Shown here: positions 1-64,000 of the stretch, piece after piece
Layout of the letters: the number at the start of each line of letters is the position of its first letter
Position numbering within the stretch: position 1 is the stretch's first letter
NCBI GenBank assembly: GCA_000002445.1
Contig: CP000071.1
Span: forward strand, 256,001-320,000
DNA from: Trypanosoma brucei
Lineage: Eukaryota
Direction of reading: 5' to 3'
Length of the DNA: 64,000 nucleotides
Notes under the pieces: generated by a model
What the model saw: only the letters and a program-made list of their open reading frames with translations
Told to the model about the DNA's origin: nothing
Database searches by the model: none
Position numbers and translations under genes: made by a program

Positions 1-1209
1 TATTTCTTTTCCTCTCCCTCACTTTCCTTTTTCCTTTTTATGCTTCGTTATTACCTGTGCTTTTTCTTTATATAAATAAAAAGAAAAAATTGATGGAAAA
101 GAGAGAATAATTAGTGCCAATTCAGAACAAATGGGGTACCTGAAAAAAAAAAACAGAAAAATAAACAAAAAAAAAGAAAAATAAGTAAAAAGTCCACACG
201 ATGTTCGATTGTTTTGTGTGGTCGCTGCAACAAACAGTGAAAAATATTGTTCGATCCTAATTAGTAAGTTTCCTTATTATTTTTTTTTAATTAGTACTGA
301 CTGATTCACTTCTGAGGAAACGCTTCAACAGCATTTCTATTTTCTTTTTTTTTTCTTTTACCTTCCTCCTTTTCTAGTAGAATTACCTCCTTCTTTCTTC
401 TTTTTTTTTTATTATTTAAATATTTTTTTAATTGATTGTTATGACTATTCTTTTTTTTTCTTTTTTTGAAAAAGAAAACTTTTTGTTTCACCTGCATCTC
501 TAACTTCCCTCTGATATTTTTTTATTTTTCTTTTCCTTCACGATATAAAATTAGCCCGATTCGGTTCACTTTTAAGCCTTTAAGTTCATATGAGGAGAGG
601 GAAACAAGAAAGAAAGAAAGGAAAAAAAAAAGAAGAAAGGGATAAATTTGAAATAATTAAATCCATGCATTCCAACAAGGAAGGAAACGTTCATTTTCCT
701 GGCCGTATTTGTTTTGTTTTGTTTCCCTCATTTCACATACCCATAAAATTGTGTTGCTCCATTTACTGAGTAATGGATGACAACAATAACAGGAAAAGAA
801 AAAAAAATGGTAATAATAATTATTATTATCATTATGGTAATAATATATTTTTTTAATGACTAATAATAACAATAATAATAATATTAAAAAAAGAAAAAAA
901 GAAAGGGGAACAAAAAAAAACTCGATGTGCTTCGTCTTCTTCACCTTAACTCTAACCGCTCCCCATAGCCTTCGTTTTCGTATTTCCACTTGCATTCGCA
1001 AAAGGTAATGATAGTAATAATATTAGTAATTGTAGTAATTATAATAAATATAATAAATATAGCAACATAACGACATGGCATATTTTAAATTGTAAAAAAG
1101 GGTGAGGAAAGAAAAAAAACAAAGAGGGGAACGGACAAAGGGGAAATAGAGAAGCTACAAGGAGAAGTTTAAAAAAAAAGAGCGCTTCAGGGCATTGGCA
1201 TATGGATAG

Positions 1210-1215
<6 letters not shown>

Positions 1216-1252
<37 letters not shown>
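1216..1252. repeat. (GA)18 microsatellite; a (CA)n/(CACG)n tract follows at ~1576..1625
   Basis: Seen directly in the sequence. Confidence 0.95.
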
Positions 1253-1256
<4 letters not shown>

Positions 1257-1843
1257 AAAAGTGAGCTAAAATAAAGGTAAAAAGGAGGAGGGAGCAAAAA
1301 AAAAAAAAGAGGAAAATAACAACAAAACAAACGCGGAAAGGATCAACAGAAACACAAACAAAGATATGCACCCGCACACGCGTACACAAAACAGGTGGAA
1401 AAGGAAAAAAAACTGAAAATGGAAACAAAAGGGGAAAAAATGGGAAAAAATGGGGGATCACAACGTTGTTCAAAGAAACCTAACAACTCAAAAAAAATTT
1501 TCCCCCTTTTTCTCATTCTTCTACTCGCACCATACAAAAAAAAACAATAAATCGCAGCCGTGGGAGCGTTGGCAAACACAACACACACACACGCACACAC
1601 GCACACACGCACACACGCACACCGCCACAATTAATATATTGAGGGAAAAAAGAAAAAAAAACTCTACCGCACTTCATCATTTTAAAAAGAGGGGGGGAGG
1701 AGAAAAGAAATACAAAAAAACCGTTGAAACACATTCAACCAAACACATATCGAAAAGGAACTTGAAGACAAGCCTTCGGAGGAATGATAATCAAGTAAAT
1801 GAAGGCTATGTCAATGACGATTATATGCGGGTGTAAAGTCTCC

Positions 1844-2734
1844 CTAGACGGTTTGTACCGCATTTTGCACCTCTTCATCCGATACATGAACCACCTGATG
1901 AGTGTTCGGCACCGTTTGGTTCCCGCCTTCCACAAACCATGGATGTTGGGTAATCTCCGCAACTGTTATTCGACGCCGCGGGTCTACGGTTAGCATGCGC
2001 GAAATAAGACTTCGAGCGTTAGGTGAAAAGTGACGTGACATGCGATACTCCCCTCGCTCAATTTTGGTAAAGAGAGCATTAACATTCTCGTCATCAAAAG
2101 GAAGATATCCCGCAAGCATCACAAACAGCACCACACCGCAGCTCCACACATCAGCCATCACACCGTCGTAGCCGCGTTCCTTCAGTACTTCAGGAGCCAC
2201 ATAATTTGGAGTGCCGCAAACGGTTTGCAACATCGTCCCTTGTCCACCTGCATTTCCATTATGCAAATGGCTGAGACCAAAGTCGCTTATCTTCAGTGTA
2301 TCATCCGAGTCAAGCAGCAGGTTTTCAGGCTTAAGATCGCGGTGGGCAATACCTTGGCTATGACAATAGTGAACACCTGCAATGAGTTGATGGAAGTAGT
2401 GACGTGCAGTATTTTCATCAAAACGCTTTGCTGCTGCGATTTTATCAAACAACTCCCCACCAGTAACGAGTTCCAGTACAATGTAAATGTGGTTGGTTGT
2501 TTGCATAACCTCTCGAAGCTCGATAACATTCGGTTGGCGCAACACCTTCATTACTGCAATCTCTCGTTTGAGTTGCTCTTCCATCCGCTCCCGCACGAGT
2601 TGTTCCTTGTCTATAATTTTAATGGCCCATTCTTTTCCAGTTTCCACATCACGGCCAATCTTTACCTTTGAGAAGTTTCCGGATCCGAGCGTTTTTCCAA
2701 GTTCATAACGCCCAATGCGTTTCGTACCTCTCAT
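1844..2734 (-). CDS. Ser/Thr protein kinase, CAMK group, AMPK/SNF1-related catalytic domain only (296 aa from first ATG)
   Basis: All kinase subdomains are visible in the translation: glycine loop GKTLGSGNFSKV, Lys in WAIKII, HRDLKPENLL, ISDFGLS, activation-loop GTPNYVAPE, DVWSCGV. The track ORF 1844..2896 begins at a GTG and runs through a (TA)13 tract; the first in-frame ATG (MRGTKRIGRYELGK) is at 2734. Confidence 0.85.
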   Translation of the reverse strand: MRGTKRIGRYELGKTLGSGNFSKVKIGRDVETGKEWAIKIIDKEQLVRERMEEQLKREIAVMKVLRQPNVIELREVMQTTNHIYIVLELVTGGELFDKIAAAKRFDENTARHYFHQLIAGVHYCHSQGIAHRDLKPENLLLDSDDTLKISDFGLSHLHNGNAGGQGTMLQTVCGTPNYVAPEVLKERGYDGVMADVWSCGVVLFVMLAGYLPFDDENVNALFTKIERGEYRMSRHFSPNARSLISRMLTVDPRRRITVAEITQHPWFVEGGNQTVPNTHQVVHVSDEEVQNAVQTV

Positions 2735-2768
2735 GACGGTAATTATATCAAACGCGCAGGTATCAAAA

Positions 2769-2830
2769 TATATATATATATATATATATATATTCCTTTT
2801 CTTTTTTCCTTTCCTTTCCTTTCCTTTCCT
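2769..2830. repeat. (TA)13 followed by (CCTTT)5 microsatellites in the 5' leader of the kinase gene
   Basis: Seen directly in the sequence. Confidence 0.95.
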
Positions 2831-4157
2831 CTTCTCTCTCTTAGGGAAGTTTCCTCTAGCAACTGCTTCCGGTTGCCGCCCCTTCCCCTCCCTCACTTTG
2901 TTGTGGTTCCTTTGTTTTTTTTTCTTTTTTTTTTGTTCTTTCCCTCTTTCGCAGACTTTATTTCCTTCTGTTTTTTTATAATTATTGTTGATTTTTTTGT
3001 GCGTGTCTTTTTCCTTTTTTTCCCCCCTTTATTTTCCTTTTTCTGTTTTTGTTTTCTTCCCTCAAAACAAAAAGTAAAATTCTCTACTGTTTCTGCCTGT
3101 TCAAACCCTTGACACTCACTAAGATTATGTCAGTCTTAAGACGGGAGCCAAAACAACAAAAAAAACAAAAGGCAAAGGCACAGACAAAAACAAAAATATA
3201 AGTAATAATAATAAAGAAAAAAATTAAAACTAAAAAAAAAGGGATCAAACTGATCGTAGTCCTCTTTTTCTTGTAAGTGTTTTTTGTTTCGTTATATTAC
3301 TGCGGTCCCTTCAAATTATTCTTTCTCACCTATGTTTTTATATCTTTTTTTTTCTTTTCTTTTCCCTATTTGAATCGTTATCACCCAACGCACAACTTGT
3401 GAAGTTCCTATATTCCGTCAAGATCCCTTTTTTTGTTTTTGTTTCTGTTGTTATTGTTCTCGCCTCTGAACTTTCCCTTCTGTTTTCCAGCTTTTTTTTA
3501 AAAAAAAAAAGTGCTTTCTTTTTTCCCTTCCTTTTCCTTTTCCTTTTCGTTGTTTTTGTTGTTTTTTTCCTTTGCGTCCGCCTGTCTAAACCTCGTTTAC
3601 ACCCTTCGCCTCGGTGGCTCACGGCGTTGGAGGACTTGCCACTAAACGAGTGGACGCCCGGCAACTATAGGAAACAAATAAAAAGAAAAAGAAAAAGAAA
3701 CAAATAAAAGGAGAAGTGAATTGAAGTGAAGAAAGAGAAACACATGTAATCAACTTGTGAAACACAAACAATAAAGAAGTAAACATAGACGCATTCATTC
3801 ATTCATGCGTTTACCTTATGTGTATGTATATATATATTATTATTATTATTATTATTTTTATTATTTATAGATACAACGATAGCGGCACTACTACTAGTAC
3901 TACTAAATATTTAACAAACAAGGAACGTATGAATAATAACAATAACGTCAACAAATACCCATACGCAAATATGAAACCCCCGAGGACGCCGGAATTACTC
4001 CAGTTGATGGTTTTCTAAATAATAAAAAAAAAGGGTAAGAAAAGAACAATGCCGCCAGCACCTCACACGCAAAGATTTATATAAACACAAAAATATAAAA
4101 TGCGTACAGATATATGTATAAATATATTCGCTCTCACATACAACTAAATATACATGA

Positions 4158-4195
<38 letters not shown>

Positions 4196-4200
4196 ATATA
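4158..4200. repeat. (TA)n(TG)n compound microsatellite; similar (TA)n tracts at ~7664..7684, 9488..9515, 24033..24060, 57319..57352, 57818..57850
   Basis: Seen directly in the sequence; typical of trypanosome intergenic DNA. Confidence 0.9.
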
Positions 4201-5156
4201 TATGTATCTGTATGTGTATGTATATGTTTATTTTCATTTTCATTCTTACTTATTTACGGACACGGAAGTGCACCAATAAATACACGTTCCATTAATTTAC
4301 CCCTTTCATTTGTAGCAACGCACGCAAATTCATATAATTAACCTCTTTGCTTCACCATTTCAACTGCTTCTTTGATTTTATTTTGTTCCATTTTTCCCCC
4401 CCCCCTTCCCTTTTCTCTCTTTCGTACCGACAAAAAAAAACTAACAAGGTGGAACGAAACATGGAGTGAACCACAAAACAAAACAGTAAGTAAATATAAC
4501 CAAAAAAAACAATAGGGGGAAAAAAAACAAAACTATAATATGGAAAAATAAAAATGAAAAATAAAAAAAAAGTGAACAGGCAAACGACGCCATGCACGCA
4601 TAAAAATACAGAAAAGTCACCTTTCCTCCCTCAAAAAAAAAAAACAGGAATGACACACACGCACAAAGAAGTAAAAGTGGCTCACAAGTTTACAAATATG
4701 GAGAAATCTCCCCGAATCCCATCTATCGTTTCAGCTTCTGCTTCTTCACATTAATTTCCTTTAAATGAGATACACCGTTTCCTAACACCAGCAACAATAA
4801 CAACGATTATGGAAAGCAAAAAGTCACATTTGTTTCCTATACTTTTCGCTGACTCCCCTTCTTTCCTATCTTCAATATTCTTTTTTCAGAAACCTTCTCT
4901 CCTCCTCCATCTCCCCTCCTTTCCTTTTCATTTCTTTTAGTATTCTGCTCCAAACAATACTAAAAGTAATTAATATTATTATTATTATTACCATTATTAT
5001 CATCAGGGGTTTGCAGATACCATTTGCTTTGTTTCACTCAGTAAGCAAAAGAGGGGGAGAAAGAAAGGCGGGCGAATGGAAAAACAAACACGAGGCCAAA
5101 TGTCGGCGCTGAAATATCTCCAGAGTAGAACAACAAAACATAAATTAAAATTGCCA

Positions 5157-7406
5157 TTACATAACATGGCAGCATTTCGTTTTCTCTCTCTGCCGCGGAA
5201 GGCCAATCAACACTGAGGAGGGGACCGCTTCCCCAACAGTTTGCTGCGGGGACGCACACGACTCGAAGGAACGCACAGACGTTAAGGAACGACGCGCTGT
5301 TCTATCGGTTACTTCAGACTCGGCTGCCGTATGTGACTCGGCTGCCGTATGTGCAACTGATGGTGGGCGTGATACCACTATAACACCCCGTCGTCGACTA
5401 CCAAATGGTGCACTTGAAAAGGGTGAATGCTCCTCCGAGGTTGCGGGAAACGGTTCGGATGTTGCTATCGGAGACCGACGTCGCGCCGTTTGTGTAACCG
5501 CAACAGGAACCTCCGCAGCGGGTTCCGTATCCAGAAAAAAGGGTACCCGATTAGACATCGGTGACGACGCGCAAGCGGTAGAAATGTTCGGTGAATTGGC
5601 TGGAACTTCACTAAACATGGGTAACGACCGACTTGAATGCAAAGCTATCGATTGGTGCGGACCACGTGCGGTCGTTGGGCACAGTTCAGTAGAATCCGCA
5701 ACTGACGAACACCGTGACGCCTTCTCAGTTACAGGGTGTGAGTGAACGGTCGGTGCAACTGAGGAGCGAAGCGATATTTTGTTCGTGACCAGAGATCGCT
5801 CGACGGTAGTCGGAAGTGCCGGGCATGTCCACTTTTCAGGGGTGACGAGTGACGCATCGGCAGTAGGCGTTATCGATAGACGGTCTGAAGCGGCCGCTGG
5901 TGATGATGGCGATTGCGCGGTGGGTGCTTCCTCTAACGAATTCTGCGAACCATCCGCAGCGACAGCCGTCGATCTCGCTGTCGGCACAACTGATGGTTGA
6001 GGGGAAGCCCTCGAAGAGGCACCCGTCATCTTAATAATGGGTGTTATTCCGGTCCGACGTGAAAAAAACTCACTAGCAGTAGGAGAGGATGGGCTATCTA
6101 ATAAACATGAACCACTCTCCGAAAGACGCCTCCACCTCACAACCCTTTCGGCGACCACACGCCCACTTGCCTCTTCAGTAGTTCGCGAGGTCCTCCTAAG
6201 CGATGATGCGGGAGTTCGAGGAGTACCCCTCGACGTAACCCGCCCAGACGCTGCATTTGCGCTGCGTGTAGACCCCATAATTGTAACTATAGGGATTCGA
6301 GGTGTCGTGCTTGCCGTCGCAAAACCCCCCATTGCTCCAGGTTTTCGACTAAGGCTTCTTCTTGATGTCACTGCAGGAACCTTAAGTGGGACTAAACCAT
6401 TTGTTACCGAAAGGCTTGCTTCCATCCCACAGCTCTTTAGGGTACTTATGGCTGATGGTTTGGGAACTCGTGGTGTGACAACGGCTGATGTTTGCACAAC
6501 CTTCGCATCATGAATATGAGGGACATCCTCATCCACCACAAGTTCAACCACCACGTCATCGTCACCCACAGGGCTCGCGGGGATATTATTACCTTTGACT
6601 GTGGTAGGCGTAACGCATGCCTCAGGTCTTCGATGTGTCATTCTTGTTGCAACGACAGGTGGACGGAGTGTATCGGTCGTTCCTGTAATCCCGTTTCCTG
6701 CGCCACAGTTTCGTGGAGTTTTTTTTGCCGCTGTCTCAGTGACCCTAGGAGTTCTTTCGACACGTACTGCCAAATCAGGCGATGGCGGTTGTTCTTCCCT
6801 AGAGGTAGAAGGAACCTCTACATGTTCCACAACTATTGTTGGAGACGCTGTTTCCCGAGTGGCCGCAGCAGCGCGGGAAGCAATCTTTGTAAGAGGCAAG
6901 TGCTGCGAGTAGGGGGACATTAAAATACACTCGGCGCTTTCACCCGGAAGGAACCATTCACTGCAGCTTAACTCCGGAGCTGCAGGAGTTGGGGACAATA
7001 ACTGTGGAGTGGGTTGATCCGAAGACGCCATGGGAAGATAAATGACAGTCTTGGCCAAACCGTCTCCCGCGTCTACTGATTTTGTGGCCTCGAAATCATC
7101 ATCACATGAAGGGATTAAATTCAGCGGCGTTTTTTGTGCGGGTAGTGCGCATTGCCGCGGTGATGGAGCACGTGAGGTAAACGTTGTGGCACTGCTCTCA
7201 AACCATTTCATAACGCTGTCACCATCAAGTGTGTGAGACGAGGTGTCGCATGGGCGCGGTGTGGGGTCACCTGTTACCTTCTTTCCCAGTAGAGTCGGAA
7301 CCGTGCGGGGAGTGCGGTACAAGAGATAATCTTGTGCAGGATCTAAGTGTGTAATTATCTTACATCTCTTAAATTGTTCCAGTTCAGCAAAGATGTTGAT
7401 AGTCAT
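5157..7406 (-). CDS. Hypothetical Ser/Thr/Pro/Ala-rich low-complexity protein (749 aa from first ATG)
   Basis: The ORF is 2.3 kb and GC-rich relative to its flanks, with no internal stops. The track start at 7463 is a TTG; the first ATG (MTINIFAELEQFKRCK) is at 7406. Composition is strongly biased toward S/T/P/R with no recognisable domain. Confidence 0.5.
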   Translation of the reverse strand: MTINIFAELEQFKRCKIITHLDPAQDYLLYRTPRTVPTLLGKKVTGDPTPRPCDTSSHTLDGDSVMKWFESSATTFTSRAPSPRQCALPAQKTPLNLIPSCDDDFEATKSVDAGDGLAKTVIYLPMASSDQPTPQLLSPTPAAPELSCSEWFLPGESAECILMSPYSQHLPLTKIASRAAAATRETASPTIVVEHVEVPSTSREEQPPSPDLAVRVERTPRVTETAAKKTPRNCGAGNGITGTTDTLRPPVVATRMTHRRPEACVTPTTVKGNNIPASPVGDDDVVVELVVDEDVPHIHDAKVVQTSAVVTPRVPKPSAISTLKSCGMEASLSVTNGLVPLKVPAVTSRRSLSRKPGAMGGFATASTTPRIPIVTIMGSTRSANAASGRVTSRGTPRTPASSLRRTSRTTEEASGRVVAERVVRWRRLSESGSCLLDSPSSPTASEFFSRRTGITPIIKMTGASSRASPQPSVVPTARSTAVAADGSQNSLEEAPTAQSPSSPAAASDRLSITPTADASLVTPEKWTCPALPTTVERSLVTNKISLRSSVAPTVHSHPVTEKASRCSSVADSTELCPTTARGPHQSIALHSSRSLPMFSEVPANSPNISTACASSPMSNRVPFFLDTEPAAEVPVAVTQTARRRSPIATSEPFPATSEEHSPFSSAPFGSRRRGVIVVSRPPSVAHTAAESHTAAESEVTDRTARRSLTSVRSFESCASPQQTVGEAVPSSVLIGLPRQREKTKCCHVM

Positions 7407-9482
7407 TCTGCTCAACTCTATAAATGAAAAGAAAGCGTTTGGTGTGCCCCTCCTAGTTTTCAACCTCTCACCTTATTCCCCTCACCTTCCACGCTTCTTT
7501 GCTGTTTCCTCTTATTTTTATTTTTACTTTTATTTTTGATAATTTGATCCTGTTTGTTACCCCGCTGTACTTTAATTTGAAGTATATTTGTCCTCCTGTT
7601 CTCTACCTATTTCCTTTGATACTTGAATATGCGTACACGTTTATTTTATATACGTATAATCAAATATATATATATATATATATCTGGTGCGATTTCGCCA
7701 CTAGAAATCTTCTTCTTATATTACAGGGACCCTCCTTCTTCCAAAAAAAAGGGGGGGGTAAAAAAATGATAATCAAAAAGCTAATAAAAGATGGTTCAGT
7801 GACGGAATTTCTTCTCTGAATAAAATATGAAGGCCTTCACTGTTGGGTAAAACCCCTCCCCCTTGTTCAGCACCTTTCCTTATTTTCTCCTAAATTTTCC
7901 TTTCCTCTACTTAGAGCAGCAAGGAAATCAAACAACGCTGATCATATCCATGAAGAAGGAAAGGAAAGAAAAAAAAAAGAGTTCAATATGGGGAAACCCA
8001 AAAGGTTATCGTGTAAAGACGGTAACAAAACAACAAATGAAAGGGGGAAAAAAAAACGGCATCCAAGCCATTCATAGAAATGGTTATCAAACATCAGATT
8101 GTATTGCAACTCTTTCTTTGTTTTTTTTTCCTCCTTGCGTTTCCACTTCTCATTCATGGCTATTGCTTCTACTCCGCTTTGTCTTTTTTTTTTGTTTATT
8201 TGACGTCCGTATGCTTGCATGCGTGTGTCTGTGCATGTTTCGTGTTCGTTTGCTTCTTTGTTTTACCTCCATCCTCCTCCTCCTCATCCTCCTCTTCCCC
8301 CTCAAAAAAAAAAAAATGATTCACCACAAAGATACTCTCGCAAAAGAGAGCAGGAACAAAATATGGTGTCTGTTTTCTCAGTGTGAGCAATCGTGTTTTT
8401 CCACGAGGCAAAAAAAAAAAAAAAAAGACACACCACGCGACGAAGGGTCACGATAACCAGCAAATTGAAAAAAATAATAATAAGTGTAATAATAATCAAA
8501 ATAAAAAAAAAGAAAAAGAAGCAGTTTGAAGGAATAATACTCATTCTGGTACCTCCTTTGCTATTGCCCTTTTTCCCTCCTTTTGCGCTCCACTCCACCT
8601 CACGTCCGTGGAAACGTATGAGTGCAAACTTCAACCCGCAAAAAAAAAAAACAGAAAAAAAAACGCTACAAATGCGCGGATGGGCGACGGAATCAATCAT
8701 TGGTCAAAAGGCGCAGGGGGTCAGTTTTTTTTAAATCTGTTTCTGTTTCTTTTTTTTTTTTTTTGCTTTTCTTTTACTTCATTCATCCTAATTTTCCTCT
8801 ACACCTCCCTTCCTTTCTTGTTTGTTCGTTGTTTGTTTTTTTTTTGTTGTTGTTGTTATTGTGTTGCTTCCTTGTTTTTTATAACTCTCCTCTTCTTTAT
8901 TTGTTGATTGGTTCCCTCATCTTCTCTTTTCCCCCTTCACTATTTTTCTTTCTTTTCTTTCCTTTCTTCTAAACTTTCACTTCATTCCTCTTCCTTATTT
9001 CCAAGATTATGTCACTAAAAGGTGCCATCAGAGGAATGAACTAATGAATTTGAAGAAAAAAAAAAAGAAAAGAAAGAAAATGAGCAAAAACACAACAACA
9101 CATGCACACACACACACTCACACACTGACACATATGCATACATACATTTATATGCACAAACATACGCGTGTACATGAATAATAAGAGATTAAAAGGAAGG
9201 AAAGAGGTGCTCACACAAAAAACAAACAAATACGCAGAGACACGCACATACAAAAGTAAAAAAAAAAAGAAACAAAGATATAAATAAAAGCACTAGCAGA
9301 TAACAAGAGGAGAGGGAGGTTGACGGAAGCAAAAATAAATGAACGAATGAGGAAGAAGAGACGTAAACGTAGAAAAGAGAAAGAGGGAGAGAGAAGGATT
9401 GCGCGAGGCATGAAAAAAGGAACTAAAAACAAGATGAAGTTCCTTTTCTTCTTTTCCCGCTTTGCTATTCATATTTAAATAT

Positions 9483-9519
<37 letters not shown>

Positions 9520-10111
9520 TTTTTTTTTCTGACTCTGATTTTATATGACGAAGGCTTCCTTCATGCCGCACTTCCGCTATAATGAAAAGAAAAAAAAAGA
9601 GGAGGAAGAAAAAGAGGGGGAAAAGTGGGAAATGGAACACATATGCATATGTGCTCGTGTGGTGGCTTTATAAACAAACTTACTTCCATTGTTTTCCTTT
9701 ACCCCCTCCCCCCGATATTGCGTGTTTGTGTTGTTTTTTTTTTCTTTATTTCCCCCTTCACTCCACTCCCCTTTTTGACTTCTCCTCCTTTCTTTCCTAT
9801 CCATTCCCCCTCACTCCATTCATCGTATTTTTATACCTCCTCTTTGTCTTTCTCTTTCCCTCTCATTCACTCTCACTCTTTTCATTTAATTAGTGTATAT
9901 TTATGTTTTGTTTTGTGGTGACGTTTTTTTTTTTTCCCCCCCCTCCTTTCTTTTCTTTTCTTTTCCTTTTTGCTGCTTGTTTTTCTCCCTTTTTCTCCTT
10001 TTTTTTCACTTTTATCCTTTTTGTTTTTTTTGTTTCGGAGGGAAAATGGGGGGCCGTTGTTTCGGTTGTACCTCTTTTTTTTTTTAGTTTTTTTGTTCTT
10101 TTATTTTTTCT

Positions 10112-10738
10112 TTAGCAACATCCACTCTTTTGACCTCCGCTGTTGGTTGCTGGGCGGTTATTACCGGTTAGTAATGGCCTTCCACCAGCAGTTGCGCCGC
10201 TGTTGGCTCCCTGAGCAGCCACACGTTTCTTAATATTTTTTGCCATCTCAATGAAAGCCGTCTCCACGTTGGAGGATTCTTTAGCACTTGTCTCCAGGAA
10301 GGGAATCCCGAGGCTGTCAGCAAATTCCTGTGCCATCTGCGTGTCAACGGCCTTCTTCGTAACGAGGTCACATTTATTGCCGACTAGCAGCTTGTTCACA
10401 TTCTCACTGGCAAACTTGTCAATTTCAGAAAGCCAAGTTTTTACGTTGTTGAAACTCTCCATATCGGTAGTATCATACACAATAATAATGCCGTGTGCCC
10501 CGCGGTAGTAACTACTGGTGATGGTACGGAAGCGCTCCTGGCCGGCAGTATCCCAAATTTGTAATTTAATAACTTTACCATCAATATCCAGTGTGCGAAT
10601 TTTAAAGTCCACACCGATGGTGCTGATGTAACTCTCCGTGTAGCTGTCGTCCGCAAAACGGAGAAGGAGACACGACTTTCCCACACCGCTATCGCCAATG
10701 AGCAACAGCTTAAAAAGGTGATCGTACTCTGTAGACAT
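10112..10738 (-). CDS. RAB1A: Small GTPase Rab1/Ypt1 family (208 aa)
   Basis: G1 GDSGVGKS, effector [10 protein letters not shown]3 WDTAGQE, G4 GNKCD, G5 ETSAK, and a C-terminal CC prenylation motif. It starts at an ATG. The neighbourhood matches my recollection of TbRAB1A on chr 8 (unverified). Confidence 0.93.
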
Positions 10739-13700
10739 AATTCACCAGTTTACTTGCAAAATAACTTCTTTGATCCCTTTTCCCTACTGTTCTCGATTGA
10801 TTTGGCTGCTGTTGTTGTTACAGTTGTTGTTGTTTTAACACTTCCTTTCTTTTCGCTTCACAAAGAGGAAACAAAAAAAAAAAAAAGAAACCTTCCCCCT
10901 TCTTTTCTCCTAATATGTCTCTGTTACCTGAGATGGTGCTGCTAAGTGAATGATTTCACACACGCAAAAACAGACTATAACCTACTTGTCGTGACTGTGA
11001 GAATACACTTCAGTTTGTTTGTTTTTTTTTTAAAAAAGAAAGAGTTGTAGAGCAATTGAATACTGTAACCGTTTGGAAACGTGCAAGTTAAATGCGAAAA
11101 TTGAAAAAATATATATATATATAGTCCAGAAAATTTAAAGGAATAAAAGAAGGAGGAATAAAAGACGCAATACGCCTAACGGTAAAGGCAGAAAAAAAAA
11201 ACAGACGTACATTAGAAAATTAATGGTTTTAATGAAGAAACCAAAGGAAACCTTTACACCATTCTGATCATTTGTTGGATGTCTCTCTCTCATACGCTTT
11301 TCTCTCTCTATATGCAGTTAAAATTTCATCCTCTCCTTTACGTCTAACGAAACAATTTTGGTCCTTCCTTCATCTTCTACCACTTAAAAACCAAAACAAG
11401 CACCTAACGGGGAAGACGACAAAGAAAAAAAAAGAAGGGAGGAAAAAAGGCATCGTTCAATAACTGAGTAATGGAGCAACATTGGGAATCAGAAAAGAGA
11501 GAGAGAGATAGAGAGGAGAAGAATAGAAACAAAAGTGTGTTAAGTTGAAGATGCCACTGTGACGACGGCAAAGAGGAGATAACAAAAAAGGGAAAAGAGG
11601 AAGATGAGTGAAAGAAATAGAGAGAAAGCGGGGCTCAAATGTAAAAAAGTGAAAAAGAAAAAAAGTGGGAAAGAACATAATCCGGAAGCATAGGCTTACA
11701 TAGCAACCACCCGCCAAGTTCTGCGAAAACATGGTTGAAAGGGTCACTGCCACAATACTCGCACCTGCGCATATGCCTTCATATGTAGATCCTGAAATGT
11801 ACACGGAACTCCCACACACAATTGGCAATGAAACACACAAATATTCAAATACAAAATATATTTAATGGGAAGAGGGGAAATATTGGGCATACGTGCGAGA
11901 TTAAGTGTCACAGTTCACATCCACGAAACTAAACACCACCTTCACGTCATCACACCAATTCATTCTCCTCTTCTCTTTTATTTACTTTTAAACGCTCAAC
12001 ATTGCGCCAGAAACCGTAACAATTGTATCTGCTCCCATTGTGGTTTCTTCACATATATAAACCATCGAAGAGTCGAATGGAAAACAAAACATTCCACCCT
12101 CTTAATACTTTCGATTTGGATATCTTCTCTTTTTTTTTATTTCTAACCTCCCTTTTTCTCTCTCCCTCACTTTTAATAGTTCCTACTTTTCGTCCCGCCC
12201 GTTAACCCTCTTTCCTGCCCGAAAAACAAACGGTCCCACCATTTCATTCCTTTTGCTGCCCTCTTCTCTTATTTGAAAATCACCTCCCGTTCGTTATGTT
12301 ACTTTCTTCACTTCCTGTCGTATTCTTATTTATATTCATTCCTTCGCTTGGCGATCCGTAATTGTGTGTACTTGTGTAACGATATGCACGAGAAGCGCTC
12401 GTTCCTGTACTTAATTCTCTCCCCCATATAGACAACACACATGCACACATCCTACAAAACGCATCATATAACCTCCTTTCCCTGTGCTTTTTTTTTTTAC
12501 TTTTTGCCTGCACCTAACAATCGAAAATATATTAGAAGCCAAACACATACACACACACATATATATATAGATATAGATATATGCACAGGTTTTTTTATTT
12601 TATTTTTTTTAAAAAAAAAACATACAAACGTACACATACGCATTATTCCGCTTCCTTTACCCAGGCGCTGCAACTTCCCTCCTTCTGATATATTTATCGG
12701 TACATTCGGCAGGGAATGAGGGACCTTTTCCCGTAAAATGGTATAAAAGTGACGGCGAAACGCCACTTAAAATGTATGTGTAAATATAAATAAATAAATA
12801 TGTATATATATGTGTGTGTGAATGTTCCTTTTTATTTCCTTTTGTTTTCTTTTCTGATCCTTTTCTTCAACCGATTAATTGAGGACAGTCAAACAGGGTG
12901 GTGGATTCACTTCCCTGATCTTCACTATAGTCGTTACAGCCTTTTGCTTTTTATTTATTAACTTACTTGCATGACTTGACGAGTCACAAATACACAAGCA
13001 TTATCATACGTCCTTTCCCTTCACTTTTCTTTTCCTCCTTTTGTCCCCCAAAAACAAATCATCGCCCTGTACAAAACAAAAAATATTACCGGAATCTCCT
13101 CTCAATTTCACCAATTACTCTTCACGCATCTCAACTCCTTCACCACATGTTCTCTACACACTCTCCCAACCTCTTGTCAACAACATTTGTGTAAAAAGCA
13201 GAAAAATGAAGAGACAATGGGAATCTAACGTAAGCTCACGTCACATCTGCTTCATCGCACAAATAAAAATGTTAAAGAAAGAAGAAAAAAGAAGAAGAAA
13301 AACGTCGCAGCAGCAGTGGTGGTAATACACTAATGGAAGCTGTCAAACTGAAAAAACAAAAAAAAAGACGAAGGATCGCCAGAAGGAGATGGAAGAAAGG
13401 AAGAAAGTGGAGGGAAAAAGCAGGGGAGTAGAAGCAGGAAAGTTAACATTATTACTATAGCATAAAATGATGATAATAATGTTAATAAAGGATCGAAGGA
13501 GCTAAAACCGTTACGATTCCATGTCTCCCACCCACTACAAATGGAAATTAAAAACCTTGTGAAGTGAAGTTGAAACAGACATCGGTTATATCTCTGCCCT
13601 TACCTTTACATGGCATCATTCCCCTATCACATCATCGTCTTTTCCTCCTTTTCACTTCCCCATCATTTTCACCACACGCGTTTATTATTACTATCTTTTT

Positions 13701-14275
13701 TTTTGTTTGCTGTTGTTGTTTACAAATACTTCACCACGCACCCAATCGGAGAGGCAGCACCTTCCACACAAGTAGATATATATCCTACGTATAACACCTA
13801 TCGATCCCCTTTAGATTTTTCAATACACCTTCACAATGCGCATTCATATCCCCACCTCTCTTTTTGTTCTTTTTTTTTTTCCTTGTTCTCTTTCTTTCTA
13901 CATGGGATGTGAATAATTCATCTCATAAGGGAAAAGTTCCATCAGAACCGTGAAATATAAAGAAAACCGCGAGGTAAACACCCCACATAACCCTTAAACC
14001 TCCGCTCCCCCACCACTTGAATTCACCCCATGTAAACCTCCTCCACACATGCGCAGTCGGAACTACATTGAGTACCGACAGGACACAATAGTAATTGAAC
14101 ACAGAATTCGTCAAAGGAAATTTTAAAAAAAAAAATAATAATAATAATAATAATAAAACAAAAACAAAAAAAGAAGGGAGGGTGAAACAACAACAACTAA
14201 CCTCCAGCACACTGCAAGAAAGAGCCACGCCGCTTCCACCCGAACGCCCTCCTCCCCCCCTCCGCCTTTGTTCAG

Positions 14276-15262
14276 CTAATCTCGGCGTTTGCGGTAATTT
14301 TCACTGCCAGACCTGGAGCCGCTGCTTGCGCTTCGACTGCGCTCCCGACGTCTGCGGTCCCGCTTTTTATAACCGCGACTCCCCGCTGAGGCTTCACTGC
14401 TTCGGCGGCTGTACGATGACCGGCTGCTGACGGGACTGCCACTCCGGCTGCGGTTGCGAGTGCGGCGACGACCCCGACTGTTACTACGATGGCTACGGCT
14501 ACGGCTACGGCTACGGCTACGACTGCGGCTTCTGCTGCGGTTACGGTTGCGGTTGCGACTACGACGTCGTCTGCCACGGCTACCGCTACGGCGGCGGGGG
14601 CGATCGACCCGATCATCATCAAGGCGGCCCCGCTTTCCTTCCCGGCTTTGCTGCACGGAAAGACGGCAATCTTGCATGTACTGATTGTGCATCATTTCAA
14701 TCATTCGCCGAGCATGTGCGGGACTCGGAACATCGACGAAGGCACATTCCCCACGGCGACGGAAGCCAATAATTGGGGCGGCCTCCTCGAGTTTACTGCG
14801 CAGTTCCCTATCCGAGATTGACCGTCCGCTCGGACCTAAACCAACGAAAAGAGCCGTGCGGCCTCCCGCGCTGTTGTTGTAGCCCCCGTAGTCGGCACCT
14901 CTTCCATCAAAAGGAACACCACGCCCACGTTCCCTGTGTCGGCCTCGCTCCCTTTCACGTCCCCGTTCACGATCACGATCGCGTTCCCCTTCGCGATTAC
15001 TCCCACGACTATGTTGAACTACCATTCGCGCTTCACCGATATATTTGCCATCCATTTCAGTGATTAGCCTATCTGCAGCTTCCGGGCCCGCCACATCAAC
15101 AAAAGCGCAACGGCCACGAATGCGAACATCAGACACGGGGGCCACCTGCTCCAAGCGCTCCCAAAGCTGTTCTTTGCTGATTGTAGAGGCGGCTGGGCCG
15201 AGGCCAATGTACAATGATACCACTTCTGGGTTATCACTTCCACTCCCGTCTCTGGAATCCAT
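14276..15262 (-). CDS. TSR1: SR-type RNA-binding protein with two RRM-like domains and a C-terminal RS domain (328 aa)
   Basis: Two RRM-like blocks (LYIGLGP...RCAFVDV and LFVGLGP...ECAFVDV), an RD/RE-rich linker, and a long RSRSRS/RRRS C-terminal domain. This fits the T. brucei SR protein TSR1, which I recall lies next to RAB1A (unverified). Confidence 0.82.
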   Translation of the reverse strand: MDSRDGSGSDNPEVVSLYIGLGPAASTISKEQLWERLEQVAPVSDVRIRGRCAFVDVAGPEAADRLITEMDGKYIGEARMVVQHSRGSNREGERDRDRERGRERERGRHRERGRGVPFDGRGADYGGYNNSAGGRTALFVGLGPSGRSISDRELRSKLEEAAPIIGFRRRGECAFVDVPSPAHARRMIEMMHNQYMQDCRLSVQQSREGKRGRLDDDRVDRPRRRSGSRGRRRRSRNRNRNRSRSRSRSRSRSRSRSHRSNSRGRRRTRNRSRSGSPVSSRSSYSRRSSEASAGSRGYKKRDRRRRERSRSASSGSRSGSENYRKRRD

Positions 15263-18200
15263 CTTTTTGAAACGGCACAGAGACTCTCCTTTTCCTCTTC
15301 TTTCTTTCTTCCTTAATTACTTTCCTTCTTTATTGTTATTATTATTACTATTGTTATTCCCGGAGTCCCCTCGAATAATATTTGCTATTCCTCTCGTATA
15401 GTGATAGCAGCGTGATATTTGTATTTTCACCTTCTTGGTTGTGATCGTGCTCCGTTCTCCGTTGCCTCCACGTATGTTCCCCTCACCGTGCTTCACTTGT
15501 GTGTAGCCCCAGTGCCGTGAGTTTGTTTGTTCGGTTGGTTTTTCTTTTCTTTTCTTTTTCGGAGCTTTCTTCTGTACAGTAAATAAAAGTTAAGATATTA
15601 TATTTGCGTAAGAGGAAAATAGAAGAAAGTCGATTCCACACCGGTAATTAGTTAGAGGACCGCACACAAATAAATGATTAAACAAATGGAAGGGGGGGTT
15701 TAATGAGACGTGCAAGACCGGTGGAATTCACAGTGAAATCCCGACAGAAACAAAAGGTGCCATCACACAAGAAACGCGGCAAAACTAAACATTAGCTTTT
15801 TTTTAAAAAAAAAAAAGGCAACCCTGCGTGACTCGATAAATGGCCTCACATAGGATCACCTTTTCTCCCTGTTTCTTCCAACTCTTTATTCTCCAACGTG
15901 CGTGCGCATGCAAACATATTATCATAGAGAACAGCAGGAAATTGAAAATGTTGCAAACATGACTCAAATTTCCGAGTTACAGTTGGAAAATGTCATGGAT
16001 TTAATTATTTCAAATTTGACGTCCTTTTTGTTTAATTTTTTCTGCTTCCCCTTCCTTTGTATTGCCTTTCATTTCTATTTATCTCCTTTCTGTCTCCCTT
16101 TTATTCTTACCATGTCGATGTAAGTTTGAATTTGTCATGAAAAATAAAATAAGACCTACGAAAGAAAATGAAAAGAAGGGGTAAAGGGGGAAAAACTGAT
16201 GAAATGCGCATAATTAAGTTTAAATATTTAACACCCTTGAAAATTGTTATTATCAATATGTCCACAGTTATAAATAATGAGTTACGGGAATCAAATACAA
16301 AGCCACACGACACTCTTCAAGCACCGATATGATAACAAAAATTGAAATAATATTGAAAAAAAATTATAGGAATGGAACCAATAATGAGGGACAAAAAAAG
16401 AAAAAGAAAAAAACAAAACAAAGAGAGATTGAAGCCCTTGGAGGCAGAAGGGGAAAAGAAAAACAATAAATAAACGAATACATGGAAAAAAAAAAAGAAA
16501 CGGGACAACACGAGTAAGGGACGAAAATGAGAAAAATGTCCCTAAAAAAAGGAAACGAAAAACAGTGGAAAAAAAACGTGAAAGAAAAATTACACAACTT
16601 TGCAGCATGAGAAAAGCAAATAATGACAATAGAAAATTTTTTAAAAGAAAAAAGGGGCTCACGCACACAGACAAAAAAAACAGTAATTAAAAAAAAAACA
16701 CTCTACAAATTCAGACGACGAAGGAAAAAAGAAAAAAAGAAAAATTTAATTGAAACGAAATTATTTGGGTAGGAGAAAGTGGCGATGCTGAAACAAAATC
16801 TGTTGCGCATGTGGAGAAAAGAGCACCATCGAAATCTTCAAAAGAAAGCAAAAAAAAAAAAGTAAACATACTTGAAAAAACGTGAAATATTTCCTATCTT
16901 GAACCTGTTCGGATATGATCCCTCTTTTATCTTTTATTTCTTTTTTTTTTTGATCCCTTCGTCCAAATCCCCATCAAGGCACAGCATTCAGCACTTCTCC
17001 TTTTTCTTTAAAAGAAAATAAACAAGCATTAACAAAAAAAAAGAAGATAAGCCAGTTGCTATAATGAATAAAATGACTAGAAACAATTTGAAAAAAAAAA
17101 GGAGAGAAGGAAAAAAAGAAATGACACCATTTATTTTTTTTTCTTTTTTGCTTAGTTTTGCTCTTTGCCTATTTTCTTCCTTCTGGTGCTCTGCACTTCT
17201 CTACCAGTCTCGCACAGAAAAAGTCATACGTTATTTTTTTTTTCCCCACCTCACCAACCTGATTTTCATCATCTAATCTGGTAGTTGGGATTGCCTACTT
17301 GCGTTTCTTCATCGTAACACACACACACACACACGCACACAAGCATATTTATTTATTCATTTACTTATTTATTTATTTATTTATTTATTTATACATTTGT
17401 TTACTCCTTAGACGGGACATGGCCTCGGGAACGTACACACGTATTTATTTATACGCTGCAAGCATAGGCGAAAAAAAAAACAATAATAAGCATAATAATA
17501 ATAATAATAAGTGGAAATGCAGTGGCGACAGCCACCCACCCTCTCTCCTCCCCTCCCTTCCATGGAATACAATAATAAAACATTTTATTTCCCCAACAGG
17601 TTCTCAACGATTCATTATGTTTCGTTTTTCATTTATTTATTCTTATTATTTTTTTTTGAAATTTGGTCGGTTCCCGGTTACAGCAAATGAGGAAATGAAT
17701 GAGTGAAATAACACTTCACCAAAAAAAAACATGCAGACATTTACGAGGTAACGGAGGGACCGCCACTTTTTTTTTTTCTTTCGTAAACAAAAAGAAGAAA
17801 AGAGGCGGAGCCGAATATTTGCATCCGCATTCTCTTCTTCTGTGTACACTCGACCACGTTTATAATAATGCAGTGTACATTTTTACCTTATTTTATATAA
17901 TTATTTCTTCACATTTTCCTCCGAGATTGTCATTTCCGCCACCTGCAAACAACACAAGTCACGGAATTGAAGATATTTATAAACGCTTGAAGGTGGTGAG
18001 GAACAAAATGAATTGATATCAAAAAAACAAAACAAAAATTGGAAACCGTAAGAAGCATATGACAGCGAGGAATTAAAGTGCAACAGAAAATGAAATATAA
18101 TTATAAAAATGATAACAACAATAATAATAATAATAACAGTGATAACACCAAATATATAATAATAATAATAATAATAATGAAAATGAAAATAAGCGAACAA

Positions 18201-21200
18201 AACAATGCAATGATGTGAAGAGAACACACTGAAAGAAGAAGGTATGGGTATTGACGAGATGTGATGTGTTAGAGGGGAAAGTGAGAGAGATGAAATATAA
18301 TTTCAAAGAAAAAAGGAATTAAAAAGAATCAAGTAATATACCTTTTTCTTCTTTAATTTCTCTTTACCTCTTATATTGGTGCTTCTTCGATTCCCTTTAT
18401 TATTTTTTTTCTTTCGGTTTATTGTGAGTGTAGAGAAAAAAAAATTGGAGTGGCACCAAATCAGCACCGAAAGATCCAACGGTAGTTGGAGTTAAGAGCA
18501 AAACATAACATAACATTTATAATAATAATAATAGAAAAAAACACTCCATCTGTAAGAAAAATTTCTACACCCCTTACAAAAAACATCATTCAGAACAAAA
18601 AAGAAAAAAAAGCGAAATAATATTTTCAAGTAACTTTTTACTTATCTCTTTCCTGACTCACCATATGGCATATGATTGCCGCAGTGGAAAGAAACAAAAA
18701 AAACAAAAAAAGGCGAGTGGGAAGAGGGAGCACGCATCTAAAAATATATTTTTCTTAATAAAAAAAAAATTCATATCATTAATTGTTGTTTTTATATAGT
18801 TATTTGTATTTACAACAGAAACAACAGCATCAAAATCAGTAAAAGAAATGGAAGCGGCGCATTACTGGTCGGTGGCATTATAATAATATGATGAAGGTGG
18901 GGGGAAAATAAAAACGAGGAACGCCTAATCATTTCTAAAATTACTTTATCATTGGAAAATTAGAGACAATGGAGTAGAAATGAAATGAAATTCAAATGTC
19001 ACACCCATTTTTTTTTACTTATATTACCCACTCATAAAATAAAAAGGGTAAAAATAAAATAAAGTCCCCCGTTTCCGGTAGCGTTAACTCCCTCGACAAC
19101 CCTTGCAATTTAATATAATCAAAGCAGGAAAAAAAAAAAAGAGAAACAAAAATGTGTTTGTAAGTAAATATTTCATCGGCCGCTAGGCTTTTCTCCTTCC
19201 TTCTTTTTTTTTCGTTTCTTCCTTCCATCGTTTCCTTCTCCTTTTCAGGTACGTGGAGCAGTGGTATGAAGGGCCGGAAATAAAAATGTACGGAATAAAT
19301 ATAAAAGGGAGAAAAGAAAGAACAAAACAAAGAGCATGACGAGACCAAACCGTTTTACGCTTACATAAACAAAAACAAAGTCAAAAAAAGAAACATGCCA
19401 TTTAGCTGTTAGCTTGTTTCTGCTCGGCAGTCGTGCTTTTTATATATTTCTTATTTATTTATCTCCCGCTTCACAAGTTTGAGAGAATACAAAATGAAAT
19501 TAGGGCATCAATAAAAACAAAAAAATCATACTTTAAAAAAGACTGCAACAGCAACACATGGGGGAGAGATTAAAACATTTATTTTTATCTAAACATTTGC
19601 TTTAATTATATTTTATGTAAAATTGCACACGCGTGTGTAATATGTCCCCTCTTTTTTCTATTTTTCCCCCTTTCTTTGCCCGCTTCGTCACTCCAAATGA
19701 CTAACGGCATGAAAAGGAAACGAAACAGAAGAAGTACACTTATAATATTTACTTTTTAGTATTTAATTATCTTTTCATTGTTTATTTTTTTTTTTCCTTT
19801 CCCCCTTCCGTATTCTCCATTTAATATTTTGATACATAAGAATAATGACGCCAAAACAGACGAAAAAAAAATCTGACGACGACATCATAACATTCATCAC
19901 TTTATTATCATATCAGTAATAGAAGTAATGGCAGAAGCAGAAGTGATTGTAATTTCTTTCAATACTTAACGAAAAAAAAAAAAGTAACAATGGCACAATC
20001 AGCACACTCGCTTTCCATTGTCCTTTTTTATTTGTTTTTTTTTTTGGTTCCTTGATAGTCGCGTTTATTCGTTCAGTTTTGGGTTTTCATTTTATTCTCC
20101 AAAACAAAAAGAAAAGCACACATGCACCCGTGTGGAATAAAAACAAGAAACAAAAGAATTAATTAATTAATGACTTCAACTTTCATATTTGAGAAACACA
20201 GACACACACACACATACACACAACATATATATATATATATATATAGCATGAATGAAATGAGTTGAACAAATGAAAGAGCACATGAGAGGAAACACGAAAC
20301 ACAATAAAAACATATATTTATTTGTTTATTTAAAATGCCTACGCGGGTGTGTGCCCTTTTCTTCTTGGACTTTGTTCCTTCGTTACTTTCAAAAAAAACG
20401 TTAAAAACATCCGCTGATTGTTATTGATTTTTTTTTGCATCTTTCCTTCAACCCACTGGAAAATTGATACGATTATACCCCACCGTCTTTATTTTCGTCC
20501 CTTCAACTCTCTTTAAAATACAATGAATATTGGAGTGAACACGAAAAGAGGAGTAAAGCAGAAGAAAAAAACAAAGATGAAAAATTAGGGAAATACAAGG
20601 ACAAAAGGAACACACAACAAAAATAATAGTAACAATAATTATCGGAATAAAGCAATAAATAAGACAGCAACAACAACAACAATATTATTAAATAATAATA
20701 ATAGTAATAGTCAATAACAATCATCTTAATAATAATAATAAACGAACGAATAAAATGGAAAGTAAAGGGAAGACACAGAGAGAGAGAGAGAAAAGAAGAG
20801 ACAAAAAAGAGGGGAAAAGTGATGGAGCTCCATGGCTAAACCACTTACACTCAAGTAAATATTTACTAAATTATTCATTAATAATAATATATACGTTTAT
20901 ATTTATCTACACTTATCCAACACTTACTTATTTCTTGTCTTCTTTTCCTTATTTGGATTTTACTTTGTTTTATCAGTTGTTTCTCTTTTGTTTTTAAAAA
21001 AAATGGTGTAATCCCAAGCAGTCTCTCATGCTATTTCGTCCTCTTTTTCTAATTTTTCTCTTCTCTTCTCTCTTTCTTATTTTTTTTTCTTACAATTTAT
21101 GCCATACATGATTAAATATATTGAATAGGTAAATACATGGTTATATTGTACACATGTTTTATACGCGCAGTATCATCTTTATATTTGTCTGTTTGTTTTT

Positions 21201-24031
21201 TTTTTTAGGTTCTGCTCAAATACAAAGAAAACAGGAGCGACGGGGTATTATATACCTCTTCTTCTTTTTGTAACCCTCTTGGCTTTTTTTTTTTAATGCA
21301 CGTTAATTCCTCAACCCCTCTCTTGTTGCTTGTGTTGTTGTTTTTCATCTTTTACATTTGTGAATGTAATGAAATGGATAACAATAATATTAAACAATAT
21401 TATTCAATCAAATAAGATAAAGCTTATACACACGGAGAGGCAACAGACAAAAAAGAAAAAAAAGAAAAACTGTCATAACCCTCCCTTCCTCCGCTCGAAT
21501 CTTTTGAACAAAACGAACCAAAAGAAAAAACAAAAAACGAATATAAAATGAATCAAAACACGAGCTGAGAAATTTAGAACACACGCGCAAAATGAAAAAC
21601 AGCAGAGCATAAGAAAAACAATAAAGGAGAAAAACGGAGGAAAAATTAATGTTAAGGTGAAGTGGAAGGAAAGGAAAAAAAACATATGAAGCAACAAAAG
21701 GGAGATTGGGGCAAAAAAAAATCAAAAAAACACAAGAAGCATTCAAAAGAAAAGCACATTATAAACTAATCAATTGATTACTGTTAAAAACAGACCAATC
21801 AAATCAGCATGGGCGCACATTTATACATAAATATAACAACATCATAACATTCATATATATGTTTATGTGCATATATTTTCACGTTTATATATATTTGTAT
21901 TTATATTTAAACATTTATTCGTGAGGAATTTTATATACTTCCCAGGTATCGCTCACATTCTCTTTTCGTCCTTCATCTATTTAGTTTGTTTCTTTTGTTT
22001 TATTACTGTTTTATTACTACTATTATTATTGCTTTTATTGTTATCTTGTTTTCATTGGTTTTTGTTGCCTCGGTCTCGTTTCATTTTGTCTTTTTTTTTT
22101 TCATTGCGGTTTCATTTACGTCAATCTATCTTCAACTTCGACGGTATTAACCGAGCGGCTACGAGAATATTCATGAGAATACAAAACATATATATATATA
22201 TATTATTTATTTAATTTAATTTAATTAATACGAAATAGGGTAAGATTAGGTAAATACAAATAAGATGAGTGAGTGTGATGGCCACTTCTGTATTTTTGCC
22301 TTTTTGTTTGTTTGCTTGTTTGTTTGTTTTTTTTTATTTTTTCCGTTTTCTTTTTATTTGCTTTGTTTTCTTTTCAGTTTGGTACCAATAAGGGAGAGAG
22401 AGAAAAAGAAACAACAAAATTAAAACTCCACAAACGAAAACGTTTGGATAGGAAAAGAAAGGACAAAAGGTTTTATAAGGAAAAAAAAACGATTATTTTA
22501 AGTAGAGAACGGCACACAAAAACAAAAGGGTGAAAAAGATAAGAAGAAAGGTAAAATATCATCGACTGGGTCGTTTTTTTTCTTTTCATTATTTATCAAT
22601 CGGGTTGTGTCTGTTTGGTGTTTGAAAATTTTTTAAATTTGTGTTTAATTCATTTGTTTCGTTTCTGCTTTTTTTAAAGAAAGAATCAACAATCAAACAA
22701 AAACGGCGTCGGCAAATAAAAAGAAACGGAAAGATAACAACAAGTATCGTAGACTAATTTTATATATTTATAAATATCCATACAAATATAGTGCTATATT
22801 AATATATATATATTTATTTATTTATTTATTTTGTTTCATTTAAATGTAAAAAGAAAAAAGAAGATTGAAACAAAAACGGAGGAAGGGAGGGAAACATATA
22901 ATCAATCAACAAGGGGTAAATAAGAAAAAAAACAAAAAAGAAATTGGCGGCAATGTTTTCCCTTTGCGTTGCTGTTGTTGTTCTTGGTCGTTTTTTTTTT
23001 GCTTTTACTTTGCTTACTTTAAAGCTGCTTTTTTAAAAAATCAATACAAAGCCCCCCCCCGGCCCCAAACATTTTGCTTCGCCTCATTTTATAATTCCCC
23101 AATTAGTTGCACATTTCATTTATTTGTACAACACCGACAAGAGCGCAAAGGAAGTGAGAGCGGGAGAGGAAAAAAAAGAAAAGGAAAAAGAAAAAGAAAA
23201 AACAATACGGGGAAACAAAAAGTGACACATCACGCCTCGACAATATTAGTCATGAAATAATATTTGTATTTCTCGTTCATACTCCTCCTTCGATACCTTT
23301 TTTTTTTTTTCCCCCTCCCGCTTCTTTCTCATTTTCATATTCATTCCCATTTCCCTTTCTTCCATCTTCCTTTCTCTATCACTCTCCCCATTTTATTTAT
23401 AATTATATAAATAAATATATACATATATATATATATATATATTTATTCTTTCCAACTTTGTATGCTCTTACAAACACAAATACGCACAAATATATTTATA
23501 TATGTATTTATATTCATATAAATATATAAATGTGAATGTACATACCTGTGTGCAATTGAATGATTGGCGGAATATACATATATTTATTTATATTATTATT
23601 TTTAGTGCATTTGCAGCACGAGGTCAATTGCTCCTCTTCCTCATCGTCATCATCGTCGTTATTCATCTTCATTTTCTTTTCTTTCCTTCTTTATTCCTCC
23701 ACCACTACCTTTCCCATGCCTACCCTCGCCTTCCCCTCTTTATTCTTACCACCATTATAATAATATAACGCAACATAACATAAAATAACATATCATATAA
23801 TTATTATTTATTTAATATCATTAGTCAGTTTATCAATTGGCATTTGTTATTACTTGATACTTGGCATCATTTGGTGTCGTTTGGTGTTGTTGTTGCTGCT
23901 GCTGTTTTTTTTTCATTTTTTACTTTTTGCTTTTTTTGTGTACCAACACACACACACACACACACATATATACATATATATATCTAAAGATATATATATA
24001 TTACTGAAATCAATTAAATACATCTACTTCA

Positions 24032-24063
<32 letters not shown>

Positions 24064-27000
24064 ACGTGTCTGTATGTGTATTTCTACTTCATTTAATTAT
24101 TCTTTTTGTCGTTTGCTTTTTTATTTTATTTTATTTCCCCCTTCTTCCTCTTTAATATTGTGGTCACTACTGCTACTTTGTGTCACTGCTTCACCTCCCA
24201 CCCTCCGCTGCGTAATATATATATATATTTATTTATTTATATTAGTTCATCAATAGTTAAACTTATTTCAATTAATTTAATATTTTATTCCTTTTTCCTT
24301 TTCTTCCTCCTCTCTTATTAATTTATCCACATATTTTTGTACTTTCCTCCCGCATTCTTTATCTTCCTTCTTTTTTTTTCTTTTTTTTTTTTAGTTACCT
24401 CTTCCGATATCTCAATCGTACAAAAACAAAAAATGTTTTCTGCGGAAGAAAAAGAAAAACAGTACAAAATCGCTGGAGAATGGAAGCAATTAACGAATAT
24501 ATAAATATAAATATAAATATGTGAAATATAAATCGAAACGAAGGGATGGAGTGGAGTGGAGTGGAATGAAATGAAGTGGTGAAAAAAAAAAAAAAAGATG
24601 TTCGGACAAAACAAAAAAATGGAGAGAAATTTTTTATTAAAAGGAAAAAAAAGAAAAAAGAAGGTGGAAAAAGGCAACAAGCACTTCACAGGAAAATAAA
24701 ACAAATATGTGCATATGCAAAAAAAAAAACAACATTAAGGGAAGGAAAATAATAATAATAATAATAATAATAACAAGGATGATAAAAGAAAAAAAATGAT
24801 TTGCGCCCTTCTTCAATTACAACTATCCACCGGAAAAAAAACACACACACCACAACATTAATGTAAGTTATGTGTAAATAAATATATTTAAATATATTTA
24901 CTTATTTATTTCATTCGTTGAAATGCACTCGCTTAGAAATAATATACCGACTCCTATTAGTTAGTGTAAGTGAGCAGTCAATGATGTGATGATCGTGTTG
25001 GAATTTTATTAAATTAAAAAAAAAGAAAAAAAGAAATGATGAAACAAAAACCAAAAGAATGATAAACATTTAAATATTTATAATATATTAAGGTGTGTTT
25101 GTGTGTTTGAATGAGTGAATAAGTGAATGAGAAAGTCAACAAATGGAAATATTCCCCTTATATATATATATATATATTCTTTTTACTTTTTATTAAAATT
25201 CCATTCACCATTCCGCCCTCTCCCACACATACACTCAACCACGCACTTACATGGAATGCACCGCGTTATACAAATACATTTTAAAAAAAAAAAATTTATT
25301 TATAAAATATATAAATTGCGTATGCACCATATCAGTGCGTGAAGAAACCATGATGGCAACTCAACACTGTTGGCAGCTTGATCTGAGACAGAGAAACAAA
25401 ACACACAACAAAAAGAAAAAAAAAGGAAACTGAGTTACAGAGTAGAAACAAAATAAAATAAAAAAAGGGGGAAAAGCACAAGAAACACTATTGACAAGCA
25501 GCCCACCTTGTACTTAAATACAAGTGCATGCACTTATTCACTTATATATTTATTAATATTTAATTCTTAACGTATATACATTTTTACATATACCCTTCCG
25601 TTACATTGCGTTAACAATCATATTACAAATCCCTTCAGTACCCAAATTCCCTTGACTTTTATTCTATCTCTTCTTTCTCTTTTTCTTTTTTTTTTAAAAA
25701 AAAGGATTTTTTTTTCTTCATTTTCTTTTGTTTTTCTATTTTATTTTATTGTTCCTTTACAATTTTTGTTCGTGTTTAATTTCCCCTTTCCTCCCAATAC
25801 ATTTATTTAGACACAAACACACAAGCGGAAACAATTTTAAGACATTGCAACACAAATATAATTTACACACATACATTGAGATGGAAATGAAATGGGGACG
25901 TAAATTAATTATTTTATTTTTTTTCAAAAAAGGAAAGTGGAACCGAGTGGAGTTTATTTGAATGAGAGAAAAAAAATTTAAAGAAAAAAAACACACAAAA
26001 AAAACTAACAAAGACGGGAAAAGGAAACAGGGGAAAAAAAAAAGCAGCAGCAGCAGCAAGAGGTGAAGCAGTGAAAATAAAAATACAACAACAAAATCGC
26101 AACAATAACAGGAAAAAAAAACAAACAAGAATAATAAGAAAAAAAAAACATTTACGGATAAGTAATGGAAAACAAAGAAAAAAAAATTATAAAAGAGCAC
26201 AAGAAAAGACAAGAGAGAGAGAGAGAGGGAAAGAAAAAAAAACAGTTAAAAAACAAATAAATAAATAATAATAATAATAACACAAACGCAAAAAACAGAG
26301 ACGAAGTAAAAAAAAGAAAAAGAAAGAAAAAGAGGAAAGCTTAAAGCAGGCATGTTAAAAATATAAGAAAAGAGCGGAATGGAGTGAAATGGAATGGGAA
26401 CAGAAGGAAGAATCGTGCTTTTATTTCTTTTAGTTGTTGTTGTTGTTTTCTTTTCTTTTTTTTTTGCATGCAACTTTTTATTTATTTGTTCGATTGTTTA
26501 ATTTAGTTCATTTCTTCTTTTAAAAAAAAATGATTCGTTTTCCTTCTTTTTCTTTCATTGGTGTTTTATTTTTGCTTTGTTTTTTTTTGTTATTATTTTT
26601 TTTAACTATTTTTTGTTCTCCCATTGCATTTTCTTTAGGTTGTGAAGTGTGACGGTGGTTACGAATGGTAAAGGGAAAAAAAGGGGGAAAAGAAAGAAAG
26701 AAAGAAAAAGAAAAATGAGGGAGAAGATAAGCAAAAAGTATTTTTCTTTTTTTTTTAAAAAAAAACAAAAGTAAAAGTAAAAGAAGGAGCAATATATCAC
26801 AAATTTCTCTGTTGTTCTTTTTTTTTCTTTTTTTTCCCCCTCTTTTCCCCTTTTTTTTTTCTGTTTCTCTTTGCTTTTATTTTTATCTCACCTTTTTTAT
26901 TTACGCCCCACCCCCCATTCCCACGTAAACACACCGTTATGTTTCATTTCAACAATCTTTCAAAAGGGAACTCCAACAGGAAGAATAATAAAGATAATAA

Positions 27001-27742
27001 AGATAATGAAAAAGAGGAAGAGGAGCAAAAGCCCACGCAGCCCTGATAAAACAGCAGGTAAACGGGGGGGGAAAAAAAGGAGCAACATCAAAAAAAAAAA
27101 GAAAGAAATCAAAATAGGAACGTGAAAAATAAATAAATAATAATAATAATAATAAAACAAAAATAGTGATCGACAGTTATGTCAAACACATAGGGATTAG
27201 TAGATAAGACAACTTAAAAGAAAAGGAAAATGGAAACCGCCAGAAAATGAAAAAAAGGAAAAGATATAAAGTCAAATATAAAAAAAAAAGGAAACAAATG
27301 TCAAAGGAAAATGACGTGCGTCAAGCGAAACATTGGCCCACTACCAATAACACCCTCTTGGTTCTACAGGTTATGGGGAAGAAAAACAATAAACGAACAA
27401 GATAAGCAATAAAGGAAAAGAACAAAAAAAAACGAAAAACGAAAAGAACCCAGTCGGGTGGAGGAAACAGGAATAAACAAGAACGTAGGAGAAAACGAAA
27501 ACGAAAGTAAAGAAAATAATAAAGCAGATGCTCCTCCTGTCGCGGCAACGAGGAAACATCCATATCATGTCCCCTTCGGAACACTCTCGGGGGGGAATAC
27601 AAACGGAAACTCTCATATTTATGCGCAATCTCCAAAATGAAAACTTCCACTCTAACTTCTTGTTCGGTCGATTGGTTTTACTCCTCGTCAGGCTCATGTC
27701 CGTGTAACGTAACAGGTATTAAAATTGGAGAAGGAAAAGAGT
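15263..27742. other. 12.5-kb ORF-free, AT-rich, microsatellite-dense tract inside the unidirectional cluster
   Basis: The region has no ORF over 150 aa, and the few ORFs of 100-151 aa are poly-F/L/K low-complexity strings. It contains (CA)n, (TTTA)n, (AAT)n, (TA)n, (CAG)n and poly-A/T tracts. Confidence 0.7.
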
Positions 27743-29140
27743 TTAATTGAAGCGACATCCCATGGGCAACGTTGTCGGCATAACAGGTGTGGTAAATAAC
27801 TGTTGTTGCGGGTGTTGGTTGGTAATAAAAACTTGCCTCGTTGAATTGGGTTGAAGCTGCTGCTGAATGTACGCTTGAGGTTGCACCTGCTGGAGCTGAT
27901 TTGTACTTATAGCCATCATACACGACTGCTGTCCACCAGGTTGAACAATTGCATACCCCTGCGGTGGGCGGGAAATGTTGGAGTATTGTTGTGTAACGAA
28001 CTGCTGGGGTTGAGCCAATTGCTGCGGCTGGAGTTGCTGAGGCGGAGCCTTCCAAACGTATTGCATTACCTGTTGCTGCTGTTGTTGCTGGGAAAAGTCA
28101 CGAAGGTCCTGACCTATTGGGCTTTGCACGCTACCCACCTGACTAATTTGCTGGGTTGGTACCATCACCATCTGGCATCCAGTGGAACCATTTACATTTT
28201 GCACAGGTGTTAGGAACTGCACATAACCCGGTGGCGGTGCAGATGTCCCGGAAGCGAGGGACGGAGTGGCCTGAAGGCGCTGAGTTGCCCCTGGTGCCGA
28301 AGTTGCCATCGGCGAAGGAGGAGCCGCAAAGGATTGAACCATTTGATTCAAACCAACTGCCGGCGTAAACGCACCACTCAAGGCGGTTTGTTGCTGCTGT
28401 GGAACTACCGCAGGCCGTTTCTGCATGGAAACCGACAATAAACTCGAGGGGACAATTTGTGTTCCCATAGAGTACACGCCACCAGGCATCTGCACGATGG
28501 ATTGAACCCCTGCTGAGGCCCGAGCAACTTGTGGGTTGGCCAACGGCATTTGCTGCGCCACAGGCATCTGTGCGTGTTTCGATCGCTCCCCAACCCACTC
28601 GTAGGGAGGCGGGCAATCCTCCTGCGGATTATATGACGGAAGAGTTCGCTGGCCCGTACCGGCAGGCGGCTGATCATAACCGGCCACGGGATTTGCAGAG
28701 ACCAGAGCAGGTGGAGAAGTTGCGGAGGGTTCAGTCACACTCATCACACCGGGGGTTGGCGGCTCACTGGAACTCAGCGGCTGAGAGAAGCGCGAATATG
28801 CACTGAGTAGGCTCTTTGAGTCTACCTGATCCAACGTTCGTGACGTTTCAAAGGTCGAGTGACCGGACTCTTGAGAAACAAGGAGAGATTTGGAATCCTT
28901 CGAGCGTAACATCGCCTCAGTGTCCAGGGCCGTGTGAAGATGATTTGCAGCACCCTCTGGTACAACAGCCGTCGATGCAGGAGCCGCTGCCCCGGACCTC
29001 GCTTTGCGCATTACCATTATGTTGTCATCATCATCATCATCATCGTTCATTTGCCGTGTGAGGCTCTCCGTGATGGTGTCAAGATTATCTCGGTCATCGG
29101 AGGTGCAGAGAAACATCGTATCGTAATTGAATTCAGTCAT
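27743..29140 (-). CDS. Hypothetical Gln/Pro-rich protein with a PPPY (PY) motif and an acidic D7 run (465 aa from first ATG)
   Basis: Long ORF. The track start (29209) is a TTG; the first ATG (MTEFNYDTMF) is at 29140. It contains QQQQQQ runs, PPPYEW, and DDDDDDD. Confidence 0.5.
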   Translation of the reverse strand: MTEFNYDTMFLCTSDDRDNLDTITESLTRQMNDDDDDDDNIMVMRKARSGAAAPASTAVVPEGAANHLHTALDTEAMLRSKDSKSLLVSQESGHSTFETSRTLDQVDSKSLLSAYSRFSQPLSSSEPPTPGVMSVTEPSATSPPALVSANPVAGYDQPPAGTGQRTLPSYNPQEDCPPPYEWVGERSKHAQMPVAQQMPLANPQVARASAGVQSIVQMPGGVYSMGTQIVPSSLLSVSMQKRPAVVPQQQQTALSGAFTPAVGLNQMVQSFAAPPSPMATSAPGATQRLQATPSLASGTSAPPPGYVQFLTPVQNVNGSTGCQMVMVPTQQISQVGSVQSPIGQDLRDFSQQQQQQQVMQYVWKAPPQQLQPQQLAQPQQFVTQQYSNISRPPQGYAIVQPGGQQSCMMAISTNQLQQVQPQAYIQQQLQPNSTRQVFITNQHPQQQLFTTPVMPTTLPMGCRFN

Positions 29141-29873
29141 TGGTATAGGACTCAATGGACCGCAGTACAAATAACAATAGGATGCTATAGACGGAAAGAA
29201 GGCTTGCAACCTTTGCCCACGCTCGTCTCCAAATCAAATAATCCTTTTCCACAGATGCTTTCTTTTCCTCTTCCTCCTGTTGCTCTCACAGCTTCTTCGA
29301 CAACAATGCAGAAAAAAGACTTCTGCCTTTTCCTAGTCCTTTACTCTGTTTGTCTGTTTGTTTGTTTGTTTTTTTTTAATTTTTTCTTTACAATTTGTTT
29401 TTTGTGTGTGTGGTTTTTCTTGGCTTCCTTCAAAAATGATGATTTTCTGTTCTGTATTTTTTTTAGCTTTTTTTTCTCTTTAAGCAGTACCTTCTTCTCA
29501 ATTCGCTTCCCTTCTTTATCGCTCGTGTATCTGTTGCTTTTTTTTCTTGATAATCTACAAGAATTTAAATGCAAGTTGGAGAATATTTTACAAAAAAAAA
29601 AGGTCGAAATGAGAAGTAGCGGGGATGTTATCAATGCATTTTGTATCTCGAAGCGTAAGAACAGCTGGCAAAACAGACGGAGCTGCCAAATGGGGGAAGT
29701 AAACCTATTCAAGAAATAAACAAACACTACTAAAATTGCGAAACAGTTTGTAAAGATCAGGCATATGGAAGTCGAAAAAAAAAACACTCGGAAACCATGA
29801 AAGTTAAAAAGAGCGAGGGAATGTTTTTCAGTCAGCACCGCAAAACAAAACAAAACAACAATTCCACTCGTCT

Positions 29874-30356
29874 CTACTCCCCATCATTGAAAGGTGGTGC
29901 ACCAGCTTCAGTAATAGCATACATACGTGCAAGTGAGTTATAACCCATTACGTCTCCTGCGCGTAGCAAATTTCCCGCGTCGCAGTTGAAGGGGCTTCTG
30001 GCGTCAGGTTCCGTTAGCAAACTAATGATTGCACGACAAACACTGGAAATAGTCCACGCAGGAGACCACCGACTTTTCAAAATATCAAGGCACACAGCGC
30101 CCGTATCGAAGTTAACATTAGGATGAAAAACTTTCGTCACAAACCACGCAACGGGAGGCACCATTGGGTAATCCGGTGGTATTTGTAAACGAAGACAAAA
30201 ACTACCACCTTCATACGGTGTGTCTGGAGGTCCATCTAACACCGCTTCCCATGAAAATAAATTATTTGATTCCGCCAGCTTTAGCACAACATCATTGTCA
30301 GGGTCACGCTGAACTTCTTTTAGCTCTTTCGAAAGCCGGCTGATGGGGCACGGCAT
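29874..30356 (-). CDS. Ubiquitin-conjugating enzyme E2 (UBC fold), 160 aa from ATG at 30356; an alternative upstream ATG at 30392 would add 12 aa
   Basis: HPN motif followed by the catalytic Cys (FHPNVNFDTGAVCLDIL) and an E2 N-terminal helix (RLSKELKEVQRDP). The track start at 30446 is a TTG. Confidence 0.88.
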   Translation of the reverse strand: MPCPISRLSKELKEVQRDPDNDVVLKLAESNNLFSWEAVLDGPPDTPYEGGSFCLRLQIPPDYPMVPPVAWFVTKVFHPNVNFDTGAVCLDILKSRWSPAWTISSVCRAIISLLTEPDARSPFNCDAGNLLRAGDVMGYNSLARMYAITEAGAPPFNDGE

Positions 30357-31094
30357 AACAACAGTTATTAAACTCCTACAAACTCTACACATATCATCAC
30401 AGAGGTTTTTTAAAAAAAAAAATGTAAGAAGCTCAATTACGTACAAACAGGAAGTTAGTTACACAAATTGAAGCTTGTAATAAGAAACACAACAATAGCG
30501 TAAAAGGAATACATGACAGGCAAAAGCCTACAACTCCACAACAAAGGCATAATACAGTTGTATGTATAAACCAATTAGAGAAAGTTGGATTGTTTGTTTT
30601 TTTTTTTTTTAAGGCCAAACAAACACAGTTCCCCACAAAAAAAGTTTCTTCACCCACACAATTAAAAAAAAAGGAACAGCTCCCCCCCCAAAAAAAAAAA
30701 ACTGCTCTCTTTCGCATCAAACCGACAAGGAAAACGCACCGAAATCTACAGGAGTGGAAAAAAAACAATAATATAAAATTTTAAAAAAAGAAAAAAAATA
30801 CAATCCTTTACAACTCTCCAAAAAAAAATTTTAGATGAAGAAAAAAAGTGTATAATACTCTTAAAAACAGGCTTTGCATGGAACTGAAAAAAATATTTAA
30901 AAAAAAAGTTGCAAACACAGAGGTAGTTAAAAAAAAAATACAAAGTATATAACATTACAACTCTAGTTTTTTTTAATTGGCAACGATAAAACCATAACGA
31001 GAAGCCTTAAGTAACACCCAACAATGACACGTTTGCGTGTATGTAATCCCTCACGCTAATCCTTGGCTGCTACACCGAAACGGTACTACTTGGA

Positions 31095-32507
31095 CTACAA
31101 AAGACCAACTAATGTGAAAGTAAGGGAAAATAATAATAAGCGTAAATTGTGGTTCTTATTGCTTGCTGCACTTCCCATTGAAGACAAACGACCTTCACCA
31201 AACTCGATCAGAGAAGCAACTCCAGCCACCTCCATCGTTTTATTCAGTTTGACCTCTTTTCTCCGCACGGCAATGCTGGCAATAGTAATCAGCTGTGTGG
31301 ATGTATTCAGATCTTCAAGCATATGAGAGACCACACGTGTGTCACTCTCCAGTCGCTCCGAGAGATTTGGAAAGTTGTCCATAAGTTTCTTCCTCATATC
31401 ATCCAGAGATTTGGGTGTCACCACCCAAGCTGTTTCCCCGCACACCTCAGCAGCCTTCTTTGCTTTCTCATCTGCAGCATTTCCAGCTATCTTCCTTAGC
31501 GTATTTTCCATGAGTGGTAGGTAATGAGCCCTTATACTTTTGAGATTCCTTGCATACCTGCTTACCTTCTTAAACACATTCTGTGCTTTACTTACTGCTT
31601 TCGCAACCTCAGCAACGGCCCGCTTCACCTGATCCATGTGTCCCCCCGGACGCTTTGCATCCGCTTGGCTCCGTTCCTCCACTTTAGAAACCATTGCAGA
31701 ACGGCTCACAGCTTGCTCCGTGAATGCGTCCACTGCACCTTTTAGGCCTCTGTACTGCTCAACCATCAAACACACTGCTTGTGTCTGATTCAGAGTAAGA
31801 TTGTACTTTCTGGTGATAGAGGCCTTTGTTCCCTCGACCAGTTCCTTCACCGTAGACTCACCTTTGAGCGCCACCGACCTCCAAGTAACGACATTGTAGA
31901 GCACAAACTCCAGCTTCCACAGCTCCCCGGAACTTTCCCGGGTGTCATCCTCCAAACCTTCCGAAGCACCCTCAGGTAACGTACTAAACAACTCCAACAG
32001 CGTACCGTTAAGGGAATCGGAAGACACGCTTTCAGCAGCTCCCTTGCATTTTTCAGCCGCGCTCCTGACTCTCCAATTGGAATTGTGTCCTGCCACCTCC
32101 TTCAACATGCGCTCTAACGCTGCTATACGATTGCTCCTGATCTCTTCAATATTCTCCGCCCTAAACTCAGTCTCAATGGATGCGGTTTCAGCTTTCTTGG
32201 CGGCCTCAGTAACGTTGGAAGCAACACGCTTCGCACGCTCGACGGGATCGGTGGCATTTCTGTTCTCCCACAAGACATCCTCAGCCAAAGTTACATATTC
32301 ATCACTCCGAGTCTTGGCATTCGATATCTTCAATGATTCGGTAGTTATCCAATATTTTAGGTCACGGACGGCATCTTTCAGTCCCCTGAACTGCTTCAGA
32401 GCATTACACAATGTAACAGTTTGCTCAAGTGTAAGATTATTGTTCTTACCAACAGCAAATGGCATGCACAGGAGTACAACTGCTGTGAAACAGGTGAATC
32501 GCGTCAT
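31095..32507 (-). CDS. Ala/Lys-rich predicted alpha-helical secreted protein with signal peptide and C-terminal hydrophobic GPI-anchor-type tail (array copy 1, 470 aa)
   Basis: The track start is a TTG; the first ATG gives MTRFTCFTAVVLLCMPFAVG, a classic signal peptide. The body is helix-favouring (A, K, E, L) with several NxS/T sites. The C-terminus GSAASNKNHNLRLLLFSLTFTLVGLL looks like an omega site plus hydrophobic tail. Confidence 0.8.
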   Translation of the reverse strand: MTRFTCFTAVVLLCMPFAVGKNNNLTLEQTVTLCNALKQFRGLKDAVRDLKYWITTESLKISNAKTRSDEYVTLAEDVLWENRNATDPVERAKRVASNVTEAAKKAETASIETEFRAENIEEIRSNRIAALERMLKEVAGHNSNWRVRSAAEKCKGAAESVSSDSLNGTLLELFSTLPEGASEGLEDDTRESSGELWKLEFVLYNVVTWRSVALKGESTVKELVEGTKASITRKYNLTLNQTQAVCLMVEQYRGLKGAVDAFTEQAVSRSAMVSKVEERSQADAKRPGGHMDQVKRAVAEVAKAVSKAQNVFKKVSRYARNLKSIRAHYLPLMENTLRKIAGNAADEKAKKAAEVCGETAWVVTPKSLDDMRKKLMDNFPNLSERLESDTRVVSHMLEDLNTSTQLITIASIAVRRKEVKLNKTMEVAGVASLIEFGEGRLSSMGSAASNKNHNLRLLLFSLTFTLVGLL

Positions 32508-32900
32508 TTGGCTCAACTCTCTCTTGGATGTGGAAATCTTGGAATGATGTTTCGTCTACAAAATGGTAAGGAAAGATAGCAACAAAAGTTGATACTATGC
32601 ATGAAATGACACGGAGAAAATGAGACCAACTGGAAGCCATAATTAGTCACTTATGCACAAGGCACAACATCTTTACGGAAAACACAACTAAAGTCGTTGA
32701 CATACATGGACTACACAACACAGAAGCAGTGATGTATATGACAGTATGCCTCAGTCACACTTCCATATGTGCATGCACGCTCATAAGCATTGCCAACTTT
32801 CTTGTTGTTCGTATCTTATCCATTCATAAAACATCCCCAACAGAGTGGCATCCATTGACAGCATGCGGTAATAAGTGCCTCCAGCAGCTGTCAGACAAGA

Positions 32901-35900
32901 TTAGTTGTGCGACGAATCACATGAGAGAGAAACATTGCTTTCCTCATCGTGATTGGGATACGCCTGCGCTTCGTCGACGGATGCCGCATGCGGATTATGA
33001 AAAGGTGGTGTGTCGTATACAGGCAGCACAGTGACTCCTTCACCGTCAACATGGGTGTGCCCGCTGTAATTTATAGTGTCTCTGCCACGAGTCGCAGTTG
33101 AGTTGAAGGGAAGCACAACGGCTTGGGGTAGTGGTAGAGGAATCGAGCGCATGGCCTGCTGCAAACGGACATAATCACTAAACTCGGCATCAACTATCGC
33201 CTGCCACTCCTCTTCCTCCCAGTTCACGAGCCGCATACGCCGCCCAGCCTCGCTTTCAAGCATAAACGTCGACTCCTCGTAGAAGTGCTGTGTAGTGGTG
33301 TAACTCATCATGTCATAACTCGTGAGCCGCGACGTATCATGAACGTCCGTCGACATCTCTGACATGGTATCATGAACGGAAACCTCGATTTCCTCACGTG
33401 TTTGCGATTGCAAGCGCCGACGCTGTGAGGCACGCCTCATATAAATGGCATTCAGCAGGTCCGGGTGATCTGCCGGTACAGTCACAGGTATTGGATTGAC
33501 ATTCACACCCCTGCCAGTCGGACCCTCATACATGCTGAATTCTCCACTGTAGTCAAATTGTAGTTCCAGTTCCTTTGCATCCACGCGGATACGCTCAATA
33601 CCGTCTGTAAAGACAAGCGCCATGTTGTAGCGGTCCCTCGCCTCCTGTAATGCGATCTGATCACGATCATCACACTCTTGCTCCTCGACAGAAGTCCAGT
33701 CCGCCCTCCCAGGAAAGTCACCGCCCCACGCAAAGTCGTCAACACCCGATGTCATGCCATCGATCATCGTCCTCGCGGTGGTATTGGTATTGGGGGAACC
33801 ATCACCAGAGTAGAACCCCAGAAGCAGTGGGTTGTTACCGCTTTCCAAATATTCGGGGTCGGGAGATGTTCCACTGATACAAGACATGTCGAGATTGTCC
33901 AGCTGCATCTTATCTGCAACGACAAGTTGTCGCTCCTCCTTCTCCTTAGAGCAGCATCGTCGCAAAAAGCACACGGCAAGCAACAACAGCAGCAGAAACA
34001 GCAACACAGCTGCCACAATAATGGCAATCACCGCCCCCATTCCCAATGGACCCCAAGCAGACCCACCACATATATCCCCACTTGCCTTCACATTACCCAA
34101 AGTAACGCAGTAGGTATTGTCTGTGAGGTCCCATGCGCAAACACTGAACTCCGTGCCCGCGGGGTAGTCTCTAATTTTGTTGTGGTTCATCCTCAACTTA
34201 CACTTGCCATCTGAGCCCTCACTGGCTTCCCCGACGGTGACGCCCTTGTCAGTGGGGTTGCAACAGTCACCCTTGATCACACGCACAACCGTCTGGCGGT
34301 GGGAAGAGTCCGGTGCACGGCACGACTCGAGTGGTGTCACCTTACAAGGTTCCACTATCGAAGGAAATACACTGACGGGTGGAATGAAGCGGAGGCTAGA
34401 GCTCAAAGGGACACTGACGACTGAACGGTTGACAGGAGTGGTAGCGCAGAAATATATCGAGTCCGTACCATTTTGCGCGGTAACAGAAACACGGCGGGCG
34501 CTTGCCGCGTCATCATCACCCACCAGTGCCCAACTTCCATGTGATTCATTTCGACGCAGGCAACTTCTGTCTGTGCTAAAACCGGGAAGCAAGCTCTCAG
34601 CATACAGGTCGTCCATCAAGTACAGAACGCCAGGAACACCAAGAAGGACGTCTCTCCCACGAATATTGTAATACGTAGGGTCAAATGTCTCAATCTGCGC
34701 AATCGGGAGGAGCTGCTTTGCCGAAGCAACACGTGCTGCTATCCCATTAGCGCTTATTTTCACAATTTTGGGACGCGTCGCACTGCCGTCAAAAACCTCC
34801 TGGCAGAGCGTCCACACACCCGCGGATGGTAACCCGGCCGCATTCACGTTCTTGAACGATATATTACCACGCGCCTCCTCGTCAGTCGTAAAGAATGGCA
34901 CCACGTCCTCACCACCACAGGAAGCATCTCGCCGCAGACGAAATGCTGAGTTTGGCGACAGAGGAATGTACACCTCTGCCTCCGTCCCCAGAACAAATGA
35001 CGACGGAAAGATGATATCAGTAGAAACCTCCACTTCCGATACAACACTGAGGTTCCCGGCGGGGGTCCCAACGCACAACGACACGGAAGGCAACCTCCCT
35101 GGAATGAAGGTCGGACCCAGTACAACGCTGCCGCTCGGCCGCACGTAACCCACAGAGTTCCCCGTCAGAGTGGTTGCGCACGCATTTTCGGAGAGATATA
35201 CGCCACGAAAGTCGGAGTTGTGTAGATACGCAAGTGGGTTCTCTGCGTCTTCCCCGGGCACTAACGAGTACAATGGCTTTGCTCCAGAGACCACAGGTGT
35301 CTGCAGTTTTGCGTGAAACCGAGCAGTGGGAACCGCCGCAGGATCGATCTTCTTCACGATGGGCGGAGTTATGATGAGAACCTCCGCTACTGGTATTGGA
35401 GGCGAGGTGGGTTGTTCCCCCAATACACATACACATTTCACGCCTGAGATACCTATTAGCGTAACCGCCTCCTCAACTGGGGTCTCTGCAAGACCGGGGG
35501 CCGCCACAATCTTCTCGCCACACACCGCGCAATCGCTTAGGTACGTGTCCGGTGTTCGGGTAGCGTAGTTCATCACTAAGTTCGCAGGCCCTAGCACCTC
35601 GCTGTCGCTATCCACACGTCCATGAATGCTAGGGTTCACAACACGGAAGTTTTCCACTGAAAGCGTCGGGCCATCTGTTGTGAAGACATACCCAGGATCC
35701 CTTATTGTGTGTGTACACACATAAAACGTAAGATTCCGATTGTACCGTGGCGTCATTGTGGCTCTGCTCTGACTAAGTACTCCATTGCAGTCACTCCTTG
35801 TGGAAAGAAAGGGACTGGTAAGGATCGCCTTGTCAATGCCATAGTCGGTTACTTGTTTCGCTGGAAGCGCCGTCACCGGCCGTACCGCAGGCTGCTTTCC

Positions 35901-38900
35901 ACCGGGGCATTCATCTAAGTGAATCAGTTGCATAGTCCCACGCATAACATACCCACCGCTTTCCCCACGCTCACAATAGTACACATCTGTCAGATCACGG
36001 TTCCGGTATTTGCACTTATCCACATGCAGCGTTGACATAGAGTTGGCTATGACCGTGTCGTACTCACTCAAGATACTGTCAGTACACGCTTCTAAGGTGG
36101 AGATCCTCACCCTCCCACTTTGAATGCCACTGGACTCCACGGTCACACTGCGACCTGCAATAATCGTCGCAGGAGTCATGTAGTGAAAAATATTGAAAGT
36201 AGATGCAGGCAACTTATCATACGCAGAAATACCGACACACACCCTGGCACCCTTCGCCACAGCTGGCGTCTTCACAATGGTAACATCCTTACTGTGTTCG
36301 CCGGAAGCAAAGGGAAAACTGTCATACGAAGCATTCGCCTCTGTGCAGTTAAGCTCTGGGGGGACAATGTAAACGGTGAGATTCGACGCCCCTATATGCA
36401 AGCTACCCCCATCAAGGGTCAAGCGAAGAGGTGTGTGCTTCCGTACGAGTGACACATTAAAGGACGCCGTAAACGGGTTAATCACCTTAAGGGGCTTCTG
36501 ACCAACAGCAACTCCCAAACGCCGCTCATCCTGCTGACACAATGCATATTCGCCTAGTAGAACATCCTCCAAGGGAGTAGTTGGCCCAGTGTAGTAGCGC
36601 TCAGTCGCCTCCTCACAAATCCTTGCATTCAGTGGGACTTTGCAGGAAGCGGCGTTGACACAGCGCACGAGGAACAAAGATGCCTTCTTAAGCAGCGGTC
36701 TTGCCACAAAATTATTCGTTGACCTACGGACAGCGTACAGAGAATCCACAGCAAAATCCTCAGCACTTACCTTCCCTCCGTACAAGTAATACGATTCATT
36801 GGTATCACCCCACCCCACGCAAACATGCAGTTCGCCAGCCTTCTGAACCACAAAAGGTTCTGCACTCCCACTTATGGGGTCAACCCAACCCTCACCGTAC
36901 ACCCTAATGCCACCACCGGGGGCACTTTGGCACGACTCAATGCTCTCGCTCACAAGAAAGCGTGTTGGCTGCAGCGCAGTCAGCGCCTCTCCTCGAAACC
37001 TCATGCTGAGGGGAAGACCAACAACGCCAATAGGTGAATCCGGCACAAGCTCTAGCTGCTGCTGTGACTGAATTAAACCTACATCTTCGTATCCATTCCC
37101 CTTCCACAGGCATACCTTCCATTTCTTCATACCAACAGCTGTGTAGACCACATACGCCGGACCCACTTCAGTAATTCTAATAGCAACGGCAGTACCATCA
37201 TCCACAATTTCGCCACAGTTCACATCACTCGTTTCCTTAAAAAGCACCTTCAGACCTTTGAGGGAGGTCTTATCAGGTACAATAAAATTGACTCGATTGC
37301 TTACGCCAACGAACACGGTCCTGGGGAATACCTCCACATCGGAAACAGCTAACATACCCGATACCCTCACTTTCCAGGCACCCCCATCACTGTCATGGTA
37401 ACCAACACATACGTACACCTTGCCAACTGTGTTGCGCATCACCGTCACGGACGCCTCCCCTTCAGCCGTTGCATTTACCTCAGAAATGGATGGTGTGCAG
37501 CTCTCACTTTCACTGAACACTATGGGCGCCTCAGGCGGTACGGCGGACACCTTGACGGGTGTACTGACACCTTTTACAATGGAAGCCGGCGACAACTCCG
37601 CAGGACCGTATACCATGACATTCCCAACGTTCGAATAGGGGCGATTCACAGGATGTTCCGTGCCCGGTGTCTTCACACACAGCACATGTCTACCCGCAGT
37701 AGAAAACGCAACGCCGTACAGGGCAGTTGCATTCATGGAGTATGTCTCCCCGACTGGTGTAAGGCAATTATCCAGGGAGAAATACCCGGTTGTTCCTGCC
37801 TTGAGAGTCACGTTGGCATCAAGATGAATCGTCTCAGCCACACCCACGAAAAGGGTCCGGTGTTTCAGTTTGTATCGCCGCGTCGCAATATTCTTCACAG
37901 GGTAGGTATATCCCTCGTCAGGTTCCTCGTCCGCTTGTAGGTCGACAGATGAGGGAGTCGCGACACACAAAGTCATGTTCGGGAGTGCGTCCTCAGGAAC
38001 TCGAAACGTGACAGAACTTGCGCCAACTCTCACATCACCTTTTGAGTTGAGTTCCTCACACTCCGGGGTTACCGATAAACCAACCGTTATCACACCACTC
38101 CGCCCCGCATTGTGGCCGCTCAACAAAACCGTCAAATCAAGTCCACTGATCACGTTGGCTTCATCAAATGATACCGTCGGTGGCGGCAGAACTGTCACAA
38201 CAGCCGCACGCGCCTTGGGGTATGCAGTCGTGCTCCCCTCAAGACACGCGTAGTACGTACCTGAAACAGGTAAGGCAACTGCACCCCCATCCGAACGCGA
38301 GCGACGCTTCTTTACTGGGGGGCCCCGATATTGGATTCCTGATGGACCATCCACACGCACAGCCCCTGTACAGTTGGAATACATGTAGAAATCAAGCACC
38401 AACTTCACATCGTTAGCAGCTGCAGTCGCTGCATCCATTGTATACTTAATGCGAGTCCCGTACCCACTGTATAGGGTCCGTGGCTGAACGCCGTACTCCC
38501 GAACAGTTACCTTGTTCTCAGATGGTGAATATAACCTGCCACCCTTGTGGTAGGGCCAACCATTACACAGAAAATAGTCACCTTTAGGCACAGAAACCTC
38601 CATATTAACAACCTGCAACGTTTCCCCACCCACGGGGTCCTGAAGGATCGGATCACATAGGGGTGACTGAGAAAAAGTTGCCCACACGAGGTTGCCTACA
38701 GCCTCCAAGCGAAATGTTTCGTTCGTGTGCCGAAGTGCATCAGTGTTGTTCGTGTCATAACGTGGCACAGCAAGTAACACAGAGGCAGGAACGACGAAAG
38801 TTTTGCCATCACTCGTGGGTACCTTAGCACAAAGATAAATTACGCTTTGGACACTCCGTGTCACTCTCACCTCCCGGTTAGAACCCAGTTCGGCAGGTGG

Positions 38901-39485
38901 CAGACCTTGAATCATGCTCACGTCGTCACAGTTTTCATTGCGGTGAAATGTAATGAAGGTTCCAACAGGCACTGCGTCGCCGAATCGAATAGTGTTGTCA
39001 ACATCACGTTTCAAATAGCGTGGTATGGCTTCAACAAGGCTCAGCTGCACAGACAAAGAAAGGGAGGGAAACGCATCACCAGCACATATATACACTTCAC
39101 GTACTTTCGTATCGTACCACGGGTCAATGCCCACATCATTGCTCGTAACCGTGAAATTACATGGCGCATTCTTGGATATTTTGCACTTGGAGCCAATGAT
39201 CTGTGTATTGTCACATGTACTCATACGCGAAACGAAAATATCTGCTTTGATACTCTGGTCCGTCGTTTCCACACTGAACGGTACGTTCACCAGCGGTTTG
39301 TTAGGTCGTAACACAAGTGATGCAGCTCCACTGCTGCATAAAAACGTTGACGACACGATGCACAGAACTGAAGCCCAAAAAGTAAAGGGCACCTTACAGC
39401 AATGTCGGTAACGTGGAGATAGAGAGGAAGCATGGCTGGTACCTGTGCCACAGTGGGTTGAGTCCCTTCTTAGAAACATTTGCAT
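32901..39485 (-). CDS. Giant type I membrane glycoprotein with a modular cysteine-rich ectodomain, one TM helix and a ~340-aa cytoplasmic tail (array copy 1, ~2194 aa)
   Basis: An uninterrupted 6.6-kb ORF. The first ATG is at 39485 (the track TTG start is at 39494). A hydrophobic signal segment (FTFWASVLCIVSSTFLCSSGAAS) follows a ~30-aa N-region. The ectodomain has more than 40 Cys and many NxS/T sites. The TM segment GAVIAIIVAAVLLFLLLLLLAVCFL is encoded at about 33940..34030, followed by a basic stop-transfer (RRCCSKEKEE). Confidence 0.8.
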   Translation of the reverse strand: MQMFLRRDSTHCGTGTSHASSLSPRYRHCCKVPFTFWASVLCIVSSTFLCSSGAASLVLRPNKPLVNVPFSVETTDQSIKADIFVSRMSTCDNTQIIGSKCKISKNAPCNFTVTSNDVGIDPWYDTKVREVYICAGDAFPSLSLSVQLSLVEAIPRYLKRDVDNTIRFGDAVPVGTFITFHRNENCDDVSMIQGLPPAELGSNREVRVTRSVQSVIYLCAKVPTSDGKTFVVPASVLLAVPRYDTNNTDALRHTNETFRLEAVGNLVWATFSQSPLCDPILQDPVGGETLQVVNMEVSVPKGDYFLCNGWPYHKGGRLYSPSENKVTVREYGVQPRTLYSGYGTRIKYTMDAATAAANDVKLVLDFYMYSNCTGAVRVDGPSGIQYRGPPVKKRRSRSDGGAVALPVSGTYYACLEGSTTAYPKARAAVVTVLPPPTVSFDEANVISGLDLTVLLSGHNAGRSGVITVGLSVTPECEELNSKGDVRVGASSVTFRVPEDALPNMTLCVATPSSVDLQADEEPDEGYTYPVKNIATRRYKLKHRTLFVGVAETIHLDANVTLKAGTTGYFSLDNCLTPVGETYSMNATALYGVAFSTAGRHVLCVKTPGTEHPVNRPYSNVGNVMVYGPAELSPASIVKGVSTPVKVSAVPPEAPIVFSESESCTPSISEVNATAEGEASVTVMRNTVGKVYVCVGYHDSDGGAWKVRVSGMLAVSDVEVFPRTVFVGVSNRVNFIVPDKTSLKGLKVLFKETSDVNCGEIVDDGTAVAIRITEVGPAYVVYTAVGMKKWKVCLWKGNGYEDVGLIQSQQQLELVPDSPIGVVGLPLSMRFRGEALTALQPTRFLVSESIESCQSAPGGGIRVYGEGWVDPISGSAEPFVVQKAGELHVCVGWGDTNESYYLYGGKVSAEDFAVDSLYAVRRSTNNFVARPLLKKASLFLVRCVNAASCKVPLNARICEEATERYYTGPTTPLEDVLLGEYALCQQDERRLGVAVGQKPLKVINPFTASFNVSLVRKHTPLRLTLDGGSLHIGASNLTVYIVPPELNCTEANASYDSFPFASGEHSKDVTIVKTPAVAKGARVCVGISAYDKLPASTFNIFHYMTPATIIAGRSVTVESSGIQSGRVRISTLEACTDSILSEYDTVIANSMSTLHVDKCKYRNRDLTDVYYCERGESGGYVMRGTMQLIHLDECPGGKQPAVRPVTALPAKQVTDYGIDKAILTSPFLSTRSDCNGVLSQSRATMTPRYNRNLTFYVCTHTIRDPGYVFTTDGPTLSVENFRVVNPSIHGRVDSDSEVLGPANLVMNYATRTPDTYLSDCAVCGEKIVAAPGLAETPVEEAVTLIGISGVKCVCVLGEQPTSPPIPVAEVLIITPPIVKKIDPAAVPTARFHAKLQTPVVSGAKPLYSLVPGEDAENPLAYLHNSDFRGVYLSENACATTLTGNSVGYVRPSGSVVLGPTFIPGRLPSVSLCVGTPAGNLSVVSEVEVSTDIIFPSSFVLGTEAEVYIPLSPNSAFRLRRDASCGGEDVVPFFTTDEEARGNISFKNVNAAGLPSAGVWTLCQEVFDGSATRPKIVKISANGIAARVASAKQLLPIAQIETFDPTYYNIRGRDVLLGVPGVLYLMDDLYAESLLPGFSTDRSCLRRNESHGSWALVGDDDAASARRVSVTAQNGTDSIYFCATTPVNRSVVSVPLSSSLRFIPPVSVFPSIVEPCKVTPLESCRAPDSSHRQTVVRVIKGDCCNPTDKGVTVGEASEGSDGKCKLRMNHNKIRDYPAGTEFSVCAWDLTDNTYCVTLGNVKASGDICGGSAWGPLGMGAVIAIIVAAVLLFLLLLLLAVCFLRRCCSKEKEERQLVVADKMQLDNLDMSCISGTSPDPEYLESGNNPLLLGFYSGDGSPNTNTTARTMIDGMTSGVDDFAWGGDFPGRADWTSVEEQECDDRDQIALQEARDRYNMALVFTDGIERIRVDAKELELQFDYSGEFSMYEGPTGRGVNVNPIPVTVPADHPDLLNAIYMRRASQRRRLQSQTREEIEVSVHDTMSEMSTDVHDTSRLTSYDMMSYTTTQHFYEESTFMLESEAGRRMRLVNWEEEEWQAIVDAEFSDYVRLQQAMRSIPLPLPQAVVLPFNSTATRGRDTINYSGHTHVDGEGVTVLPVYDTPPFHNPHAASVDEAQAYPNHDEESNVSLSCDSSHN

Positions 39486-41521
39486 AAATACCAAACGCTA
39501 CAACAACCTTCTCAGTACTCGCTTATTCCCTTTCTCTCAACGTGTATGCCTTTATGCTCTTGCAGAAAACTATTTACGGTGTGCGTATTCGCCAACCCGC
39601 GTAAACCTAAGACGATTGTGCACAGACTCCTCTGTCTCTGTCTCTCACACTAGTTCCTTACCACGCGACCCGTTTAAGAGGGAAGTGGCTAAACTATGTA
39701 AGGTGCTTATGGAATTACTACGGTACTGACCTTCACTTATCTTCGTGTACTCCGTTTAACTTTCAATTGCCCCTCCGCAGTGATGAACTCTTTTGTTTGA
39801 TTTCTTCTATGGTTGCTTCTATCCTCAGTTACTATGAAGATACAGCTGTATCTATTACCTCCGTTACTCGACAAAAATGTTTCCCCGGTGAAAAAGGGAT
39901 GTGCCTCTATGGATATACAAATGTATGAGTCCACAAATGTATGGATATGCAGGTGTAGAAAATATGCGACCCTACACGTACAGCTTTTCTATGTAACGTC
40001 CTGTTGAAATGGTCCTCGTTTACTCTTATTTGTGCTTTCTCGTATCGTTGTCGATCTCCTTCCCGTTCCACAACAGACTTTTCTCGCAATATCGCTCGCC
40101 TGTGTATCGGTAAATCAATTCACAAAACACCTTTATGGTAGGAACGGTATATCAAACTGATGAATATTTAGTGTGCGAAGCTTGAGGCTACGCTACTGAT
40201 CAATGCGGACAACACGTCGGGCAGAAAACTACAGAAACTAAAACAAAAGGGCTAAAAATGCGGTAAAAAAATCTATAAACCTATGTAAATGATGGTAGCG
40301 ATATATTGTCAGAGCTGCTTCGCGAAACAGAAATGGCAACTGAATGGCTAACTAAAAAAAACAAAAAAGATCTAGCAGTAATATCGCGCTGCTTCTGCAC
40401 AACGTCTAAAGTGTGATGCACGGAAAGGAAGTAGTTTTTCAAGAGAAGTGCACACAAAATGGTAAGCACATGGGTGAGGAATGCGCTCCATAGACATCAA
40501 TGAATAAACCCCGCGCACACAAGCAAGTGAAACGACATATCAAAAGAAGTTACAATGCAACACTTAAAGAGTACAACATGTGCTGGTGAAGTAACAAAAC
40601 CCACACATTCACTTTTTAAAAATGGTCAAAAGATATAATGCCCCTGAATTTATTAAGAAGAGGTGGGCATCAGGGTAGCACAGGCGGATACAACTCCAGG
40701 CCAAGAGGGCAACAAAGACATATGAACTGCAAGTGCAAACAATTACTATAATGTTTTACATTTAGCAACCGACACACTATAAATGACCACAAGGGACTTT
40801 AACATGTCCCCGATAGATCCACCCACAATCGCTAAACGAAGTAATTCAAGCGAGCACATAAACTCACGGCAACATTCCAAGCGTAGCAAACACAATGTAG
40901 TGGAGAGCAGACGTACAGCACCTGGAAGGCGCCATCTCAAACTCGGTACTCACTAATACATACCACACAGCTGCACAGTTCAGTCATATAATGAACATTA
41001 AACGGTTATATATATAATAACTGCTACAATAAGGAAAAAAAGGGAGGGGGGAAAGGGAAGCAATTATGAAGTCAAGACTAAATTAATACTTTACATACAC
41101 AGCAGAGAATTGCACAATCTGTAAAGCGCTCACACATGTAAGTATACACAAGAAGGAGTAAACACTAAAATGAAAACACGGATGAAAATAATGAAGAAAC
41201 GCTAACGCACCTGCTCACCAACACAACATAGCAGTCTACATTGCTGTATATGTGATGTGCATAAAATGTCGAGAAACTAGGAACAAACACTAAATAAAGG
41301 TACCAGAATAGCCATGCCGATACTTTAAAAGAAAAAAAGAATTTATAAAAAAATATATTAGGATCATGATTAGCATATAAAAGTGAAAACGCTATTGAAA
41401 ACAATGGCAACGATAAAACCATAACGAGAAGCCTTAAGTAACACCCAACAATGACACGTTTGCGTGTATGTAATCCCTCACGCTAATCCTTGGCTGCTAC
41501 ACCGAAACGGTACTACTTGGA

Positions 41522-42934
41522 CTACAAAAGACCAACTAATGTGAAAGTAAGGGAAAATAATAATAAGCGTAAATTGTGGTTCTTATTGCTTGCTGCACTT
41601 CCCATTGAAGACAAACGACCTTCACCAAACTCGATCAGAGAAGCAACTCCAGCCACCTCCATCGTTTTATTCAGTTTGACCTCTTTTCTCCGCACGGCAA
41701 TGCTGGCAATAGTAATCAGCTGTGTGGATGTATTCAGATCTTCAAGCATATGAGAGACCACACGTGTGTCACTCTCCAGTCGCTCCGAGAGATTTGGAAA
41801 GTTGTCCATAAGTTTCTTCCTCATATCATCCAGAGATTTGGGTGTCACCACCCAAGCTGTTCCCCCGCACACCTCAGCAGCCTTCTTTGCTTTCTCATCT
41901 GCAGCATTTCCAGCTATCTTCCTTAGCGTATTTTCCATGAGTGGTAGGTAATGAGCCCTTATACTTTTGAGATTCCTTGCATACCTGCTTACCTTCTTAA
42001 ACACATTCTGTGCTTTACTTACTGCTTTCGCAACCTCAGCAACGGCCCGCTTCACCTGATCCATGTGTCCCCCCGGACGCTTTGCATCCGCTTGGCTCCG
42101 TTCCTCCACTTTAGAAACCATTGCAGAACGGCTCACAGCTTGCTCCGTGAATGCGTCCACTGCACCTTTTAGGCCTCTGTACTGCTCAACCATCAAACAC
42201 ACTGCTTGTGTCTGATTCAGAGTAAGATTGTACTTTCTGGTGATAGAGGCCTTTGTTCCCTCGACCAGTTCCTTCACCGTAGACTCACCTTTGAGCGCCA
42301 CCGACCTCCAAGTAACGACATTGTAGAGCACAAACTCCAGCTTCCACAGCTCCCCGGAACTTTCCCGGGTGTCATCCTCCAAACCTTCCGAAGCACCCTC
42401 AGGTAACGTACTAAACAACTCCAACAGCGTACCGTTAAGGGAATCGGAAGACACGCTTTCAGCAGCTCCCTTGCATTTTTCAGCCGCGCTCCTGACTCTC
42501 CAATTGGAATTGTGTCCTGCCACCTCCTTCAACATGCGCTCTAACGCTGCTACACGATTGCTCCTGATCTCTTCAATATTCTCCGCCCTAAACTCAGTCT
42601 CAATGGATGCGGTTTCAGCTTTCTTGGCGGCCTCAGTAACGTTGGAAGCAACACGCTTCGCACGCTCGACGGGATCGGTGGCATTTCTGTTCTCCCACAA
42701 GACATCCTCAGCCAAAGTTACATATTCATCACTCCGAGTCTTGGCATTCGATATCTTCAATGATTCGGTAGTTATCCAATATTTTAGGTCACGGACGGCA
42801 TCTTTCAGTCCCCTGAACTGCTTCAGAGCATTACACAATGTAACAGTTTGCTCAAGTGTAAGATTATTGTTCTTACCAACAGCAAATGGCATGCACAGGA
42901 GTACAACTGCTGTGAAACAGGTGAATCGTGTCAT
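41522..42934 (-). CDS. Ala/Lys-rich GPI-anchor-type surface protein, array copy 2 (2 aa differences from copy 1: I->V, E->G)
   Basis: Identical to copy 1 except for two substitutions, at a 10,427-bp offset. Confidence 0.8.
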   Translation of the reverse strand: MTRFTCFTAVVLLCMPFAVGKNNNLTLEQTVTLCNALKQFRGLKDAVRDLKYWITTESLKISNAKTRSDEYVTLAEDVLWENRNATDPVERAKRVASNVTEAAKKAETASIETEFRAENIEEIRSNRVAALERMLKEVAGHNSNWRVRSAAEKCKGAAESVSSDSLNGTLLELFSTLPEGASEGLEDDTRESSGELWKLEFVLYNVVTWRSVALKGESTVKELVEGTKASITRKYNLTLNQTQAVCLMVEQYRGLKGAVDAFTEQAVSRSAMVSKVEERSQADAKRPGGHMDQVKRAVAEVAKAVSKAQNVFKKVSRYARNLKSIRAHYLPLMENTLRKIAGNAADEKAKKAAEVCGGTAWVVTPKSLDDMRKKLMDNFPNLSERLESDTRVVSHMLEDLNTSTQLITIASIAVRRKEVKLNKTMEVAGVASLIEFGEGRLSSMGSAASNKNHNLRLLLFSLTFTLVGLL

Positions 42935-43327
42935 TTGGCTCAACTCTCTCTTGGATGTGGAAATCTTGGAATGATGTTTCGTCTACAAAATGGTAAGGAA
43001 AGATAGCAACAAAAGTTGATACTATGCATGAAATGACACGGAGAAAAGGAGACCAACTGGAAGCCATAATTAGTCACTTATGCACAAGGCACAACATCTT
43101 TACGGAAAACACAACTAAAGTCGTTGACATACATGGACTACACAACACAGAAGCAGTGATGTATATGACAGTATGCCTCAGTCACACTTCCATATGTGCA
43201 TGCACGCTCATAAGCATTGCCAACTTTCTTGTTGTTCGTATCTTATCCATTCATAAAACATCCCCAACAGAGTGGCATCCATTGACAGCATGCGGTAATA
43301 AGTGCCTCCAGCAGCTGTCAGACAAGA

Positions 43328-46300
43328 TTAGTTGTGCGACGAATCACATGAGAGAGAAACATTGCTTTCCTCATCGTGATTGGGATACGCCTGCGCTTCG
43401 TCGACGGATGCCGCATGCGGATTATGAAAAGGTGGTGTGTCGTATACAGGCAGCACAGTGACTCCTTCACCGTCAACATGGGTGTGCCCGCTGTAATTTA
43501 TAGTGTCTCTGCCACGAGTCGCAGTTGAGTTGAAGGGAAGCACAACGGCTTGGGGTAGTGGTAGAGGAATCGAGCGCATGGCCTGCTGCAAACGGACATA
43601 ATCACTAAACTCGGCATCAACTATCGCCTGCCACTCCTCTTCCTCCCAGTTCACGAGCCGCATACGCCGCCCAGCCTCGCTTTCAAGCATAAACGTCGAC
43701 TCCTCGTAGAAGTGCTGTGTAGTGGTGTAACTCATCATGTCATAACTCGTGAGCCGCGACGTATCATGAACGTCCGTCGACATCTCTGACATGGTATCAT
43801 GAACGGAAACCTCGATTTCCTCACGTGTTTGCGATTGCAAGCGCCGACGCTGTGAGGCACGCCTCATATAAATGGCATTCAGCAGGTCCGGGTGATCTGC
43901 CGGTACAGTCACAGGTATTGGATTGACATTCACACCCCTGCCAGTCGGACCCTCATACATGCTGAATTCTCCACTGTAGTCAAATTGTAGTTCCAGTTCC
44001 TTTGCATCCACGCGGATACGCTCAATACCGTCTGTAAAGACAAGCGCCATGTTGTAGCGGTCCCTCGCCTCCTGTAATGCGATCTGATCACGATCATCAC
44101 ACTCTTGCTCCTCGACAGAAGTCCAGTCCGCCCTCCCAGGAAAGTCACCGCCCCACGCAAAGTCGTCAACACCCGATGTCATGCCATCGATCATCGTCCT
44201 CGCGGTGGTATTGGTATTGGGGGAACCATCACCAGAGTAGAACCCCAGAAGCAGTGGGTTGTTACCGCTTTCCAAATATTCGGGGTCGGGAGATGTTCCA
44301 CTGATACAAGACATGTCGAGATTGTCCAGCTGCATCTTATCTGCAACGACAAGTTGTCGCTCCTCCTTCTCCTTAGAGCAGCATCGTCGCAAAAAGCACA
44401 CGGCAAGCAACAACAGCAGCAGAAACAGCAACACAGCTGCCACAATAATGGCAATCACCGCCCCCATTCCCAATGGACCCCAAGCAGACCCACCACATAT
44501 ATCCCCACTTGCCTTCACATTACCCAAAGTAACGCAGTAGGTATTGTCTGTGAGGTCCCATGCGCAAACACTGAACTCCGTGCCCGCGGGGTAGTCTCTA
44601 ATTTTGTTGTGGTTCATCCTCAACTTACACTTGCCATCTGAGCCCTCACTGGCTTCCCCGACGGTGACGCCCTTGTCAGTGGGGTTGCAGCAGTCACCCT
44701 TGATCACACGCACAACCGTCTGGCGGTGGGAAGAGTCCGGTGCACGGCACGACTCGAGTGGTGTCACCTTACAAGGTTCCACTATCGAAGGAAATACACT
44801 GACGGGTGGAATGAAGCGGAGGCTAGAGCTCAAAGGGACACTGACGACTGAACGGTTGACAGGAGTGGTAGCGCAGAAATATATCGAGTCCGTACCATTT
44901 TGCGCGGTAACAGAAACACGGCGGGCGCTTGCCGCGTCATCATCACCCACCAGTGCCCAACTTCCATGTGATTCATTTCGACGCAGGCAACTTCTGTCTG
45001 TGCTAAAACCGGGAAGCAAGCTCTCAGCATACAGGTCGTCCATCAAGTACAGAACGCCAGGAACACCAAGAAGGACGTCTCTCCCACGAATATTGTAATA
45101 CGTAGGGTCAAATGTCTCAATCTGCGCAATCGGGAGGAGCTGCTTTGCCGAAGCAACACGTGCTGCTATCCCATTAGCGCTTATTTTCACAATTTTGGGA
45201 CGCGTCGCACTGCCGTCAAAAACCTCCTGGCAGAGCGTCCACACACCCGCGGATGGTAACCCGGCCGCATTCACGTTCTTGAACGATATATTACCACGCG
45301 CCTCCTCGTCAGTCGTAAAGAATGGCACCACGTCCTCACCACCACAGGAAGCATCTCGCCGCAGACGAAATGCTGAGTTTGGCGACAGAGGAATGTACAC
45401 CTCTGCCTCCGTCCCCAGAACAAATGACGACGGAAAGATGATATCAGTAGAAACCTCCACTTCCGATACAACACTGAGGTTCCCGGCGGGGGTCCCAACG
45501 CACAACGACACGGAAGGCAACCTCCCTGGAATGAAGGTCGGACCCAGTACAACGCTGCCGCTCGGCCGCACGTAACCCACAGAGTTCCCCGTCAGAGTGG
45601 TTGCGCACGCATTTTCGGAGAGATATACGCCACGAAAGTCGGAGTTGTGTAGATACGCAAGTGGGTTCTCTGCGTCTTCCCCGGGCACTAACGAGTACAA
45701 TGGCTTTGCTCCAGAGACCACAGGTGTCTGCAGTTTTGCGTGAAACCGAGCAGTGGGAACCGCCGCAGGATCGATCTTCTTCACGATGGGCGGAGTTATG
45801 ATGAGAACCTCCGCTACTGGTATTGGAGGCGAGGTGGGTTGTTCCCCCAATACACATACACATTTCACGCCTGAGATACCTATTAGCGTAACCGCCTCCT
45901 CAACTGGGGTCTCTGCAAGACCGGGGGCCGCCACAATCTTCTCGCCACACACCGCGCAATCGCTTAGGTACGTGTCCGGTGTTCGGGTAGCGTAGTTCAT
46001 CACTAAGTTCGCAGGCCCTAGCACCTCGCTGTCGCTATCCACACGTCCATGAATGCTAGGGTTCACAACACGGAAGTTTTCCACTGAAAGCGTCGGGCCA
46101 TCTGTTGTGAAGACATACCCAGGATCCCTTATTGTGTGTGTACACACATAAAACGTAAGATTCCGATTGTACCGTGGCGTCATTGTGGCTCTGCTCTGAC
46201 TAAGTACTCCATTGCAGTCACTCCTTGTGGAAAGAAAGGGACTGGTAAGGATCGCCTTGTCAATGCCATAGTCGGTTACTTGTTTCGCTGGAAGCGCCGT

Positions 46301-49300
46301 CACCGGCCGTACCGCAGGCTGCTTTCCACCGGGGCATTCATCTAAGTGAATCAGTTGCATAGTCCCACGCATAACATACCCACCGCTTTCCCCACGCTCA
46401 CAATAGTACACATCTGTCAGATCACGGTTCCGGTATTTGCACTTATCCACATGCAGCGTTGACATAGAGTTGGCTATGACCGTGTCGTACTCACTCAAGA
46501 TACTGTCAGTACACGCTTCTAAGGTGGAGATCCTCACCCTCCCACTTTGAATGCCACTGGACTCCACGGTCACACTGCGACCTGCAATAATCGTCGCAGG
46601 AGTCATGTAGTGAAAAATATTGAAAGTAGATGCAGGCAACTTATCATACGCAGAAATACCGACACACACCCTGGCACCCTTCGCCACAGCTGGCGTCTTC
46701 ACAATGGTAACATCCTTACTGTGTTCGCCGGAAGCAAAGGGAAAACTGTCATACGAAGCATTCGCCTCTGTGCAGTTAAGCTCTGGGGGGACAATGTAAA
46801 CGGTGAGATTCGACGCCCCTATATGCAAGCTACCCCCATCAAGGGTCAAGCGAAGAGGTGTGTGCTTCCGTACGAGTGACACATTAAAGGACGCCGTAAA
46901 CGGGTTAATCACCTTAAGGGGCTTCTGACCAACAGCAACTCCCAAACGCCGCTCATCCTGCTGACACAATGCATATTCGCCTAGTAGAACATCCTCCAAG
47001 GGAGTAGTTGGCCCAGTGTAGTAGCGCTCAGTCGCCTCCTCACAAATCCTTGCATTCAGTGGGACTTTGCAGGAAGCGGCGTTGACACAGCGCACGAGGA
47101 ACAAAGATGCCTTCTTAAGCAGCGGTCTTGCCACAAAATTATTCGTTGACCTACGGACAGCGTACAGAGAATCCACAGCAAAATCCTCAGCACTTACCTT
47201 CCCTCCGTACAAGTAATACGATTCATTGGTATCACCCCACCCCACGCAAACATGCAGTTCGCCAGCCTTCTGAACCACAAAAGGTTCTGCACTCCCACTT
47301 ATGGGGTCAACCCAACCCTCACCGTACACCCTAATGCCACCACCGGGGGCACTTTGGCACGACTCAATGCTCTCGCTCACAAGAAAGCGTGTTGGCTGCA
47401 GCGCAGTCAGCGCCTCTCCTCGAAACCTCATGCTGAGGGGAAGACCAACAACGCCAATAGGTGAATCCGGCACAAGCTCTAGCTGCTGCTGTGACTGAAT
47501 TAAACCTACATCTTCGTATCCATTCCCCTTCCACAGGCATACCTTCCATTTCTTCATACCAACAGCTGTGTAGACCACATACGCCGGACCCACTTCAGTA
47601 ATTCTAATAGCAACGGCAGTACCATCATCCACAATTTCGCCACAGTTCACATCACTCGTTTCCTTAAAAAGCACCTTCAGACCTTTGAGGGAGGTCTTAT
47701 CAGGTACAATAAAATTGACTCGATTGCTTACGCCAACGAACACGGTCCTGGGGAATACCTCCACATCGGAAACAGCTAACATACCCGATACCCTCACTTT
47801 CCAGGCACCCCCATCACTGTCATGGTAACCAACACATACGTACACCTTGCCAACTGTGTTGCGCATCACCGTCACGGACGCCTCCCCTTCAGCCGTTGCA
47901 TTTACCTCAGAAATGGATGGTGTGCAGCTCTCACTTTCACTGAACACTATGGGCGCCTCAGGCGGTACGGCGGACACCTTGACGGGTGTACTGACACCTT
48001 TTACAATGGAAGCCGGCGACAACTCCGCAGGACCGTATACCATGACATTCCCAACGTTCGAATAGGGGCGATTCACAGGATGTTCCGTGCCCGGTGTCTT
48101 CACACACAGCACATGTCTACCCGCAGTAGAAAACGCAACGCCGTACAGGGCAGTTGCATTCATGGAGTATGTCTCCCCGACTGGTGTAAGGCAATTATCC
48201 AGGGAGAAATACCCGGTTGTTCCTGCCTTGAGAGTCACGTTGGCATCAAGATGAATCGTCTCAGCCACACCCACGAAAAGGGTCCGGTGTTTCAGTTTGT
48301 ATCGCCGCGTCGCAATATTCTTCACAGGGTAGGTATATCCCTCGTCAGGTTCCTCGTCCGCTTGTAGGTCGACAGATGAGGGAGTCGCGACACACAAAGT
48401 CATGTTCGGGAGTGCGTCCTCAGGAACTCGAAACGTGACAGAACTTGCGCCAACTCTCACATCACCTTTTGAGTTGAGTTCCTCACACTCCGGGGTTACC
48501 GATAAACCAACCGTTATCACACCACTCCGCCCCGCATTGTGGCCGCTCAACAAAACCGTCAAATCAAGTCCACTGATCACGTTGGCTTCATCAAATGATA
48601 CCGTCGGTGGCGGCAGAACTGTCACAACAGCCGCACGCGCCTTGGGGTATGCAGTCGTGCTCCCCTCAAGACACGCGTAGTACGTACCTGAAACAGGTAA
48701 GGCAACTGCACCCCCATCCGAACGCGAGCGACGCTTCTTTACTGGGGGGCCCCGATATTGGATTCCTGATGGACCATCCACACGCACAGCCCCTGTACAG
48801 TTGGAATACATGTAGAAATCAAGCACCAACTTCACATCGTTAGCAGCTGCAGTCGCTGCATCCATTGTATACTTAATGCGAGTCCCGTACCCACTGTATA
48901 GGGTCCGTGGCTGAACGCCGTACTCCCGAACAGTTACCTTGTTCTCAGATGGTGAATATAACCTGCCACCCTTGTGGTAGGGCCAACCATTACACAGAAA
49001 ATAGTCACCTTTAGGCACAGAAACCTCCATATTAACAACCTGCAACGTTTCCCCACCCACGGGGTCCTGAAGGATCGGATCACATATGGGTGACTGAGAA
49101 AAAGTTGCCCACACGAGGTTGCCTACAGCCTCCAAGCGAAATGTTTCGTTCGTGTGCCGAAGTGCATCAGTGTTGTTCGTGTCATAACGTGGCACAGCAA
49201 GTAACACAGAGGCAGGAACGACGAAAGTTTTGCCATCACTCGTGGGTACCTTAGCACAAAGATAAATTACGCTTTGGACACTCCGTGTCACTCTCACCTC

Positions 49301-49912
49301 CCGGTTAGAACCCAGTTCGGCAGGTGGCAGACCTTGAATCATGCTCACGTCGTCACAGTTTTCATTGCGGTGAAATGTAATGAAGGTTCCAACAGGCACT
49401 GCGTCGCCGAATCGAATAGTGTTGTCAACATCACGTTTCAAATAGCGTGGTATGGCTTCAACAAGGCTCAGCTGCACAGACAAAGAAAGGGAGGGAAACG
49501 CATCACCAGCACATATATACACTTCACGTACTTTCGTATCGTACCACGGGTCAATGCCCACATCATTGCTCGTAACCGTGAAATTACATGGCGCATTCTT
49601 GGATATTTTGCACTTGGAGCCAATGATCTGTGTATTGTCACATGTACTCATACGCGAAACGAAAATATCTGCTTTGATACTCTGGTCCGTCGTTTCCACA
49701 CTGAACGGTACGTTCACCAGCGGTTTGTTAGGTCGTAACACAAGTGATGCAGCTCCACTGCTGCATAAAAACGTTGACGACACGATGCACAGAACTGAAG
49801 CCCAAAAAGTAAAGGGCACCTTACAGCAATGTCGGTAACGTGGAGATAGAGAGGAAGCATGGCTGGTACCTGTGCCACAGTGGGTTGAGTCCCTTCTTAG
49901 AAACATTTGCAT
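43328..49912 (-). CDS. Giant type I membrane glycoprotein, array copy 2 (one L->I difference seen)
   Basis: Identical to copy 1 at a 10,427-bp offset apart from SQSPLCDP vs SQSPICDP. Confidence 0.8.
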   Translation of the reverse strand: MQMFLRRDSTHCGTGTSHASSLSPRYRHCCKVPFTFWASVLCIVSSTFLCSSGAASLVLRPNKPLVNVPFSVETTDQSIKADIFVSRMSTCDNTQIIGSKCKISKNAPCNFTVTSNDVGIDPWYDTKVREVYICAGDAFPSLSLSVQLSLVEAIPRYLKRDVDNTIRFGDAVPVGTFITFHRNENCDDVSMIQGLPPAELGSNREVRVTRSVQSVIYLCAKVPTSDGKTFVVPASVLLAVPRYDTNNTDALRHTNETFRLEAVGNLVWATFSQSPICDPILQDPVGGETLQVVNMEVSVPKGDYFLCNGWPYHKGGRLYSPSENKVTVREYGVQPRTLYSGYGTRIKYTMDAATAAANDVKLVLDFYMYSNCTGAVRVDGPSGIQYRGPPVKKRRSRSDGGAVALPVSGTYYACLEGSTTAYPKARAAVVTVLPPPTVSFDEANVISGLDLTVLLSGHNAGRSGVITVGLSVTPECEELNSKGDVRVGASSVTFRVPEDALPNMTLCVATPSSVDLQADEEPDEGYTYPVKNIATRRYKLKHRTLFVGVAETIHLDANVTLKAGTTGYFSLDNCLTPVGETYSMNATALYGVAFSTAGRHVLCVKTPGTEHPVNRPYSNVGNVMVYGPAELSPASIVKGVSTPVKVSAVPPEAPIVFSESESCTPSISEVNATAEGEASVTVMRNTVGKVYVCVGYHDSDGGAWKVRVSGMLAVSDVEVFPRTVFVGVSNRVNFIVPDKTSLKGLKVLFKETSDVNCGEIVDDGTAVAIRITEVGPAYVVYTAVGMKKWKVCLWKGNGYEDVGLIQSQQQLELVPDSPIGVVGLPLSMRFRGEALTALQPTRFLVSESIESCQSAPGGGIRVYGEGWVDPISGSAEPFVVQKAGELHVCVGWGDTNESYYLYGGKVSAEDFAVDSLYAVRRSTNNFVARPLLKKASLFLVRCVNAASCKVPLNARICEEATERYYTGPTTPLEDVLLGEYALCQQDERRLGVAVGQKPLKVINPFTASFNVSLVRKHTPLRLTLDGGSLHIGASNLTVYIVPPELNCTEANASYDSFPFASGEHSKDVTIVKTPAVAKGARVCVGISAYDKLPASTFNIFHYMTPATIIAGRSVTVESSGIQSGRVRISTLEACTDSILSEYDTVIANSMSTLHVDKCKYRNRDLTDVYYCERGESGGYVMRGTMQLIHLDECPGGKQPAVRPVTALPAKQVTDYGIDKAILTSPFLSTRSDCNGVLSQSRATMTPRYNRNLTFYVCTHTIRDPGYVFTTDGPTLSVENFRVVNPSIHGRVDSDSEVLGPANLVMNYATRTPDTYLSDCAVCGEKIVAAPGLAETPVEEAVTLIGISGVKCVCVLGEQPTSPPIPVAEVLIITPPIVKKIDPAAVPTARFHAKLQTPVVSGAKPLYSLVPGEDAENPLAYLHNSDFRGVYLSENACATTLTGNSVGYVRPSGSVVLGPTFIPGRLPSVSLCVGTPAGNLSVVSEVEVSTDIIFPSSFVLGTEAEVYIPLSPNSAFRLRRDASCGGEDVVPFFTTDEEARGNISFKNVNAAGLPSAGVWTLCQEVFDGSATRPKIVKISANGIAARVASAKQLLPIAQIETFDPTYYNIRGRDVLLGVPGVLYLMDDLYAESLLPGFSTDRSCLRRNESHGSWALVGDDDAASARRVSVTAQNGTDSIYFCATTPVNRSVVSVPLSSSLRFIPPVSVFPSIVEPCKVTPLESCRAPDSSHRQTVVRVIKGDCCNPTDKGVTVGEASEGSDGKCKLRMNHNKIRDYPAGTEFSVCAWDLTDNTYCVTLGNVKASGDICGGSAWGPLGMGAVIAIIVAAVLLFLLLLLLAVCFLRRCCSKEKEERQLVVADKMQLDNLDMSCISGTSPDPEYLESGNNPLLLGFYSGDGSPNTNTTARTMIDGMTSGVDDFAWGGDFPGRADWTSVEEQECDDRDQIALQEARDRYNMALVFTDGIERIRVDAKELELQFDYSGEFSMYEGPTGRGVNVNPIPVTVPADHPDLLNAIYMRRASQRRRLQSQTREEIEVSVHDTMSEMSTDVHDTSRLTSYDMMSYTTTQHFYEESTFMLESEAGRRMRLVNWEEEEWQAIVDAEFSDYVRLQQAMRSIPLPLPQAVVLPFNSTATRGRDTINYSGHTHVDGEGVTVLPVYDTPPFHNPHAASVDEAQAYPNHDEESNVSLSCDSSHN

Positions 49913-51832
49913 AAATACCAAACGCTACAACAACCTTCTCAGTACTCGCTTATTCCCTTTCTCTCAACGTGTATGCCTTTATGCTCTTGCAGAAAACTAT
50001 TTACGGTGTGCGTATTCGCCAACCCGCGTAAACCTAAGACGATTGTGCACAGACTCCTCTGTCTCTGTCTCTCACACTAGTTCCTTACCACGCGACCCGT
50101 TTAAGAGGGAAGTGGCTAAACTATGTAAGGTGCTTATGGAATTACTACGGTACTGACCTTCACTTATCTTCGTGTACTCCGTTTAACTTTCAATTGCCCC
50201 TCCGCAGTGATGAACTCTTTTGTTTGATTTCTTCTATGGTTGCTTCTATCCTCAGTTACTATGAAGATACAGCTGTATCTATTACCTCCGTTACTCGACA
50301 AAAATGTTTCCCCGGTGAAAAAGGGATGTGCCTCTATGGATATACAAATGTATGAGTCCACAAATGTATGGATATGCAGGTGTAGAAAATATGCGACCCT
50401 ACACGTACAGCTTTTCTATGTAACGTCCTGTTGAAATGGTCCTCGTTTACTCTTATTTGTGCTTTCTCGTATCGTTGTCGATCTCCTTCCCGTTCCACAA
50501 CAGACTTTTCTCGCAATATCGCTCGCCTGTGTATCGGTAAATCAATTCACAAAACACCTTTATGGTAGGAACGGTATATCAAACTGATGAATATTTAGTG
50601 TGCGAAGCTTGAGGCTACGCTACTGATCAATGCGGACAACACGTCGGGCAGAAAACTACAGAAACTAAAACAAAAGGGCTAAAAATGCGGTAAAAAAATC
50701 TATAAACCTATGTAAATGATGGTAGCGATATATTGTCAGAGCTGCTTCGCGAAACAGAAATGGCAACTGAATGGCTAACTAAAAAAAACAAAAAAGATCT
50801 AGCAGTAATATCGCGCTGCTTCTGCACAACGTCTAAAGTGTGATGCACGGAAAGGAAGTAGTTTTTCAAGAGAAGTGCACACAAAATGGTAAGCACATGG
50901 GTGAGGAATGCGCTCCATAGACATCAATGAATAAACCCCGCGCACACAAGCAAGTGAAACGACATATCAAAAGAAGTTACAATGCAACACTTAAAGAGTA
51001 CAACATGTGCTGGTGAAGTAAAAAAAACCCACACATTCACTTTTTAAAAATGGTCAAAAGATATAATGCCCCTGAATTTATTAAGAAGAGGTGGGCATCA
51101 GGGTAGCACAGGCGGATACAACTCCAGGCCAAGAGGGCAACAAAGACATATGAACTGCAAGTGCAAACAATTACTATAATGTTTTACATTTAGCAACCGA
51201 CACACTATAAATGACCACAAGGGACTTTAACATGTCCCCGATAGATCCACCCACAATCGCTAAACGAAGTAATTCAAGCGAGCACATAAACTCACGGCAA
51301 CATTCCAAGCGTAGCAAACACAATGTAGTGGAGAGCAGACGTACAGCACCTGGAAGGCGCCATCTCAAACTCGGTACTCACTAATACATACCACACAGCT
51401 GCACAGTTCAGTCATATAATGAACATTAAACGGTTATATATATAATAACTGCTACAATAAGGAAAAAAAGGGAGGGGGGAAAGGGAAGCAATTATGAAGT
51501 CAAGACTAAATTAATACTTTACATACACAGCGGAGAATTGCACAATCTGTAAAGCGCTCACACATGTAAGTATACACAAGAAGGAGTAAACACTAAAATG
51601 AAAACACGGATGAAAATAATGAAGAAACGCTAACGCACCTGCTCACCAACACAACATAGCAGTCTACATTGCTGTATATGTGATGTGCATAAAATGTCGA
51701 GAAACTAGGAACAAACACTAAATAAAGGTACCAGAATAGCCATGCCGATACTTTAAAAGAAAAAAAGAATTTATAAAAAAATATATTAGGATCATGATTA
51801 GCATATAAAAGTGAAAACGCTATTGAAAACAA

Positions 51833-51962
51833 TGGCAACGATAAAACCATAACGAGAAGCCTTAAGTAACACCCAACAATGACACGTTTGCGTGTATGTA
51901 ATCCCTCACGCTAATCCTTGGCTGCTACACCGAAACGGTACTACTTGGACTACAAAAGACCA
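51833..51962. repeat. Partial third repeat unit (3' flank of the surface gene, ~130 bp) preceding the mosaic paralog
   Basis: Identical to 30978..31107 and 41405..41534, then diverges abruptly 3 codons before the stop of the paralog. Confidence 0.9.
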
Positions 51963-53329
51963 GTTCCTAGCAAACACACCAGAAAAGACGCAAATGCTAT
52001 GGGTGTAGTAGTAGGAGAGTAGTCGGTCTCTCGGTTTAATTTTAATTCGGCAGCTTGAGCGTACTGCATCGCGGCATTGAGTTGTTTGTATTCCCTGTGG
52101 AGAATAGTAAGACTTTCGATCAATTTCGCCGTATCTTTTTTTAGTCTTTTGGAAGATTGGGCGGGAATGCTGTGGAAAAGCCCATTTTTTGTGTCCTCCA
52201 GAGATTTAGGTGTTACAACCTCGGCCGTCTCTCTGCATGCCTCAGCAGCCTTCCTTGTTGCTTGTGAGGCGGCGTATTGAGAAATCGACAAGAGTGTTTT
52301 TTCAAGGGAACCTGCATATGCGGCTGCAACAGATTTCATATAAACCGAGTGACCTGTTAAAGCTCGATACGCTTTTTCCGCCGCCTCGGCAGCTTCCGCA
52401 ATTTCATTAACAGTCTCCCTCACCCGCTGCGACAAGAGCTTGCCTTTGCCATCCTCATTTGCCTCTTCCGCGAGCTGAACAACATTATCACTCCTTATTT
52501 TAGCATCAGCAGCCTTTTGGGCCATGGTCTTGGAAATTTCTTCAATGTTGCTGACAAAAATGGGTAGTGCCCTGTACTGTTCAGCGGCAATACACAATGC
52601 TTGTGTCTGTTGTAGTGTGAGATTGTACCTCTTTCCGTATGCAGACACAGCTTTTGTAACAGCTTCCCGAACCCTAAACTCAGTATATTCCGCATTTATT
52701 TTTATTTCGACAAGGGATTGGGCTGCGCCCTCGAGTTTGTGGAGTTTGTTGGAAGCGTCGCGGGTAGCTTCCTTCAACCTCTTAATCGACTTCGCAGGGA
52801 AATATTGCAACATATCGTCCAGCGCATGTATTAGAGATTCAACGGTCACATTTTTAGTGGTTTTGTTGCATGATTTTGCAACCCCTTTCACCTCTACAGT
52901 TCCTCCTTCGTTCCCTAACTTCTTCAATGCACCCTCAAGCGAGGGTACGTAGGCGCTACTGATGGTTCCAAGAACTCCGGCATCAACATCAGATTCCAAA
53001 ATCACAATTTCCGCTTTTTTAACGGCCTCAGTAACGTTGGCAGCAAGAACTCTGGCTCGTTTTTCTAGAGCCTTAGCCTTTGTGGTCGCCTGAGCGGGCT
53101 CTTTAACACGCCTCAACTGTTCATCACTCCGAGTCTTGGCATTCGATATCTTCAATGATTCGGTAGTTATCCAATATTTTAGGTCACGGACGGCATCTTT
53201 CAGTCCCCTGAACTGCTTCAGAGCATTACACAATGTAACAGTTTGCTCAAGTGTAAGATTATTGTTCTTACCAACAGCAAATGGCATGCACAGGAGTACA
53301 ACTGCTGTGAAACAGGTGAATCGCGTCAT
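51950..53329 (-). CDS. Mosaic paralog of the Ala-rich GPI-anchor-type surface protein (459 aa): shared 5' end and 3' end, divergent core
   Basis: The first 73 residues (signal peptide plus first helix) and the 5' flank are nucleotide-identical to the array copies. The last 3 codons (GLL-stop) plus ~120 bp of 3' flank are also identical. The central ~385 codons are a diverged but similarly Ala/Lys/Glu-rich helical sequence with a different GPI tail (PIAFASFLVCLLGTGLL). Confidence 0.75.
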   Translation of the reverse strand: MTRFTCFTAVVLLCMPFAVGKNNNLTLEQTVTLCNALKQFRGLKDAVRDLKYWITTESLKISNAKTRSDEQLRRVKEPAQATTKAKALEKRARVLAANVTEAVKKAEIVILESDVDAGVLGTISSAYVPSLEGALKKLGNEGGTVEVKGVAKSCNKTTKNVTVESLIHALDDMLQYFPAKSIKRLKEATRDASNKLHKLEGAAQSLVEIKINAEYTEFRVREAVTKAVSAYGKRYNLTLQQTQALCIAAEQYRALPIFVSNIEEISKTMAQKAADAKIRSDNVVQLAEEANEDGKGKLLSQRVRETVNEIAEAAEAAEKAYRALTGHSVYMKSVAAAYAGSLEKTLLSISQYAASQATRKAAEACRETAEVVTPKSLEDTKNGLFHSIPAQSSKRLKKDTAKLIESLTILHREYKQLNAAMQYAQAAELKLNRETDYSPTTTPIAFASFLVCLLGTGLL

Positions 53330-53625
53330 TTGGCTCAACTCTCTCTTGGATGTGGAAATCTTGGAATGATGTTTCGTCTACAAAATGGTAAGGAAAGATA
53401 GCAACAAAAGTTGATACTATGCATGAAATGACACGGAGAAAATGAGACCAACTGGAAGCCATAATTAGTCACTTATGCACAAGGCACAACATCTTTACGG
53501 AAAACACAACTAAAGTCGTTGACATACATGGACTACACAACACAGAAGCAGTGATGTATATGACAGTATGCCTCAGTCACACTTCCATATGTGCATGCAC
53601 GCTCATAAGCATTGCCAACTTTCTT
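53119..53625. repeat. ~505-bp segment identical to 32299..32803 and 42726..43230 (small-gene 5' coding end plus upstream spacer)
   Basis: Direct alignment by eye. Homology stops ~97 bp short of where the giant gene's stop codon lies in the array units. Confidence 0.9.
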
Positions 53626-53855
53626 CCCCGACTAACCAGGAGCTCTGTAGCAAACACAGTAACTATGATGTCTCGCAGTCAATGACCAAAATAAAAAATA
53701 AAAACAAACGCGAGAGGTCTGACAGACCTTTTCCCCCCATATTTTTTGGATCAACGCAATCACGCAAATTGGGCGCATCAACCGCACGATAGGAGAGCAT
53801 TCATAAGTGGAACTGCACCAGGCTCTGTTGAAAAAAGAAAAAAAAGAATGGTCAT

Positions 53856-54194
53856 TTAGCATTTCACGGCACCCCGTGTCGGAAGAAAAGCACAATTCAA
53901 GGGCAGTTGATCGTCACCACCACCCTCGCTAGAGGTCATCTTGAATTTTGTTGGAACCCGCACATTTTTTCGTGCAGCGCTTATCGATTTACAAGCCCTT
54001 ACGCGTTTCTTCACCCCACAATGTTGCGACGTTGTGTTATTCTTGTTGATTTCATTGTGTGACCCAACATCGTTCTTAGCTTCGTGACAACACGGTGTAG
54101 TGCACCAGTAATGAACGTGTTGGTTTCGCACATTTGCACACAGCCTTGGCTCGCGCTCCACACATCTCTCATGTGCCGTTCTTTTCTCGTTCAT
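53856..54194 (-). CDS. Possible small Cys-rich protein (112 aa), speculative
   Basis: ATG-initiated ORF on the transcribed strand in the 2.1-kb gap between PAGM and the surface-gene paralog. Composition is non-repetitive with 8 Cys (e.g. CTTPCCHEAK). No recognisable domain. Confidence 0.2.
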   Translation of the reverse strand: MNEKRTAHERCVEREPRLCANVRNQHVHYWCTTPCCHEAKNDVGSHNEINKNNTTSQHCGVKKRVRACKSISAARKNVRVPTKFKMTSSEGGGDDQLPLNCAFLPTRGAVKC

Positions 54195-55463
54195 AACTGT
54201 TTTTGTGTTAAAACACCTGCATATATTTTTGAAATAACCTTAAGTAGTTACCGGTCAACTCGAGGCATTCATCAGAGCCGTTGCGCGTGGGAACTGAATA
54301 TATGTTGATTACATCAGCGTCCGTAAAGACGTTAAAGTTTCGGCAACGGCGTAACTGTGGGGAGGACCAATCCTACTGAAATGAATAACGCAGATATAAG
54401 ATGTGTTGTTACTCACGACACTTGGTTCATGTCAACCTAGCAGAAAAGGCAAAGTAAAAAAGAGAAAATAACAGACCGAAACAGAAAAGTGGATAATGGT
54501 ATAAAAAAGTTGGCAGTGTGAATGTTGTGGGGAGAGGGAGGTGGTGCCAGCATTGAAACGGAACGTGGGCTTGCGCTACGATATGGTTAGGCATTCCAGC
54601 AAATGCTGCCTAAGACTTAAATTGTAATGCCAAGAAACAAAAATGGATTATTGAGAAGAGACGAGAATGCAGCATAAATTGAATTGAAGGCACCAAAGCA
54701 AATAAATTTCTGCATGTGGGTGGGAATACTCCTGACTTGAGGTATCGCGGTGGCCTGCTGCAACCCTTCACTATACGAGTGACAGTGCGCGCAACGTATC
54801 TTTTCTTGCGTCGAAGTCTTTCTTCGATGCAGTCGCCAATGAAAAGAACTGAAGTTAAAAACTGCACAAGAACGAGCCTACACCGCGCTACAGGGGGGGA
54901 CTTTAAAATGTGGTACAGATAACTAAAAAAAGAAGTAAACAAAAGAAACGGGAGGAATTCAAGAAACAAAAAGAAACGAAAAGAAAAAGCGGAGAGTAAT
55001 CTCCCATCATAACATTCGTCTTCTCACCAAGCCCAAACGCTTTCTTTCCCCCTTTCATTGCCCTTTCTCAACAAATTTTTTCACCTGCGGTCCTTCACAT
55101 TACATACGACCCCATACCGAGCTCCAGCATCTACAAAAATTGAAAACAAAACAGAAGAAAAGAAAAATAGAAAGAAAAAAGAAAAAAAGAAGGGGACTTG
55201 GTGCGCGCCGTCATTGTTCCAAGTTACCACGCGCAGGTATATCCGTTTTGGCATAAAGTTGCTAGTTGCAACTCGAAATGTCCCTTTTTCACAGGTCACT
55301 CTTATAGCCCCTTTCCCCCTTGTCGGCTCTCATCGCCCCCCACCCCACCCTCCCACTGTCCACCGCATAATGTTTGACACCTACCCCACTGCACTGTTTG
55401 CCGTCACATTCACCTTTTAGTCTCACTGTTGTGTTCGTGGGGGGAAAAAATTGAGAAAACATA

Positions 55464-57272
55464 CTACGCTCCACCGCAGAAACGCCTCACAATTTCCTCC
55501 ACGTCGTTGGCAAGCTTAGAGGATACAGCGTGAGTTGCGGCCTCTGCATACACACGCACAATAGGCTCAGTGCCACTGGGACGCGCAAACGCCCTTGCAA
55601 CCGTTGCAGATGAGGGAGTTGCTTCATTGGCAGCCGCAACCGCGGCGTCAATGGCCTCCTGCAACCCTGGTGGAGTTAGGGCCCGTCTTTCATCTTGTGT
55701 GTTTGTTATCACTTTGGGATTCTTCACTTTCACTTTAAGCTGAGTCGATGGGATGTCAGTGTACAAACGGAGCCACGAGTCGAAGCTCATTTTGTGAGCC
55801 AACAGTATCAATTCGCAAGCAAAGACGTTGGCAATCGCATCCCCGCAAACTTGAGAAATGAGCCTTGGGAGCAGTGAAAGCACGTGTCGTGTTTTCGATG
55901 GAAGGGAGGGGACCTTCGCGTCAATCGCATCCCCATTAAGAAGAATAGTACCGTGGCCGTTGGATTCAAAGTACGCACCAATGTCGCATTTATGTGCTAT
56001 CGGATGTAGGTTTTTCACTCCAGTTTGGGATGAATATGTCCGCAGCCCAAGCCCACGTTGGATGTAGTCTGTCGATGCGCCGTTGGCGTACGCCGTTTGT
56101 ACCACTCCAACGTCCAACAACTTCAGTGCCTCACCACCAATCCACTCACGGACGGAAAGCGCGTAAAGAATGGAAATACGGTCCCCGTCTAGTAGACGCC
56201 AAACATCCTCGCCAGTTTCCCTGTCGTGAAAAAAAGCCACAACACGGTCGGCATCCCCATCGAGGGAGTAGTAATGCACCTCCTCATTCTTATCTGATCT
56301 TCGTTTTTCATAAGCCGCAGCCCATTCCTTCGTATCGTTCGAAGGGTATTGTGCCTTCTGAGTGTAGTCAGCACCACACATGTAGTTGAGGGCGTTGATA
56401 TCGTCGACGTTATCATGTAGAACAGTCACGTCAAAGAACTCCTCGAAGACACCTGAGGTCACCTCCTGAGCACATTTGAGAAGTGACTTGAGGGCAACAG
56501 CACCAACGCCACTGGCGGCGTCGATCACAATCTTTTGCCGTTGCCGCGGATTTGTACCCCCATTTCCCTCCGTCACAAACCGCAGCAACTCCCCTAATGA
56601 ACCAAAAACCTCTTTTGCGTATAGCGCCGAGGTGAAGTCAGCGGGTTTCATTGCTCCAGGCCCCGTAAGTTGCTCCCTGTTTGCTCGTCCAACCAAATAG
56701 TGCAACTGAGGAGTAGTAAGCACACCATGATCAGCATAGGTCACACCGATCGCCTGTAAAGAGGAAAATATGGCGCTCAAAATGTCCACACCTGTTGGGC
56801 GTGTATCCCTCGATAGGTGAACCGCACCAAACGGGCAGCGAATCTTCACATCCTCCGGTTTTGGTTGTTCAAGGCCGTGCAAATTGATACAATCATTCAA
56901 AACTTTCAAAAGTTCCTCACCTGTGGAGGCGTTGGCCGCCTGAGTGCATGTGGTCTCCCATGAAGTCTCCAGCATGCCACCATCCACATCAATCAGCTTA
57001 AGACCATTGTCCCCACAAGGGTTATGAGACGCCGTGACCATGCAGCCAACCGAGCAACCGTTCAACCCGCCAAAATTCCCTTTTTTGATGGCCCACCACA
57101 CTCGAAGGACCGCAACATAAACAACACGAGAGGCCACTGGGGGCAATAACGTGCCAATTGTACGGAACCCCGATGTGCCGTATGGCATGGGGTCCACGCG
57201 AGCATCGTGCAGCAGCGGGTACTTCGCAACCGCGGCACAAATCGCATCCGCAACCGCAGCCTGCAGCACCAT
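55464..57272 (-). CDS. PAGM: Phospho-N-acetylglucosamine mutase (AGM1-type alpha-D-phosphohexomutase), 602 aa
   Basis: Active-site TASHNP (phospho-Ser loop), metal-binding SLDGDADR, phosphate-binding RPSGTEP, and an AGM1-like N-terminus YGTSGFRT. The ~600-aa length is typical of AGM1/PAGM rather than PGM/PMM. It starts at an ATG. Confidence 0.88.
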   Translation of the reverse strand: MVLQAAVADAICAAVAKYPLLHDARVDPMPYGTSGFRTIGTLLPPVASRVVYVAVLRVWWAIKKGNFGGLNGCSVGCMVTASHNPCGDNGLKLIDVDGGMLETSWETTCTQAANASTGEELLKVLNDCINLHGLEQPKPEDVKIRCPFGAVHLSRDTRPTGVDILSAIFSSLQAIGVTYADHGVLTTPQLHYLVGRANREQLTGPGAMKPADFTSALYAKEVFGSLGELLRFVTEGNGGTNPRQRQKIVIDAASGVGAVALKSLLKCAQEVTSGVFEEFFDVTVLHDNVDDINALNYMCGADYTQKAQYPSNDTKEWAAAYEKRRSDKNEEVHYYSLDGDADRVVAFFHDRETGEDVWRLLDGDRISILYALSVREWIGGEALKLLDVGVVQTAYANGASTDYIQRGLGLRTYSSQTGVKNLHPIAHKCDIGAYFESNGHGTILLNGDAIDAKVPSLPSKTRHVLSLLPRLISQVCGDAIANVFACELILLAHKMSFDSWLRLYTDIPSTQLKVKVKNPKVITNTQDERRALTPPGLQEAIDAAVAAANEATPSSATVARAFARPSGTEPIVRVYAEAATHAVSSKLANDVEEIVRRFCGGA

Positions 57273-57314
57273 ACTCTCCGTTTTAACTTACTGAGTATAT
57301 AAACGATATATACG

Positions 57315-57355
<41 letters not shown>

Positions 57356-57816
57356 CTCGTGTTGCTTCCTTCCTTCTGCCTCTTGTTCCTTCTTCAAATG
57401 GTATTGCTGTTTTTACTTCCCCTTTTCTACTGCGATATATGGGCACCAACTAACGTGAGGGATCAGTTTTGAATTAAACACAATAAACACACGTGTACAC
57501 TTCAAAAAAATATATACATATATATATATATATTTTTTTTTTTAAACCATTGTTTAGAAGAAAAAAATGAGAAGAGATCGAAAAGGCATTTAAATACATG
57601 TGTACGCACAGGCAAATACGAACTTTGTCATCAGGGCAACAGAAGAGAAAAGCATTTAGATATTTATAGAGGTACATATGCATGTGTAGATGTGCATATA
57701 TCAGGCAGAACAGCCAGAACAACAAAAACAAAAACAAAGCTAGAAAAAACAAAAAGGGATCCTGAGAGCTGAGCTAATAGAGGAAAAGAGAATAGAAGAG
57801 AATGGCATGCACAGAC

Positions 57817-57852
<36 letters not shown>

Positions 57853-60800
57853 TCAACTTTTCGCACAGGCACATTGCAAAGAAGAAAACAGTTAACCTTC
57901 CTTTAGGAGCAGACAAGAACGCAACACAAGGAAGAGATGGATTCAGAAGCAAGGCACCGAACGTGGAACAGTTTAAGAAAGGGAGAGAACATAGAAGGAT
58001 GTGGAGAAGGTAAGAAACGGGGATCTTCCAGAAAATTAGGATAGAGAGGAAGAAGAACACCTACAGAGAACCATACAGTGAGGAGAACAACAACAACAAC
58101 AGCAGCAGCAGAAGCGGAAGCAGCAGCAGCACCCGGAGCAGAGTCAGAAGAAACAGAAATAAGCCTTGAATGGTGTAAGGGAATGATGAATAGAAAGTTG
58201 TTTGTGTGCTGTGGTGGGTGGGTGGAGGAATCGATAACAACGTGATGTCGCTTCTTATCCAAATCCCATCTCCCTTTTTGCACTCATCCCCTTCTTATTT
58301 TTTTTTCCATCGCCCTTTCTTTTTTTGTTGTTGTTTTTGTTTTTGTCGTTTTGTTTTTTCCCCCCTCCCACGTGAAGGACAGCTGCCGAACCAGAAAATA
58401 CGGGACCGATAGAGGCAAGAACACAAGATCAGATGCACTTTGAATGGGTACGCAGGTAATAGTAAAAAGGACCAAAGGGGAGGGAAAAGGGGGGAAGAGG
58501 AGGAAAGAGGGGGCGAAGAGCAAAGCACACGCAGATGCAGATGCAAATGCATACAAATGAACGGGGCCAGTGAGCAATTTCCATACTTTGTTTATTCGTC
58601 AAGACAAAATAAAAAATAAAAGAAAAACAGAACTGCACAGAGGTTCGAAATCAGACTAAAATGGTGGGATTGAGGTGTAGACAAACTGCAAACTGACAGC
58701 AAATGCAAAAGCTCCGCTCTCTCACTCTTCTTACCTTCTTTCCCTTAACCTCTCCTCCCCACCCCATCCACCCTTTTCTGGAGATGAACCGCGGGACTGT
58801 TTCTATTCTTCGGTGAAACGCATGGCAAAGACATAACGAAATTCTTCTTTAGTTCTTACTTTTTTCTCTCTCTCTTTTCCTTTCGAACCTTATGCGCCCT
58901 TTTTCTTCCTTGAGGGGTTCGCACCTGCCTACTTCTCGTAGCAGTGTTGTTTTTTTTTTTCCCAACCACTACGATTTGCACCAAAGGTCCCCTGCGACGC
59001 TTTAGTACGGCGGGTGGTTAACGAACATTTTCCTCGCTCTGAGTTCCCCTCATGTTGGTTGATTGGCTGGTTGGTTTTGTTGTGTTGTTGTTGTTGTTTT
59101 CGGTTTTTCGTCTGTTTTGTTTTCTCTTCTTATTAGTAAATAAAATGTATGCAGTACAGAAAATGGAGGCAAGTTGGGGGAAAGTAGGTGTCACCCAGTA
59201 TGTATGTATGTATGTTGTTTTTTTTAAAAAGAAAAAGTGGCTCTCGCACAGCTTCCCTCACTATTGATGGCACCATATTTAGGTTGTTGCACGCACTCAA
59301 CAGCACTTTGTTGTTTTCATTATTTTATTGCTTATCCAATCACTCTGATTTACTTCCTACATATTTATTACACACTTCGCTCACCGTTATTATCCATACA
59401 TTTATGTATAGGTCTATTTTTATTTATTTGATACCTTTCTCCACCAACTGCATCCTCTTTGTTTCACAATTCTCTTTCTCTCTTTTCTCACCCTCTGTAT
59501 CCTTTACCATCTTATATTTCCTCTATTCTTCTATTTTCTCTTTCACAGTGTGTGTTTGATTAAAGTTTTGCTGCTTTTTCCCTTTTTTTTCGTTTTCGAA
59601 GTTACCGTTTTGTTTTCCTTTGTCCTTTTTTCCCCCCTTTATTCTTCGTCACTTCTCTCATATTTTTACCACTTTCTGAAATATGAAAATGAGATGATTT
59701 CACGTCTTCTTACCCTTCACTTCTCTCCTCCTCTCCTTGCATCCTTCCAAACCCCAACGCCAACAGACACTTCGCTTCCCTTTCCACAATTGTCTCTGCT
59801 TTAATTCTTTCCTTCATCATATTCCCCACTTTCCAGATATGTATGAAGGAAGGAAGCAATTGCATGTGATTGCGTACTTGAGATAAGCAGCAGCGGCATG
59901 GGGGGAAGGGGAAATTTTTTTTAAAAAAACAAGGAGGAAGGGAGGAGAGAAGAGAAGAGAAAATAATCATAAACAAAGGACGGAAAAACACGGGAAATAT
60001 GGCGGCACACACACACGCACGCACACACGCTACACCGGTGATAGGAAAATGTGTCCGAACTCACACAAGTAGCATGGACTGATGGGAAAGAATGAAAGAA
60101 TGAAAGAATGAAAGAAAGAGAAAAAGAGAGGCGACGGGGGTGGGGCGTACCAATGAGCTGAAAAGATTTTGAAAAAAAAAAGGGGGAAGGGAATCCGGAG
60201 GAGGAGACGGGGACGGGGACAACAAAACATCAAAGAGTAAAACTTAGTTTTTTTCCCCCTTTCTGAAGGTCAAAAATAAAAAGCATTATGGAGGAGAAAC
60301 ATTTTTTTTAAATGCCTAAAACTTATGGGAGGGTAAAGAAGGAACCAGAAACTAAAGAAAAATGGGGCATTCTGCTTTTTCTGAGTTAACAAAGATCGCC
60401 CCAAAGAAAAATCATAAAAAAGTCTTTTTTTTTCTTATTATTCGCCTTAAAGGTGGGTGTGCAAGCGTAGACACACTGGCCAAACGTGGCGCAGGCACAT
60501 CGTTGCGTCAACACACATTTTTTTTTGGTGGCAATAAGAACTCGCAGGCATTTCAATAGTTAAAAAAAGAAAAAAGAGAGACACGCGCATAGTTTCGAAA
60601 GAAAAGAACTTATTCCCTCCATCCACTCCCCCTCCCCCTCTTCTTCTTCTTCCTCTTCTACCGCTCACTTAACGCCAGACTTCCTCCCTTCGTTTTACGC
60701 CTTAAGATCCATTCCACCCACATCCCCATAATAATCCATTTGTCCATTCAAATGGTAGAAATGGCAGCCATCCAGGAACTTAGAAAATGCCCTCATGTCG

Positions 60801-60911
60801 GCTTACTCACCAATAACGAACAAGAGATAGTTTGAAATGAAATGGACAGTGACCACAGATGAATCTTAACCATCAACTTTGTCATCCACTTTACCTACAG
60901 ACCGATTGGAA

Positions 60912-61868
60912 CTATGAATTGTGACGCATCACGGAATCATAGTTTGGAGGTGCCGGTTGTGGTAACGGTGGAGGTATTGAGTGGTGACTACCGCTGCTTT
61001 TGGGATGTCTTCCCCCTCCTCCTCCTCCTGATCTCACTGGTTGGCTGCGAGAATGTTGGGGCACCATCACCGTACCTCCTGGAAGGCCCTGAGGGATTGG
61101 AACAGAGTGAGGCGCAGGCCCCACCTGAGCAATGGATGGTGAAGGAATAATACTAAGGCCACCAACACGGCTCTGGTCCAGTTTGGCGCAAAACGTACGA
61201 GGGTCATTCGAAAACTCAGGAGGGCATAACGACAAGGGAATACACAAATACGTCTCACTCGCGGATGCTGCTGGTGCGTCTCTGCTGGGTGCTGGAGCTG
61301 CTAACTCAAATGTAGTTGCCTGAATCTGAGGAGGTTGTACAAATGCCTCGGACGGCAATGGCGGGAGACGCGAAGCAACCGCTCCAAAAGCGGGAAGGCG
61401 TGAACCTTCCACGTGGCGGTCGTAAAGACGCGGGCGACGGACACCGTCACGTGGATCACCAGTGGACAAAGAGGAGTTTCTCGAAGAAACAGAAGATGAA
61501 TCAGAAAGCGAGCGCTCGCGGCGACGGCCGGGGATGGAAGAGCCACCACCTGGGACCCTTCTGACTCTGTCTGTCCTAACATTTGCCAACGCCGGCTCTA
61601 CAGTGAGTTTAACACCCTTCAGATAGTGAGGCTCTGGCCGTTGGACACCGGTCGGTGGTGAGTTGAATACCACCCATCCGAAACCGCGAGAGTTTCCACT
61701 GGGATCTCGCTTTAGAATGAAGGTCATCACATCACCAAAGTTAGAGAAGTATTCCTCCACATCCTGAGGGGTTATTTGTCTGTGAAGTCCACCAATGAAA
61801 AAACGAGTACATTTTTCGGCGCTGATGGCCTCCTCCTCGAGTGGAACAGTTGGATCACCCGTGCTCAT
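60912..61868 (-). CDS. RBP33: Single-RRM RNA-binding protein with a low-complexity Pro/Ser/Gly-rich C-terminus (318 aa); position suggests T. brucei RBP33
   Basis: RNP2 RFFIGGL and RNP1 RGFGWVVF. ATG start and TAG stop confirmed. The RBP33 assignment comes from recalled synteny with PAGM and is unverified. Confidence 0.7.
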   Translation of the reverse strand: MSTGDPTVPLEEEAISAEKCTRFFIGGLHRQITPQDVEEYFSNFGDVMTFILKRDPSGNSRGFGWVVFNSPPTGVQRPEPHYLKGVKLTVEPALANVRTDRVRRVPGGGSSIPGRRRERSLSDSSSVSSRNSSLSTGDPRDGVRRPRLYDRHVEGSRLPAFGAVASRLPPLPSEAFVQPPQIQATTFELAAPAPSRDAPAASASETYLCIPLSLCPPEFSNDPRTFCAKLDQSRVGGLSIIPSPSIAQVGPAPHSVPIPQGLPGGTVMVPQHSRSQPVRSGGGGGGRHPKSSGSHHSIPPPLPQPAPPNYDSVMRHNS

Positions 61869-63328
61869 CCTCTTCTGCGTCTTCTGGCTACAAATAAATG
61901 GGAAGATCTGTTACTTGCTTCCTCCTCACTAGCGATCCGTTCCGTGTGCTTTGTTCTACTCACCTGAACACTACCACTTCAGCAACTGGTATGTTGTTAT
62001 AGTGTGTGTGACGCGGCTCTCGAGGGATATTTAGGGCGAATCGCTGGCGACTTGCGGGAGTTCTCTCACTTTCCGTGTCCTATATTTTATATTTAGCTTT
62101 TTGTCGTTGAAGTTGTTGTTGCACACGAACACAACCGTGAGGAAACCGACAGCACCTTAAAAACACCCAACCTGAGGTTTTTTTTTCGTTGTATTTCCTG
62201 CGTGATGCCGGTAAGTTTGTTCTGACCTTCTCCAATGCGCAATGCTTTTTCTTCCTTGAAGTTACGTAGCCAACACGTAAAGATATTTTTCTTGACTTCA
62301 ATCGCGTCCTCACTTCCTTCGTTGTTTCTTTTGCTTGAAACTGCCGCAATGGGTGAAAATAGAAGAGAATTTGCGTTGTGTGTCAGTGAGTTCCTCCAAA
62401 AGCAGTTTGGCGATTACTGCACTGTTGTAAAGATGTAAAAGAGGGCTTGACGACAAAGAAGACAGTCACAAAAACACGACTGTTCACCTAAAACAATATT
62501 AAAATAGATAAATAAAAACATATGTGAATATATGTACGTGTACGAAAGGGGGATGTTAGAGAGAAGGGGGCTCCTCAGCCGACTGCCCATTAGGTTTCAA
62601 CAGCAACTTCACATAATAAAACGGGAAATGAGTGACAAGATTTTTTTTAAATGAAAAAAAGTCAAATACAGAAGAAGTCAAAATAAAAGGCATAGCTTGC
62701 GGAACCTCCAAAAGCACACCGTTGTGCCTGCCACAATAAGCGATAAGGGACAAAAAAAAACATGTACGCAAGTTGCACCAAGACAACACACCACAGACTC
62801 CAAACACTGAAGCTGAAGCGTGCTCGAAATGGCTCTGTTAGCGTACATAAAGGCAGTATGGCAGGCATCGCTGCCCGTCCTGAGAGACACTTCCGCACGG
62901 CTACAGCGGGCCTTGTCTGTTACTGATTACGCTCACTTTTTCCCCCTCTATGAAAGTGCTCTGTTACTTTTTTTTTTCTTCCTCCCACACACATTCTCTC
63001 CCTCCTGGCGGGTGGATCACCCACTTTTCAGCCCAAGTCACCTCGAACCCCGAAAGCCGCCCTGCGAGGAAACAGGGGAAAAGGTTTGAAAATGGCGGAG
63101 GTGTCGAGATAAACTGGGGCGCAACACCTCTGCCCAGTGAAGTCGTACGACTACATGGGAGACGGAACGGGAGGGAGGCCAAGCAAGAAGAATAATCCGC
63201 CAACGGTAACCCTGTCTGTGGTTCGAGGGTGCGCAGCAGCAGAAAAAGAATAAATCAACCAATCGATACAACCATGAGAGAAGCAAATGGATAACTCACA
63301 CACCAAAAAGAAAACAATAGACGCCGTC

Positions 63329-64000
63329 CTACCGTCTCCCACGGTTTGGTTGCTGTGAGTTAACACACGACCGTATCTTCTCATCTTCCTCCATCATCTC
63401 TAAAGCTATAGCACGCCCAGCGCTTACGTCACCGCTGGTAAAACTGAAAGCAGTGCCACTGCCGAACTGGACCTTAGCCTCTGAAAAACTACCACAATCA
63501 CTTCCCTCTGCATCTGCCTCCTCCTCAAAACTGTGGTCGCACTTCCCATTCGAGGCACCACCAGCGTAACTACTGCCATTGGGTTGAATGTCCCTCACTC
63601 CCGTGTGGAATCGCTTCATAGCAATAGGATGACAAAACAAAACACCCATCGCAGATGAATTTAAGTGGTGTTCTCGCGCCCTTTCACTCGCTCGTTTCTT
63701 TAGGGGTCGTCGCTCACACACGTATCGGCGTGCCCACATTTCGTCTGTCTCATCATTACTGTCCTCCGGATTAGACACCACAGGTGACACGGTTAGGCTG
63801 CGGCATGGGCCCCATCCCACATCCAAGAAAAAATCTTCCTCCATTGCATCTATCTTTAGTCGGCCACAACATTCAGCAGGAGTTTCATCCGCAGCACCCG
63901 AGAAATCAGCATCGTTGGAAATCATGGGAGAACCCGCTGTGAAATTCTTTGAAGCGGCAGTAACTACTCTTGTTGGTGACGCTATCTGTTGCCCCACCCA
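63329..64000 (-). CDS. Hypothetical acidic protein, 3' portion only; the ORF runs off the window edge
   Basis: The ORF is open to the last base of the window. The track M is a GTG artefact at the edge. Composition is non-repetitive and D/E/S-rich. Confidence 0.4.
   Translation of the reverse strand, partial: WVGQQIASPTRVVTAASKNFTAGSPMISNDADFSGAADETPAECCGRLKIDAMEEDFFLDVGWGPCRSLTVSPVVSNPEDSNDETDEMWARRYVCERRPLKKRASERAREHHLNSSAMGVLFCHPIAMKRFHTGVRDIQPNGSSYAGGASNGKCDHSFEEEADAEGSDCGSFSEAKVQFGSGTAFSFTSGDVSAGRAIALEMMEEDEKIRSCVNSQQPNRGRR

Follow-up and report, generated by a model that had tools for sequence, protein, structure and literature searches.

Trypanosomes control nearly all of their gene expression post-transcriptionally, and 3′ UTRs of several kilobases are thought to be a major site of this control. 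Such UTRs are a documented class among the mRNAs of regulators in Trypanosoma brucei. For instance, the class includes DRBD12, with an mRNA of about 8.4 kb, ZC3H20-22, at more than 4 kb, and RBP10 (Tb927.8.2780), the 3′ UTR of which reaches 7.3 kb. DRBD18 has been found to suppress internal processing sites in other long T. brucei 3′ UTRs, and Kolev et al. (2010) reported that processing inside the 3′ UTR leads to non-coding RNAs in 394 T. brucei genes.

The locus that we describe here lies on T. brucei chromosome 8, in a window of 64 kb (the whole stretch of DNA analysed), where the gene order is Rab1A, TSR1 (Tb927.8.900), a gap of 12,480 nt (window positions 15263–27742), the Q-rich Tb927.8.910 and the PEX4-like Tb927.8.920. 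Both TSR1 and Tb927.8.910 are on the minus strand and transcription runs from right to left, so the gene upstream of the gap is Tb927.8.910 and not TSR1. We consider it probable, at roughly 0.7, that nearly all of the gap is an exceptionally long 3′ UTR of Tb927.8.910 (Table 1). The feature is an extreme case of a known kind, already present in published tables, and not a new element. A preliminary description had offered four explanations without preferring any of them. The evidence favours the first, in which the gene upstream has an unusually long 3′ UTR, and neither non-coding RNA genes nor a decayed gene remnant found support.

Table 1. Features of the TSR1–Tb927.8.910 interval, in window coordinates
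Feature	Position	Strand	Basis
TSR1 (Tb927.8.900) CDS, RRM domains and RS-rich tail	14276–15262	-	Pfam RRM_1 match; homologues named TSR1
Predicted TSR1 5′ UTR, about 0.52–0.53 kb, two short upstream ORFs	15263–15795	-	Signal scan
Last strong polypyrimidine tract before TSR1, CCTTTTTTTTTTTT at 15818–15805, with AGs at 15796 and 15785	15785–15818	-	Scan
Predicted Tb927.8.910 3′ UTR, about 11.7 kb, 3′ end estimated at 15,960–16,070	15960–27742	-	Transcript length
Cluster of 13 sense-strand polypyrimidine tracts of at least 10 nt, up to 32 nt	16393–17121	-	Scan
(AC)12.5	17317–17341		Simple-repeat scan
(TATT)14.5, after (AC)12.5	17346–17403		Simple-repeat scan
(ATA)n	18097–18178		Simple-repeat scan
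(AT)10.5	20225–20245		Simple-repeat scan
(TATA)n	23404–23446		Simple-repeat scan
Imperfect (AT)n, 99 nt; AT-rich inverted repeats with adjacent tracts	23966–24064		Simple-repeat and repeat scans
(AAT)8.7	24748–24773		Simple-repeat scan
(AGC)5.3	26043–26058		Simple-repeat scan
Tb927.8.910 Q-rich CDS, 465 aa, 1398 nt including stop, ATG start	27743–29140	-	ORF
Predicted Tb927.8.910 5′ UTR, 44–154 nt	29141–29295	-	Polypyrimidine/AG scan

Tb927.8.910 encodes an unstudied, kinetoplastid-specific Q-rich protein and is located directly upstream of the gene for the splicing regulator TSR1. Its ORF matches T. equiperdum TEOVI_000822700 at 100% identity and has collinear orthologues in T. vivax, T. cruzi and T. 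rangeli. Counted from the ATG, its length agrees with the 1398 given in the published table; the listed ORF starts at a TTG and extends to 29209. Pfam searches of the protein gave no recognised RNA-binding or kinase domain, and its association with the network of mRNA regulators is through promiscuous yeast two-hybrid hits only, as a low-complexity protein. Word-index searches with the protein, both as a single sequence and as a four-species alignment, were dominated by Q-rich words and returned T. equiperdum, T. rangeli and T. cruzi only, and an exact sequence look-up of the TSR1 protein matched no record.

The gap resembles several of the systems that have been described. With the RBP10 class it shares a multi-kilobase AU-rich 3′ UTR, polypyrimidine tracts, a co-directional polycistron, and internal signals that must be skipped, although the UTR that we predict for Tb927.8.910 would be about 1.6 times as long as that of RBP10 and about 30 times the median (388–400 nt). 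With transcripts and lncRNAs that arise inside UTRs (Kolev et al. 2010; Guegan 2022, on "grumpy") it shares a long non-coding interval flanked by genes of one strand and many possible splice and poly(A) signals. In contrast to grumpy, which hosts a snoRNA, the gap contains no snoRNA or conserved structure according to Rfam. Tb927.8.910 does not appear in the files of the ARE/GRE paper.

The remaining 11 inter-CDS distances in the window range from 384 to 3,639 nt, with a median of about 2.0 kb, and the gap is 3.4 times as long as the largest of them. The preliminary description was thus right that the gap lies far above the usual spacing; its coordinates were exact, and it correctly saw no plausible ORF between these two genes of the same strand. 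ORFs from start to stop reach 151 aa at most, and stop-to-stop frames 162 aa; all of them are runs of A/T translated into low-complexity, F/L/K-rich sequence, and the longest have no match in Pfam. At gathering thresholds, Rfam gave no matches in the window or in three further loci, and in E-value mode it gave only sub-threshold look-alikes of microRNAs and snoRNAs, on AT-rich or purine/pyrimidine hairpins. No tRNA gene was predicted anywhere in the window, nor in the orthologous gaps of T. vivax and T. cruzi. A repeat search of the gap recovered only low-complexity families, with no dispersed repeat and with inverted repeats that were all AT-rich or low-complexity. The gap has a GC content of 30.8% and no GC island, as every 300-nt window within it is at 43% GC or below, against a mean of 51.7% in CDS windows.

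An oversized gap occupies the same position in other trypanosomes, measuring 8.47 kb in T. vivax and 7.09 and 7.74 kb in two strains of T. cruzi. When the gaps of T. brucei, T. vivax and T. cruzi were compared with each other by blastn and six-frame tblastn, the only matches were of low complexity and not collinear, and no conservation of sequence, coding or structure was detected among these three species. Between the two T. cruzi strains, substitutions amount to 2.0% in the gap, 1.8–2.5% in other non-coding sequence, and 0.2–0.4% in CDSs. The syntenic comparison called for in the preliminary description therefore shows a gap that is kept in T. vivax and T. cruzi while its sequence is not. 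An assembly artefact is ruled out by a T. equiperdum contig that matches the gap at 99.3% over its first 2.3 kb, together with the presence of the same gap in independent assemblies of two other species.

These data bear on the idea that the gap is the remnant of a decayed gene or retroelement, or that it hides a small unannotated gene or non-coding RNA gene, which we regard as extremely improbable. The one point in its favour is size, as the T. brucei gap is about 4–5 kb larger than those of T. vivax and T. cruzi, a lineage-specific excess. The low GC content throughout the gap, the lack of Pfam, Rfam, tRNA and interspecies tblastn matches, and the restriction of its repeats to low-complexity families all speak against it, as does a divergence between T. 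cruzi strains that is like that of non-coding sequence and unlike that of CDSs. Because a 3′ UTR model covers the gap continuously and the syntenic gaps are not conserved in sequence, the finding becomes ordinary in the terms of the preliminary description, for which either result would have made it so.

In trypanosomes, the site at which an mRNA is polyadenylated depends on the next splice signal used downstream. The strong polypyrimidine tract nearest upstream of TSR1 is a putative trans-splice signal for this gene, and because polyadenylation is coupled to downstream trans-splicing, it would also set the poly(A) site of the mRNA upstream. Between this signal and the stop codon of Tb927.8.910, both on the same strand, the gap has no coding potential and a UTR-like composition. 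A transcript model connects the CDS with the far end of the gap: Tb927.8.910 is listed at a length of 13,225 nt (PMC9639853, Table S6), a database-derived value. Our estimate of the 3′ UTR is this length minus the 1398-nt ORF and a 5′ UTR of 44–154 nt, for which candidate AG acceptors are found at 29185 or 29285–29295, each after a short polypyrimidine tract. The 3′ end that we infer in this way would precede the putative TSR1 trans-splice tract by about 140–250 nt. In the tables of PMC9639853, the Tb927.8.910 CDS has 15,553 reads in rRNA-depleted RNA against 3,132 in poly(A)+ RNA, a ratio of about 5 that is similar to the 4.7-fold ratio of RBP10 with its 7.3-kb UTR, and that weakly suggests that the CDS is far from the tail.

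It is also conceivable, if unlikely, that the real 3′ UTR of Tb927.8.910 is much shorter and that the gap is mostly cut into independent spliced and polyadenylated non-coding RNAs, possibly functional. The sense strand of the gap carries 62 polypyrimidine tracts of at least 12 nt, 15 of them of at least 20 nt, with an AG after each, and some internal processing is thus likely, whether it would yield shorter isoforms or UTR-derived non-coding RNAs. In particular, the cluster of tracts at 16393–17121, close to the distal end of the UTR, may be a site of alternative processing. The alternative processing reported in 394 genes also favours this possibility, as does the annotation of about 1,490 lncRNAs, about 20% of which are actually parts of UTRs. 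Moreover, the authors of PMC9639853 caution against relying on the 3′ UTRs annotated in databases, and their Table S6 gives 2,303 nt for RBP10, whereas the real RBP10 mRNA is longer than 7.5 kb. In a nanopore direct-RNA study, no more than five transcripts longer than 10 kb were recovered in full length, Tb927.8.910 not being one of them, and no full-length 13-kb molecule of Tb927.8.910 has been reported. On the other side, the listed transcript model covers the gap, and neither sequence nor structure is conserved across species. The two possibilities are not mutually exclusive, as minor isoforms may exist alongside the long mRNA.

If the gap is mainly one long 3′ UTR, as we prefer, transcription of the minus-strand polycistron would cover all of it as non-coding sequence, with about 11.7 of the 12.5 kb forming the 3′ UTR, about 0.15–0.25 kb a spacer, and about 0.5 kb the TSR1 5′ UTR. 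The spacer would bear the polypyrimidine tract and AG that trans-splice TSR1. We infer that the roughly 60 internal tracts are mostly skipped, producing a very long mRNA, the length of which would be due to this skipping and to the poly(A) site being set by the next splice signal in use. To judge from the examples of RBP10, DRBD12 and ZC3H20-22, a UTR of this length, AU-rich and of low complexity, probably holds the abundance of the mRNA low, and probably supplies many low-specificity sites for RNA-binding proteins.

The new point here is the absence, on the sense strand only, of the RBP10 destruction motif UA(U)6 (UAUUUUUU). The sense strand of the gap contains none, against 7.3 ± 2.8 expected, while its antisense strand contains 10 and the other sense-strand intergenic sequence of the window contains 11 in 17.7 kb (Fisher P = 6e-5 for the sense-strand depletion in the gap). 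Positional isomers of UAUUUUUU have normal counts in the gap, and other AU-rich motifs (UAUUUAU, UUAUUUAUU and the PUF-like UGUANAUA) are in mild excess or unremarkable. The RBP10 UTR is likewise almost devoid of UA(U)6, with one in 7.3 kb, and that of Tb927.8.910 would have none in about 11.8 kb. The depletion is a strand-specific constraint of the type expected of mature mRNA, and it suggests that the entire tract has been selected as bloodstream-form mRNA. A transcript without UA(U)6 on its sense strand would evade RBP10-mediated destruction in bloodstream forms. In RBP10 pull-downs, the Tb927.8.910 mRNA has been found enriched 1.55–1.70-fold, under the 3-fold threshold for "bound" mRNAs. 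The depletion also counts against a gap divided into independent RNAs, as it spans all 12.5 kb, and more than about 5 kb of unconstrained RNA should carry at least one UA(U)6 (P < 0.05 at 0.58 per kb).

Pol II start regions are broad and gene-poor, and internal start sites are known in T. brucei gene clusters. The gap, as a gene-free interval of several kilobases with flanks on the same strand, resembles such regions, and a positionally conserved gap would fit a conserved chromatin boundary. Nevertheless, we find it very unlikely that the gap is an internal Pol II start and/or termination region, marked by H2A.Z/H4K10ac or base J/H3.V. tRNA genes are common, although not obligatory, at Pol II start and stop sites, and there are none in or adjacent to the gap in T. 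brucei, nor in its counterparts in T. vivax and T. cruzi. The gap also lacks a GT-rich bias, its sense-strand G+T of 0.539 being inside the 0.51–0.57 of the other intergenic regions of the window, and its (AC)n/(GT)n microsatellites have the same strand bias as those in the rest of the window. Furthermore, the transcript model passes through the region, and the sense-only depletion of UA(U)6 indicates a mature sense RNA. The composition of the gap is otherwise that of its neighbours, with a density of polypyrimidine tracts equal to that of ordinary intergenic sequence in the window. All the microsatellites named in the preliminary description were found, and poly-A/T runs are also present, but "packed" is not distinctive: at 3.8 simple repeats per kb, covering 5.8% of bases, the gap falls within the 2.0–4.2 per kb (2.7–6.1%) of four other inter-CDS regions, two more having none.

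At about 11.7 kb, the Tb927.8.910 UTR would have few rivals in length among T. brucei 3′ UTRs. The conservation of the gap and the absence of the motif leave its classification unchanged, as an annotated UTR of a known type, but a gap that is unconserved and yet persistently large, together with the sense-only absence of the RBP10 motif, bears on UTR length and on the avoidance of stage-specific decay. It is rather doubtful, although worth considering, that the extreme length is a selected ancient trait, or that the gap is a source of functional lncRNAs controlling the Q-rich protein or TSR1. If this were true, a UTR of at least 7 kb would have been kept since before T. brucei, T. vivax and T. 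cruzi diverged, despite a complete turnover of its sequence, and all 12 kb would have been purged of the RBP10 destruction motif in T. brucei. The UTR would then be a regulator that depends on length or binding capacity, acting through slow co-transcriptional maturation, low abundance, or the sponging or scaffolding of RNA-binding proteins.

An ORF-free desert of 12.5 kb with genes on the same strand at both ends, as described in the preliminary description, is indeed present between TSR1 (Tb927.8.900) and the gene for a Q-rich protein. The gap (15263-27742; 12,480 nt) has no ORF above 151 aa and no stop-to-stop frame above 162 aa, and its longest frames, all of them F/L/K-rich translations of A/T runs, gave no Pfam matches. 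Its length is an outlier, the remaining inter-CDS distances in the window being 384 to 3,639 nt. Every microsatellite previously listed was found as well, but this repetitiveness is ordinary for the window: the density of simple repeats (3.8 per kb), that of sense-strand polypyrimidine tracts (5.0 per kb), the base composition, and the G+T content all lie within the spread seen for the window's other long (multi-kb) inter-CDS stretches. Strand composition flips locally at 23263-24262, where the sense strand is 0.45 A and 0.26 U, polypyrimidine tracts number none on the sense strand and seven on the antisense strand, and (AT)n and (AC)n tracts reach their greatest length.

The genes of the window form a co-directional array on the minus strand, such that the Q-rich gene lies upstream of the gap and TSR1 downstream. 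Published tables name Tb927.8.890 as Rab1A, Tb927.8.900 as TSR1, and Tb927.8.920 as a ubiquitin-conjugating enzyme (“PEX4?”), and they list Tb927.8.910 as [quoted passage not shown] and give its ORF as 1398 nt, exactly the length of the Q-rich ORF of the window, which is thus identified as Tb927.8.910. We found no main-text mention of this gene in the literature searched. The window matches a T. equiperdum contig at 99.3%, and the Q-rich protein is 100% identical to TEOVI_000822700 of that species. Beyond the UBC gene, 30965-40611 and 41392-51038 are a tandem duplication (period 10,427 nt; 99.7% identity, with 26 of 9,647 nt mismatched). Both units contain a gene of the GARP surface-protein family (473 aa, Pfam PF16731) and one for 2197 aa that lacks a Pfam domain.

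Genes of the window, and the corresponding gaps in other Trypanosoma assemblies (L003, L005, and L008)
Feature	Position	Strand	Source or size
Protein kinase	1844-2896	minus	ORF listing and Pfam
768-aa protein	between protein kinase and Rab GTPase	minus	ORF listing
Rab GTPase	10112-10738	minus	ORF listing and Pfam
RRM/RS protein (TSR1)	14276-15262	minus	ORF listing and Pfam
Q-rich protein	27743-29140 from first ATG	minus	ORF listing
Ubiquitin-conjugating enzyme (UBC)	29874-30356	minus	ORF listing and Pfam
GARP-family gene and 2197-aa gene, two copies each	beyond UBC gene (higher coordinates)	minus	ORF listing and Pfam
Gap, T. vivax (L003)	Q-rich orthologue (464 aa) ends 1534; TSR1 start 10001		8.47 kb
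Gap, T. cruzi (L005)	Q-rich orthologue (597 aa) ends 2914; TSR1 start 10001		7.09 kb
Gap, T. cruzi CL Brener (L008)	Q-rich orthologue ends 11791; TSR1 start 19533		7.74 kb

In trypanosomes, the next trans-splice signal that is used determines where polyadenylation occurs, one to a few hundred nt upstream of it. Ahead of the TSR1 ATG, the final strong polypyrimidine tract is C2T12 at 15818-15805 (minus strand), with AGs at 15796 and 15785. The transcript of Tb927.8.910 is listed at 13,225 nt (PMC9639853 Table S6), of which 11.8 kb would be UTR once the ORF is taken off. On the minus strand, candidate splice acceptors that precede the Q-rich ATG give a 5′ UTR of 44-154 nt, and together with the listed length this predicts a 3′ end at about 15,960-16,070, that is, 140-250 nt upstream of the C2T12 tract. 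The listed length and the positions of the processing signals are thus self-consistent, and the gap would be partitioned into around 11.7 kb of Tb927.8.910 3′ UTR, a short spacer, and around 0.53 kb of TSR1 5′ UTR. An unusually long 3′ UTR of the upstream gene, one of the explanations originally offered, is therefore the best supported: the desert is accounted for by existing transcript annotation and is a known kind of feature. Read counts add weak support, as reads over the Tb927.8.910 CDS are about 5 times more abundant in rRNA-depleted than in poly(A)+ RNA, a ratio similar to that of RBP10, whose CDS lies 7.3 kb from its tail. Under RBSR1 RNAi, the Tb927.8.910 CDS signal increases 2.5-fold in rRNA-depleted RNA (log2 1.32, padj 6e-14) and does not rise in poly(A)+ RNA (log2 0.26), a pattern common to other very long mRNAs in the same data (PMC9639853 Table S6). 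If the C2T12 tract is the TSR1 splice signal, the putative TSR1 5′ UTR (15263-15795, minus strand) has about 530 nt, around four times the 130-nt median, and contains two upstream ORFs that are short, at 9 and 11 codons.

The laboratory behind PMC9639853 itself calls database 3′ UTR annotation unreliable. RBP10 is listed at 2,303 nt (Table S6), yet around 70% of its mRNAs exceed 7.5 kb. A nanopore direct-RNA study reported no more than five full-length transcripts that exceed 10 kb, none of them from Tb927.8.910. The sense strand of the gap holds 62 polypyrimidine tracts of at least 12 nt, 15 of which have at least 20 nt, and Kolev et al. reported 394 genes in which alternative processing inside 3′ UTRs yields shorter mRNAs and non-coding RNAs. 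It is thus likely that shorter isoforms and UTR-derived RNAs coexist with the long Tb927.8.910 mRNA.

The other explanations proposed for the desert were unannotated non-coding RNAs, a remnant of former genes, and an internal transcription start or termination zone. A cluster of non-coding RNA genes does not fit: ARAGORN found no tRNA genes in the window, Rfam gave no match at gathering thresholds, and the look-alikes returned in its E-value mode were all weak and fell on hairpins that are AT-rich or purine/pyrimidine. One such hairpin (23148-23327), formed by a purine-rich arm (AGCGGGAGAGGAAAAAAAAG...) and, 116-118 nt away, a pyrimidine-rich one (...CTTTTTTTTTTTTTCCCCCTCCCGCT), folds as RNA at -63.5 kcal/mol (z = -3.2 vs shuffles) and accounts for several sub-threshold plant microRNA and snoRNA matches on both strands. 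A gene or retroelement remnant does not fit either, since repeat finding returned low-complexity families only and every 300-nt window of the gap has a GC content of at most 43% (those above 42% all abut the flanking genes), compared with an average of 51.7% for CDS windows; accordingly, nothing points to a gene, whether hidden or decayed, or to a retroelement. As for a transcription start region, the gap shows none of its sequence correlates.

Using TSR1 orthologues to reach long contigs in three assemblies, we found that the gap recurs in T. vivax and in two T. cruzi assemblies, at loci where nearby intergenic distances are 1.5-3 kb. None of these gaps contains called genes, a tRNA, or an Rfam match, and blastn and six-frame tblastn revealed no collinear similarity among the T. 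brucei, T. vivax, and T. cruzi gaps, only low-complexity matches. Between the two T. cruzi strains, gap substitutions amount to 2.05%, as in non-coding DNA elsewhere (1.8-2.5%); the CDS rate (0.2-0.4%) is 5-10 times lower. In these genomic comparisons, the position of the oversized gap is therefore conserved across the genus and its sequence is not, a situation that the preliminary description had said would make the desert ordinary, as on its own terms it is. Contigs of five short-read assemblies (T. equiperdum, T. rangeli twice, T. vivax, and T. conorhini; L001, L002, L004, L006, and L007) end inside or at the edge of the interval, which suggests that it is long and low-complexity there too. 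The CL Brener order is 2184-aa gene, UBC, Q-rich gene, gap, TSR1; given that the 2184-aa gene directly adjoins UBC, the GARP gene and the duplication look lineage-specific.

The Q-rich orthologues align end-to-end (blastp E = 1e-49 to 1e-73). Across four Trypanosoma species (window 27743-29140, minus strand; L003 140-1534; L005 1121-2914; L002 236-1852), the block C-P-P-P-Y-x-W, a motif of the PPxY type, is invariant, and P-x-G-[CY]-[RH]-F-N is conserved at the C-terminus. The Q-rich middle expands, taking the protein from 465 to 597 aa. With RBP10 as bait, the Q-rich protein was a strong hit (7,898 reads, 21 fragments) in a yeast two-hybrid screen that its authors term promiscuous.

In bloodstream forms, RBP10 causes the destruction of mRNAs whose 3′ UTRs carry UA(U)6, the motif to which it binds. 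Among five motifs tested, this one was picked beforehand from the literature, and TATTTTTT occurs 0 times on the sense strand of the gap and 10 times on its antisense strand, the corresponding counts for the window's other inter-CDS sequence (17.7 kb) being 11 and 7. Dinucleotide-preserving shuffles predict 7.3 +/- 2.8 sense-strand copies, and 0 of 300 shuffles had none (Poisson P 7e-4). The positional isomers AUUUUUUU, UUUAUUUU, and UUUUUUUA (13, 11, and 13) and C-, G-, and A-AUUUUUU (5, 4, and 6) have normal counts. Where a U-run of at least 6 follows an A, that A is itself preceded by U in 0 of 15 cases on the sense strand of the gap, vs 28 of 51 in three control sets (Fisher P = 6e-5). The nearest sense-strand copies of UAUUUUUU are at 14130 and 30793, so that TSR1, the gap, the Q-rich gene, and the UBC gene share one motif-free stretch of 16.6 kb. 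At the expected 0.58 motifs per kb, sense RNA free of constraint should hold at least one copy once its length passes about 5 kb, which argues that most of the gap belongs to an RNA whose survival in RBP10-expressing cells matters. The mRNA of Tb927.8.910 was recovered 1.55-1.70-fold in the RBP10 pull-down, under the 3-fold threshold, and was not classed as bound; the 7.3-kb UTR of RBP10 mRNA itself has just one UA(U)6 copy. Depletion was not found in the T. cruzi gaps, and in the T. vivax gap the expectation, 0.76 copies, is too low to reveal one.

The median T. brucei 3′ UTR has 388-400 nt, and in an early map the longest reached about 6 kb. The mRNAs of RNA-binding proteins and kinases are known for multi-kb 3′ UTRs, which are thought to lower abundance and permit dense, flexible regulation. 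The UTR of RBP10 holds six or more regulatory regions that act independently; in UTRs of this kind, DRBD18 keeps internal processing sites suppressed, and ZC3H28 prefers 3′ UTRs that are long and low-complexity. The gap fits this class in every feature tested; it is longer than the examples described and unstudied. What remains of interest is that its size is conserved without its sequence and that the RBP10 motif is absent from the sense strand only.

Follow-up and report, generated by a model that had tools for sequence, protein, structure and literature searches.

Results

The locus alternates two FCP1 copies with three Fam50 genes

The window, the whole 64,000-nucleotide stretch of Trypanosoma brucei DNA that we analysed, holds a tandem array of large and small genes between single-copy flanks. 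All five ORF proteins of the array are exact matches to T. b. brucei TREU927 chromosome 8 proteins, and the locus is the annotated interval Tb927.8.930-Tb927.8.970, whose genes have carried identifiers since the 2005 reference genome. The features are as follows:

29874-30446, minus strand: ubiquitin-conjugating enzyme (UBC) gene, downstream single-copy flank
30978-41404, minus strand: tandem unit 1, 10,427 bp, with Tb927.8.940 (FCP1), Tb927.8.930 and intergenic regions (self-alignment)
31095-32507, minus strand: Tb927.8.930, 470 residues, Fam50 subfamily ii, CESP-like (exact match to XP_846930.1)
32901-39485, minus strand: Tb927.8.940, FCP1, 2,194 residues (exact match to XP_846931.1)
41405-51832, minus strand: tandem unit 2, 10,428 bp, with Tb927.8.960 (FCP1 copy) and Tb927.8.950 (self-alignment)
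41522-42934, minus strand: Tb927.8.950, 470 residues (exact match to XP_846932.1)
43328-49912, minus strand: Tb927.8.960, second FCP1 copy, 2,194 residues (exact match to XP_846933.1)
51833-51962, minus strand: third copy of the 130-bp 'a' element, 130 bp, 100% identical
51950-53329, minus strand: Tb927.8.970, 459-residue mosaic paralogue (exact match to XP_846934.1)
53120-53625, minus strand: 506-bp element (296 nt of upstream sequence and 210 nt from the start of a small-gene coding sequence)
55464-57272, minus strand: 602-residue ORF, upstream single-copy flank (collinear with DAL972)

The homology check that an earlier, sequence-only reading of this DNA had proposed for both proteins thus leads to a locus already named and published, the cell-surface phylome of Jackson et al. 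(2013, PMC3605285) having covered its Fam50 tandem array on chromosome 8. The duplication reported by that reading is correct and its subject is largely known: FCP1 alternating with CESP-like surface-protein genes. What we add is the a-b-a-b-a layout, the grouping of units by genome, the copy numbers in strains, the synteny of FCP1 and a model of its Ig-like ectodomain.

Self-BLAST and MAFFT agree in aligning 30978-41534 with 41405-51962 at 99.915% identity over 10,558 columns, with eight substitutions and one 1-bp indel. The repeat period is 10,427 bp from start to start and 10,428 bp past the indel, in agreement with the near-perfect 10.4-kb head-to-tail duplication and the unit lengths of 10,427 and 10,428 bp read from the sequence at the outset. 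The array had then been taken to end at 51832, but the repeat continues to 51962, giving two units plus 130 bp, and a 506-bp copy follows at 53120-53625. The nine inter-unit differences, against the five claimed earlier (three codon changes, one SNP and one 1-bp indel), comprise three nonsynonymous, two synonymous and three non-coding substitutions and a single non-coding 1-bp indel: Tb927.8.950 differs from Tb927.8.930 by I128V, E358G and one synonymous site, and Tb927.8.960 from Tb927.8.940 by L276I and one synonymous site.

The layout of the repeat is a-b-a-b-a, in which the 130-bp 'a' element, consisting of the final 13 nt of a small-gene coding sequence and 117 nt of 3' flank, recurs at 30978-31107 and 41405-41534 (three-way alignment). 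The 506-bp element is common to all three small genes, the copy at 53120-53625 being 100% identical to that at 32298-32803 and 99.6% identical to that at 42725-43230 by self-BLAST. Gene order is Tb927.8.970, FCP1, Tb927.8.950, FCP1, Tb927.8.930, with both gene types on the minus strand, and the array passes cleanly into unique sequence on either side. One distal 3' flank is common to Tb927.8.950 and Tb927.8.970, and a different one lies at Tb927.8.930. The DAL972 counterpart of the 602-residue ORF has phosphoglucomutase/phosphomannomutase-family Pfam domains, and we read the ORF as a probable phosphoacetylglucosamine mutase. Rfam gave no matches anywhere in the window.

The small genes encode putative GPI-anchored proteins with two GARP domains

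CESP, a T. congolense relative of the small proteins, promotes adhesion. The Fam50 genes of this locus are the subfamily ii CESP-like genes of earlier studies (Jackson et al., 2013, PMC3605285; Fragoso et al., 2009, PMC2739429), named CESP-related in published work and placed as the sister clade of T. congolense CESP (PMC3605285); their transcripts are enriched in salivary-gland stages (PMC3378594 among the sources). The Pfam GARP domain (PF16731) matches two stretches of Tb927.8.930 (E=6e-69, 231.9 bits against a cut-off of 27.4) and two stretches of Tb927.8.970 (E=1e-117). Among PDB sequences, the small proteins match GARP (2Y44, E=3e-08) and a GARP domain-containing protein (6XZ6, E=2e-09 for Tb927.8.970), with Tb927.8.930 matching both entries. 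A single-sequence AF2 model of the small protein is all-helical and of low confidence (pLDDT 39.6), so the fold assignment rests on homology, which points to kinship with solved three-helix-bundle members of the family. With two tandem GARP domains, Tb927.8.930, Tb927.8.950 and Tb927.8.970 differ from the crystallised fragments of GARP, the factor H receptor and MISP, which are single bundles.

A conserved Cys followed by a VTxxSL-type motif is a Fam50 feature (Jackson et al., 2013, PMC3605285), and it occurs in Tb927.8.930 as CKGAAESVSSDSL and CGETAWVVTPKSL and in Tb927.8.970 as CNKTTKNVTVESL and CRETAEVVTPKSL; the forms of the motif in the small proteins are VTPKSL and VTVESL. The small protein begins with a signal-like segment and ends, as read from its sequence, in a hydrophobic GPI-type tail, and a GPI anchor has been predicted for it by BigPI and FragAnchor (PMC3378594). 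Its initial description as a helical surface protein of putative GPI-anchored type is supported.

Tb927.8.970 is a mosaic. Its first 70 residues and last four codons are identical to those of Tb927.8.930 and the remainder has diverged, such that the two proteins share 41% identity over a 458-residue BLASTP alignment that includes the identical N-terminus. At the nucleotide level, the two genes are 100% identical in the 506-bp 5' block and the 130-bp 3' block, and sliding identity drops at sharp boundaries to roughly 40-50% in the core. An exact look-up of Tb927.8.970 in other genomes found no further contig encoding it.

We considered whether the small genes could be MISP (Tb927.7.360-.440) and rejected this assignment: the exact matches are chromosome 8 genes, the 26-residue C-terminal repeats are absent, and the MISP structure 5VTL matches Tb927.8.970 weakly (E=0.0028) and Tb927.8.930 not at all. 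The MISP array on chromosome 7 (Casas-Sanchez et al., 2023, PMC10089363) nonetheless has the same overall plan, with Fam50 GPI-protein genes alternating with unrelated hypothetical-protein genes in tandem; its UTRs and intergenic regions are more than 99.7% conserved, and the DAL972 assembly contains fewer copies (PMC10089363). It differs in lying on another chromosome and belonging to another Fam50 subfamily, and its protein has one helical bundle followed by the 26-residue C-terminal repeats, unlike Tb927.8.930 and Tb927.8.970.

The large gene is FCP1

Tb927.8.940 is the identifier of flagella connector protein 1, FCP1 (PMC6529878); it is the same gene as that of Varga et al. (2017), with identical sequence, and Tb927.8.960 is identical to T. 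equiperdum OVI TEOVI_000123800. The passages on FCP1 in later articles (PMC6529878, PMC11555346, PMC9826329) treat it as the standard flagella connector marker and, reporting Varga et al. (2017), place it in zone 3, the interstitial zone between the new and old flagellar membranes of the procyclic flagella connector. By the same second-hand account of Varga et al. (2017), FCP1 depletion severs the flagellar connection early, and FCP1 is described as marking one small junction per dividing cell (PMC6529878). Tb927.8.960 is reported to be palmitoylated, and proteomics shows higher levels of it in procyclic forms and towards the end of differentiation.

Hydropathy analysis of FCP1 reveals a single strong hydrophobic segment at about residues 1809-1847 (window 33945-34061), with some 350 residues beyond it, and a further hydrophobic segment at about residues 40-59 that we read as a likely signal sequence. 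This profile is compatible with type I topology and a predicted cytoplasmic tail of about 350 residues, and it fits the earlier view of a 2,194-residue protein with features of a type I membrane glycoprotein. The protein has juxtamembrane cysteines and a CFLRRCC motif, in keeping with the reported palmitoylation. A map of the cysteines shows about 18 Cys-pair repeats in the ectodomain. An AF2 model of residues 430-905 shows a chain of Ig-like β-sandwiches, five of them modelled, and the Cys-pair pattern suggests about 18 Ig-like repeats in all; BLASTP of FCP1 against itself found no internal repeats, which are visible only in the Cys-pair pattern and the AF2 model. An Ig-like repeat ectodomain, one transmembrane segment and a cytoplasmic tail fit the published position in zone 3.

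FCP1 is widespread in trypanosomatids, and T. vivax and L. tarentolae lack its pairing with Fam50

Word-indexed homologue searches returned just one match for the small protein and four for FCP1, even with a profile; an exhaustive search of representative sequences made the FCP1 family visible, and every named member is from a trypanosomatid. In T. vivax, an FCP1 homologue is followed by UBC, and no Fam50 ORF separates the two. In L. tarentolae, where FCP1 has undergone an independent tandem duplication, the homologues are likewise followed by UBC and a Fam50 gene is absent. The UBC gene is therefore a conserved synteny anchor adjoining FCP1 relatives in both species, and the absence of Fam50 beside them argues that the FCP1/Fam50 pairing is a derived accident of position. 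We found no mention in the published passages on FCP1 of L276I, of a family confined to trypanosomatids with its synteny in T. vivax and Leishmania, or of the duplication in L. tarentolae.

These data bear on the proposal that FCP1 and Fam50 form a two-gene cassette that the parasite is 'dosing up', with two copies selected for higher expression where gene-specific promoters are lacking. Tandem gene copies are a known means by which trypanosomatids increase expression, TREU927 and IVM-t1, which were assembled independently, both have two units (see below), and other Fam50 members are arrayed too, for example the five MISP genes and 14 BARP paralogues. Yet T. vivax and L. tarentolae lack the pairing, the DAL972 assembly has one FCP1, and FCP1 marks one small junction per dividing cell, for which bulk expression is not obviously needed. 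Moreover, the peaks fall in different stages, procyclic forms for Tb927.8.960 and salivary glands for the Fam50 genes. The duplication stands, but a co-expressed cassette does not fit these profiles; 'dosing up' is only partly supported, and we consider adaptive dosage an unlikely explanation of the array, while a dosage benefit of the duplication is possible.

Repeat units group by genome

The PacBio chromosome assembly of T. b. equiperdum IVM-t1 contains two units with the same boundaries as in TREU927. By contrast, the T. b. gambiense DAL972 assembly has one FCP1, and its structure is that of TREU927 minus exactly the interval between two 506-bp copies, making this element the apparent junction of a deletion or collapse. 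The two small genes of DAL972 are 3 nt apart and 14-18 nt from the TREU927 copies. Copy number may accordingly differ from two, as the sequence-only reading had cautioned, although the single FCP1 of DAL972 may reflect assembly collapse rather than copy-number variation. The FCP1 genes of IVM-t1, a parasite without a procyclic stage, are fragmented; we rejected pseudogenisation since every frameshift lies in a homopolymer run, where PacBio error is likelier.

Could the two units themselves be an artefact, with alleles or a single unit mis-assembled as a pair, or a larger array collapsed? Repeats at 99.9% identity that exceed the length of a Sanger read are prone to such errors, DAL972 has one FCP1, and a short-read contig of T. 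equiperdum OVI is a single repeat-bounded piece of 10,387 bp, as expected from an unresolved array. Against this, the independent IVM-t1 assembly has the same two-unit structure and boundaries, the nine inter-unit differences imply that the assembler had distinct sets of reads, and both ends join cleanly to unique flanks. We regard an artefact as extremely improbable.

The units differ by 0.077% within TREU927 and by 0.134% within IVM-t1, compared with 0.74-0.77% between the strains, and no unit-specific difference is common to the two genomes. Units cluster by genome and not by position, which points to either concerted evolution or repeated duplication; the same grouping would arise if each lineage had recently duplicated the unit on its own, or if assembly or polishing had homogenised the repeats. 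Near-identity had from the start been attributed to recent duplication or ongoing homogenisation, and the grouping upholds that statement. A single very recent duplication without homogenisation, in which near-identity reflects youth alone, would explain why just nine differences separate the units. However, IVM-t1 also has two units, about 0.75% from those of TREU927 and 0.13% from each other; a single duplication must then predate the strain split, and its units should differ by at least 0.75%. The alternative to such an old duplication, recurrent duplication at identical breakpoints, is the recombination model itself. A lone recent event is therefore decidedly unlikely.

Discussion

The best overall explanation, to which we assign a probability of roughly 0.8, is that unequal exchange between Fam50 paralogues duplicated FCP1 together with one Fam50 gene and that the units have been kept near-identical. 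The ancestral state would have been an old, single-copy, pan-trypanosomatid gene, FCP1, for a membrane protein of about 2,200 residues with type I features. In the T. brucei lineage, it would have become flanked by paralogous Fam50 genes, GARP-domain and CESP-like, which share both a 5' block of 506 bp and a 3' block of 130 bp. Within the 130-bp block, non-allelic homologous recombination in the form of unequal crossing-over would then have doubled FCP1 and one Fam50 gene. We infer this step from the a-b-a-b-a layout, which is what unequal crossing-over between flanking Fam50 paralogues is expected to leave. Ongoing unequal exchange or gene conversion would keep the units near-identical within a genome and copy number variable between strains, and FCP1 and Fam50 would have been duplicated together through their location, not through a known joint function.

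Tandem arrays under concerted evolution are familiar in trypanosomatids, for example those of tubulin, HSP70 and GP63. The present array resembles them in that its copies are almost the same within one genome but further apart when strains are compared, and in its apparent copy-number variation and proposed exchange between direct repeats; unlike them, it has a long unit (10.4 kb) with two unrelated genes and just two copies.

A further reading would have selection, not neutral homogenisation, keep the FCP1 copies near-identical, with position in the array affecting the Fam50 genes. If FCP1 bridged the old and new flagellar membranes by homophilic trans-binding through its Ig-like chain, sequence divergence between the copies would make the junction weaker, and selection would favour gene conversion. 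The distal 3' flank differences (Tb927.8.950 and Tb927.8.970 versus Tb927.8.930) might in turn explain the distinct stage profiles reported for near-identical Fam50 coding sequences of the locus (PMC3378594 among the sources). We hold this joint reading to be very improbable.

For workers on the locus, already annotated and published, the value added by this analysis is modest. RNA-seq reads cannot be assigned to Tb927.8.930 versus Tb927.8.950, or to Tb927.8.940 versus Tb927.8.960, save by distal UTR sequence, and RNAi, tagging and knockout designs for FCP1 must allow for two copies one residue apart, at a locus whose copy number may vary between strains. Finally, the FCP1 family is also present in species reported to be without a flagella connector, which bears on the evolution of this structure.

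The duplicated array places two FCP1 genes between three Fam50 genes

All ORFs at the locus lie on the minus strand and, by exact-sequence look-up, every one is an exact match in Trypanosoma brucei brucei TREU927 chromosome 8 (contig of 2,481,190 bp):

31095-32507, minus strand, Tb927.8.930, 470-aa small protein
32901-39485, minus strand, Tb927.8.940, 2,194-aa large protein
41522-42934, minus strand, Tb927.8.950, 470-aa small protein
43328-49912, minus strand, Tb927.8.960, 2,194-aa large protein
51950-53329, minus strand, Tb927.8.970, 459-aa diverged small protein

Annotation of the locus exists and the literature covers both gene families, so the subject is known.

Self-comparison confirmed the near-perfect tandem duplication proposed by the sequence-only reading: in the dominant repeat of the window, 30978-41534 aligns with 41405-51962 at 99.915% identity over 10,558 columns (8 mismatches and 1 gap), with a start-to-start spacing of 10,427 bp (10,428 bp past the indel). 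That reading had the identity (about 99.9%) right, but the array consists of two full units plus 130 bp and ends at 51962 rather than 51832, and the five differences it counted between units fall short of the nine in our alignment. Three of these are nonsynonymous, two in the small protein (I128V and E358G) and one in the large (L276I); of the rest, two are synonymous, three are non-coding substitutions and one is a non-coding 1-bp indel.

The repeat is laid out as a-b-a-b-a, where the 130-bp "a" block holds the final 13 nt of the small-gene CDS and 117 nt of 3' flank and is identical behind all three small genes (30978-31107, 41405-41534 and 51833-51962). Distal to it, Tb927.8.950 and Tb927.8.970 have one common flank, from which that of Tb927.8.930 diverges. 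A separate 506-bp block at 53120-53625, composed of 296 nt upstream and 70 codons of the small gene, has a perfect (100%) copy at 32298-32803 and one at 99.6% identity at 42725-43230. Tb927.8.970 is a mosaic with sharp boundaries, identical (100%) to Tb927.8.930 over the 506-bp 5' block and the 130-bp 3' block, with a core at ~40-50% DNA identity; the two proteins are 41% identical across the whole alignment.

Elsewhere in the window, ~11 kb with a GC content of 27-34% (16000-27000) lies inside a gene-dense, all-minus-strand unit, between an SR-type RRM protein gene (14276-15262) and a Q-rich 488-aa ORF (27743-29209). It contains no ORF of at least 150 aa on either strand and no Rfam match, only a short TATT microsatellite; such a length is unusual among T. 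brucei intergenic and UTR regions.

Features of the encoded proteins

Tb927.8.940 is FCP1, described as the reference marker of the flagella connector (PMC6529878) and as representing zone 3, the layer between new- and old-flagellum membranes (PMC11555346); its depletion is reported to sever the flagellar connection prematurely (PMC9826329). For the second copy, Tb927.8.960, palmitoylation has been reported, with levels that rise toward the end of differentiation and in procyclic forms (PMC4765897). The hydropathy profile fits a type I topology, with a hydrophobic stretch at aa ~40-59 read as a signal sequence and a single strong segment at aa ~1809-1847, with CFLRRCC and a ~350-residue tail after it. 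The CFLRRCC motif (aa 1839-1845), at the cytoplasmic edge of the transmembrane segment (window 33945-34061), is a plausible candidate palmitoylation site, matching the modification reported for Tb927.8.960. The ectodomain carries 19 N-glycosylation sequons and ~18 recurring cysteine pairs spaced 30-40 residues apart, which are invariant across Trypanosoma and Leishmania homologues. For aa 430-905, a confident AlphaFold2 model (pLDDT 86.5, pTM 0.74) based on a 14-sequence alignment shows five consecutive β-sandwich domains. FCP1 thus looks like a long adhesion-type stalk, outside assignment to any specific known domain family, an architecture that would agree with an intermembrane junction protein.

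The Pfam GARP domain matches twice in each small protein (E=6e-69 for Tb927.8.930 and 1e-117 for Tb927.8.970), and solved family members matched by sequence include T. congolense GARP (2Y44), a GARP-domain protein (6XZ6) and, weakly, MISP (5VTL). A MISP identity was rejected, as MISP is encoded by Tb927.7.360-.440 on chromosome 7 and has 26-residue C-terminal repeats. The chromosome 8 genes belong to Fam50 and have been named CESP-related (PMC2739429), with a predicted GPI anchor and transcripts enriched in salivary-gland stages (PMC3378594, PMC8483307). Tb927.8.950 is reported as salivary-gland specific and high, and Tb927.8.930 as preferential to salivary gland and proventriculus and medium (PMC3378594); of the small genes, only Tb927.8.950 and Tb927.8.970 are recorded as raised in salivary glands (PMC8483307). 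The near-identical genes Tb927.8.930 and Tb927.8.950 differ in the distal 3' flank, which could account for their expression difference, although reads mapping to both copies confound such data.

FCP1 predates its Fam50 neighbours

When FCP1 was searched exhaustively against 1.84 billion representative proteins, only 30 clusters were found, and all named ones are trypanosomatid (T. vivax, T. grayi, T. cruzi, Leishmania, Porcisia and Novymonas). The gene order is 602-aa gene (phosphoglucomutase-family domains), small gene, FCP1, small gene, ubiquitin-conjugating enzyme gene (UBC) in T. b. gambiense DAL972; FCP1 homologue (42% identity), UBC in T. vivax, where no Fam50 ORF was found between the two; and two tandem FCP1 homologues, UBC in L. 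tarentolae. From these orders and the trypanosomatid distribution, we conclude that FCP1 is an old gene in conserved synteny, that its Fam50 neighbours were added later, in the T. brucei lineage, and that the two-gene pairing is a derived accident of position.

The L. tarentolae homologue is independently tandem-duplicated (745-6672 and 10001-16750 of locus L006), the copies being mosaic with 82% protein identity overall. Along the DNA, diverged N-terminal domains are interspersed with blocks at 99.5-100% identity (772-1186 and 1627-1981) and with one of 3.4 kb at 97%, a pattern suggestive of gene-conversion tracts.

Origin, copy number and homogenisation of the units

Starting from an ancestral order of Tb927.8.970-like gene, FCP1, Tb927.8.930, one unequal crossover within the 130-bp block would yield Tb927.8.970, FCP1, Tb927.8.950, FCP1, Tb927.8.930, with Tb927.8.950 matching Tb927.8.930. 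This predicted order is exactly the one seen, and we infer that the duplication arose in this way.

The caution that copy number might reflect assembly error was reasonable, though borne out only in part. Long-read T. b. equiperdum IVM-t1 independently has two units with boundaries as in TREU927. The DAL972 assembly has one FCP1. The DAL972 locus is that of TREU927 without the stretch from one 506-bp copy to another, as would be expected from a reciprocal deletion or assembly collapse; its single FCP1 may be real or collapsed. Only two misp homologues are reported in T. b. gambiense, versus five in TREU927 (PMC10089363). A 10,387-bp short-read contig of T. equiperdum OVI, spanning one 506-bp block to the next, carries the Tb927.8.970 core and FCP1 at 99.9% identity, confirming their junction.

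The annotation of IVM-t1 (loci L003/L004, chromosome 8) breaks both FCP1 copies into fragments of 891, 179 and 571 aa. PacBio error is the likelier cause, since every frameshift is the loss of one base from a C6 or G4 homopolymer run; decay of a procyclic-stage gene, in a parasite that tsetse do not transmit, is less likely. OVI FCP1 is intact and identical to Tb927.8.960. The IVM-t1 Tb927.8.970-like gene (L003 3067-4645) reaches no more than 88% in an alignment that opens 63 gaps and leaves ~600 nt of core unmatched; the gene is either degraded or badly assembled there.

We aligned units from IVM-t1 and DAL972 to those of TREU927. Units A and B differ by 0.077% within TREU927 and 0.134% within IVM-t1 (PacBio), versus 0.74-0.77% between TREU927 and IVM-t1 and 0.95-0.97% between TREU927 and DAL972, and no A/B difference is common to several of the compared assemblies; the units therefore group by genome, not by position. 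Likewise, 3 nt separate the two DAL972 small genes, against 14-18 nt between them and the TREU927 copies. One recent duplication confined to TREU927 is at odds with this grouping and with the presence in IVM-t1 of the same two units with the same boundaries. Grouping by genome is a signature of concerted evolution, by gene conversion or repeated unequal exchange, but recurrent duplication with unchanged breakpoints would produce it just as well, and polishing of repeats could homogenise copies artificially.

Trypanosomatids are known to raise expression through tandem gene copies, and the parasite had been proposed to be dosing up this gene pair. We find no sign of selection for dosage, because the life stage at which FCP1 peaks is not that of the Fam50 genes, each dividing cell has one small structure marked by FCP1, and one assembly has a single FCP1 copy. 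The sequence-only interpretation is partly supported overall. Useful additions may be the a-b-a-b-a anatomy, the mosaic Tb927.8.970 and the grouping by genome, together with the synteny in which FCP1 is conserved and its ectodomain built of Ig-like repeats. On the simplest reading, FCP1 was duplicated owing to its position between recombining Fam50 paralogues.

What the first reader, a model, noticed from the sequence alone, without database searches (positions are those of the whole stretch)
31095..32507. Ala/Lys-rich helical GPI-anchor-type protein family of three genes, possibly a helical-bundle surface receptor
The protein has a cleavable signal peptide and about 430 residues of strongly helix-favouring sequence that is mainly A, K, E, L, V, T and S, with about 5% Asn giving several N-glycosylation sites (NLT, NAT, NVT, NGT). 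It ends in Ser/Ala small residues followed by a hydrophobic tail. This is the general architecture of trypanosome GPI-anchored helical-bundle surface proteins, the class that includes the haptoglobin-haemoglobin receptor and the GARP/BARP families. I cannot confirm homology to any of those without a search. There are three family members in the window, one of them diverged.
Basis: inference. Interest (0 to 1): 0.55.

Follow-up and report, generated by a model that had tools for sequence, protein, structure and literature searches.

The report
Known trypanosome CESP-like GARP-domain surface proteins

Summary
The ORF at 31095-32507 (- strand) is real. It is residue-for-residue Tb927.8.930 of T. 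brucei brucei TREU927 chromosome 8. Its two relatives in the window are Tb927.8.950 (2 residues different) and Tb927.8.970 (43% identical). All three match Pfam GARP (PF16731) far above threshold. An AlphaFold2 model (pLDDT 84) has two three-helix bundles whose closest solved structures are the T. brucei factor H receptor, MISP360 and T. congolense GARP, followed at lower scores by the haptoglobin-haemoglobin receptors. A signal peptide (cleavage after AVG20) and a GPI-type C-terminus fit simple rules, and Savage et al. 2012 predicted both for 930 and 950 with dedicated programs.

The family is published as Fam50 clade 'ii', placed as sister to T. congolense CESP, with transcripts that peak in tsetse salivary glands.

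Each protein is an internal duplication of two GARP domains 212 residues apart, and a T. congolense relative has three at the same spacing. The genes sit in a 10.4-kb tandem duplication (99.9% identical) that also carries the flagella-connector gene FCP1. Tb927.8.970 is a mosaic with a 506-nt stretch identical to 930. No function has been tested; I think adhesion or ligand capture in the salivary gland is most likely.

The parts
31095..32507 (-). Tb927.8.930 coding sequence (470 aa plus stop): signal peptide, two GARP domains, GPI-type tail
   Evidence: ORF. Identical to AAZ12864.1 / Tb927.8.930. Pfam GARP E = 6e-69, two stretches.
32448..32507 (-). Signal peptide, residues 1-20 (MTRFTCFTAVVLLCMPFAVG, predicted cleavage before K21)
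   Evidence: Rule-based check: 17-residue uncharged core, A at -3 and G at -1. pLDDT below 50 for residues 1-22. SignalP-positive in PMC3378594.
31812..32447 (-). GARP domain 1, residues 21-232 (C34...C154, motif CKGAAESVSSDSL)
   Evidence: Scanned alone: Pfam GARP 156.5 bits, E = 7.6e-46. AF2 helices 27-81, 83-140, 145-153, 163-176 and 183-234. Motifs.
31173..31811 (-). GARP domain 2, residues 233-445 (C246...C356, motif CGETAWVVTPKSL)
   Evidence: Scanned alone: Pfam GARP 88.3 bits, E = 6.1e-25. PDB sequence hit to GARP 2Y44, 5e-7. 30-31% identical to domain 1, z = 30 against shuffles. AF2 helices 239-284, 291-343, 347-355, 365-378 and 384-447.
31098..31172 (-). GPI-attachment-type C-terminal signal, residues 446-470 (omega candidates G445/S446/A447, spacer NKNHN, tail LRLLLFSLTFTLVGLL)
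   Evidence: Rule-based check. pLDDT dips below 50 at residues 445-451. BigPI and FragAnchor positive in PMC3378594.
41522..42934 (-). Tb927.8.950 coding sequence, 470 aa, 2 residues different from 930 (I128V, E358G)
   Evidence: Identical to AAZ12866.1.
51950..53329 (-). Tb927.8.970 coding sequence, 459 aa, the diverged paralogue (43% identical overall; first 70 residues identical), also two GARP domains
   Evidence: Identical to AAZ12868.1. Pfam GARP E = 1e-117 with two stretches. Domain 2 alone scores 195.5 bits.
30978..51962 (.). Two tandem copies of a 10.4-kb unit (30978-41534 and 41405-51962, overlapping by 130 nt), 99.9% identical with 9 differences. Each unit carries one CESP-like gene and one FCP1 gene.
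   Evidence: Self-BLAST, difference list, repeats.
32901..39485 (-). Tb927.8.940 (2194 aa, single-pass membrane protein, published as flagella connector protein FCP1). The second copy, Tb927.8.960, is at 43328-49912. It is a neighbour within the duplicated unit and not shown to be functionally linked.
   Evidence: Exact match to AAZ12865.1 / AAZ12867.1. FCP1 = Tb927.8.940 in PMC6529878. No Pfam hit.
53120..53625 (-). 506-nt tract of the 970 locus (first 210 nt of the coding sequence plus 296 nt upstream) that is 100% identical to 32298-32803 of the 930 locus. Past this tract, inside the gene, BLASTN detects no similarity. Probable gene-conversion or recombination boundary.
   Evidence: Protein alignment.

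Best explanation
The three genes are Tb927.8.930, 950 and 970 of T. brucei chromosome 8. They belong to surface-protein family Fam50 (Pfam GARP domain), on the branch published as sister to T. congolense CESP.

Shown here:
- Each protein has a cleavable-type signal peptide, two tandem GARP domains 212 residues apart, and a GPI-type C-terminal signal.
- Each domain is modelled as an elongated three-helix bundle.
- Each domain keeps the two family-conserved cysteines, the first near the start of helix 1 and the second in the short-helix region between helices 2 and 3.

Inferred:
- The two conserved cysteines probably form a disulfide at the end of the bundle far from the membrane.
- The protein enters the ER, is N-glycosylated (9 sequons in 930/950, 5 in 970), and its hydrophobic tail is exchanged for a GPI anchor.
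- Only four residues link the last helix of domain 1 to the first helix of domain 2. The C-terminus of each bundle lies at the opposite end from its N-terminus and Cys-bearing head. The two bundles are therefore joined end to end. If extended, they would form a rod about twice the ~83 A height reported for a BARP model, placing domain 1 above a single-bundle BARP/MISP coat.

From the literature: transcripts peak in tsetse salivary-gland parasites.

Most likely role (inferred, untested): an exposed adhesin or ligand-binding molecule of salivary-gland epimastigote and pre-metacyclic forms. This is by analogy with the proposed attachment role of CESP and with the ligand-binding relatives FHR and HpHbR.
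For: - Identity: exact matches to AAZ12864/12866/12868; neighbouring genes match in accession order.
- Family: Pfam GARP E = 6e-69 and 1e-117, and each half alone passes the cut-off. PDB sequence hits are 2Y44, 6XZ6 and 5VTL. An exhaustive HMMER scan returns only African-trypanosome Fam50 proteins. The conserved C...Q(L/F/Y)R.L and C...V(T/S)xxSL motifs are present in both domains.
- Fold: AF2 mean pLDDT 84.4, two sets of three long helices. Foldseek gives 6XZ6, 5VTL and 2Y44 at target TM 0.86-0.93, then HpHbR, ISG75 and ISG65.
- Signals: plus SignalP, BigPI and FragAnchor in PMC3378594.
- Expression: Tb927.8.950 classed as salivary-gland specific and detected in metacyclics (PMC3378594). Tb927.8.950 and 970 are up in salivary glands, log2FC 1.5 and 2.7 (PMC8483307).
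- CESP relationship: PMC2739429 and PMC3605285. A T. congolense 689-aa relative has three GARP domains at the same 212-residue spacing.
- BARP model height of 82.7 A: PMC10089363.
Against: - No protein-level data for these three genes were found in the searchable literature: no localisation, no GPI biochemistry, no knock-out.
- The relative orientation of the two bundles is not established. pTM is only 0.51 and I had no coordinates or PAE, so a folded-back arrangement is possible.
- My domain-level NJ tree does not recover a CESP-plus-chromosome-8 clade (0% bootstrap). Domain 1 is most similar to subfamily 'i' (Tb11.02.2370) by HMMER. The 'sister of CESP' statement therefore rests on the published tree and the shared multi-domain architecture.
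- The related MISP family is dispensable for development in tsetse (PMC10089363), so an essential adhesion role should not be assumed.
- Tb927.8.970 was not in the published 'highly probable GPI' list and has only one rule-based omega candidate, D436.
Confidence: 0.8

Rival explanations
1. Same protein family, different job: a receptor for a soluble host or vector macromolecule taken up or held at the surface, as the factor H receptor (Tb927.5.4020) binds factor H and HpHbR binds haptoglobin-haemoglobin. Under this reading it is not an adhesin.
For: The closest solved structure by Foldseek is the factor H receptor 6XZ6 (E = 3.8e-7, target TM 0.86). HpHbR also matches at fold level. Tb927.8.970 has a PDB sequence hit to 6XZ6 at 2.3e-9.
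Against: No ligand is known. Sequence identity to FHR is only about 21-25%. A long double-bundle rod is not the geometry of the known receptors, which are single bundles. CESP, which Jackson et al. 2013 place as sister to these genes, is linked to attachment.
Confidence: 0.2
2. A passive coat component: a protective, space-filling glycoprotein of insect stages, as often proposed for GARP/BARP, with no specific binding partner.
For: It belongs to the same family as the coat proteins GARP and BARP. It is heavily sequon-decorated and encoded by a multi-copy array.
Against: The reported salivary-gland fold changes are smaller than for BARP or MISP (log2FC 1.5-2.7 against 2.6-5.3 and 3.6-4.7). That suits a minor component better than a bulk coat. 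The two-domain architecture differs from the coat proteins.
Confidence: 0.15
3. An intracellular coiled-coil protein, or a non-expressed duplicate, whose resemblance to surface proteins is only compositional.
For: Weak, non-significant hits to SMC coiled coil (E = 0.09) and to designed helical bundles.
Against: Pfam GARP at E = 6e-69. Family-specific conserved Cys motifs. Signal peptide and GPI-type tail. Transcripts detected and stage-regulated. ORFs are intact in two subspecies.
Confidence: 0.02

Closest known systems
T. congolense CESP (congolense epimastigote-specific protein; Fam50 CESP clade)
   Same: GARP-domain family with a signal peptide and GPI-type tail, expressed in the insect attachment stage. 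The literature places the T. brucei chromosome 8 array as its sister clade. The T. congolense IL3000 689-aa relative I recovered is also multi-domain, with the same 212-residue spacing.
   Different: There are two GARP domains here against three in the T. congolense protein. Cross-species domain identity is only 23-30%. My domain tree does not resolve orthology. I could not verify that the 689-aa protein is the published CESP (BAF91109.1). An adhesion role has been reported only for CESP.
T. congolense GARP (PDB 2Y44) and T. brucei BARP
   Same: Same Pfam family and same three-helix-bundle fold (target TM 0.93, rmsd 1.8 A to 2Y44). GPI-anchored insect-stage surface proteins.
   Different: GARP and BARP have a single domain (255-326 aa). 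Identity is 22-35%. Their composition is richer in Glu/Ala.
T. brucei factor H receptor, Tb927.5.4020 (PDB 6XZ6; Fam50 subfamily iii)
   Same: Best structural match (E = 3.8e-7, target TM 0.86) and a significant sequence hit for 970 (2.3e-9).
   Different: Single domain, 272 aa. 6XZ6 shows it bound to factor H domain 5, and binding was not tested here.
T. brucei MISP/SGE1 (Tb927.7.360-440; PDB 5VTL; Fam50 subfamily iv)
   Same: Same fold (target TM 0.86) and salivary-gland-stage expression. Its tandem gene array also alternates with unrelated genes, as the chromosome 8 array alternates with FCP1.
   Different: Sequence similarity is marginal (E = 0.12 and 0.003). MISP has one bundle plus a C-terminal extension with 26-residue repeats. 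These proteins instead have a second bundle.
Haptoglobin-haemoglobin receptor (T. brucei Tb927.6.440; T. congolense 4E40)
   Same: Elongated three-helix-bundle GPI-anchored surface protein; fold-level match.
   Different: No sequence-level match in the PDB searches. Target TM is only 0.47-0.55 with rmsd 6-11 A. Not a Pfam GARP member by my tests.

Membership tests
Pfam GARP (PF16731) / surface-phylome family Fam50 | Significant match to the PF16731 profile above the gathering score (27.4 bits) | tested here: met
   Whole proteins score 231.9 and 391 bits. Halves scanned alone: 930 D1 156.5 bits, 930 D2 88.3 bits, 970 D2 195.5 bits.
Pfam GARP (PF16731) / surface-phylome family Fam50 | Ubiquitous cysteine followed a few residues later by a VTxxSL-type motif (Jackson et al. 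2013), plus the N-terminal conserved Cys and Q-L-R-x-L motif | tested here: met
   C34 and Q39 are invariant, and R41, L43, C154, V161 and L166 nearly invariant, across 15 family members. Both motifs are present in both domains of 930 and 970; 930 D1 has the variant VSSDSL. Motif definition from PMC3605285.
Pfam GARP (PF16731) / surface-phylome family Fam50 | Elongated three-helix-bundle fold like GARP 2Y44 | tested here: met
   The test uses a predicted structure. AF2 pLDDT 84.4. Foldseek to 2Y44 gives target TM 0.93 and rmsd 1.8 A; 6XZ6 and 5VTL give TM 0.86.
Pfam GARP (PF16731) / surface-phylome family Fam50 | N-terminal signal peptide | tested here: met
   Rule-based only: uncharged core at residues 4-20, AVG|K. 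SignalP-positive in PMC3378594.
Pfam GARP (PF16731) / surface-phylome family Fam50 | C-terminal GPI-attachment signal, and actual GPI anchoring | tested here: inconclusive
   The sequence rules are met: omega candidates G445/S446/A447 with a 23-25-residue cleaved peptide in 930/950, and a single candidate D436 in 970. BigPI and FragAnchor are positive for 930/950. Actual anchoring cannot be tested with these tools.
Pfam GARP (PF16731) / surface-phylome family Fam50 | Insect-stage-specific expression | not testable with these tools
   Literature only: enriched in salivary glands. The RT-PCR primers published for 930 and 950 match both copies, so they do not tell the two genes apart.
CESP clade of Fam50 | Phylogenetic sister relationship to T. 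congolense CESP | tested here: inconclusive
   Published Bayesian tree says yes. My domain-level NJ bootstrap gives 0% for a joint clade, and deep nodes are unresolved. The best HMMER relatives of domain 1 are subfamily 'i' proteins.
CESP clade of Fam50 | Multi-GARP-domain architecture | tested here: met
   Two domains here and three in the T. congolense 689-aa protein P0048, all 212 residues apart. All other Fam50 hits are single-domain, 255-328 aa. That this feature defines the clade is my proposal and is not a published criterion.
CESP clade of Fam50 | Mediates epimastigote attachment | not testable with these tools
   Reported or proposed for CESP only.
Haptoglobin-haemoglobin receptor family | Detectable sequence homology to HpHbR | tested here: not met
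   No HpHbR chain appears among PDB sequence hits at E up to 1. There is only a fold-level match, TM 0.47-0.55.
MISP/SGE1 (Fam50 subfamily iv) | Close sequence similarity to Tb927.7.360-440 and a C-terminal extension with 26-residue repeats | tested here: not met
   E = 0.12 and 0.003 to 5VTL. No tandem repeats were found in the window. The C-terminal half is a second GARP domain.

The most novel reading that the evidence does not exclude
Tandem GARP bundles define a distinct 'tall' subclass of Fam50, with two in T. brucei Tb927.8.930/950/970 and three in the T. congolense CESP-type protein, all 212 residues apart. Joined end to end, they would project the distal bundle well above the single-bundle BARP/GARP/MISP coat. 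They would then act as the molecules that contact tsetse epithelium during epimastigote attachment. Domain number and the two divergent T. brucei isoforms (930/950 against 970) would be tuned to the tissue colonised, salivary gland or proboscis. The searchable literature does not discuss the multi-domain architecture, and what determines trypanosome tissue tropism and attachment is still open (PMC2739429, PMC10734937).
Probability: 0.2. Interest if true: 0.5.

Novelty: already known. Interest (0 to 1): 0.15.

Why it matters
How T. brucei epimastigotes attach in the tsetse salivary gland, and what sets the different tissue tropism of T. brucei and T. congolense, is unresolved. CESP is the only Fam50 protein with a reported attachment role, and these three genes are its T. 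brucei relatives. They are reasonable candidates for attachment or transmission-blocking studies.

As a scan result, though, this is a correct re-identification of an annotated and published gene family. The additions are modest:
- the explicit two-domain (T. brucei) and three-domain (T. congolense) architecture;
- the mosaic origin of Tb927.8.970;
- the observation that the published primers for 930 and 950 cannot tell the two genes apart.

Tried and rejected
1. Word-indexed homologue searches with 930, with the three-protein alignment and with the T. congolense ORF each returned only the near-identical cluster. The helix-rich composition swamps the 8000-candidate limit, so these searches say nothing about family breadth. 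The exhaustive HMMER scan was used for that.
2. I tried to resolve domain orthology (which T. brucei domain matches which T. congolense domain, and whether the duplication is ancestral) with pairwise scores and an NJ bootstrap. Only the D1-D1 pair (100%) and D2-D2 pair (82%) are supported, and deeper nodes are unresolved. The support values printed after re-rooting were unreliable and were recomputed as bipartition frequencies.
I therefore could not check the inter-domain arrangement against an independent model or look for other multi-domain relatives by structure.
4. I could not obtain the original CESP paper or the BAF91109.1 sequence. Whether the 689-aa T. congolense protein is the published CESP remains unverified.
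5. An intracellular coiled-coil reading was considered and rejected.
6. The antisense ORF at 31942-32547 (+, 201 aa) and its copy at 42369-42974 were considered and dismissed as by-products of the coding strand. They lie wholly inside the GARP-domain genes, and nothing supports them.
7. The Rfam and tRNA scans of the window found nothing.
Full report
**Observation.** The finding's coordinates are exact. On the minus strand an ORF runs from the ATG at 32507 to the stop at 31095-31097 and encodes 470 residues. The composition is A 10.9, L 10.6, E 9.1, V 8.7, S 8.1, K 7.9, T 7.2, R 6.8 and N 5.7%. Two further copies lie at 41522-42934 (two residue differences) and at 51950-53329 (459 aa, 43% identical). 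'Ala/Lys-rich' is a mild overstatement for the first two copies and fits the third better.

**Identity.** The three proteins are residue-for-residue Tb927.8.930, Tb927.8.950 and Tb927.8.970 of T. brucei brucei TREU927 chromosome 8 (accessions AAZ12864, 12866 and 12868). Exact look-ups of the neighbours gave consecutive accessions:
- AAZ12862: a conserved hypothetical protein.
- AAZ12863: a ubiquitin-conjugating E2 enzyme.
- AAZ12865 and AAZ12867: a duplicated 2194-aa protein.
- AAZ12869: phosphoacetylglucosamine mutase.
- AAZ12870: an RNA-binding protein.

**Family.** Pfam GARP (PF16731) matches 930 at E = 6e-69 and 970 at E = 1e-117, with two stretches in each. Scanned separately, each half passes the 27.4-bit cut-off on its own: 930 D1 scores 156.5 bits, 930 D2 scores 88.3 and 970 D2 scores 195.5. 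Sequence searches of the PDB hit only three relatives significantly: T. congolense GARP (2Y44), the 'GARP domain-containing protein' 6XZ6, which is Tb927.5.4020, the factor H receptor, and MISP360 (5VTL). An exhaustive HMMER scan of 1.84 billion representative proteins found nine proteins, all from African trypanosomes:
- the query cluster itself;
- Tb11.02.2370 and a similar T. congolense protein (CCC95080.1);
- a T. congolense fragment;
- a T. vivax GARP-like protein;
- GARP;
- Tb927.5.4020;
- a T. congolense 'cell surface-expressed gene family' protein;
- BARP.

Across these, C34 and Q39 are invariant, and R41, L43, C154, V161 and L166 are nearly invariant. This matches the cysteine plus VTxxSL motif that Jackson et al. 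2013 use to unite Fam50.

The protein is an internal duplication. The motifs C....Q(F/Y)R.L and C...V(T/S)xxSL occur at residues 34 and 154, and again at 246 and 356 (365 in 970), so the first motif recurs exactly 212 residues later. Domains 1 and 2 are 30-32% identical, with z = 27-30 against shuffles. D1 pairs with D1 (100% bootstrap) and D2 with D2 (82%) between 930 and 970, so the duplication predates the paralogue split.

All other Fam50 hits are single-domain proteins of 255-328 aa, with one exception. The T. congolense fragment led to contig CAEQ01000427.1. Its long ORF and the full-length 689-aa protein P0048 carry three GARP domains, again 212 residues apart, between a signal peptide and a GPI-type tail. 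I could not verify that P0048 is the published CESP (BAF91109.1).

**Structure.** AlphaFold2 on a 15-sequence family alignment gave mean pLDDT 84.4 and pTM 0.51. Each half has two long helices joined by a tight turn, then two short helices, then a third long helix:
- Domain 1: long helices 27-81 and 83-140, short helices 145-153 and 163-176, long helix 183-234.
- Domain 2: long helices 239-284 and 291-343, short helices 347-355 and 365-378, long helix 384-447.

Foldseek against the PDB ranks the factor H receptor 6XZ6 first (E = 3.8e-7, target TM 0.86, rmsd 2.0 A). MISP360 5VTL (TM 0.86) and GARP 2Y44 (TM 0.93, rmsd 1.8 A) follow, then the T. congolense and T. brucei haptoglobin-haemoglobin receptors (TM 0.47-0.55), ISG75 and ISG65.

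The following is my inference from the helix order. The N-terminus and the Cys-bearing short-helix 'head' lie at one end of each bundle, and the C-terminus lies at the other. Only four residues (235-238) separate helix 3 of domain 1 from helix 1 of domain 2, so the bundles are joined end to end. The low pTM, and the absence of coordinates or PAE, leave open whether they form a straight rod or fold back on each other. A straight rod would be about twice the 82.7 A reported for a BARP model (PMC10089363).

**Targeting signals.** No dedicated predictor was available, so I applied simple rules.
- N-terminus: MTR, a 17-residue uncharged core, then A-V-G|K.
- C-terminus of 930/950: omega candidates G445, S446 and A447, the spacer NKNHN, and a 16-residue hydrophobic tail, giving a 23-25-residue cleaved peptide.
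- C-terminus of 970: a single candidate D436 with a 23-residue peptide.

The AF2 confidence dips below 50 at residues 445-451, as expected for a flexible linker. Savage et al. 2012 list Tb927.8.930 and 950 as positive by BigPI, FragAnchor and SignalP (PMC3378594). Tb927.8.970 is not in their tables. Naguleswaran et al. 2021 group it with the GPI-anchored proteins.

**What is already published.**
- Fragoso et al. 2009 state that proteins related to CESP are encoded by Tb927.8.930, 950 and 970.
- Jackson et al. [quoted passage not shown]
- Savage et al. 2012 class Tb927.8.950 as salivary-gland specific and detect it in metacyclics.
- Naguleswaran et al. 2021 find 950 and 970 up-regulated in salivary glands, at log2FC 1.5 and 2.7.
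- CESP is strongly epimastigote-specific and is proposed to mediate attachment.

I found no functional, localisation or structural study of the three T. brucei genes. I also found no discussion of their tandem-domain architecture in the searchable library.

**Genomic setting.** Positions 30978-41534 and 41405-51962 are 99.9% identical, with 9 differences in 10.5 kb. The repeated unit holds one CESP-like gene and one 2194-aa membrane-protein gene (Tb927.8.940/960), which Halliday et al. 2019 list as the flagella-connector marker FCP1.

The third gene is a mosaic. A tract of 506 nt (53120-53625: the first 210 nt of coding sequence plus 296 nt upstream) is 100% identical to the 930 locus. The repeat unit also ends 13 nt inside the 3' end of the 970 coding sequence. 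The roughly 1.16 kb in between shows no BLASTN similarity to the other copies. This points to gene conversion or recombination at the edges of an older, divergent paralogue.

**Mechanism and rivals.** Identity, family, fold class and signal architecture are shown. ER entry, glycosylation, GPI anchoring and surface display are inferred. I rank the possible roles as follows:
1. An exposed adhesin or ligand-binding rod on salivary-gland epimastigote and pre-metacyclic forms. This follows from the CESP relationship and the extra bundle.
2. A receptor for a soluble ligand, like FHR or HpHbR.
3. A passive coat component, like GARP or BARP.

The related MISP family is dispensable in tsetse (PMC10089363), which warns against assuming an essential role. 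My domain-level tree did not reproduce the CESP sister relationship, and domain 1 is most similar to subfamily 'i'. Subfamily placement therefore rests on the published phylogeny and on the shared multi-domain architecture.

**Verdict.** The family is annotated and published, so the novelty class is 'already known' and interest is low. The most novel reading still open is that tandem GARP bundles form a tall, attachment-specialised subclass of Fam50.

Noticed in passing
window 30978-51962: A 10.4-kb unit is present in two tandem copies that are 99.9% identical (9 differences). Each copy carries a CESP-like gene plus the 2194-aa gene Tb927.8.940/960, published as flagella connector protein FCP1. 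A surface-protein gene alternating with an unrelated gene also occurs in the MISP array on chromosome 7.
   Followed up: partly
window 53120-53625 versus 32298-32803; repeat edge at 51962: Tb927.8.970 is a mosaic. Its first 210 coding nucleotides plus 296 nt upstream are 100% identical to the 930 locus, and its last 13 coding nucleotides and downstream region belong to the 10.4-kb repeat. The ~1.16 kb between has no BLASTN similarity to the other copies. This suggests gene conversion at the flanks of an older paralogue.
   Followed up: partly
window 31148-31752 and 41575-42179: The RT-PCR and qRT-PCR primers published for Tb927.8.930 and Tb927.8.950 (PMC3378594 supplements) each match both copies exactly and do not match 970. 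The reported expression difference between 930 and 950 therefore cannot be gene-specific.
   Followed up: yes
L001 (T. congolense IL3000 contig CAEQ01000427.1) 452-2443; protein P0048: A T. congolense Fam50 protein of 689 aa has three GARP domains 212 residues apart, plus a signal peptide and GPI-type tail. The contig also holds a truncated second copy of the gene's 5' end (3036-3482) annotated as 'hypothetical protein, unlikely'. This is probably a tandem array broken by assembly. Identity with the published CESP was not verified.
   Followed up: partly
window 51950-53329 compared with T. b. gambiense accessions CBH13100-13104: In the T. b. gambiense DAL972 annotation, the accession order is E2 enzyme, CESP-like, 2194-aa protein, CESP-like, phosphoacetylglucosamine mutase. 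That is two 930-type copies, one FCP1 and no 970-type gene. The 90%-identity cluster of Tb927.8.970 holds only the TREU927 protein and a 56-aa fragment. This is either real copy-number variation or a collapsed repeat in the assembly.
   Followed up: no
window about 15300-27700: A 12-kb stretch of 27-37% GC has no ORF of 200 aa or more and no Rfam or tRNA hit. It lies between the RS-rich RRM protein gene (14276-15262) and Tb927.8.910 (27746-29140), downstream of the latter on the coding strand. This is unusually long for a T. brucei intergenic region or 3' UTR.
   Followed up: partly
window 31942-32547 (+) and 42369-42974 (+): 201-aa ORFs lie antisense to the GARP-domain genes. They sit wholly inside the coding regions and are probably spurious.
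   Followed up: no
window 1844-2896, 10112-10738, 14276-15262, 27746-29140, 29877-30392, 55464-57272, 60912-61868 (all - strand): The rest of the window is one minus-strand gene run. It holds a protein-kinase-like ORF, a Rab-type GTPase-like ORF, an RS-rich RNA-binding-like protein, a Q-rich conserved hypothetical, a ubiquitin-conjugating E2, phosphoacetylglucosamine mutase and an RNA-binding protein. The first three labels are my reading of the translations only; the others come from exact database matches.
   Followed up: partly

Follow-up and report, generated by a model that had tools for sequence, protein, structure and literature searches.

Introduction

FCP1 (Tb927.8.940) serves as reference marker for the flagella connector (PMC6529878), which is found in procyclic forms of Trypanosoma brucei (PMC6529878, PMC11555346). 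The protein has been assigned to zone 3 of the connector, where dense material fills the space between the new and old flagellar membranes (PMC11555346). It localises to the connector and its depletion causes premature flagellum release (PMC6529878, PMC9826329, PMC11555346). FCP1 is credited to Varga et al. 2017, as cited in these three papers (PMC9826329, PMC6529878, PMC11555346). A nearby gene, Tb927.8.960, is reported to encode a palmitoylated protein whose level increases towards the end of differentiation and in procyclic cells (PMC4765897).

The Fam50 glycoproteins (BARP, GARP, CESP and MISP) are the second described system of relevance here. The chromosome 8 members of the family in T. 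brucei form clade 'ii', which is sister to CESP of T. congolense (PMC3605285), and their relationship to CESP has also been reported elsewhere (PMC2739429). CESP has been proposed to be an adhesin, and another Fam50 member, Tb927.7.380, was located near the flagellar membrane upon ectopic expression (PMC3605285). For Tb927.8.930 and Tb927.8.950 a signal peptide and a GPI anchor were predicted, with positive results from both BigPI and FragAnchor, and the transcripts of these genes were enriched in the salivary gland (PMC3378594). On chromosome 7 of T. brucei, the MISP array contains five Fam50 genes that alternate with unrelated hypothetical genes (PMC10089363).

Genome-wide mapping of transcript ends in T. 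brucei gave a median length of ∼388 nt for 3'UTRs and of ∼130 nt for 5'UTRs, the latter including the 39-nt spliced leader, and a median distance of 142 nt (interquartile range 123-178) between the poly(A) site and the downstream splice acceptor (PMC2936537). Both genes considered in this work had already been described, and the region between them has the properties of an ordinary trypanosome processing region. A first-pass annotation of the locus had taken the tight pairing of a giant and a small gene to suggest a functional unit. Our analysis indicates that the 393-nt spacer between them is most probably an ordinary, compact inter-CDS RNA-processing region, which owes its short length to the way in which the locus was assembled during evolution.

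Results and discussion

Gene order and intergenic distances

The window analysed here is a stretch of 64,000 nt from chromosome 8 of T. brucei brucei TREU927 (∼256-320 kb), and window coordinates equal the chromosome 8 position minus 256,000. We calibrated this offset on the published coordinate tables for PEX4, PAGM and Tb927.8.970, and the check took in the AG preceding two mapped acceptor sites. The long ORFs found in the window are without exception on the minus strand, where a single polycistronic unit carries, in this order, PAGM, Tb927.8.970, FCP1, Tb927.8.950, FCP1, Tb927.8.930 and PEX4 (Tb927.8.920). The array in the middle consists of two FCP1-containing units.

In unit 1, the stop codon of FCP1 copy 1 (32901-39485, minus strand) occupies 32901-32903 and the first ATG of Tb927.8.930 (31095-32507, minus strand, 470 amino acids) begins at 32507, which leaves a spacer of 393 nt (32508-32900). 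Unit 2, displaced by 10,427 bp, repeats this arrangement with FCP1 copy 2 (49912-43328), a spacer of again 393 nt (43327-42935) and Tb927.8.950 (42934-41522), which differs from Tb927.8.930 by 2 amino acids. The distance given in the first-pass annotation is therefore exact in both units. It is also the smallest of the 12 definable inter-CDS distances in the window (393, 393, 702, 733, 2036, 2037, 2134, 2422, 2705, 3537, 3639 and 12480 nt). The statement that the other distances amount to 1.5-3.5 kb is correct within the repeat but does not apply to the next two gaps downstream, which measure 702 nt (small gene to PEX4) and 733 nt (PEX4 to the next gene).

We scanned the entire window for Rfam families and tRNAs and obtained no matches, so the spacer contains no hidden RNA gene. 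We discounted a plus-strand ORF that reaches into the spacer (31942-32547), since it runs antisense to the small gene, has a GTG start and falls within a minus-strand transcription unit.

The giant gene encodes FCP1 and the small genes encode tandem GARP-domain proteins

The product of the giant ORF is identical over its 2194 amino acids to XP_846931.1 of T. brucei brucei TREU927. Consecutive accession numbers and the named neighbours Tb927.8.930, Tb927.8.950 and Tb927.8.970 place the two giant copies as Tb927.8.940 (copy 1) and Tb927.8.960 (copy 2). The sequence does not differ from that of the published FCP1, and Tb927.8.960 is its second copy.

FCP1 has an N-terminal hydrophobic segment and one transmembrane span (amino acids 1815-1838), followed by the motif CFLRRCC and a cytoplasmic tail of 356 amino acids, as in a type-I membrane protein. 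The ectodomain contains ∼17 modules of ∼90 amino acids, each with a pair of cysteines. We modelled module 621-715 by AlphaFold2 with the internal repeats as alignment and obtained a predicted β-sandwich of 8 strands with a pLDDT of 89.3. A Foldseek search with this model returned only Ig-like domains (SoxYZ, intimin, LILR, a bacterial Ig-like adhesin domain and Pom152), with TM scores of 0.5-0.6 and marginal E-values of 1e-3 to 3e-2. By sequence, no Pfam family matched FCP1 at E ≤ 0.01, the Ig, Big and FN3 families included, and the search against solved structures found no relative. The cysteines within a module are ∼30-40 residues apart, compared with 55-70 in the classical fold. Since neither Pfam nor the solved structures provide a sequence match, the term 'Ig-like' is valid for the modelled FCP1 modules at the level of the fold only. 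With this qualification, the description of the giant protein as a membrane-spanning Ig-like rod is broadly correct.

We searched 1.84 billion proteins exhaustively by HMMER with FCP1 residues 1000-2194 and retrieved 30 representatives, the named ones all being trypanosomatid (Leishmania, Porcisia and Novymonas). In Porcisia, the locus tag of the homologue immediately precedes that of PEX4. FCP1 belongs to a trypanosomatid-wide family of giant membrane proteins with Ig-like repeats, which adjoin PEX4 wherever examined. The persistence of such a family beside PEX4 may be of interest to those who study flagellar junctions.

The small proteins match the Pfam family GARP (PF16731, curated cut-off 27.4 bits), Tb927.8.930 in two stretches with an E-value of 6e-69 and Tb927.8.970 with 1e-117. 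Searches against the PDB identified the structure of T. congolense GARP (2Y44, 3e-8) and 6XZ6 (2e-3). The translation shows hydrophobic N- and C-termini by eye, and the published signal peptide and GPI predictions (PMC3378594) agree with the earlier description of a GPI-anchored helical protein. The small protein is thus a two-domain helical-bundle protein of the GARP/Fam50 type. It shares with the other Fam50 glycoproteins the GARP domains, the predicted signal peptide and GPI signal, and the enrichment of its transcript in salivary glands, but unlike them the chromosome 8 proteins have two GARP domains in tandem.

The giant gene precedes PEX4 without a Fam50 gene in other trypanosomatids

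Direct searches with the giant or small proteins were saturated with hits from their own clusters, and we used PEX4 as the synteny anchor instead. The order in T. b. gambiense is PAGM, small gene, FCP1, 393 nt, small gene and PEX4. In T. vivax, an orthologue of 2,202 amino acids (42% identity over the full length) is followed after 1,343 nt by PEX4. T. cruzi has PAGM, a giant gene (2,184 amino acids, 37% identity over the full length), 1,197 nt and PEX4, and no Fam50 gene at the locus. In T. theileri and T. grayi, ∼2 kb separate the giant gene from PEX4; the intergenic regions of T. theileri and T. cruzi include small runs of N. The T. congolense contig is only 7.2 kb long and covers the region from the C-terminal part of the giant gene (56% identity) to PEX4, these two being 1,711 nt apart; the interval is free of N and has no same-strand ORF of at least 100 amino acids. 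L. mexicana encodes a shorter homologue upstream of PEX4. In T. rangeli the giant gene is absent from the locus.

The giant homologue thus directly precedes PEX4, with no Fam50 gene between them, in six other trypanosomatid species. A tblastn search with the three small proteins against the fetched PEX4 neighbourhoods gave a match at the T. b. gambiense locus only. Across the genus, the giant gene is kept without a downstream small gene, and of the species that we compared, only T. brucei has the tight downstream pairing. A second assembly of T. vivax contains, 1.7 kb upstream of the giant gene, a member of the GARP family whose C-terminus is of the GPI type.

These data suggest that the ancestral order, kept in other trypanosomes, was giant gene, 1.2-2 kb and PEX4, and that in the lineage of T. 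brucei a Fam50 cassette of 1,826 bp came to lie 97 nt past the stop codon of FCP1. A cassette in this position would account for a spacer made up of 97 + 296 nt, as described below. Cross-species blastn of the intergenic regions produced low-complexity pyrimidine matches only; it revealed neither the point of insertion nor any homology that would trace the 97-nt segment and the DNA between the small gene and PEX4 back to the ancestral FCP1-PEX4 spacer, so this model rests on gene order and not on flanking sequences.

The first-pass annotation had proposed that the giant and the small protein could form a receptor, a co-receptor or an adhesion complex; on this view, linkage and co-amplification would be selected for matched dosage. 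The types of protein are compatible with this idea. Both are proteins of the surface or flagellar membrane type, FCP1 being situated between two flagellar membranes; CESP is a proposed adhesin, Tb927.7.380 lies near the flagellar membrane when expressed ectopically, and the distance between the genes is the shortest in the window. However, the pairing is missing in all six of the species named above that retain the giant gene, and T. cruzi in particular has the giant gene and no Fam50 gene at the locus. Moreover, in the polycistronic units of trypanosomes adjacency is not in general a sign of shared function. Together with the gene ratios and mRNA changes reported in the next sections, this makes such a complex very unlikely, and we infer that the two proteins do not interact.

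The Fam50 cassette probably explains the repeat structure and the change in copy number

By self-comparison, the tandem array (30978-51962, minus strand) consists of two units of 10,427 bp (30978-41404 and 41405-51831) and a further 130 bp that match the start of a third unit (51833-51962). The segments 30978-41534 and 41405-51962 are 99.9% identical across 10,558 bp and differ by 8 substitutions and 1 indel. The two 393-nt spacers, which differ by one substitution, hence stem from one recent duplication and count as one observation, not as two independent ones.

Near-identical repeats of 10.4 kb are hard to assemble, and T. b. gambiense has a single unit, so we considered that the duplicated unit, and with it the repeated pairing, could be an artefact of the TREU927 assembly. 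Against this, the sequence differences between the units include the 2 amino acid changes in the small gene, each copy has its own gene model and accession, and the independent T. b. gambiense assembly also contains the 393-nt spacer. We regard an artefact as extremely unlikely. Conversely, the single-unit structure of T. b. gambiense could be due to assembly collapse.

Comparison with T. b. gambiense defined the boundaries of the Fam50 cassette. The sequence duplicated on either side of FCP1 in that subspecies is exactly 1,826 bp long and comprises a 5' arm of 296 nt, a CDS of 1,413 nt and a 3' arm of 117 nt. The same boundaries delimit the Tb927.8.930 and Tb927.8.950 copies in TREU927; for Tb927.8.930, the 5' arm lies at 32508-32803 and the 3' arm, which forms the end of the repeat unit, at 30978-31094 (both minus strand).

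The upstream paralog Tb927.8.970 (51950-53329, minus strand, 459 amino acids) is a mosaic that carries the ends of the cassette. Its 5' patch of 506 bp (53120-53625, corresponding to 32298-32803) and its 3' patch of 130 bp (51833-51962) enclose a diverged paralog, and overall its protein is 41% identical to that of Tb927.8.930. Within the 5' patch, identity is 100% for 296 nt upstream of the ATG (53330-53625, corresponding to 32508-32803) and for the first 210 nt of the CDS, and then stops. The mosaic gene had been thought to retain the whole spacer as its 5' flank; it retains the 296 nt of the cassette arm but lacks the 97 nt on the FCP1 side (32804-32900).

Removal of the 10.4 kb that separates the two 506-bp patches in TREU927 would give the locus of T. 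b. gambiense. The giant and small genes number 2 and 3, respectively, in TREU927, and 1 and 2 in T. b. gambiense DAL972. Ratios of 2:3 and 1:2 do not agree with the claim that the two genes are amplified strictly together, and they speak against selection for a matched 1:1 dosage of the subunits of a complex.

Related Fam50 sequences bracket FCP1 and allow unequal homologous recombination, and for this reason FCP1 and a small gene are amplified together: co-amplification is a mechanical result of the repeat structure. If the upstream and the downstream Fam50 gene recombined at their homologous 3' ends, the TREU927 array would result, in which the unit extends from the 3' arm of one cassette to that of the following one, and a crossover between the 506-bp 5' patches of Tb927.8.970 and Tb927.8.950 would yield the T. 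b. gambiense structure. Recombination of this kind would duplicate or delete the block of FCP1 plus small gene in one piece, giving two units in TREU927 and one in T. b. gambiense; the direction and the order of the cassette duplication and conversion events we infer. The MISP array on chromosome 7, which we compared by its description, is similar in that a Fam50 gene and an unrelated neighbour are co-amplified as a tandem unit, but its neighbouring genes are not known to be FCP1-like.

The value of these results lies mostly at the level of annotation. They give a clear structural account of the locus, with a cassette flanking FCP1 and copy-number change through unequal recombination, and they caution against deducing a shared function from the adjacency and co-amplification of genes in trypanosome polycistrons.

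FCP1 and Fam50 mRNAs change in opposite directions

We compared the expression of the genes using published normalised read counts of fly-derived parasites (PMC8483307, S4 and S5 Tables), in which the per-copy values of near-identical genes have to be read with caution. The counts in midgut, proventriculus and salivary gland were 50, 150 and 338 for Tb927.8.930, 55, 160 and 428 for Tb927.8.950, and 69, 180 and 1197 for Tb927.8.970 (PMC8483307). The FCP1 copies had counts of 169 (Tb927.8.940) and 155 (Tb927.8.960) in the proventriculus and of 67 and 50, respectively, in the salivary gland; they have no listed midgut values and are not among the genes that differ between midgut and proventriculus (PMC8483307). 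From the proventriculus to the salivary gland, FCP1 mRNA thus decreased ∼2.5-3-fold and the mRNAs of the small genes increased 2.3-6.6-fold.

At the mRNA level, therefore, the small genes peak in salivary-gland forms, where FCP1 mRNA falls. These opposite changes are a further argument against a common complex, and they may still be compatible with an overlap of the proteins in some fly stages. The functional unit that had been deduced from tight pairing does not hold up at the level of gene order and mRNA, given that the pairing is not kept at orthologous loci and that the mRNAs of the two genes favour different stages. Opposite changes in neighbours 393 nt apart fit independent post-transcriptional control, in which FCP1 would serve the procyclic flagella connector and the Fam50 genes would be regulated separately and rise towards the salivary-gland stages.

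The spacer has the anatomy of a compact RNA-processing region

The spacer consists of two parts. The 97 nt adjoining FCP1 (32804-32900, minus strand) form the start of the FCP1 3'UTR and are present only in the two FCP1 units; the alignment with the 5' flank of Tb927.8.970 breaks at 32803/32804. The remaining 296 nt (32508-32803) are the 5' arm of the cassette, 100% identical to 53330-53625, and contain the FCP1 poly(A) site, a polypyrimidine tract, candidate AG acceptors and the predicted 5'UTR of the small gene.

Kolev et al. 2010 mapped a single poly(A) site for Tb927.8.960 at chromosome 8 position 299102, corresponding to a 3'UTR of 226 nt (PMC2936537, Table S13). Via the offset, this position is window coordinate 43102 in spacer copy 2 (42935-43327, minus strand), with the sequence context ...TTTTCCGT/AAAG, and its equivalent in unit 1 is 32675. 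The repeats make the mapping of short reads ambiguous, which affects this site as well as the per-copy expression values. Downstream on the minus strand follow a second pyrimidine-rich stretch (32597-32625) and the main polypyrimidine tract (32558-32588), which has 25 pyrimidines in 31 nt. The first AG past the tract (32556-32557) is the predicted spliced-leader acceptor, with an exon start at 32555 and a 5'UTR of 48 nt that would have no upstream ATG; further AGs are present at 32538/9 and in 32512-32524. As the first-pass annotation expected, the spacer contains a tract followed by AGs for trans-splicing of the small gene, the choice of acceptor among them being a prediction from the sequence.

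The 120 nt between the poly(A) site at 32675 and the first AG fit the published median. The spacer resembles trypanosomatid inter-CDS processing regions in that it lies between same-strand genes of a polycistronic unit and has a tract, then an AG, and an upstream poly(A) site ∼120 nt from the predicted acceptor. It is more compact than the published UTR medians would give, yet remains inside the reported ranges (PMC2936537). The spacer hence accommodates just the elements required between two trypanosome CDSs, namely a short 3'UTR, a tract and a short 5'UTR. The FCP1 pre-mRNA is polyadenylated within the cassette arm, and the first AG past the tract follows after ∼120 nt, as is usual in trypanosomes, where upstream polyadenylation is coupled to downstream trans-splicing.

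Published end mapping provides the FCP1 poly(A) site inside the spacer and, as the only acceptor record accessible to us for these genes, the 5'-most acceptor of Tb927.8.970 in procyclic forms at chromosome 8 position 309310 (PMC2936537, Table S1). This is window coordinate 53310, 19 nt inside the annotated ORF of Tb927.8.970, where TREU927 has no AG. Because reads at this position match three identical copies and expression of the gene in procyclic forms is very low, we treat the record as unexplained rather than as evidence against an acceptor in the spacer. In T. b. gambiense, both copies have AA in place of the first AG past the tract, and so the next AG (32539/8) may be the acceptor used.

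The same features could be read as a regulatory link between the two genes. Polyadenylation of FCP1 would depend on the Fam50 polypyrimidine tract, and processing choices in the spacer would tie both mRNAs reciprocally during development, in that procyclic forms would make productive 3' ends of FCP1 but splice Fam50 unproductively, and salivary-gland forms would do the reverse. The cassette arm does contain the FCP1 poly(A) site, at a distance of 120 nt from the first AG; an mRNA starting at the procyclic in-ORF acceptor of Tb927.8.970 would have neither start codon nor signal peptide; and the mRNA trends are opposite. However, the reference lacks an AG at the in-ORF site, which may reflect mere noise, the gene being poorly expressed and its reads multi-mapping, and Tb927.8.970 shows the same salivary-gland trend though it does not follow FCP1. 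Stage regulation in trypanosomes acts mostly via 3'UTR-dependent mRNA stability and translation, which would be enough for the observed trends. Altogether, we consider a regulatory link of this kind unlikely and favour a compact processing region between separately regulated genes.

A related idea, which appears quite unlikely to us, is that insertion of the cassette gave T. brucei FCP1 a new and very short 3'UTR, more than half of it cassette sequence, with polyadenylation dependent on Fam50 splice signals, and that this could contribute to procyclic-restricted expression. If true, such rewiring of the 3'UTR could help to make the flagella connector a speciality of T. brucei, and it could also couple the two genes in a reciprocal manner, with alternative processing events in the spacer competing with each other.

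FCP1 ectodomain and family distribution

About 17 Ig-like modules, each roughly 90 aa long, make up the ectodomain of the giant gene product FCP1 (window 34380-39311, FCP1 aa 59-1702). Every module carries a conserved cysteine pair spaced by 30-40 residues and the motif G-x-[YFW]-x-[VL]-C, and a Cys-rich segment adjoins the membrane. The family has just 30 representatives among 1.84 billion proteins. Homologues adjoining PEX4 are encoded in Leishmania, Porcisia, and Novymonas (L. mexicana locus L008, 2586-6317; proteins P0138, P0146, and P0152) and share about 30-34% identity with FCP1 across the membrane-proximal half. The flagella connector itself has been described as T. brucei-specific. 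The giant gene is kept in T. cruzi, T. grayi, and T. theileri, unlike at the T. rangeli locus (L012, 4488-7604), where it is missing and PAGM is followed directly by PEX4. In one T. vivax assembly, it is broken into two overlapping ORFs with an apparent frameshift (L002, 2050-8657); in another assembly (L003) it is unbroken and encodes 2,202 aa.

The T. b. gambiense locus

The locus of T. b. gambiense DAL972 (L001) lacks a gene of the Tb927.8.970 type, the mosaic paralog of TREU927. Both small genes bracketing FCP1 (L001 6254-8079 and 16683-18508) are of the Tb927.8.930 type, with 98% identity, and the locus corresponds to that of TREU927 without the 10.4 kb separating the two identical 506-bp patches. 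Either recombination or assembly collapse could account for this difference.

Splice acceptors and start codons

In TREU927, the first AG past the polypyrimidine tract in the spacer between FCP1 and the small gene lies at window 32556-32557; in both T. b. gambiense copies the matching dinucleotide is AA (L001 6500-6501 and 16929-16930). The 5'-most acceptor mapped for Tb927.8.970 in procyclic forms, window 53310, lies 19 nt within the ORF at a non-AG position (corresponding to 32488 and 42915 in the other small-gene copies). An mRNA beginning there would have neither start codon nor signal peptide, and the record may be noise, stem from a difference between strains, or reflect unproductive splicing.

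The annotated ATG of PEX4 (Tb927.8.920; start region 30356-30392, ATG at 30392) is located upstream of the mapped spliced-leader acceptor, with the exon beginning at 30384 and preceded by AG. The true start is probably the next ATG, from which PEX4 has 160 aa; its orthologues have 159-161 aa.

A GTG-initiated plus-strand ORF of 201 aa, antisense to the small gene, extends 40 nt into the spacer (window 31942-32547; second copy 42369-42974). The ORF at 31942-32547 is probably spurious, because the entire region is a minus-strand transcription unit.

A gene-poor AT-rich stretch

Between Tb927.8.900 (TSR1) and the Q-rich ORF Tb927.8.910 we observed a 12.5-kb AT-rich stretch with few genes (window 15263-27742), a GC content of about 0.28-0.33, and numerous short A/T-rich microsatellites. 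The Tb927.8.910 3'UTRs of 2.6-4.9 kb (PMC2936537, Table S13) span just part of it.

Follow-up and report, generated by a model that had tools for sequence, protein, structure and literature searches.

FCP1 of Trypanosoma brucei: a tandem-duplicated flagella connector gene with a predicted ectodomain of 17 Ig-like modules

The flagella connector is a rare mobile transmembrane junction through which the new flagellum receives cell-shape information from its older partner. FLA1 and FLA1BP of T. brucei resemble flagella connector protein 1 (FCP1) in being type I glycoproteins that link membranes extracellularly at a junction with the flagellum, but they are far smaller, carry a different extracellular domain, and belong to the flagellum-cell body rather than the flagellum-flagellum junction. 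The primary description of FCP1 is reportedly that of Varga et al. 2017; its localisation and knock-down phenotype are taken here from passages of papers that cite that report. In these passages, C-terminally tagged Tb927.8.940, that is FCP1, serves as a landmark of the connector (Halliday et al. 2019, PMC6529878). FCP1 and FC1 are assigned there to zone 3, which lies between the membranes of the two flagella, depletion of FCP1, FCP2, FCP4 or FC1 leads to premature severing of the connection, and the connector itself is reported for T. brucei only (PMC6529878, PMC11555346, PMC9826329). Among the connector proteins named in the literature passages considered here, FCP1 alone can be shown here to be membrane-anchored and to carry an extensive extracellular portion. 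The cryo-electron tomography (cryo-ET) passages give a membrane gap of 13-28 nm, up to ~50 nm, with an interstitial thickness that goes from 28 to 13 nm during connector maturation. They also describe filamentous periodic densities that arise on both membranes and form lines with a spacing of 7 nm and a repeat of 11 nm, stacked in 1-3 layers.

The window analysed here, a 64,000-nucleotide stretch of T. brucei DNA, contains two giant ORFs (Table 1). The first spans 32901..39494 on the minus strand, and translation from its first ATG, at 39485, gives a product with 100% identity over 100% coverage to the chromosome 8 protein of strain TREU927. The product of the second (XP_846933.1/Q57XH9), placed with the first in one 90% cluster, corresponds to Tb927.8.960, a near-identical FCP1 copy 10,427 bp from Tb927.8.940. 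In a shifted self-comparison the copies of the duplication unit differ by 6 mismatches over ~9.6 kb, and an upstream stretch of 1 kb aligns at 100%. Gene IDs were assigned by gene order, anchored on a published primer, rather than from a direct sequence-to-ID table: the primer for TbPAGM (Tb927.8.980) matches window positions 57258-57272, the start of a 602-aa PAGM ORF, and the literature lists Tb927.8.930, Tb927.8.950 and Tb927.8.970 as a GARP-like GPI family. As the two giant ORFs sit between the GARP ORFs, they should be Tb927.8.940 and Tb927.8.960. Our literature search found no mention of the UniProt and RefSeq accessions of the giant protein, and gene IDs are absent from the supplements of PMC4765897.

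Table 1. Positions of the features in the window and of the protein regions of FCP1 copy 1.
Feature	Position	Strand	Basis or remark
FCP1 coding sequence copy 1 (Tb927.8.940), 2194 aa + stop	32901..39485	(-)	ORF; 100% match to XP_846931.1/Q57YD7
N-terminal region with signal-peptide-like hydrophobic segment (residues 1-55; hydrophobic core ~35-58)	39321..39485	(-)	hydropathy peaks over residues 40-59
17 diverged Ig-like beta-sandwich modules (residues 56-1691), predicted	34413..39320	(-)	conserved Cys pair in each
Membrane-proximal Cys-rich module (residues 1692-1812)	34050..34412	(-)	8 Cys incl. conserved GDCC
Single transmembrane helix (residues 1816-1841)	33963..34040	(-)	Kyte-Doolittle maximum 3.5
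Juxtamembrane C1839, C1844, C1845 (CFLRRCC), candidate palmitoylation sites	33951..33971	(-)	sequence; putative site assignment
Cytoplasmic tail (residues 1842-2194)	32904..33962	(-)	Trypanosoma-conserved blocks ECDDRDQIALQEARDRYNMAL; NWEEEEW; PLPLPQAVV
FCP1 copy 2 (Tb927.8.960), 2194 aa	43328..49912	(-)	differs from copy 1 by a single residue
Tandem duplication, 1.92 copies of a 10,427-bp unit (GARP-like GPI gene + FCP1)	30978..51021	.	shifted self-comparison
GARP-domain GPI-type ORF 1	31095-32516		taken as Tb927.8.930 by order
GARP-domain GPI-type ORF 2	41522-42943		taken as Tb927.8.950 by order
GARP-domain GPI-type ORF 3	51950-53338		taken as Tb927.8.970 by order

On the basis of sequence identity and gene order, we identify the giant ORF as FCP1. 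A sequence-only reading of this locus had found no characterised trypanosome surface protein to match the giant ORF, whereas Tb927.8.940 is a published component of the flagella connector. In sequence, position and tandem twin the ORF and the published gene are the same, and nothing differs between them. Gene, location and phenotype are thus already published, orthologues are annotated across trypanosomatids, and no discovery is claimed here. That reading had also proposed a candidate adhesin, in agreement with the connector role.

The same reading had described a type I membrane protein of about 18 modules, which is a fair account of its layout: one transmembrane helix follows an ectodomain of ~1750 aa with 19 NxS/T sites, in which we count 17 Ig-like modules and one different, Cys-rich module next to the membrane. 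Conservation among homologues is poor at the N-terminus, where cleavage of a signal peptide is putative. All the Y-x-C-type motifs quoted in the earlier reading are present in the ORF, and in the 17 modules they take the form G-x-(Y/W/H/hydrophobic)-x-(L/V)-C inside a long penultimate strand. The second conserved Cys of the successive modules falls at residues 134, 219, 307, 414, 507, 603, 693, 792, 889, 983, 1083, 1171, 1257, 1353, 1471, 1561 and 1680, a spacing of 85-119 residues (mean 96.6, SD 10.3), with a partner Cys 24-42 residues upstream in every module. The Cys-rich module shows no relation to modules 1-17 in hhalign comparisons, is all-beta in the AlphaFold2 model, and with its invariant cysteines ranks among the best conserved parts of FCP1.

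On the cytoplasmic side, alignment with homologues reveals conserved blocks in a tail of 353 aa. The YxxPhi motifs to which attention had been drawn are poorly conserved, YDMM being lost even in T. vivax and YVRL being kept within Trypanosoma only, and for this lack of conservation we reject them as functional sorting motifs. According to PMC4765897, palmitoylation of Tb927.8.960 has been demonstrated and the gene is up-regulated in procyclics. Both observations fit the CFLRRCC motif and a procyclic-specific connector, and FCP1 is probably a palmitoylated flagellar membrane glycoprotein.

AlphaFold2 models and fold searches describe the modules as units of ~90-100 aa, with 7-9 beta strands in two sheets. 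The models are confident at the level of the beta-sandwich modules, while the geometry between modules is uncertain (pTM 0.52-0.56), and the fold searches return only Ig-like, FN3, MG or IPT arrays. The Y-x-C motif had been taken as the F-strand hallmark of Ig/FN3 domains. Its position in a penultimate, F-like strand is borne out by the models, but canonical Ig/FN3 membership is not, as there is no Pfam match. A Pfam scan of FCP1 returned no family at E<=1 except three sub-threshold matches around the transmembrane segment, four homologues gave nothing at E<=0.1, and a PDB sequence search gave nothing meaningful, the only match of an Ig kind being a Fab chain at E=0.025. In the DSSP assignment of the models, the first Cys of each pair lies just after the third or fourth strand, within the C-C' loop, and its partner belongs to the F-like strand. 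This separation of 24-42 residues differs from the ~55-75 residues of the canonical B-to-F disulfide. Each module is probably pinned by a disulfide between these two cysteines.

Could the periodic Cys motif instead be a product of chance or composition, in an ectodomain without modular beta-sandwiches? Taken by themselves, the Cys positions give a Fourier peak at period 96 that is only marginal (reached by 270/5000 shuffles), because module length drifts; pairwise phmmer between modules is too weak by itself; and Pfam domains are absent, all of which would suit such a reading. At Cys -2, aromatic residues are enriched (9/42 versus a background of 0.09, p=0.011), though hydrophobic residues overall are not (0.33 versus 0.33). 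Given the weakness of the pairwise searches, the repeats had to be brought out by comparing profiles with profiles and by iterating an HMM. With hhalign, ortholog profiles compared with one another link modules 1-17 in register, with probability up to 94%, and the iterated HMM, started from module 7, finds modules 1, 5, 7, 9 and 12 with zero matches in reversed or shuffled decoys. In addition, nearly all module cysteines are invariant or almost so across 24 homologues. Together with the confident all-beta AlphaFold2 models and their Ig-like fold matches, these results leave a chance origin of the motif scarcely credible, and we regard it as effectively refuted.

It is highly probable, in our judgement, that the ORF is FCP1, with Tb927.8.960 as its tandem twin, and that the protein, a flagellar membrane glycoprotein of type I topology that is probably palmitoylated, has 17 Ig-like modules and a Cys-rich stalk and acts as an adhesive link of the connector. 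The modules would be ancient and highly diverged, and the ectodomain that they form with the stalk would provide an extracellular adhesive link, helping to keep the growing flagellum attached by its tip to the old flagellum, while the conserved tail may couple to the sub-membrane layers of the connector. Loss of FCP1 would then result in early detachment of the new flagellum tip. The zone 3 role described in the citing passages agrees with type I topology and a large ectodomain; since a C-terminal tag reports the cytoplasmic tail, the place of the ectodomain in zone 3 is one that we infer. Binding mode (homophilic or heterophilic), carrier membrane and disulfide pairing are likewise points that we can infer at most.

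A straight chain of ~17 modules would measure ~70 nm, and the connector gap is 13-28 nm, so the chain must be folded or run roughly parallel to the membranes. The rod projecting ~60 nm that had been envisaged conflicts with these dimensions, and a straight rod of 60-70 nm perpendicular to the membrane is ruled out even by the maximal gap of ~50 nm. The periodic densities seen in cryo-ET are compatible with arrays of modular rods.

That the extended chain exceeds the gap would also be expected if FCP1 were a spacer or scaffold, setting the membrane gap and organising the interstitial lattice, with the trans contact made by FC1 or another partner. According to the passages cited above, FC1 too lies in zone 3, and the maturation-related thinning points to layers that rearrange and not to a bridge of constant length. 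However, in those same sources depletion of FCP1 alone causes detachment, and long Ig-like chains in type I proteins are typical of adhesion molecules, as the Foldseek matches to DSCAM, contactin and neurofascin illustrate; we consider a pure scaffold role unlikely, if still a serious contender. A further alternative is that FCP1 is exposed on the surface of the flagellum or cell body, where it would bind the tsetse host or the environment as a receptor or adhesin, its connector location being secondary. The family occurs in Leishmania and T. cruzi while the connector is, as far as the cited passages go, confined to T. brucei, and the GARP-like neighbour genes encode insect-stage surface proteins. 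Yet tagging in the available passages treats FCP1 as a specific connector landmark, and knock-down there gives a cell-autonomous flagellum detachment in culture, which makes this alternative very improbable.

FCP1 homologues occur across trypanosomatids, and among homologues carrying names the family is apparently confined to them; those of Leishmania and T. cruzi include a tandem pair on chromosome 7 and an unlinked paralogue. Since reports of the connector are limited to T. brucei, the fold is not specific to connector function. The FCP1 family might then represent an ancestral trypanosomatid membrane-junction module older than the flagella connector, in which stacked, in-plane 17-module ectodomains make up the 7 nm x 11 nm cryo-ET lattice, an older flagellar adhesion protein having been co-opted in T. 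brucei for the mobile flagellum-flagellum junction; we offer this as speculation, and think it rather doubtful. The tandem paralogues of Leishmania are identical in the core of the ectodomain, whereas their distal modules differ and their tails are unrelated; on the same speculative view they could face each other across a heterotypic junction, for example in flagellum-pocket or flagellum-insect attachment.

The module-by-module anatomy (17 Ig-like modules, C-C'-to-F Cys pair, Cys-rich stalk) was not found in the passages of citing papers that mention FCP1, and is a modest addition to a known gene and role. It provides handles for module deletions, for recombinant ectodomain binding and for fitting to the periodic cryo-ET densities. 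Compared with E-set, bacterial Ig-like, IPT/TIG and MG folds (among them Bap, MpIBP RII, plexin IPT, complement MG and the T9SS CTD), the modules reach an identity of just 4-15%, with no family clearly best. The top Foldseek matches are metazoan multi-Ig/FN3 adhesion molecules (DSCAM, contactins, neurofascin and Robo). Unlike these, FCP1 lacks a strand-C Trp signature, carries its Cys pair from the C-C' loop to F rather than from B to F, and has no detectable sequence relationship to them. What it shares with this group is the type I topology, the many beta-sandwich modules of ~95 aa strung into a long chain, the aromatic-x-Cys motif in strand F, and a role in membrane-membrane adhesion.

The sequence-only reading rightly recognised a giant open reading frame carrying a recurrent Cys motif, and its failure to match it to any characterised trypanosome protein is corrected here. 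The 2194-aa product is identical (100%, full length) to T. b. brucei TREU927 XP_846931.1/Q57YD7, carried on a 2.48-Mb contig and annotated 'hypothetical protein, conserved'; its twin is XP_846933.1/Q57XH9. The gene numbers are fixed by the neighbours: the gene-specific part of the published forward primer for TbPAGM (Tb927.8.980, phosphoacetylglucosamine mutase) matches window positions 57258–57272 exactly, and three ORFs of 462–473 aa, each with a signal peptide, a hydrophobic C-terminus and GARP domains (PF16731, E = 6e-69 to 1e-117), correspond to Tb927.8.930/950/970, described as a GPI-anchored family enriched in the salivary gland. Thus, the giant ORFs alternating with them are Tb927.8.940 and Tb927.8.960. 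The former appears in Halliday et al. (PMC6529878) as flagella connector protein 1 (FCP1), a C-terminally tagged connector landmark, and the protein is therefore not a novel finding. The analysis contributes a map of the modules, a Cys pair in a non-canonical position, evidence for an ancient array shared by the named trypanosomatids that were recovered, and a limit set by geometry on the ways in which FCP1 can sit in the junction.

Between them, the accounts in PMC6529878, PMC11555346 and PMC9826329 describe too-early severing of the flagellar connection upon depletion of FCP1 or of the other connector proteins FCP2, FCP4 or FC1. Tb927.8.960 is reported as palmitoylated, with raised expression at late stages of differentiation and in procyclic forms (PMC4765897). 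The functional statements on FCP1 are second-hand, as they are not drawn from the primary study (Varga et al. 2017). The juxtamembrane CFLRRCC cluster is, judging from its sequence, a plausible palmitoylation site, which fits the modification reported for Tb927.8.960. Salivary-gland-enriched GARP genes are interleaved with procyclic-stage FCP1 genes in a single direction of transcription.

Coordinates of features in the window, in FCP1 and at homologous loci
Feature	Location	Strand	Basis or remark
FCP1 copy 1 ORF	32901..39494	minus	uninterrupted; first ATG at 39485, giving 2194 aa
FCP1 copy 2 ORF	43328..49921		length identical to copy 1 ORF
N-terminal hydrophobic segment	FCP1 residues ~35-58	minus	hydropathy
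TM helix, single, strong	FCP1 residues 1816-1841	minus	hydropathy
Juxtamembrane Cys cluster CFLRRCC	33951-33971	minus	cytoplasmic end of TM helix
Tail	353 aa after TM helix	minus	sequence
Phosphoacetylglucosamine mutase, 602 aa	55464-57272		ORF identification
GARP ORF 1	31095-32516	minus	two Pfam GARP domains PF16731
GARP ORF 2	41522-42943	minus	two Pfam GARP domains PF16731
GARP ORF 3	51950-53338	minus	two Pfam GARP domains PF16731
Q/P-rich low-complexity ORF, 488 aa	27743-29209	minus	long QQQ runs
L. tarentolae BLBS01000008.1, FCP1-family tandem genes	745-6672, 10001-16750		1975 and 2249 aa
L. guyanensis CP103946.1, second FCP1-family paralogue, unlinked in Leishmaniinae	10001-17275		2424 aa

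In a shifted self-comparison, window 30978–40594 recurs at 41405–51021, a near-perfect tandem duplication (30978–51021; 10,427-bp unit, 1.92 copies, 6 mismatches in ~9.6 kb) in which each unit holds a GARP-like GPI gene and FCP1. The two giant proteins differ at 1 residue, and 1 kb of upstream sequence is 100% identical in the two copies. This near-identity suggests that the duplication happened very recently or that gene conversion is still going on, with assembly collapse or expansion of the repeats a possible alternative. Directly before the block sits the Q/P-rich ORF, for which a Pfam search gave no match. For a core region of the T. brucei genome, a ~12-kb AT-rich stretch (~15300–27700, GC 0.28–0.34) holds unusually few genes; its longest ORF is at most 151 aa, and it yielded no tandem repeats and no Rfam family at gathering score.

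All named FCP1 homologues come from trypanosomatids, among them T. grayi, with identities to FCP1 of 42–44% in T. vivax, ~38–40% in T. cruzi and 24–29% in Leishmania spp., Porcisia and Novymonas. In a neighbour-joining tree the Trypanosoma proteins cluster together and the Leishmaniinae fall into two groups, one a tandem pair on ~0.59-Mb chromosome 7-sized contigs, the other unlinked. The L. guyanensis gene, which adjoins a WD40 protein and ribosomal protein S25, belongs to a clade separate from the chromosome 7 pair. The L. tarentolae pair is a mosaic, with ~100% identity across most of the ectodomain and 23–58% at residues ~150–300, ~400–700 and ~1050–1100 and in the entire cytoplasmic tail; judging by the sequence, gene conversion appears to have been partial, the distal modules having diversified and the tails differing. 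As the connector has been described as confined to T. brucei, the family appears older than the connector.

Laid out straight, 17 sandwich modules of typical Ig-domain dimensions would span ~70 nm. Published cryo-ET of the interstitial zone (zone 3) describes filaments extending from both membranes and lines spaced by 7 nm that repeat every 11 nm, in one to three stacked layers, across a gap that shrinks from 28 nm to 13 nm and reaches ~50 nm at the extreme tip. The projecting ~60-nm rod proposed earlier does not fit this gap, and the FCP1 chain must be bent or run along the membranes. The most economical reading, which combines the type I topology shown here with the cryo-ET description and with the published zone 3 location and detachment phenotype, is that FCP1 ectodomains would account for some or all of the extracellular adhesive layer, with the tail joining the sub-membrane plates. 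Knock-down of cAMP-BP1 is reported to break the junction with zone 3–5 markers remaining on the old flagellum, as shown for FC1, not FCP1.

The ectodomain has 19 NxS/T sites and paired Cys residues (pair spacing 24–42 residues), nearly all of them invariant or almost so in comparisons with 4 to 24 homologues. The second Cys of the pair occurs 17 times, 85–119 residues apart (mean 96.6), in the context G-x-aromatic-x-(L/V)-C. Simple tests of this periodicity are weak: a Fourier peak at period 96 was matched by 5.4% of shuffles, and pairwise phmmer between modules gave marginal scores only. Profile-based tests, however, are clear. With hhalign profiles built from 24 homologues (out of the 45 representatives that a full HMMER scan yielded), modules 1–17 aligned with one another in register over 60–85 columns, at probabilities reaching 94%. 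Module 18, the distinct final ~120 ectodomain residues with 8 Cys, matched none of them. An HMM built first from module 7 and then iterated until it converged recovered FCP1 modules 1, 5, 7, 9 and 12 and 111 domains across the family, with zero matches in reversed or shuffled decoys. Orthologous modules are much more alike than adjacent ones, therefore the array is old and fixed rather than a recent repeat expansion.

AlphaFold2, run on 24-sequence alignments of two overlapping ectodomain segments, gave confident models (residues 56–960, mean pLDDT 85.6; 901–1815, 84.7), to which DSSP assigned 43% strand and 4% helix, with 5–10 strands per module, mostly 7–9. Foldseek returned 245 PDB matches at E<=1e-3, headed by multi-domain sandwich arrays from GhpA, DSCAM, contactins, neurofascin, myofibril thick-filament proteins, ciliary central-apparatus proteins and the MG domains of complement/alpha-2-macroglobulin. 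A Pfam search found no family in FCP1 or in four homologues. The proposed Ig-like modules thus hold at the level of fold, but lie outside every curated sequence family. In the models the motif Cys is within the long penultimate (F-like) strand and its partner in the C-C' loop, immediately after the third or fourth strand, from which we infer that the pair would link neighbouring strands of a single sheet. Classical Ig domains, in contrast to this predicted C-C' loop-to-F pairing, carry a cross-sheet bond between strands B and F.
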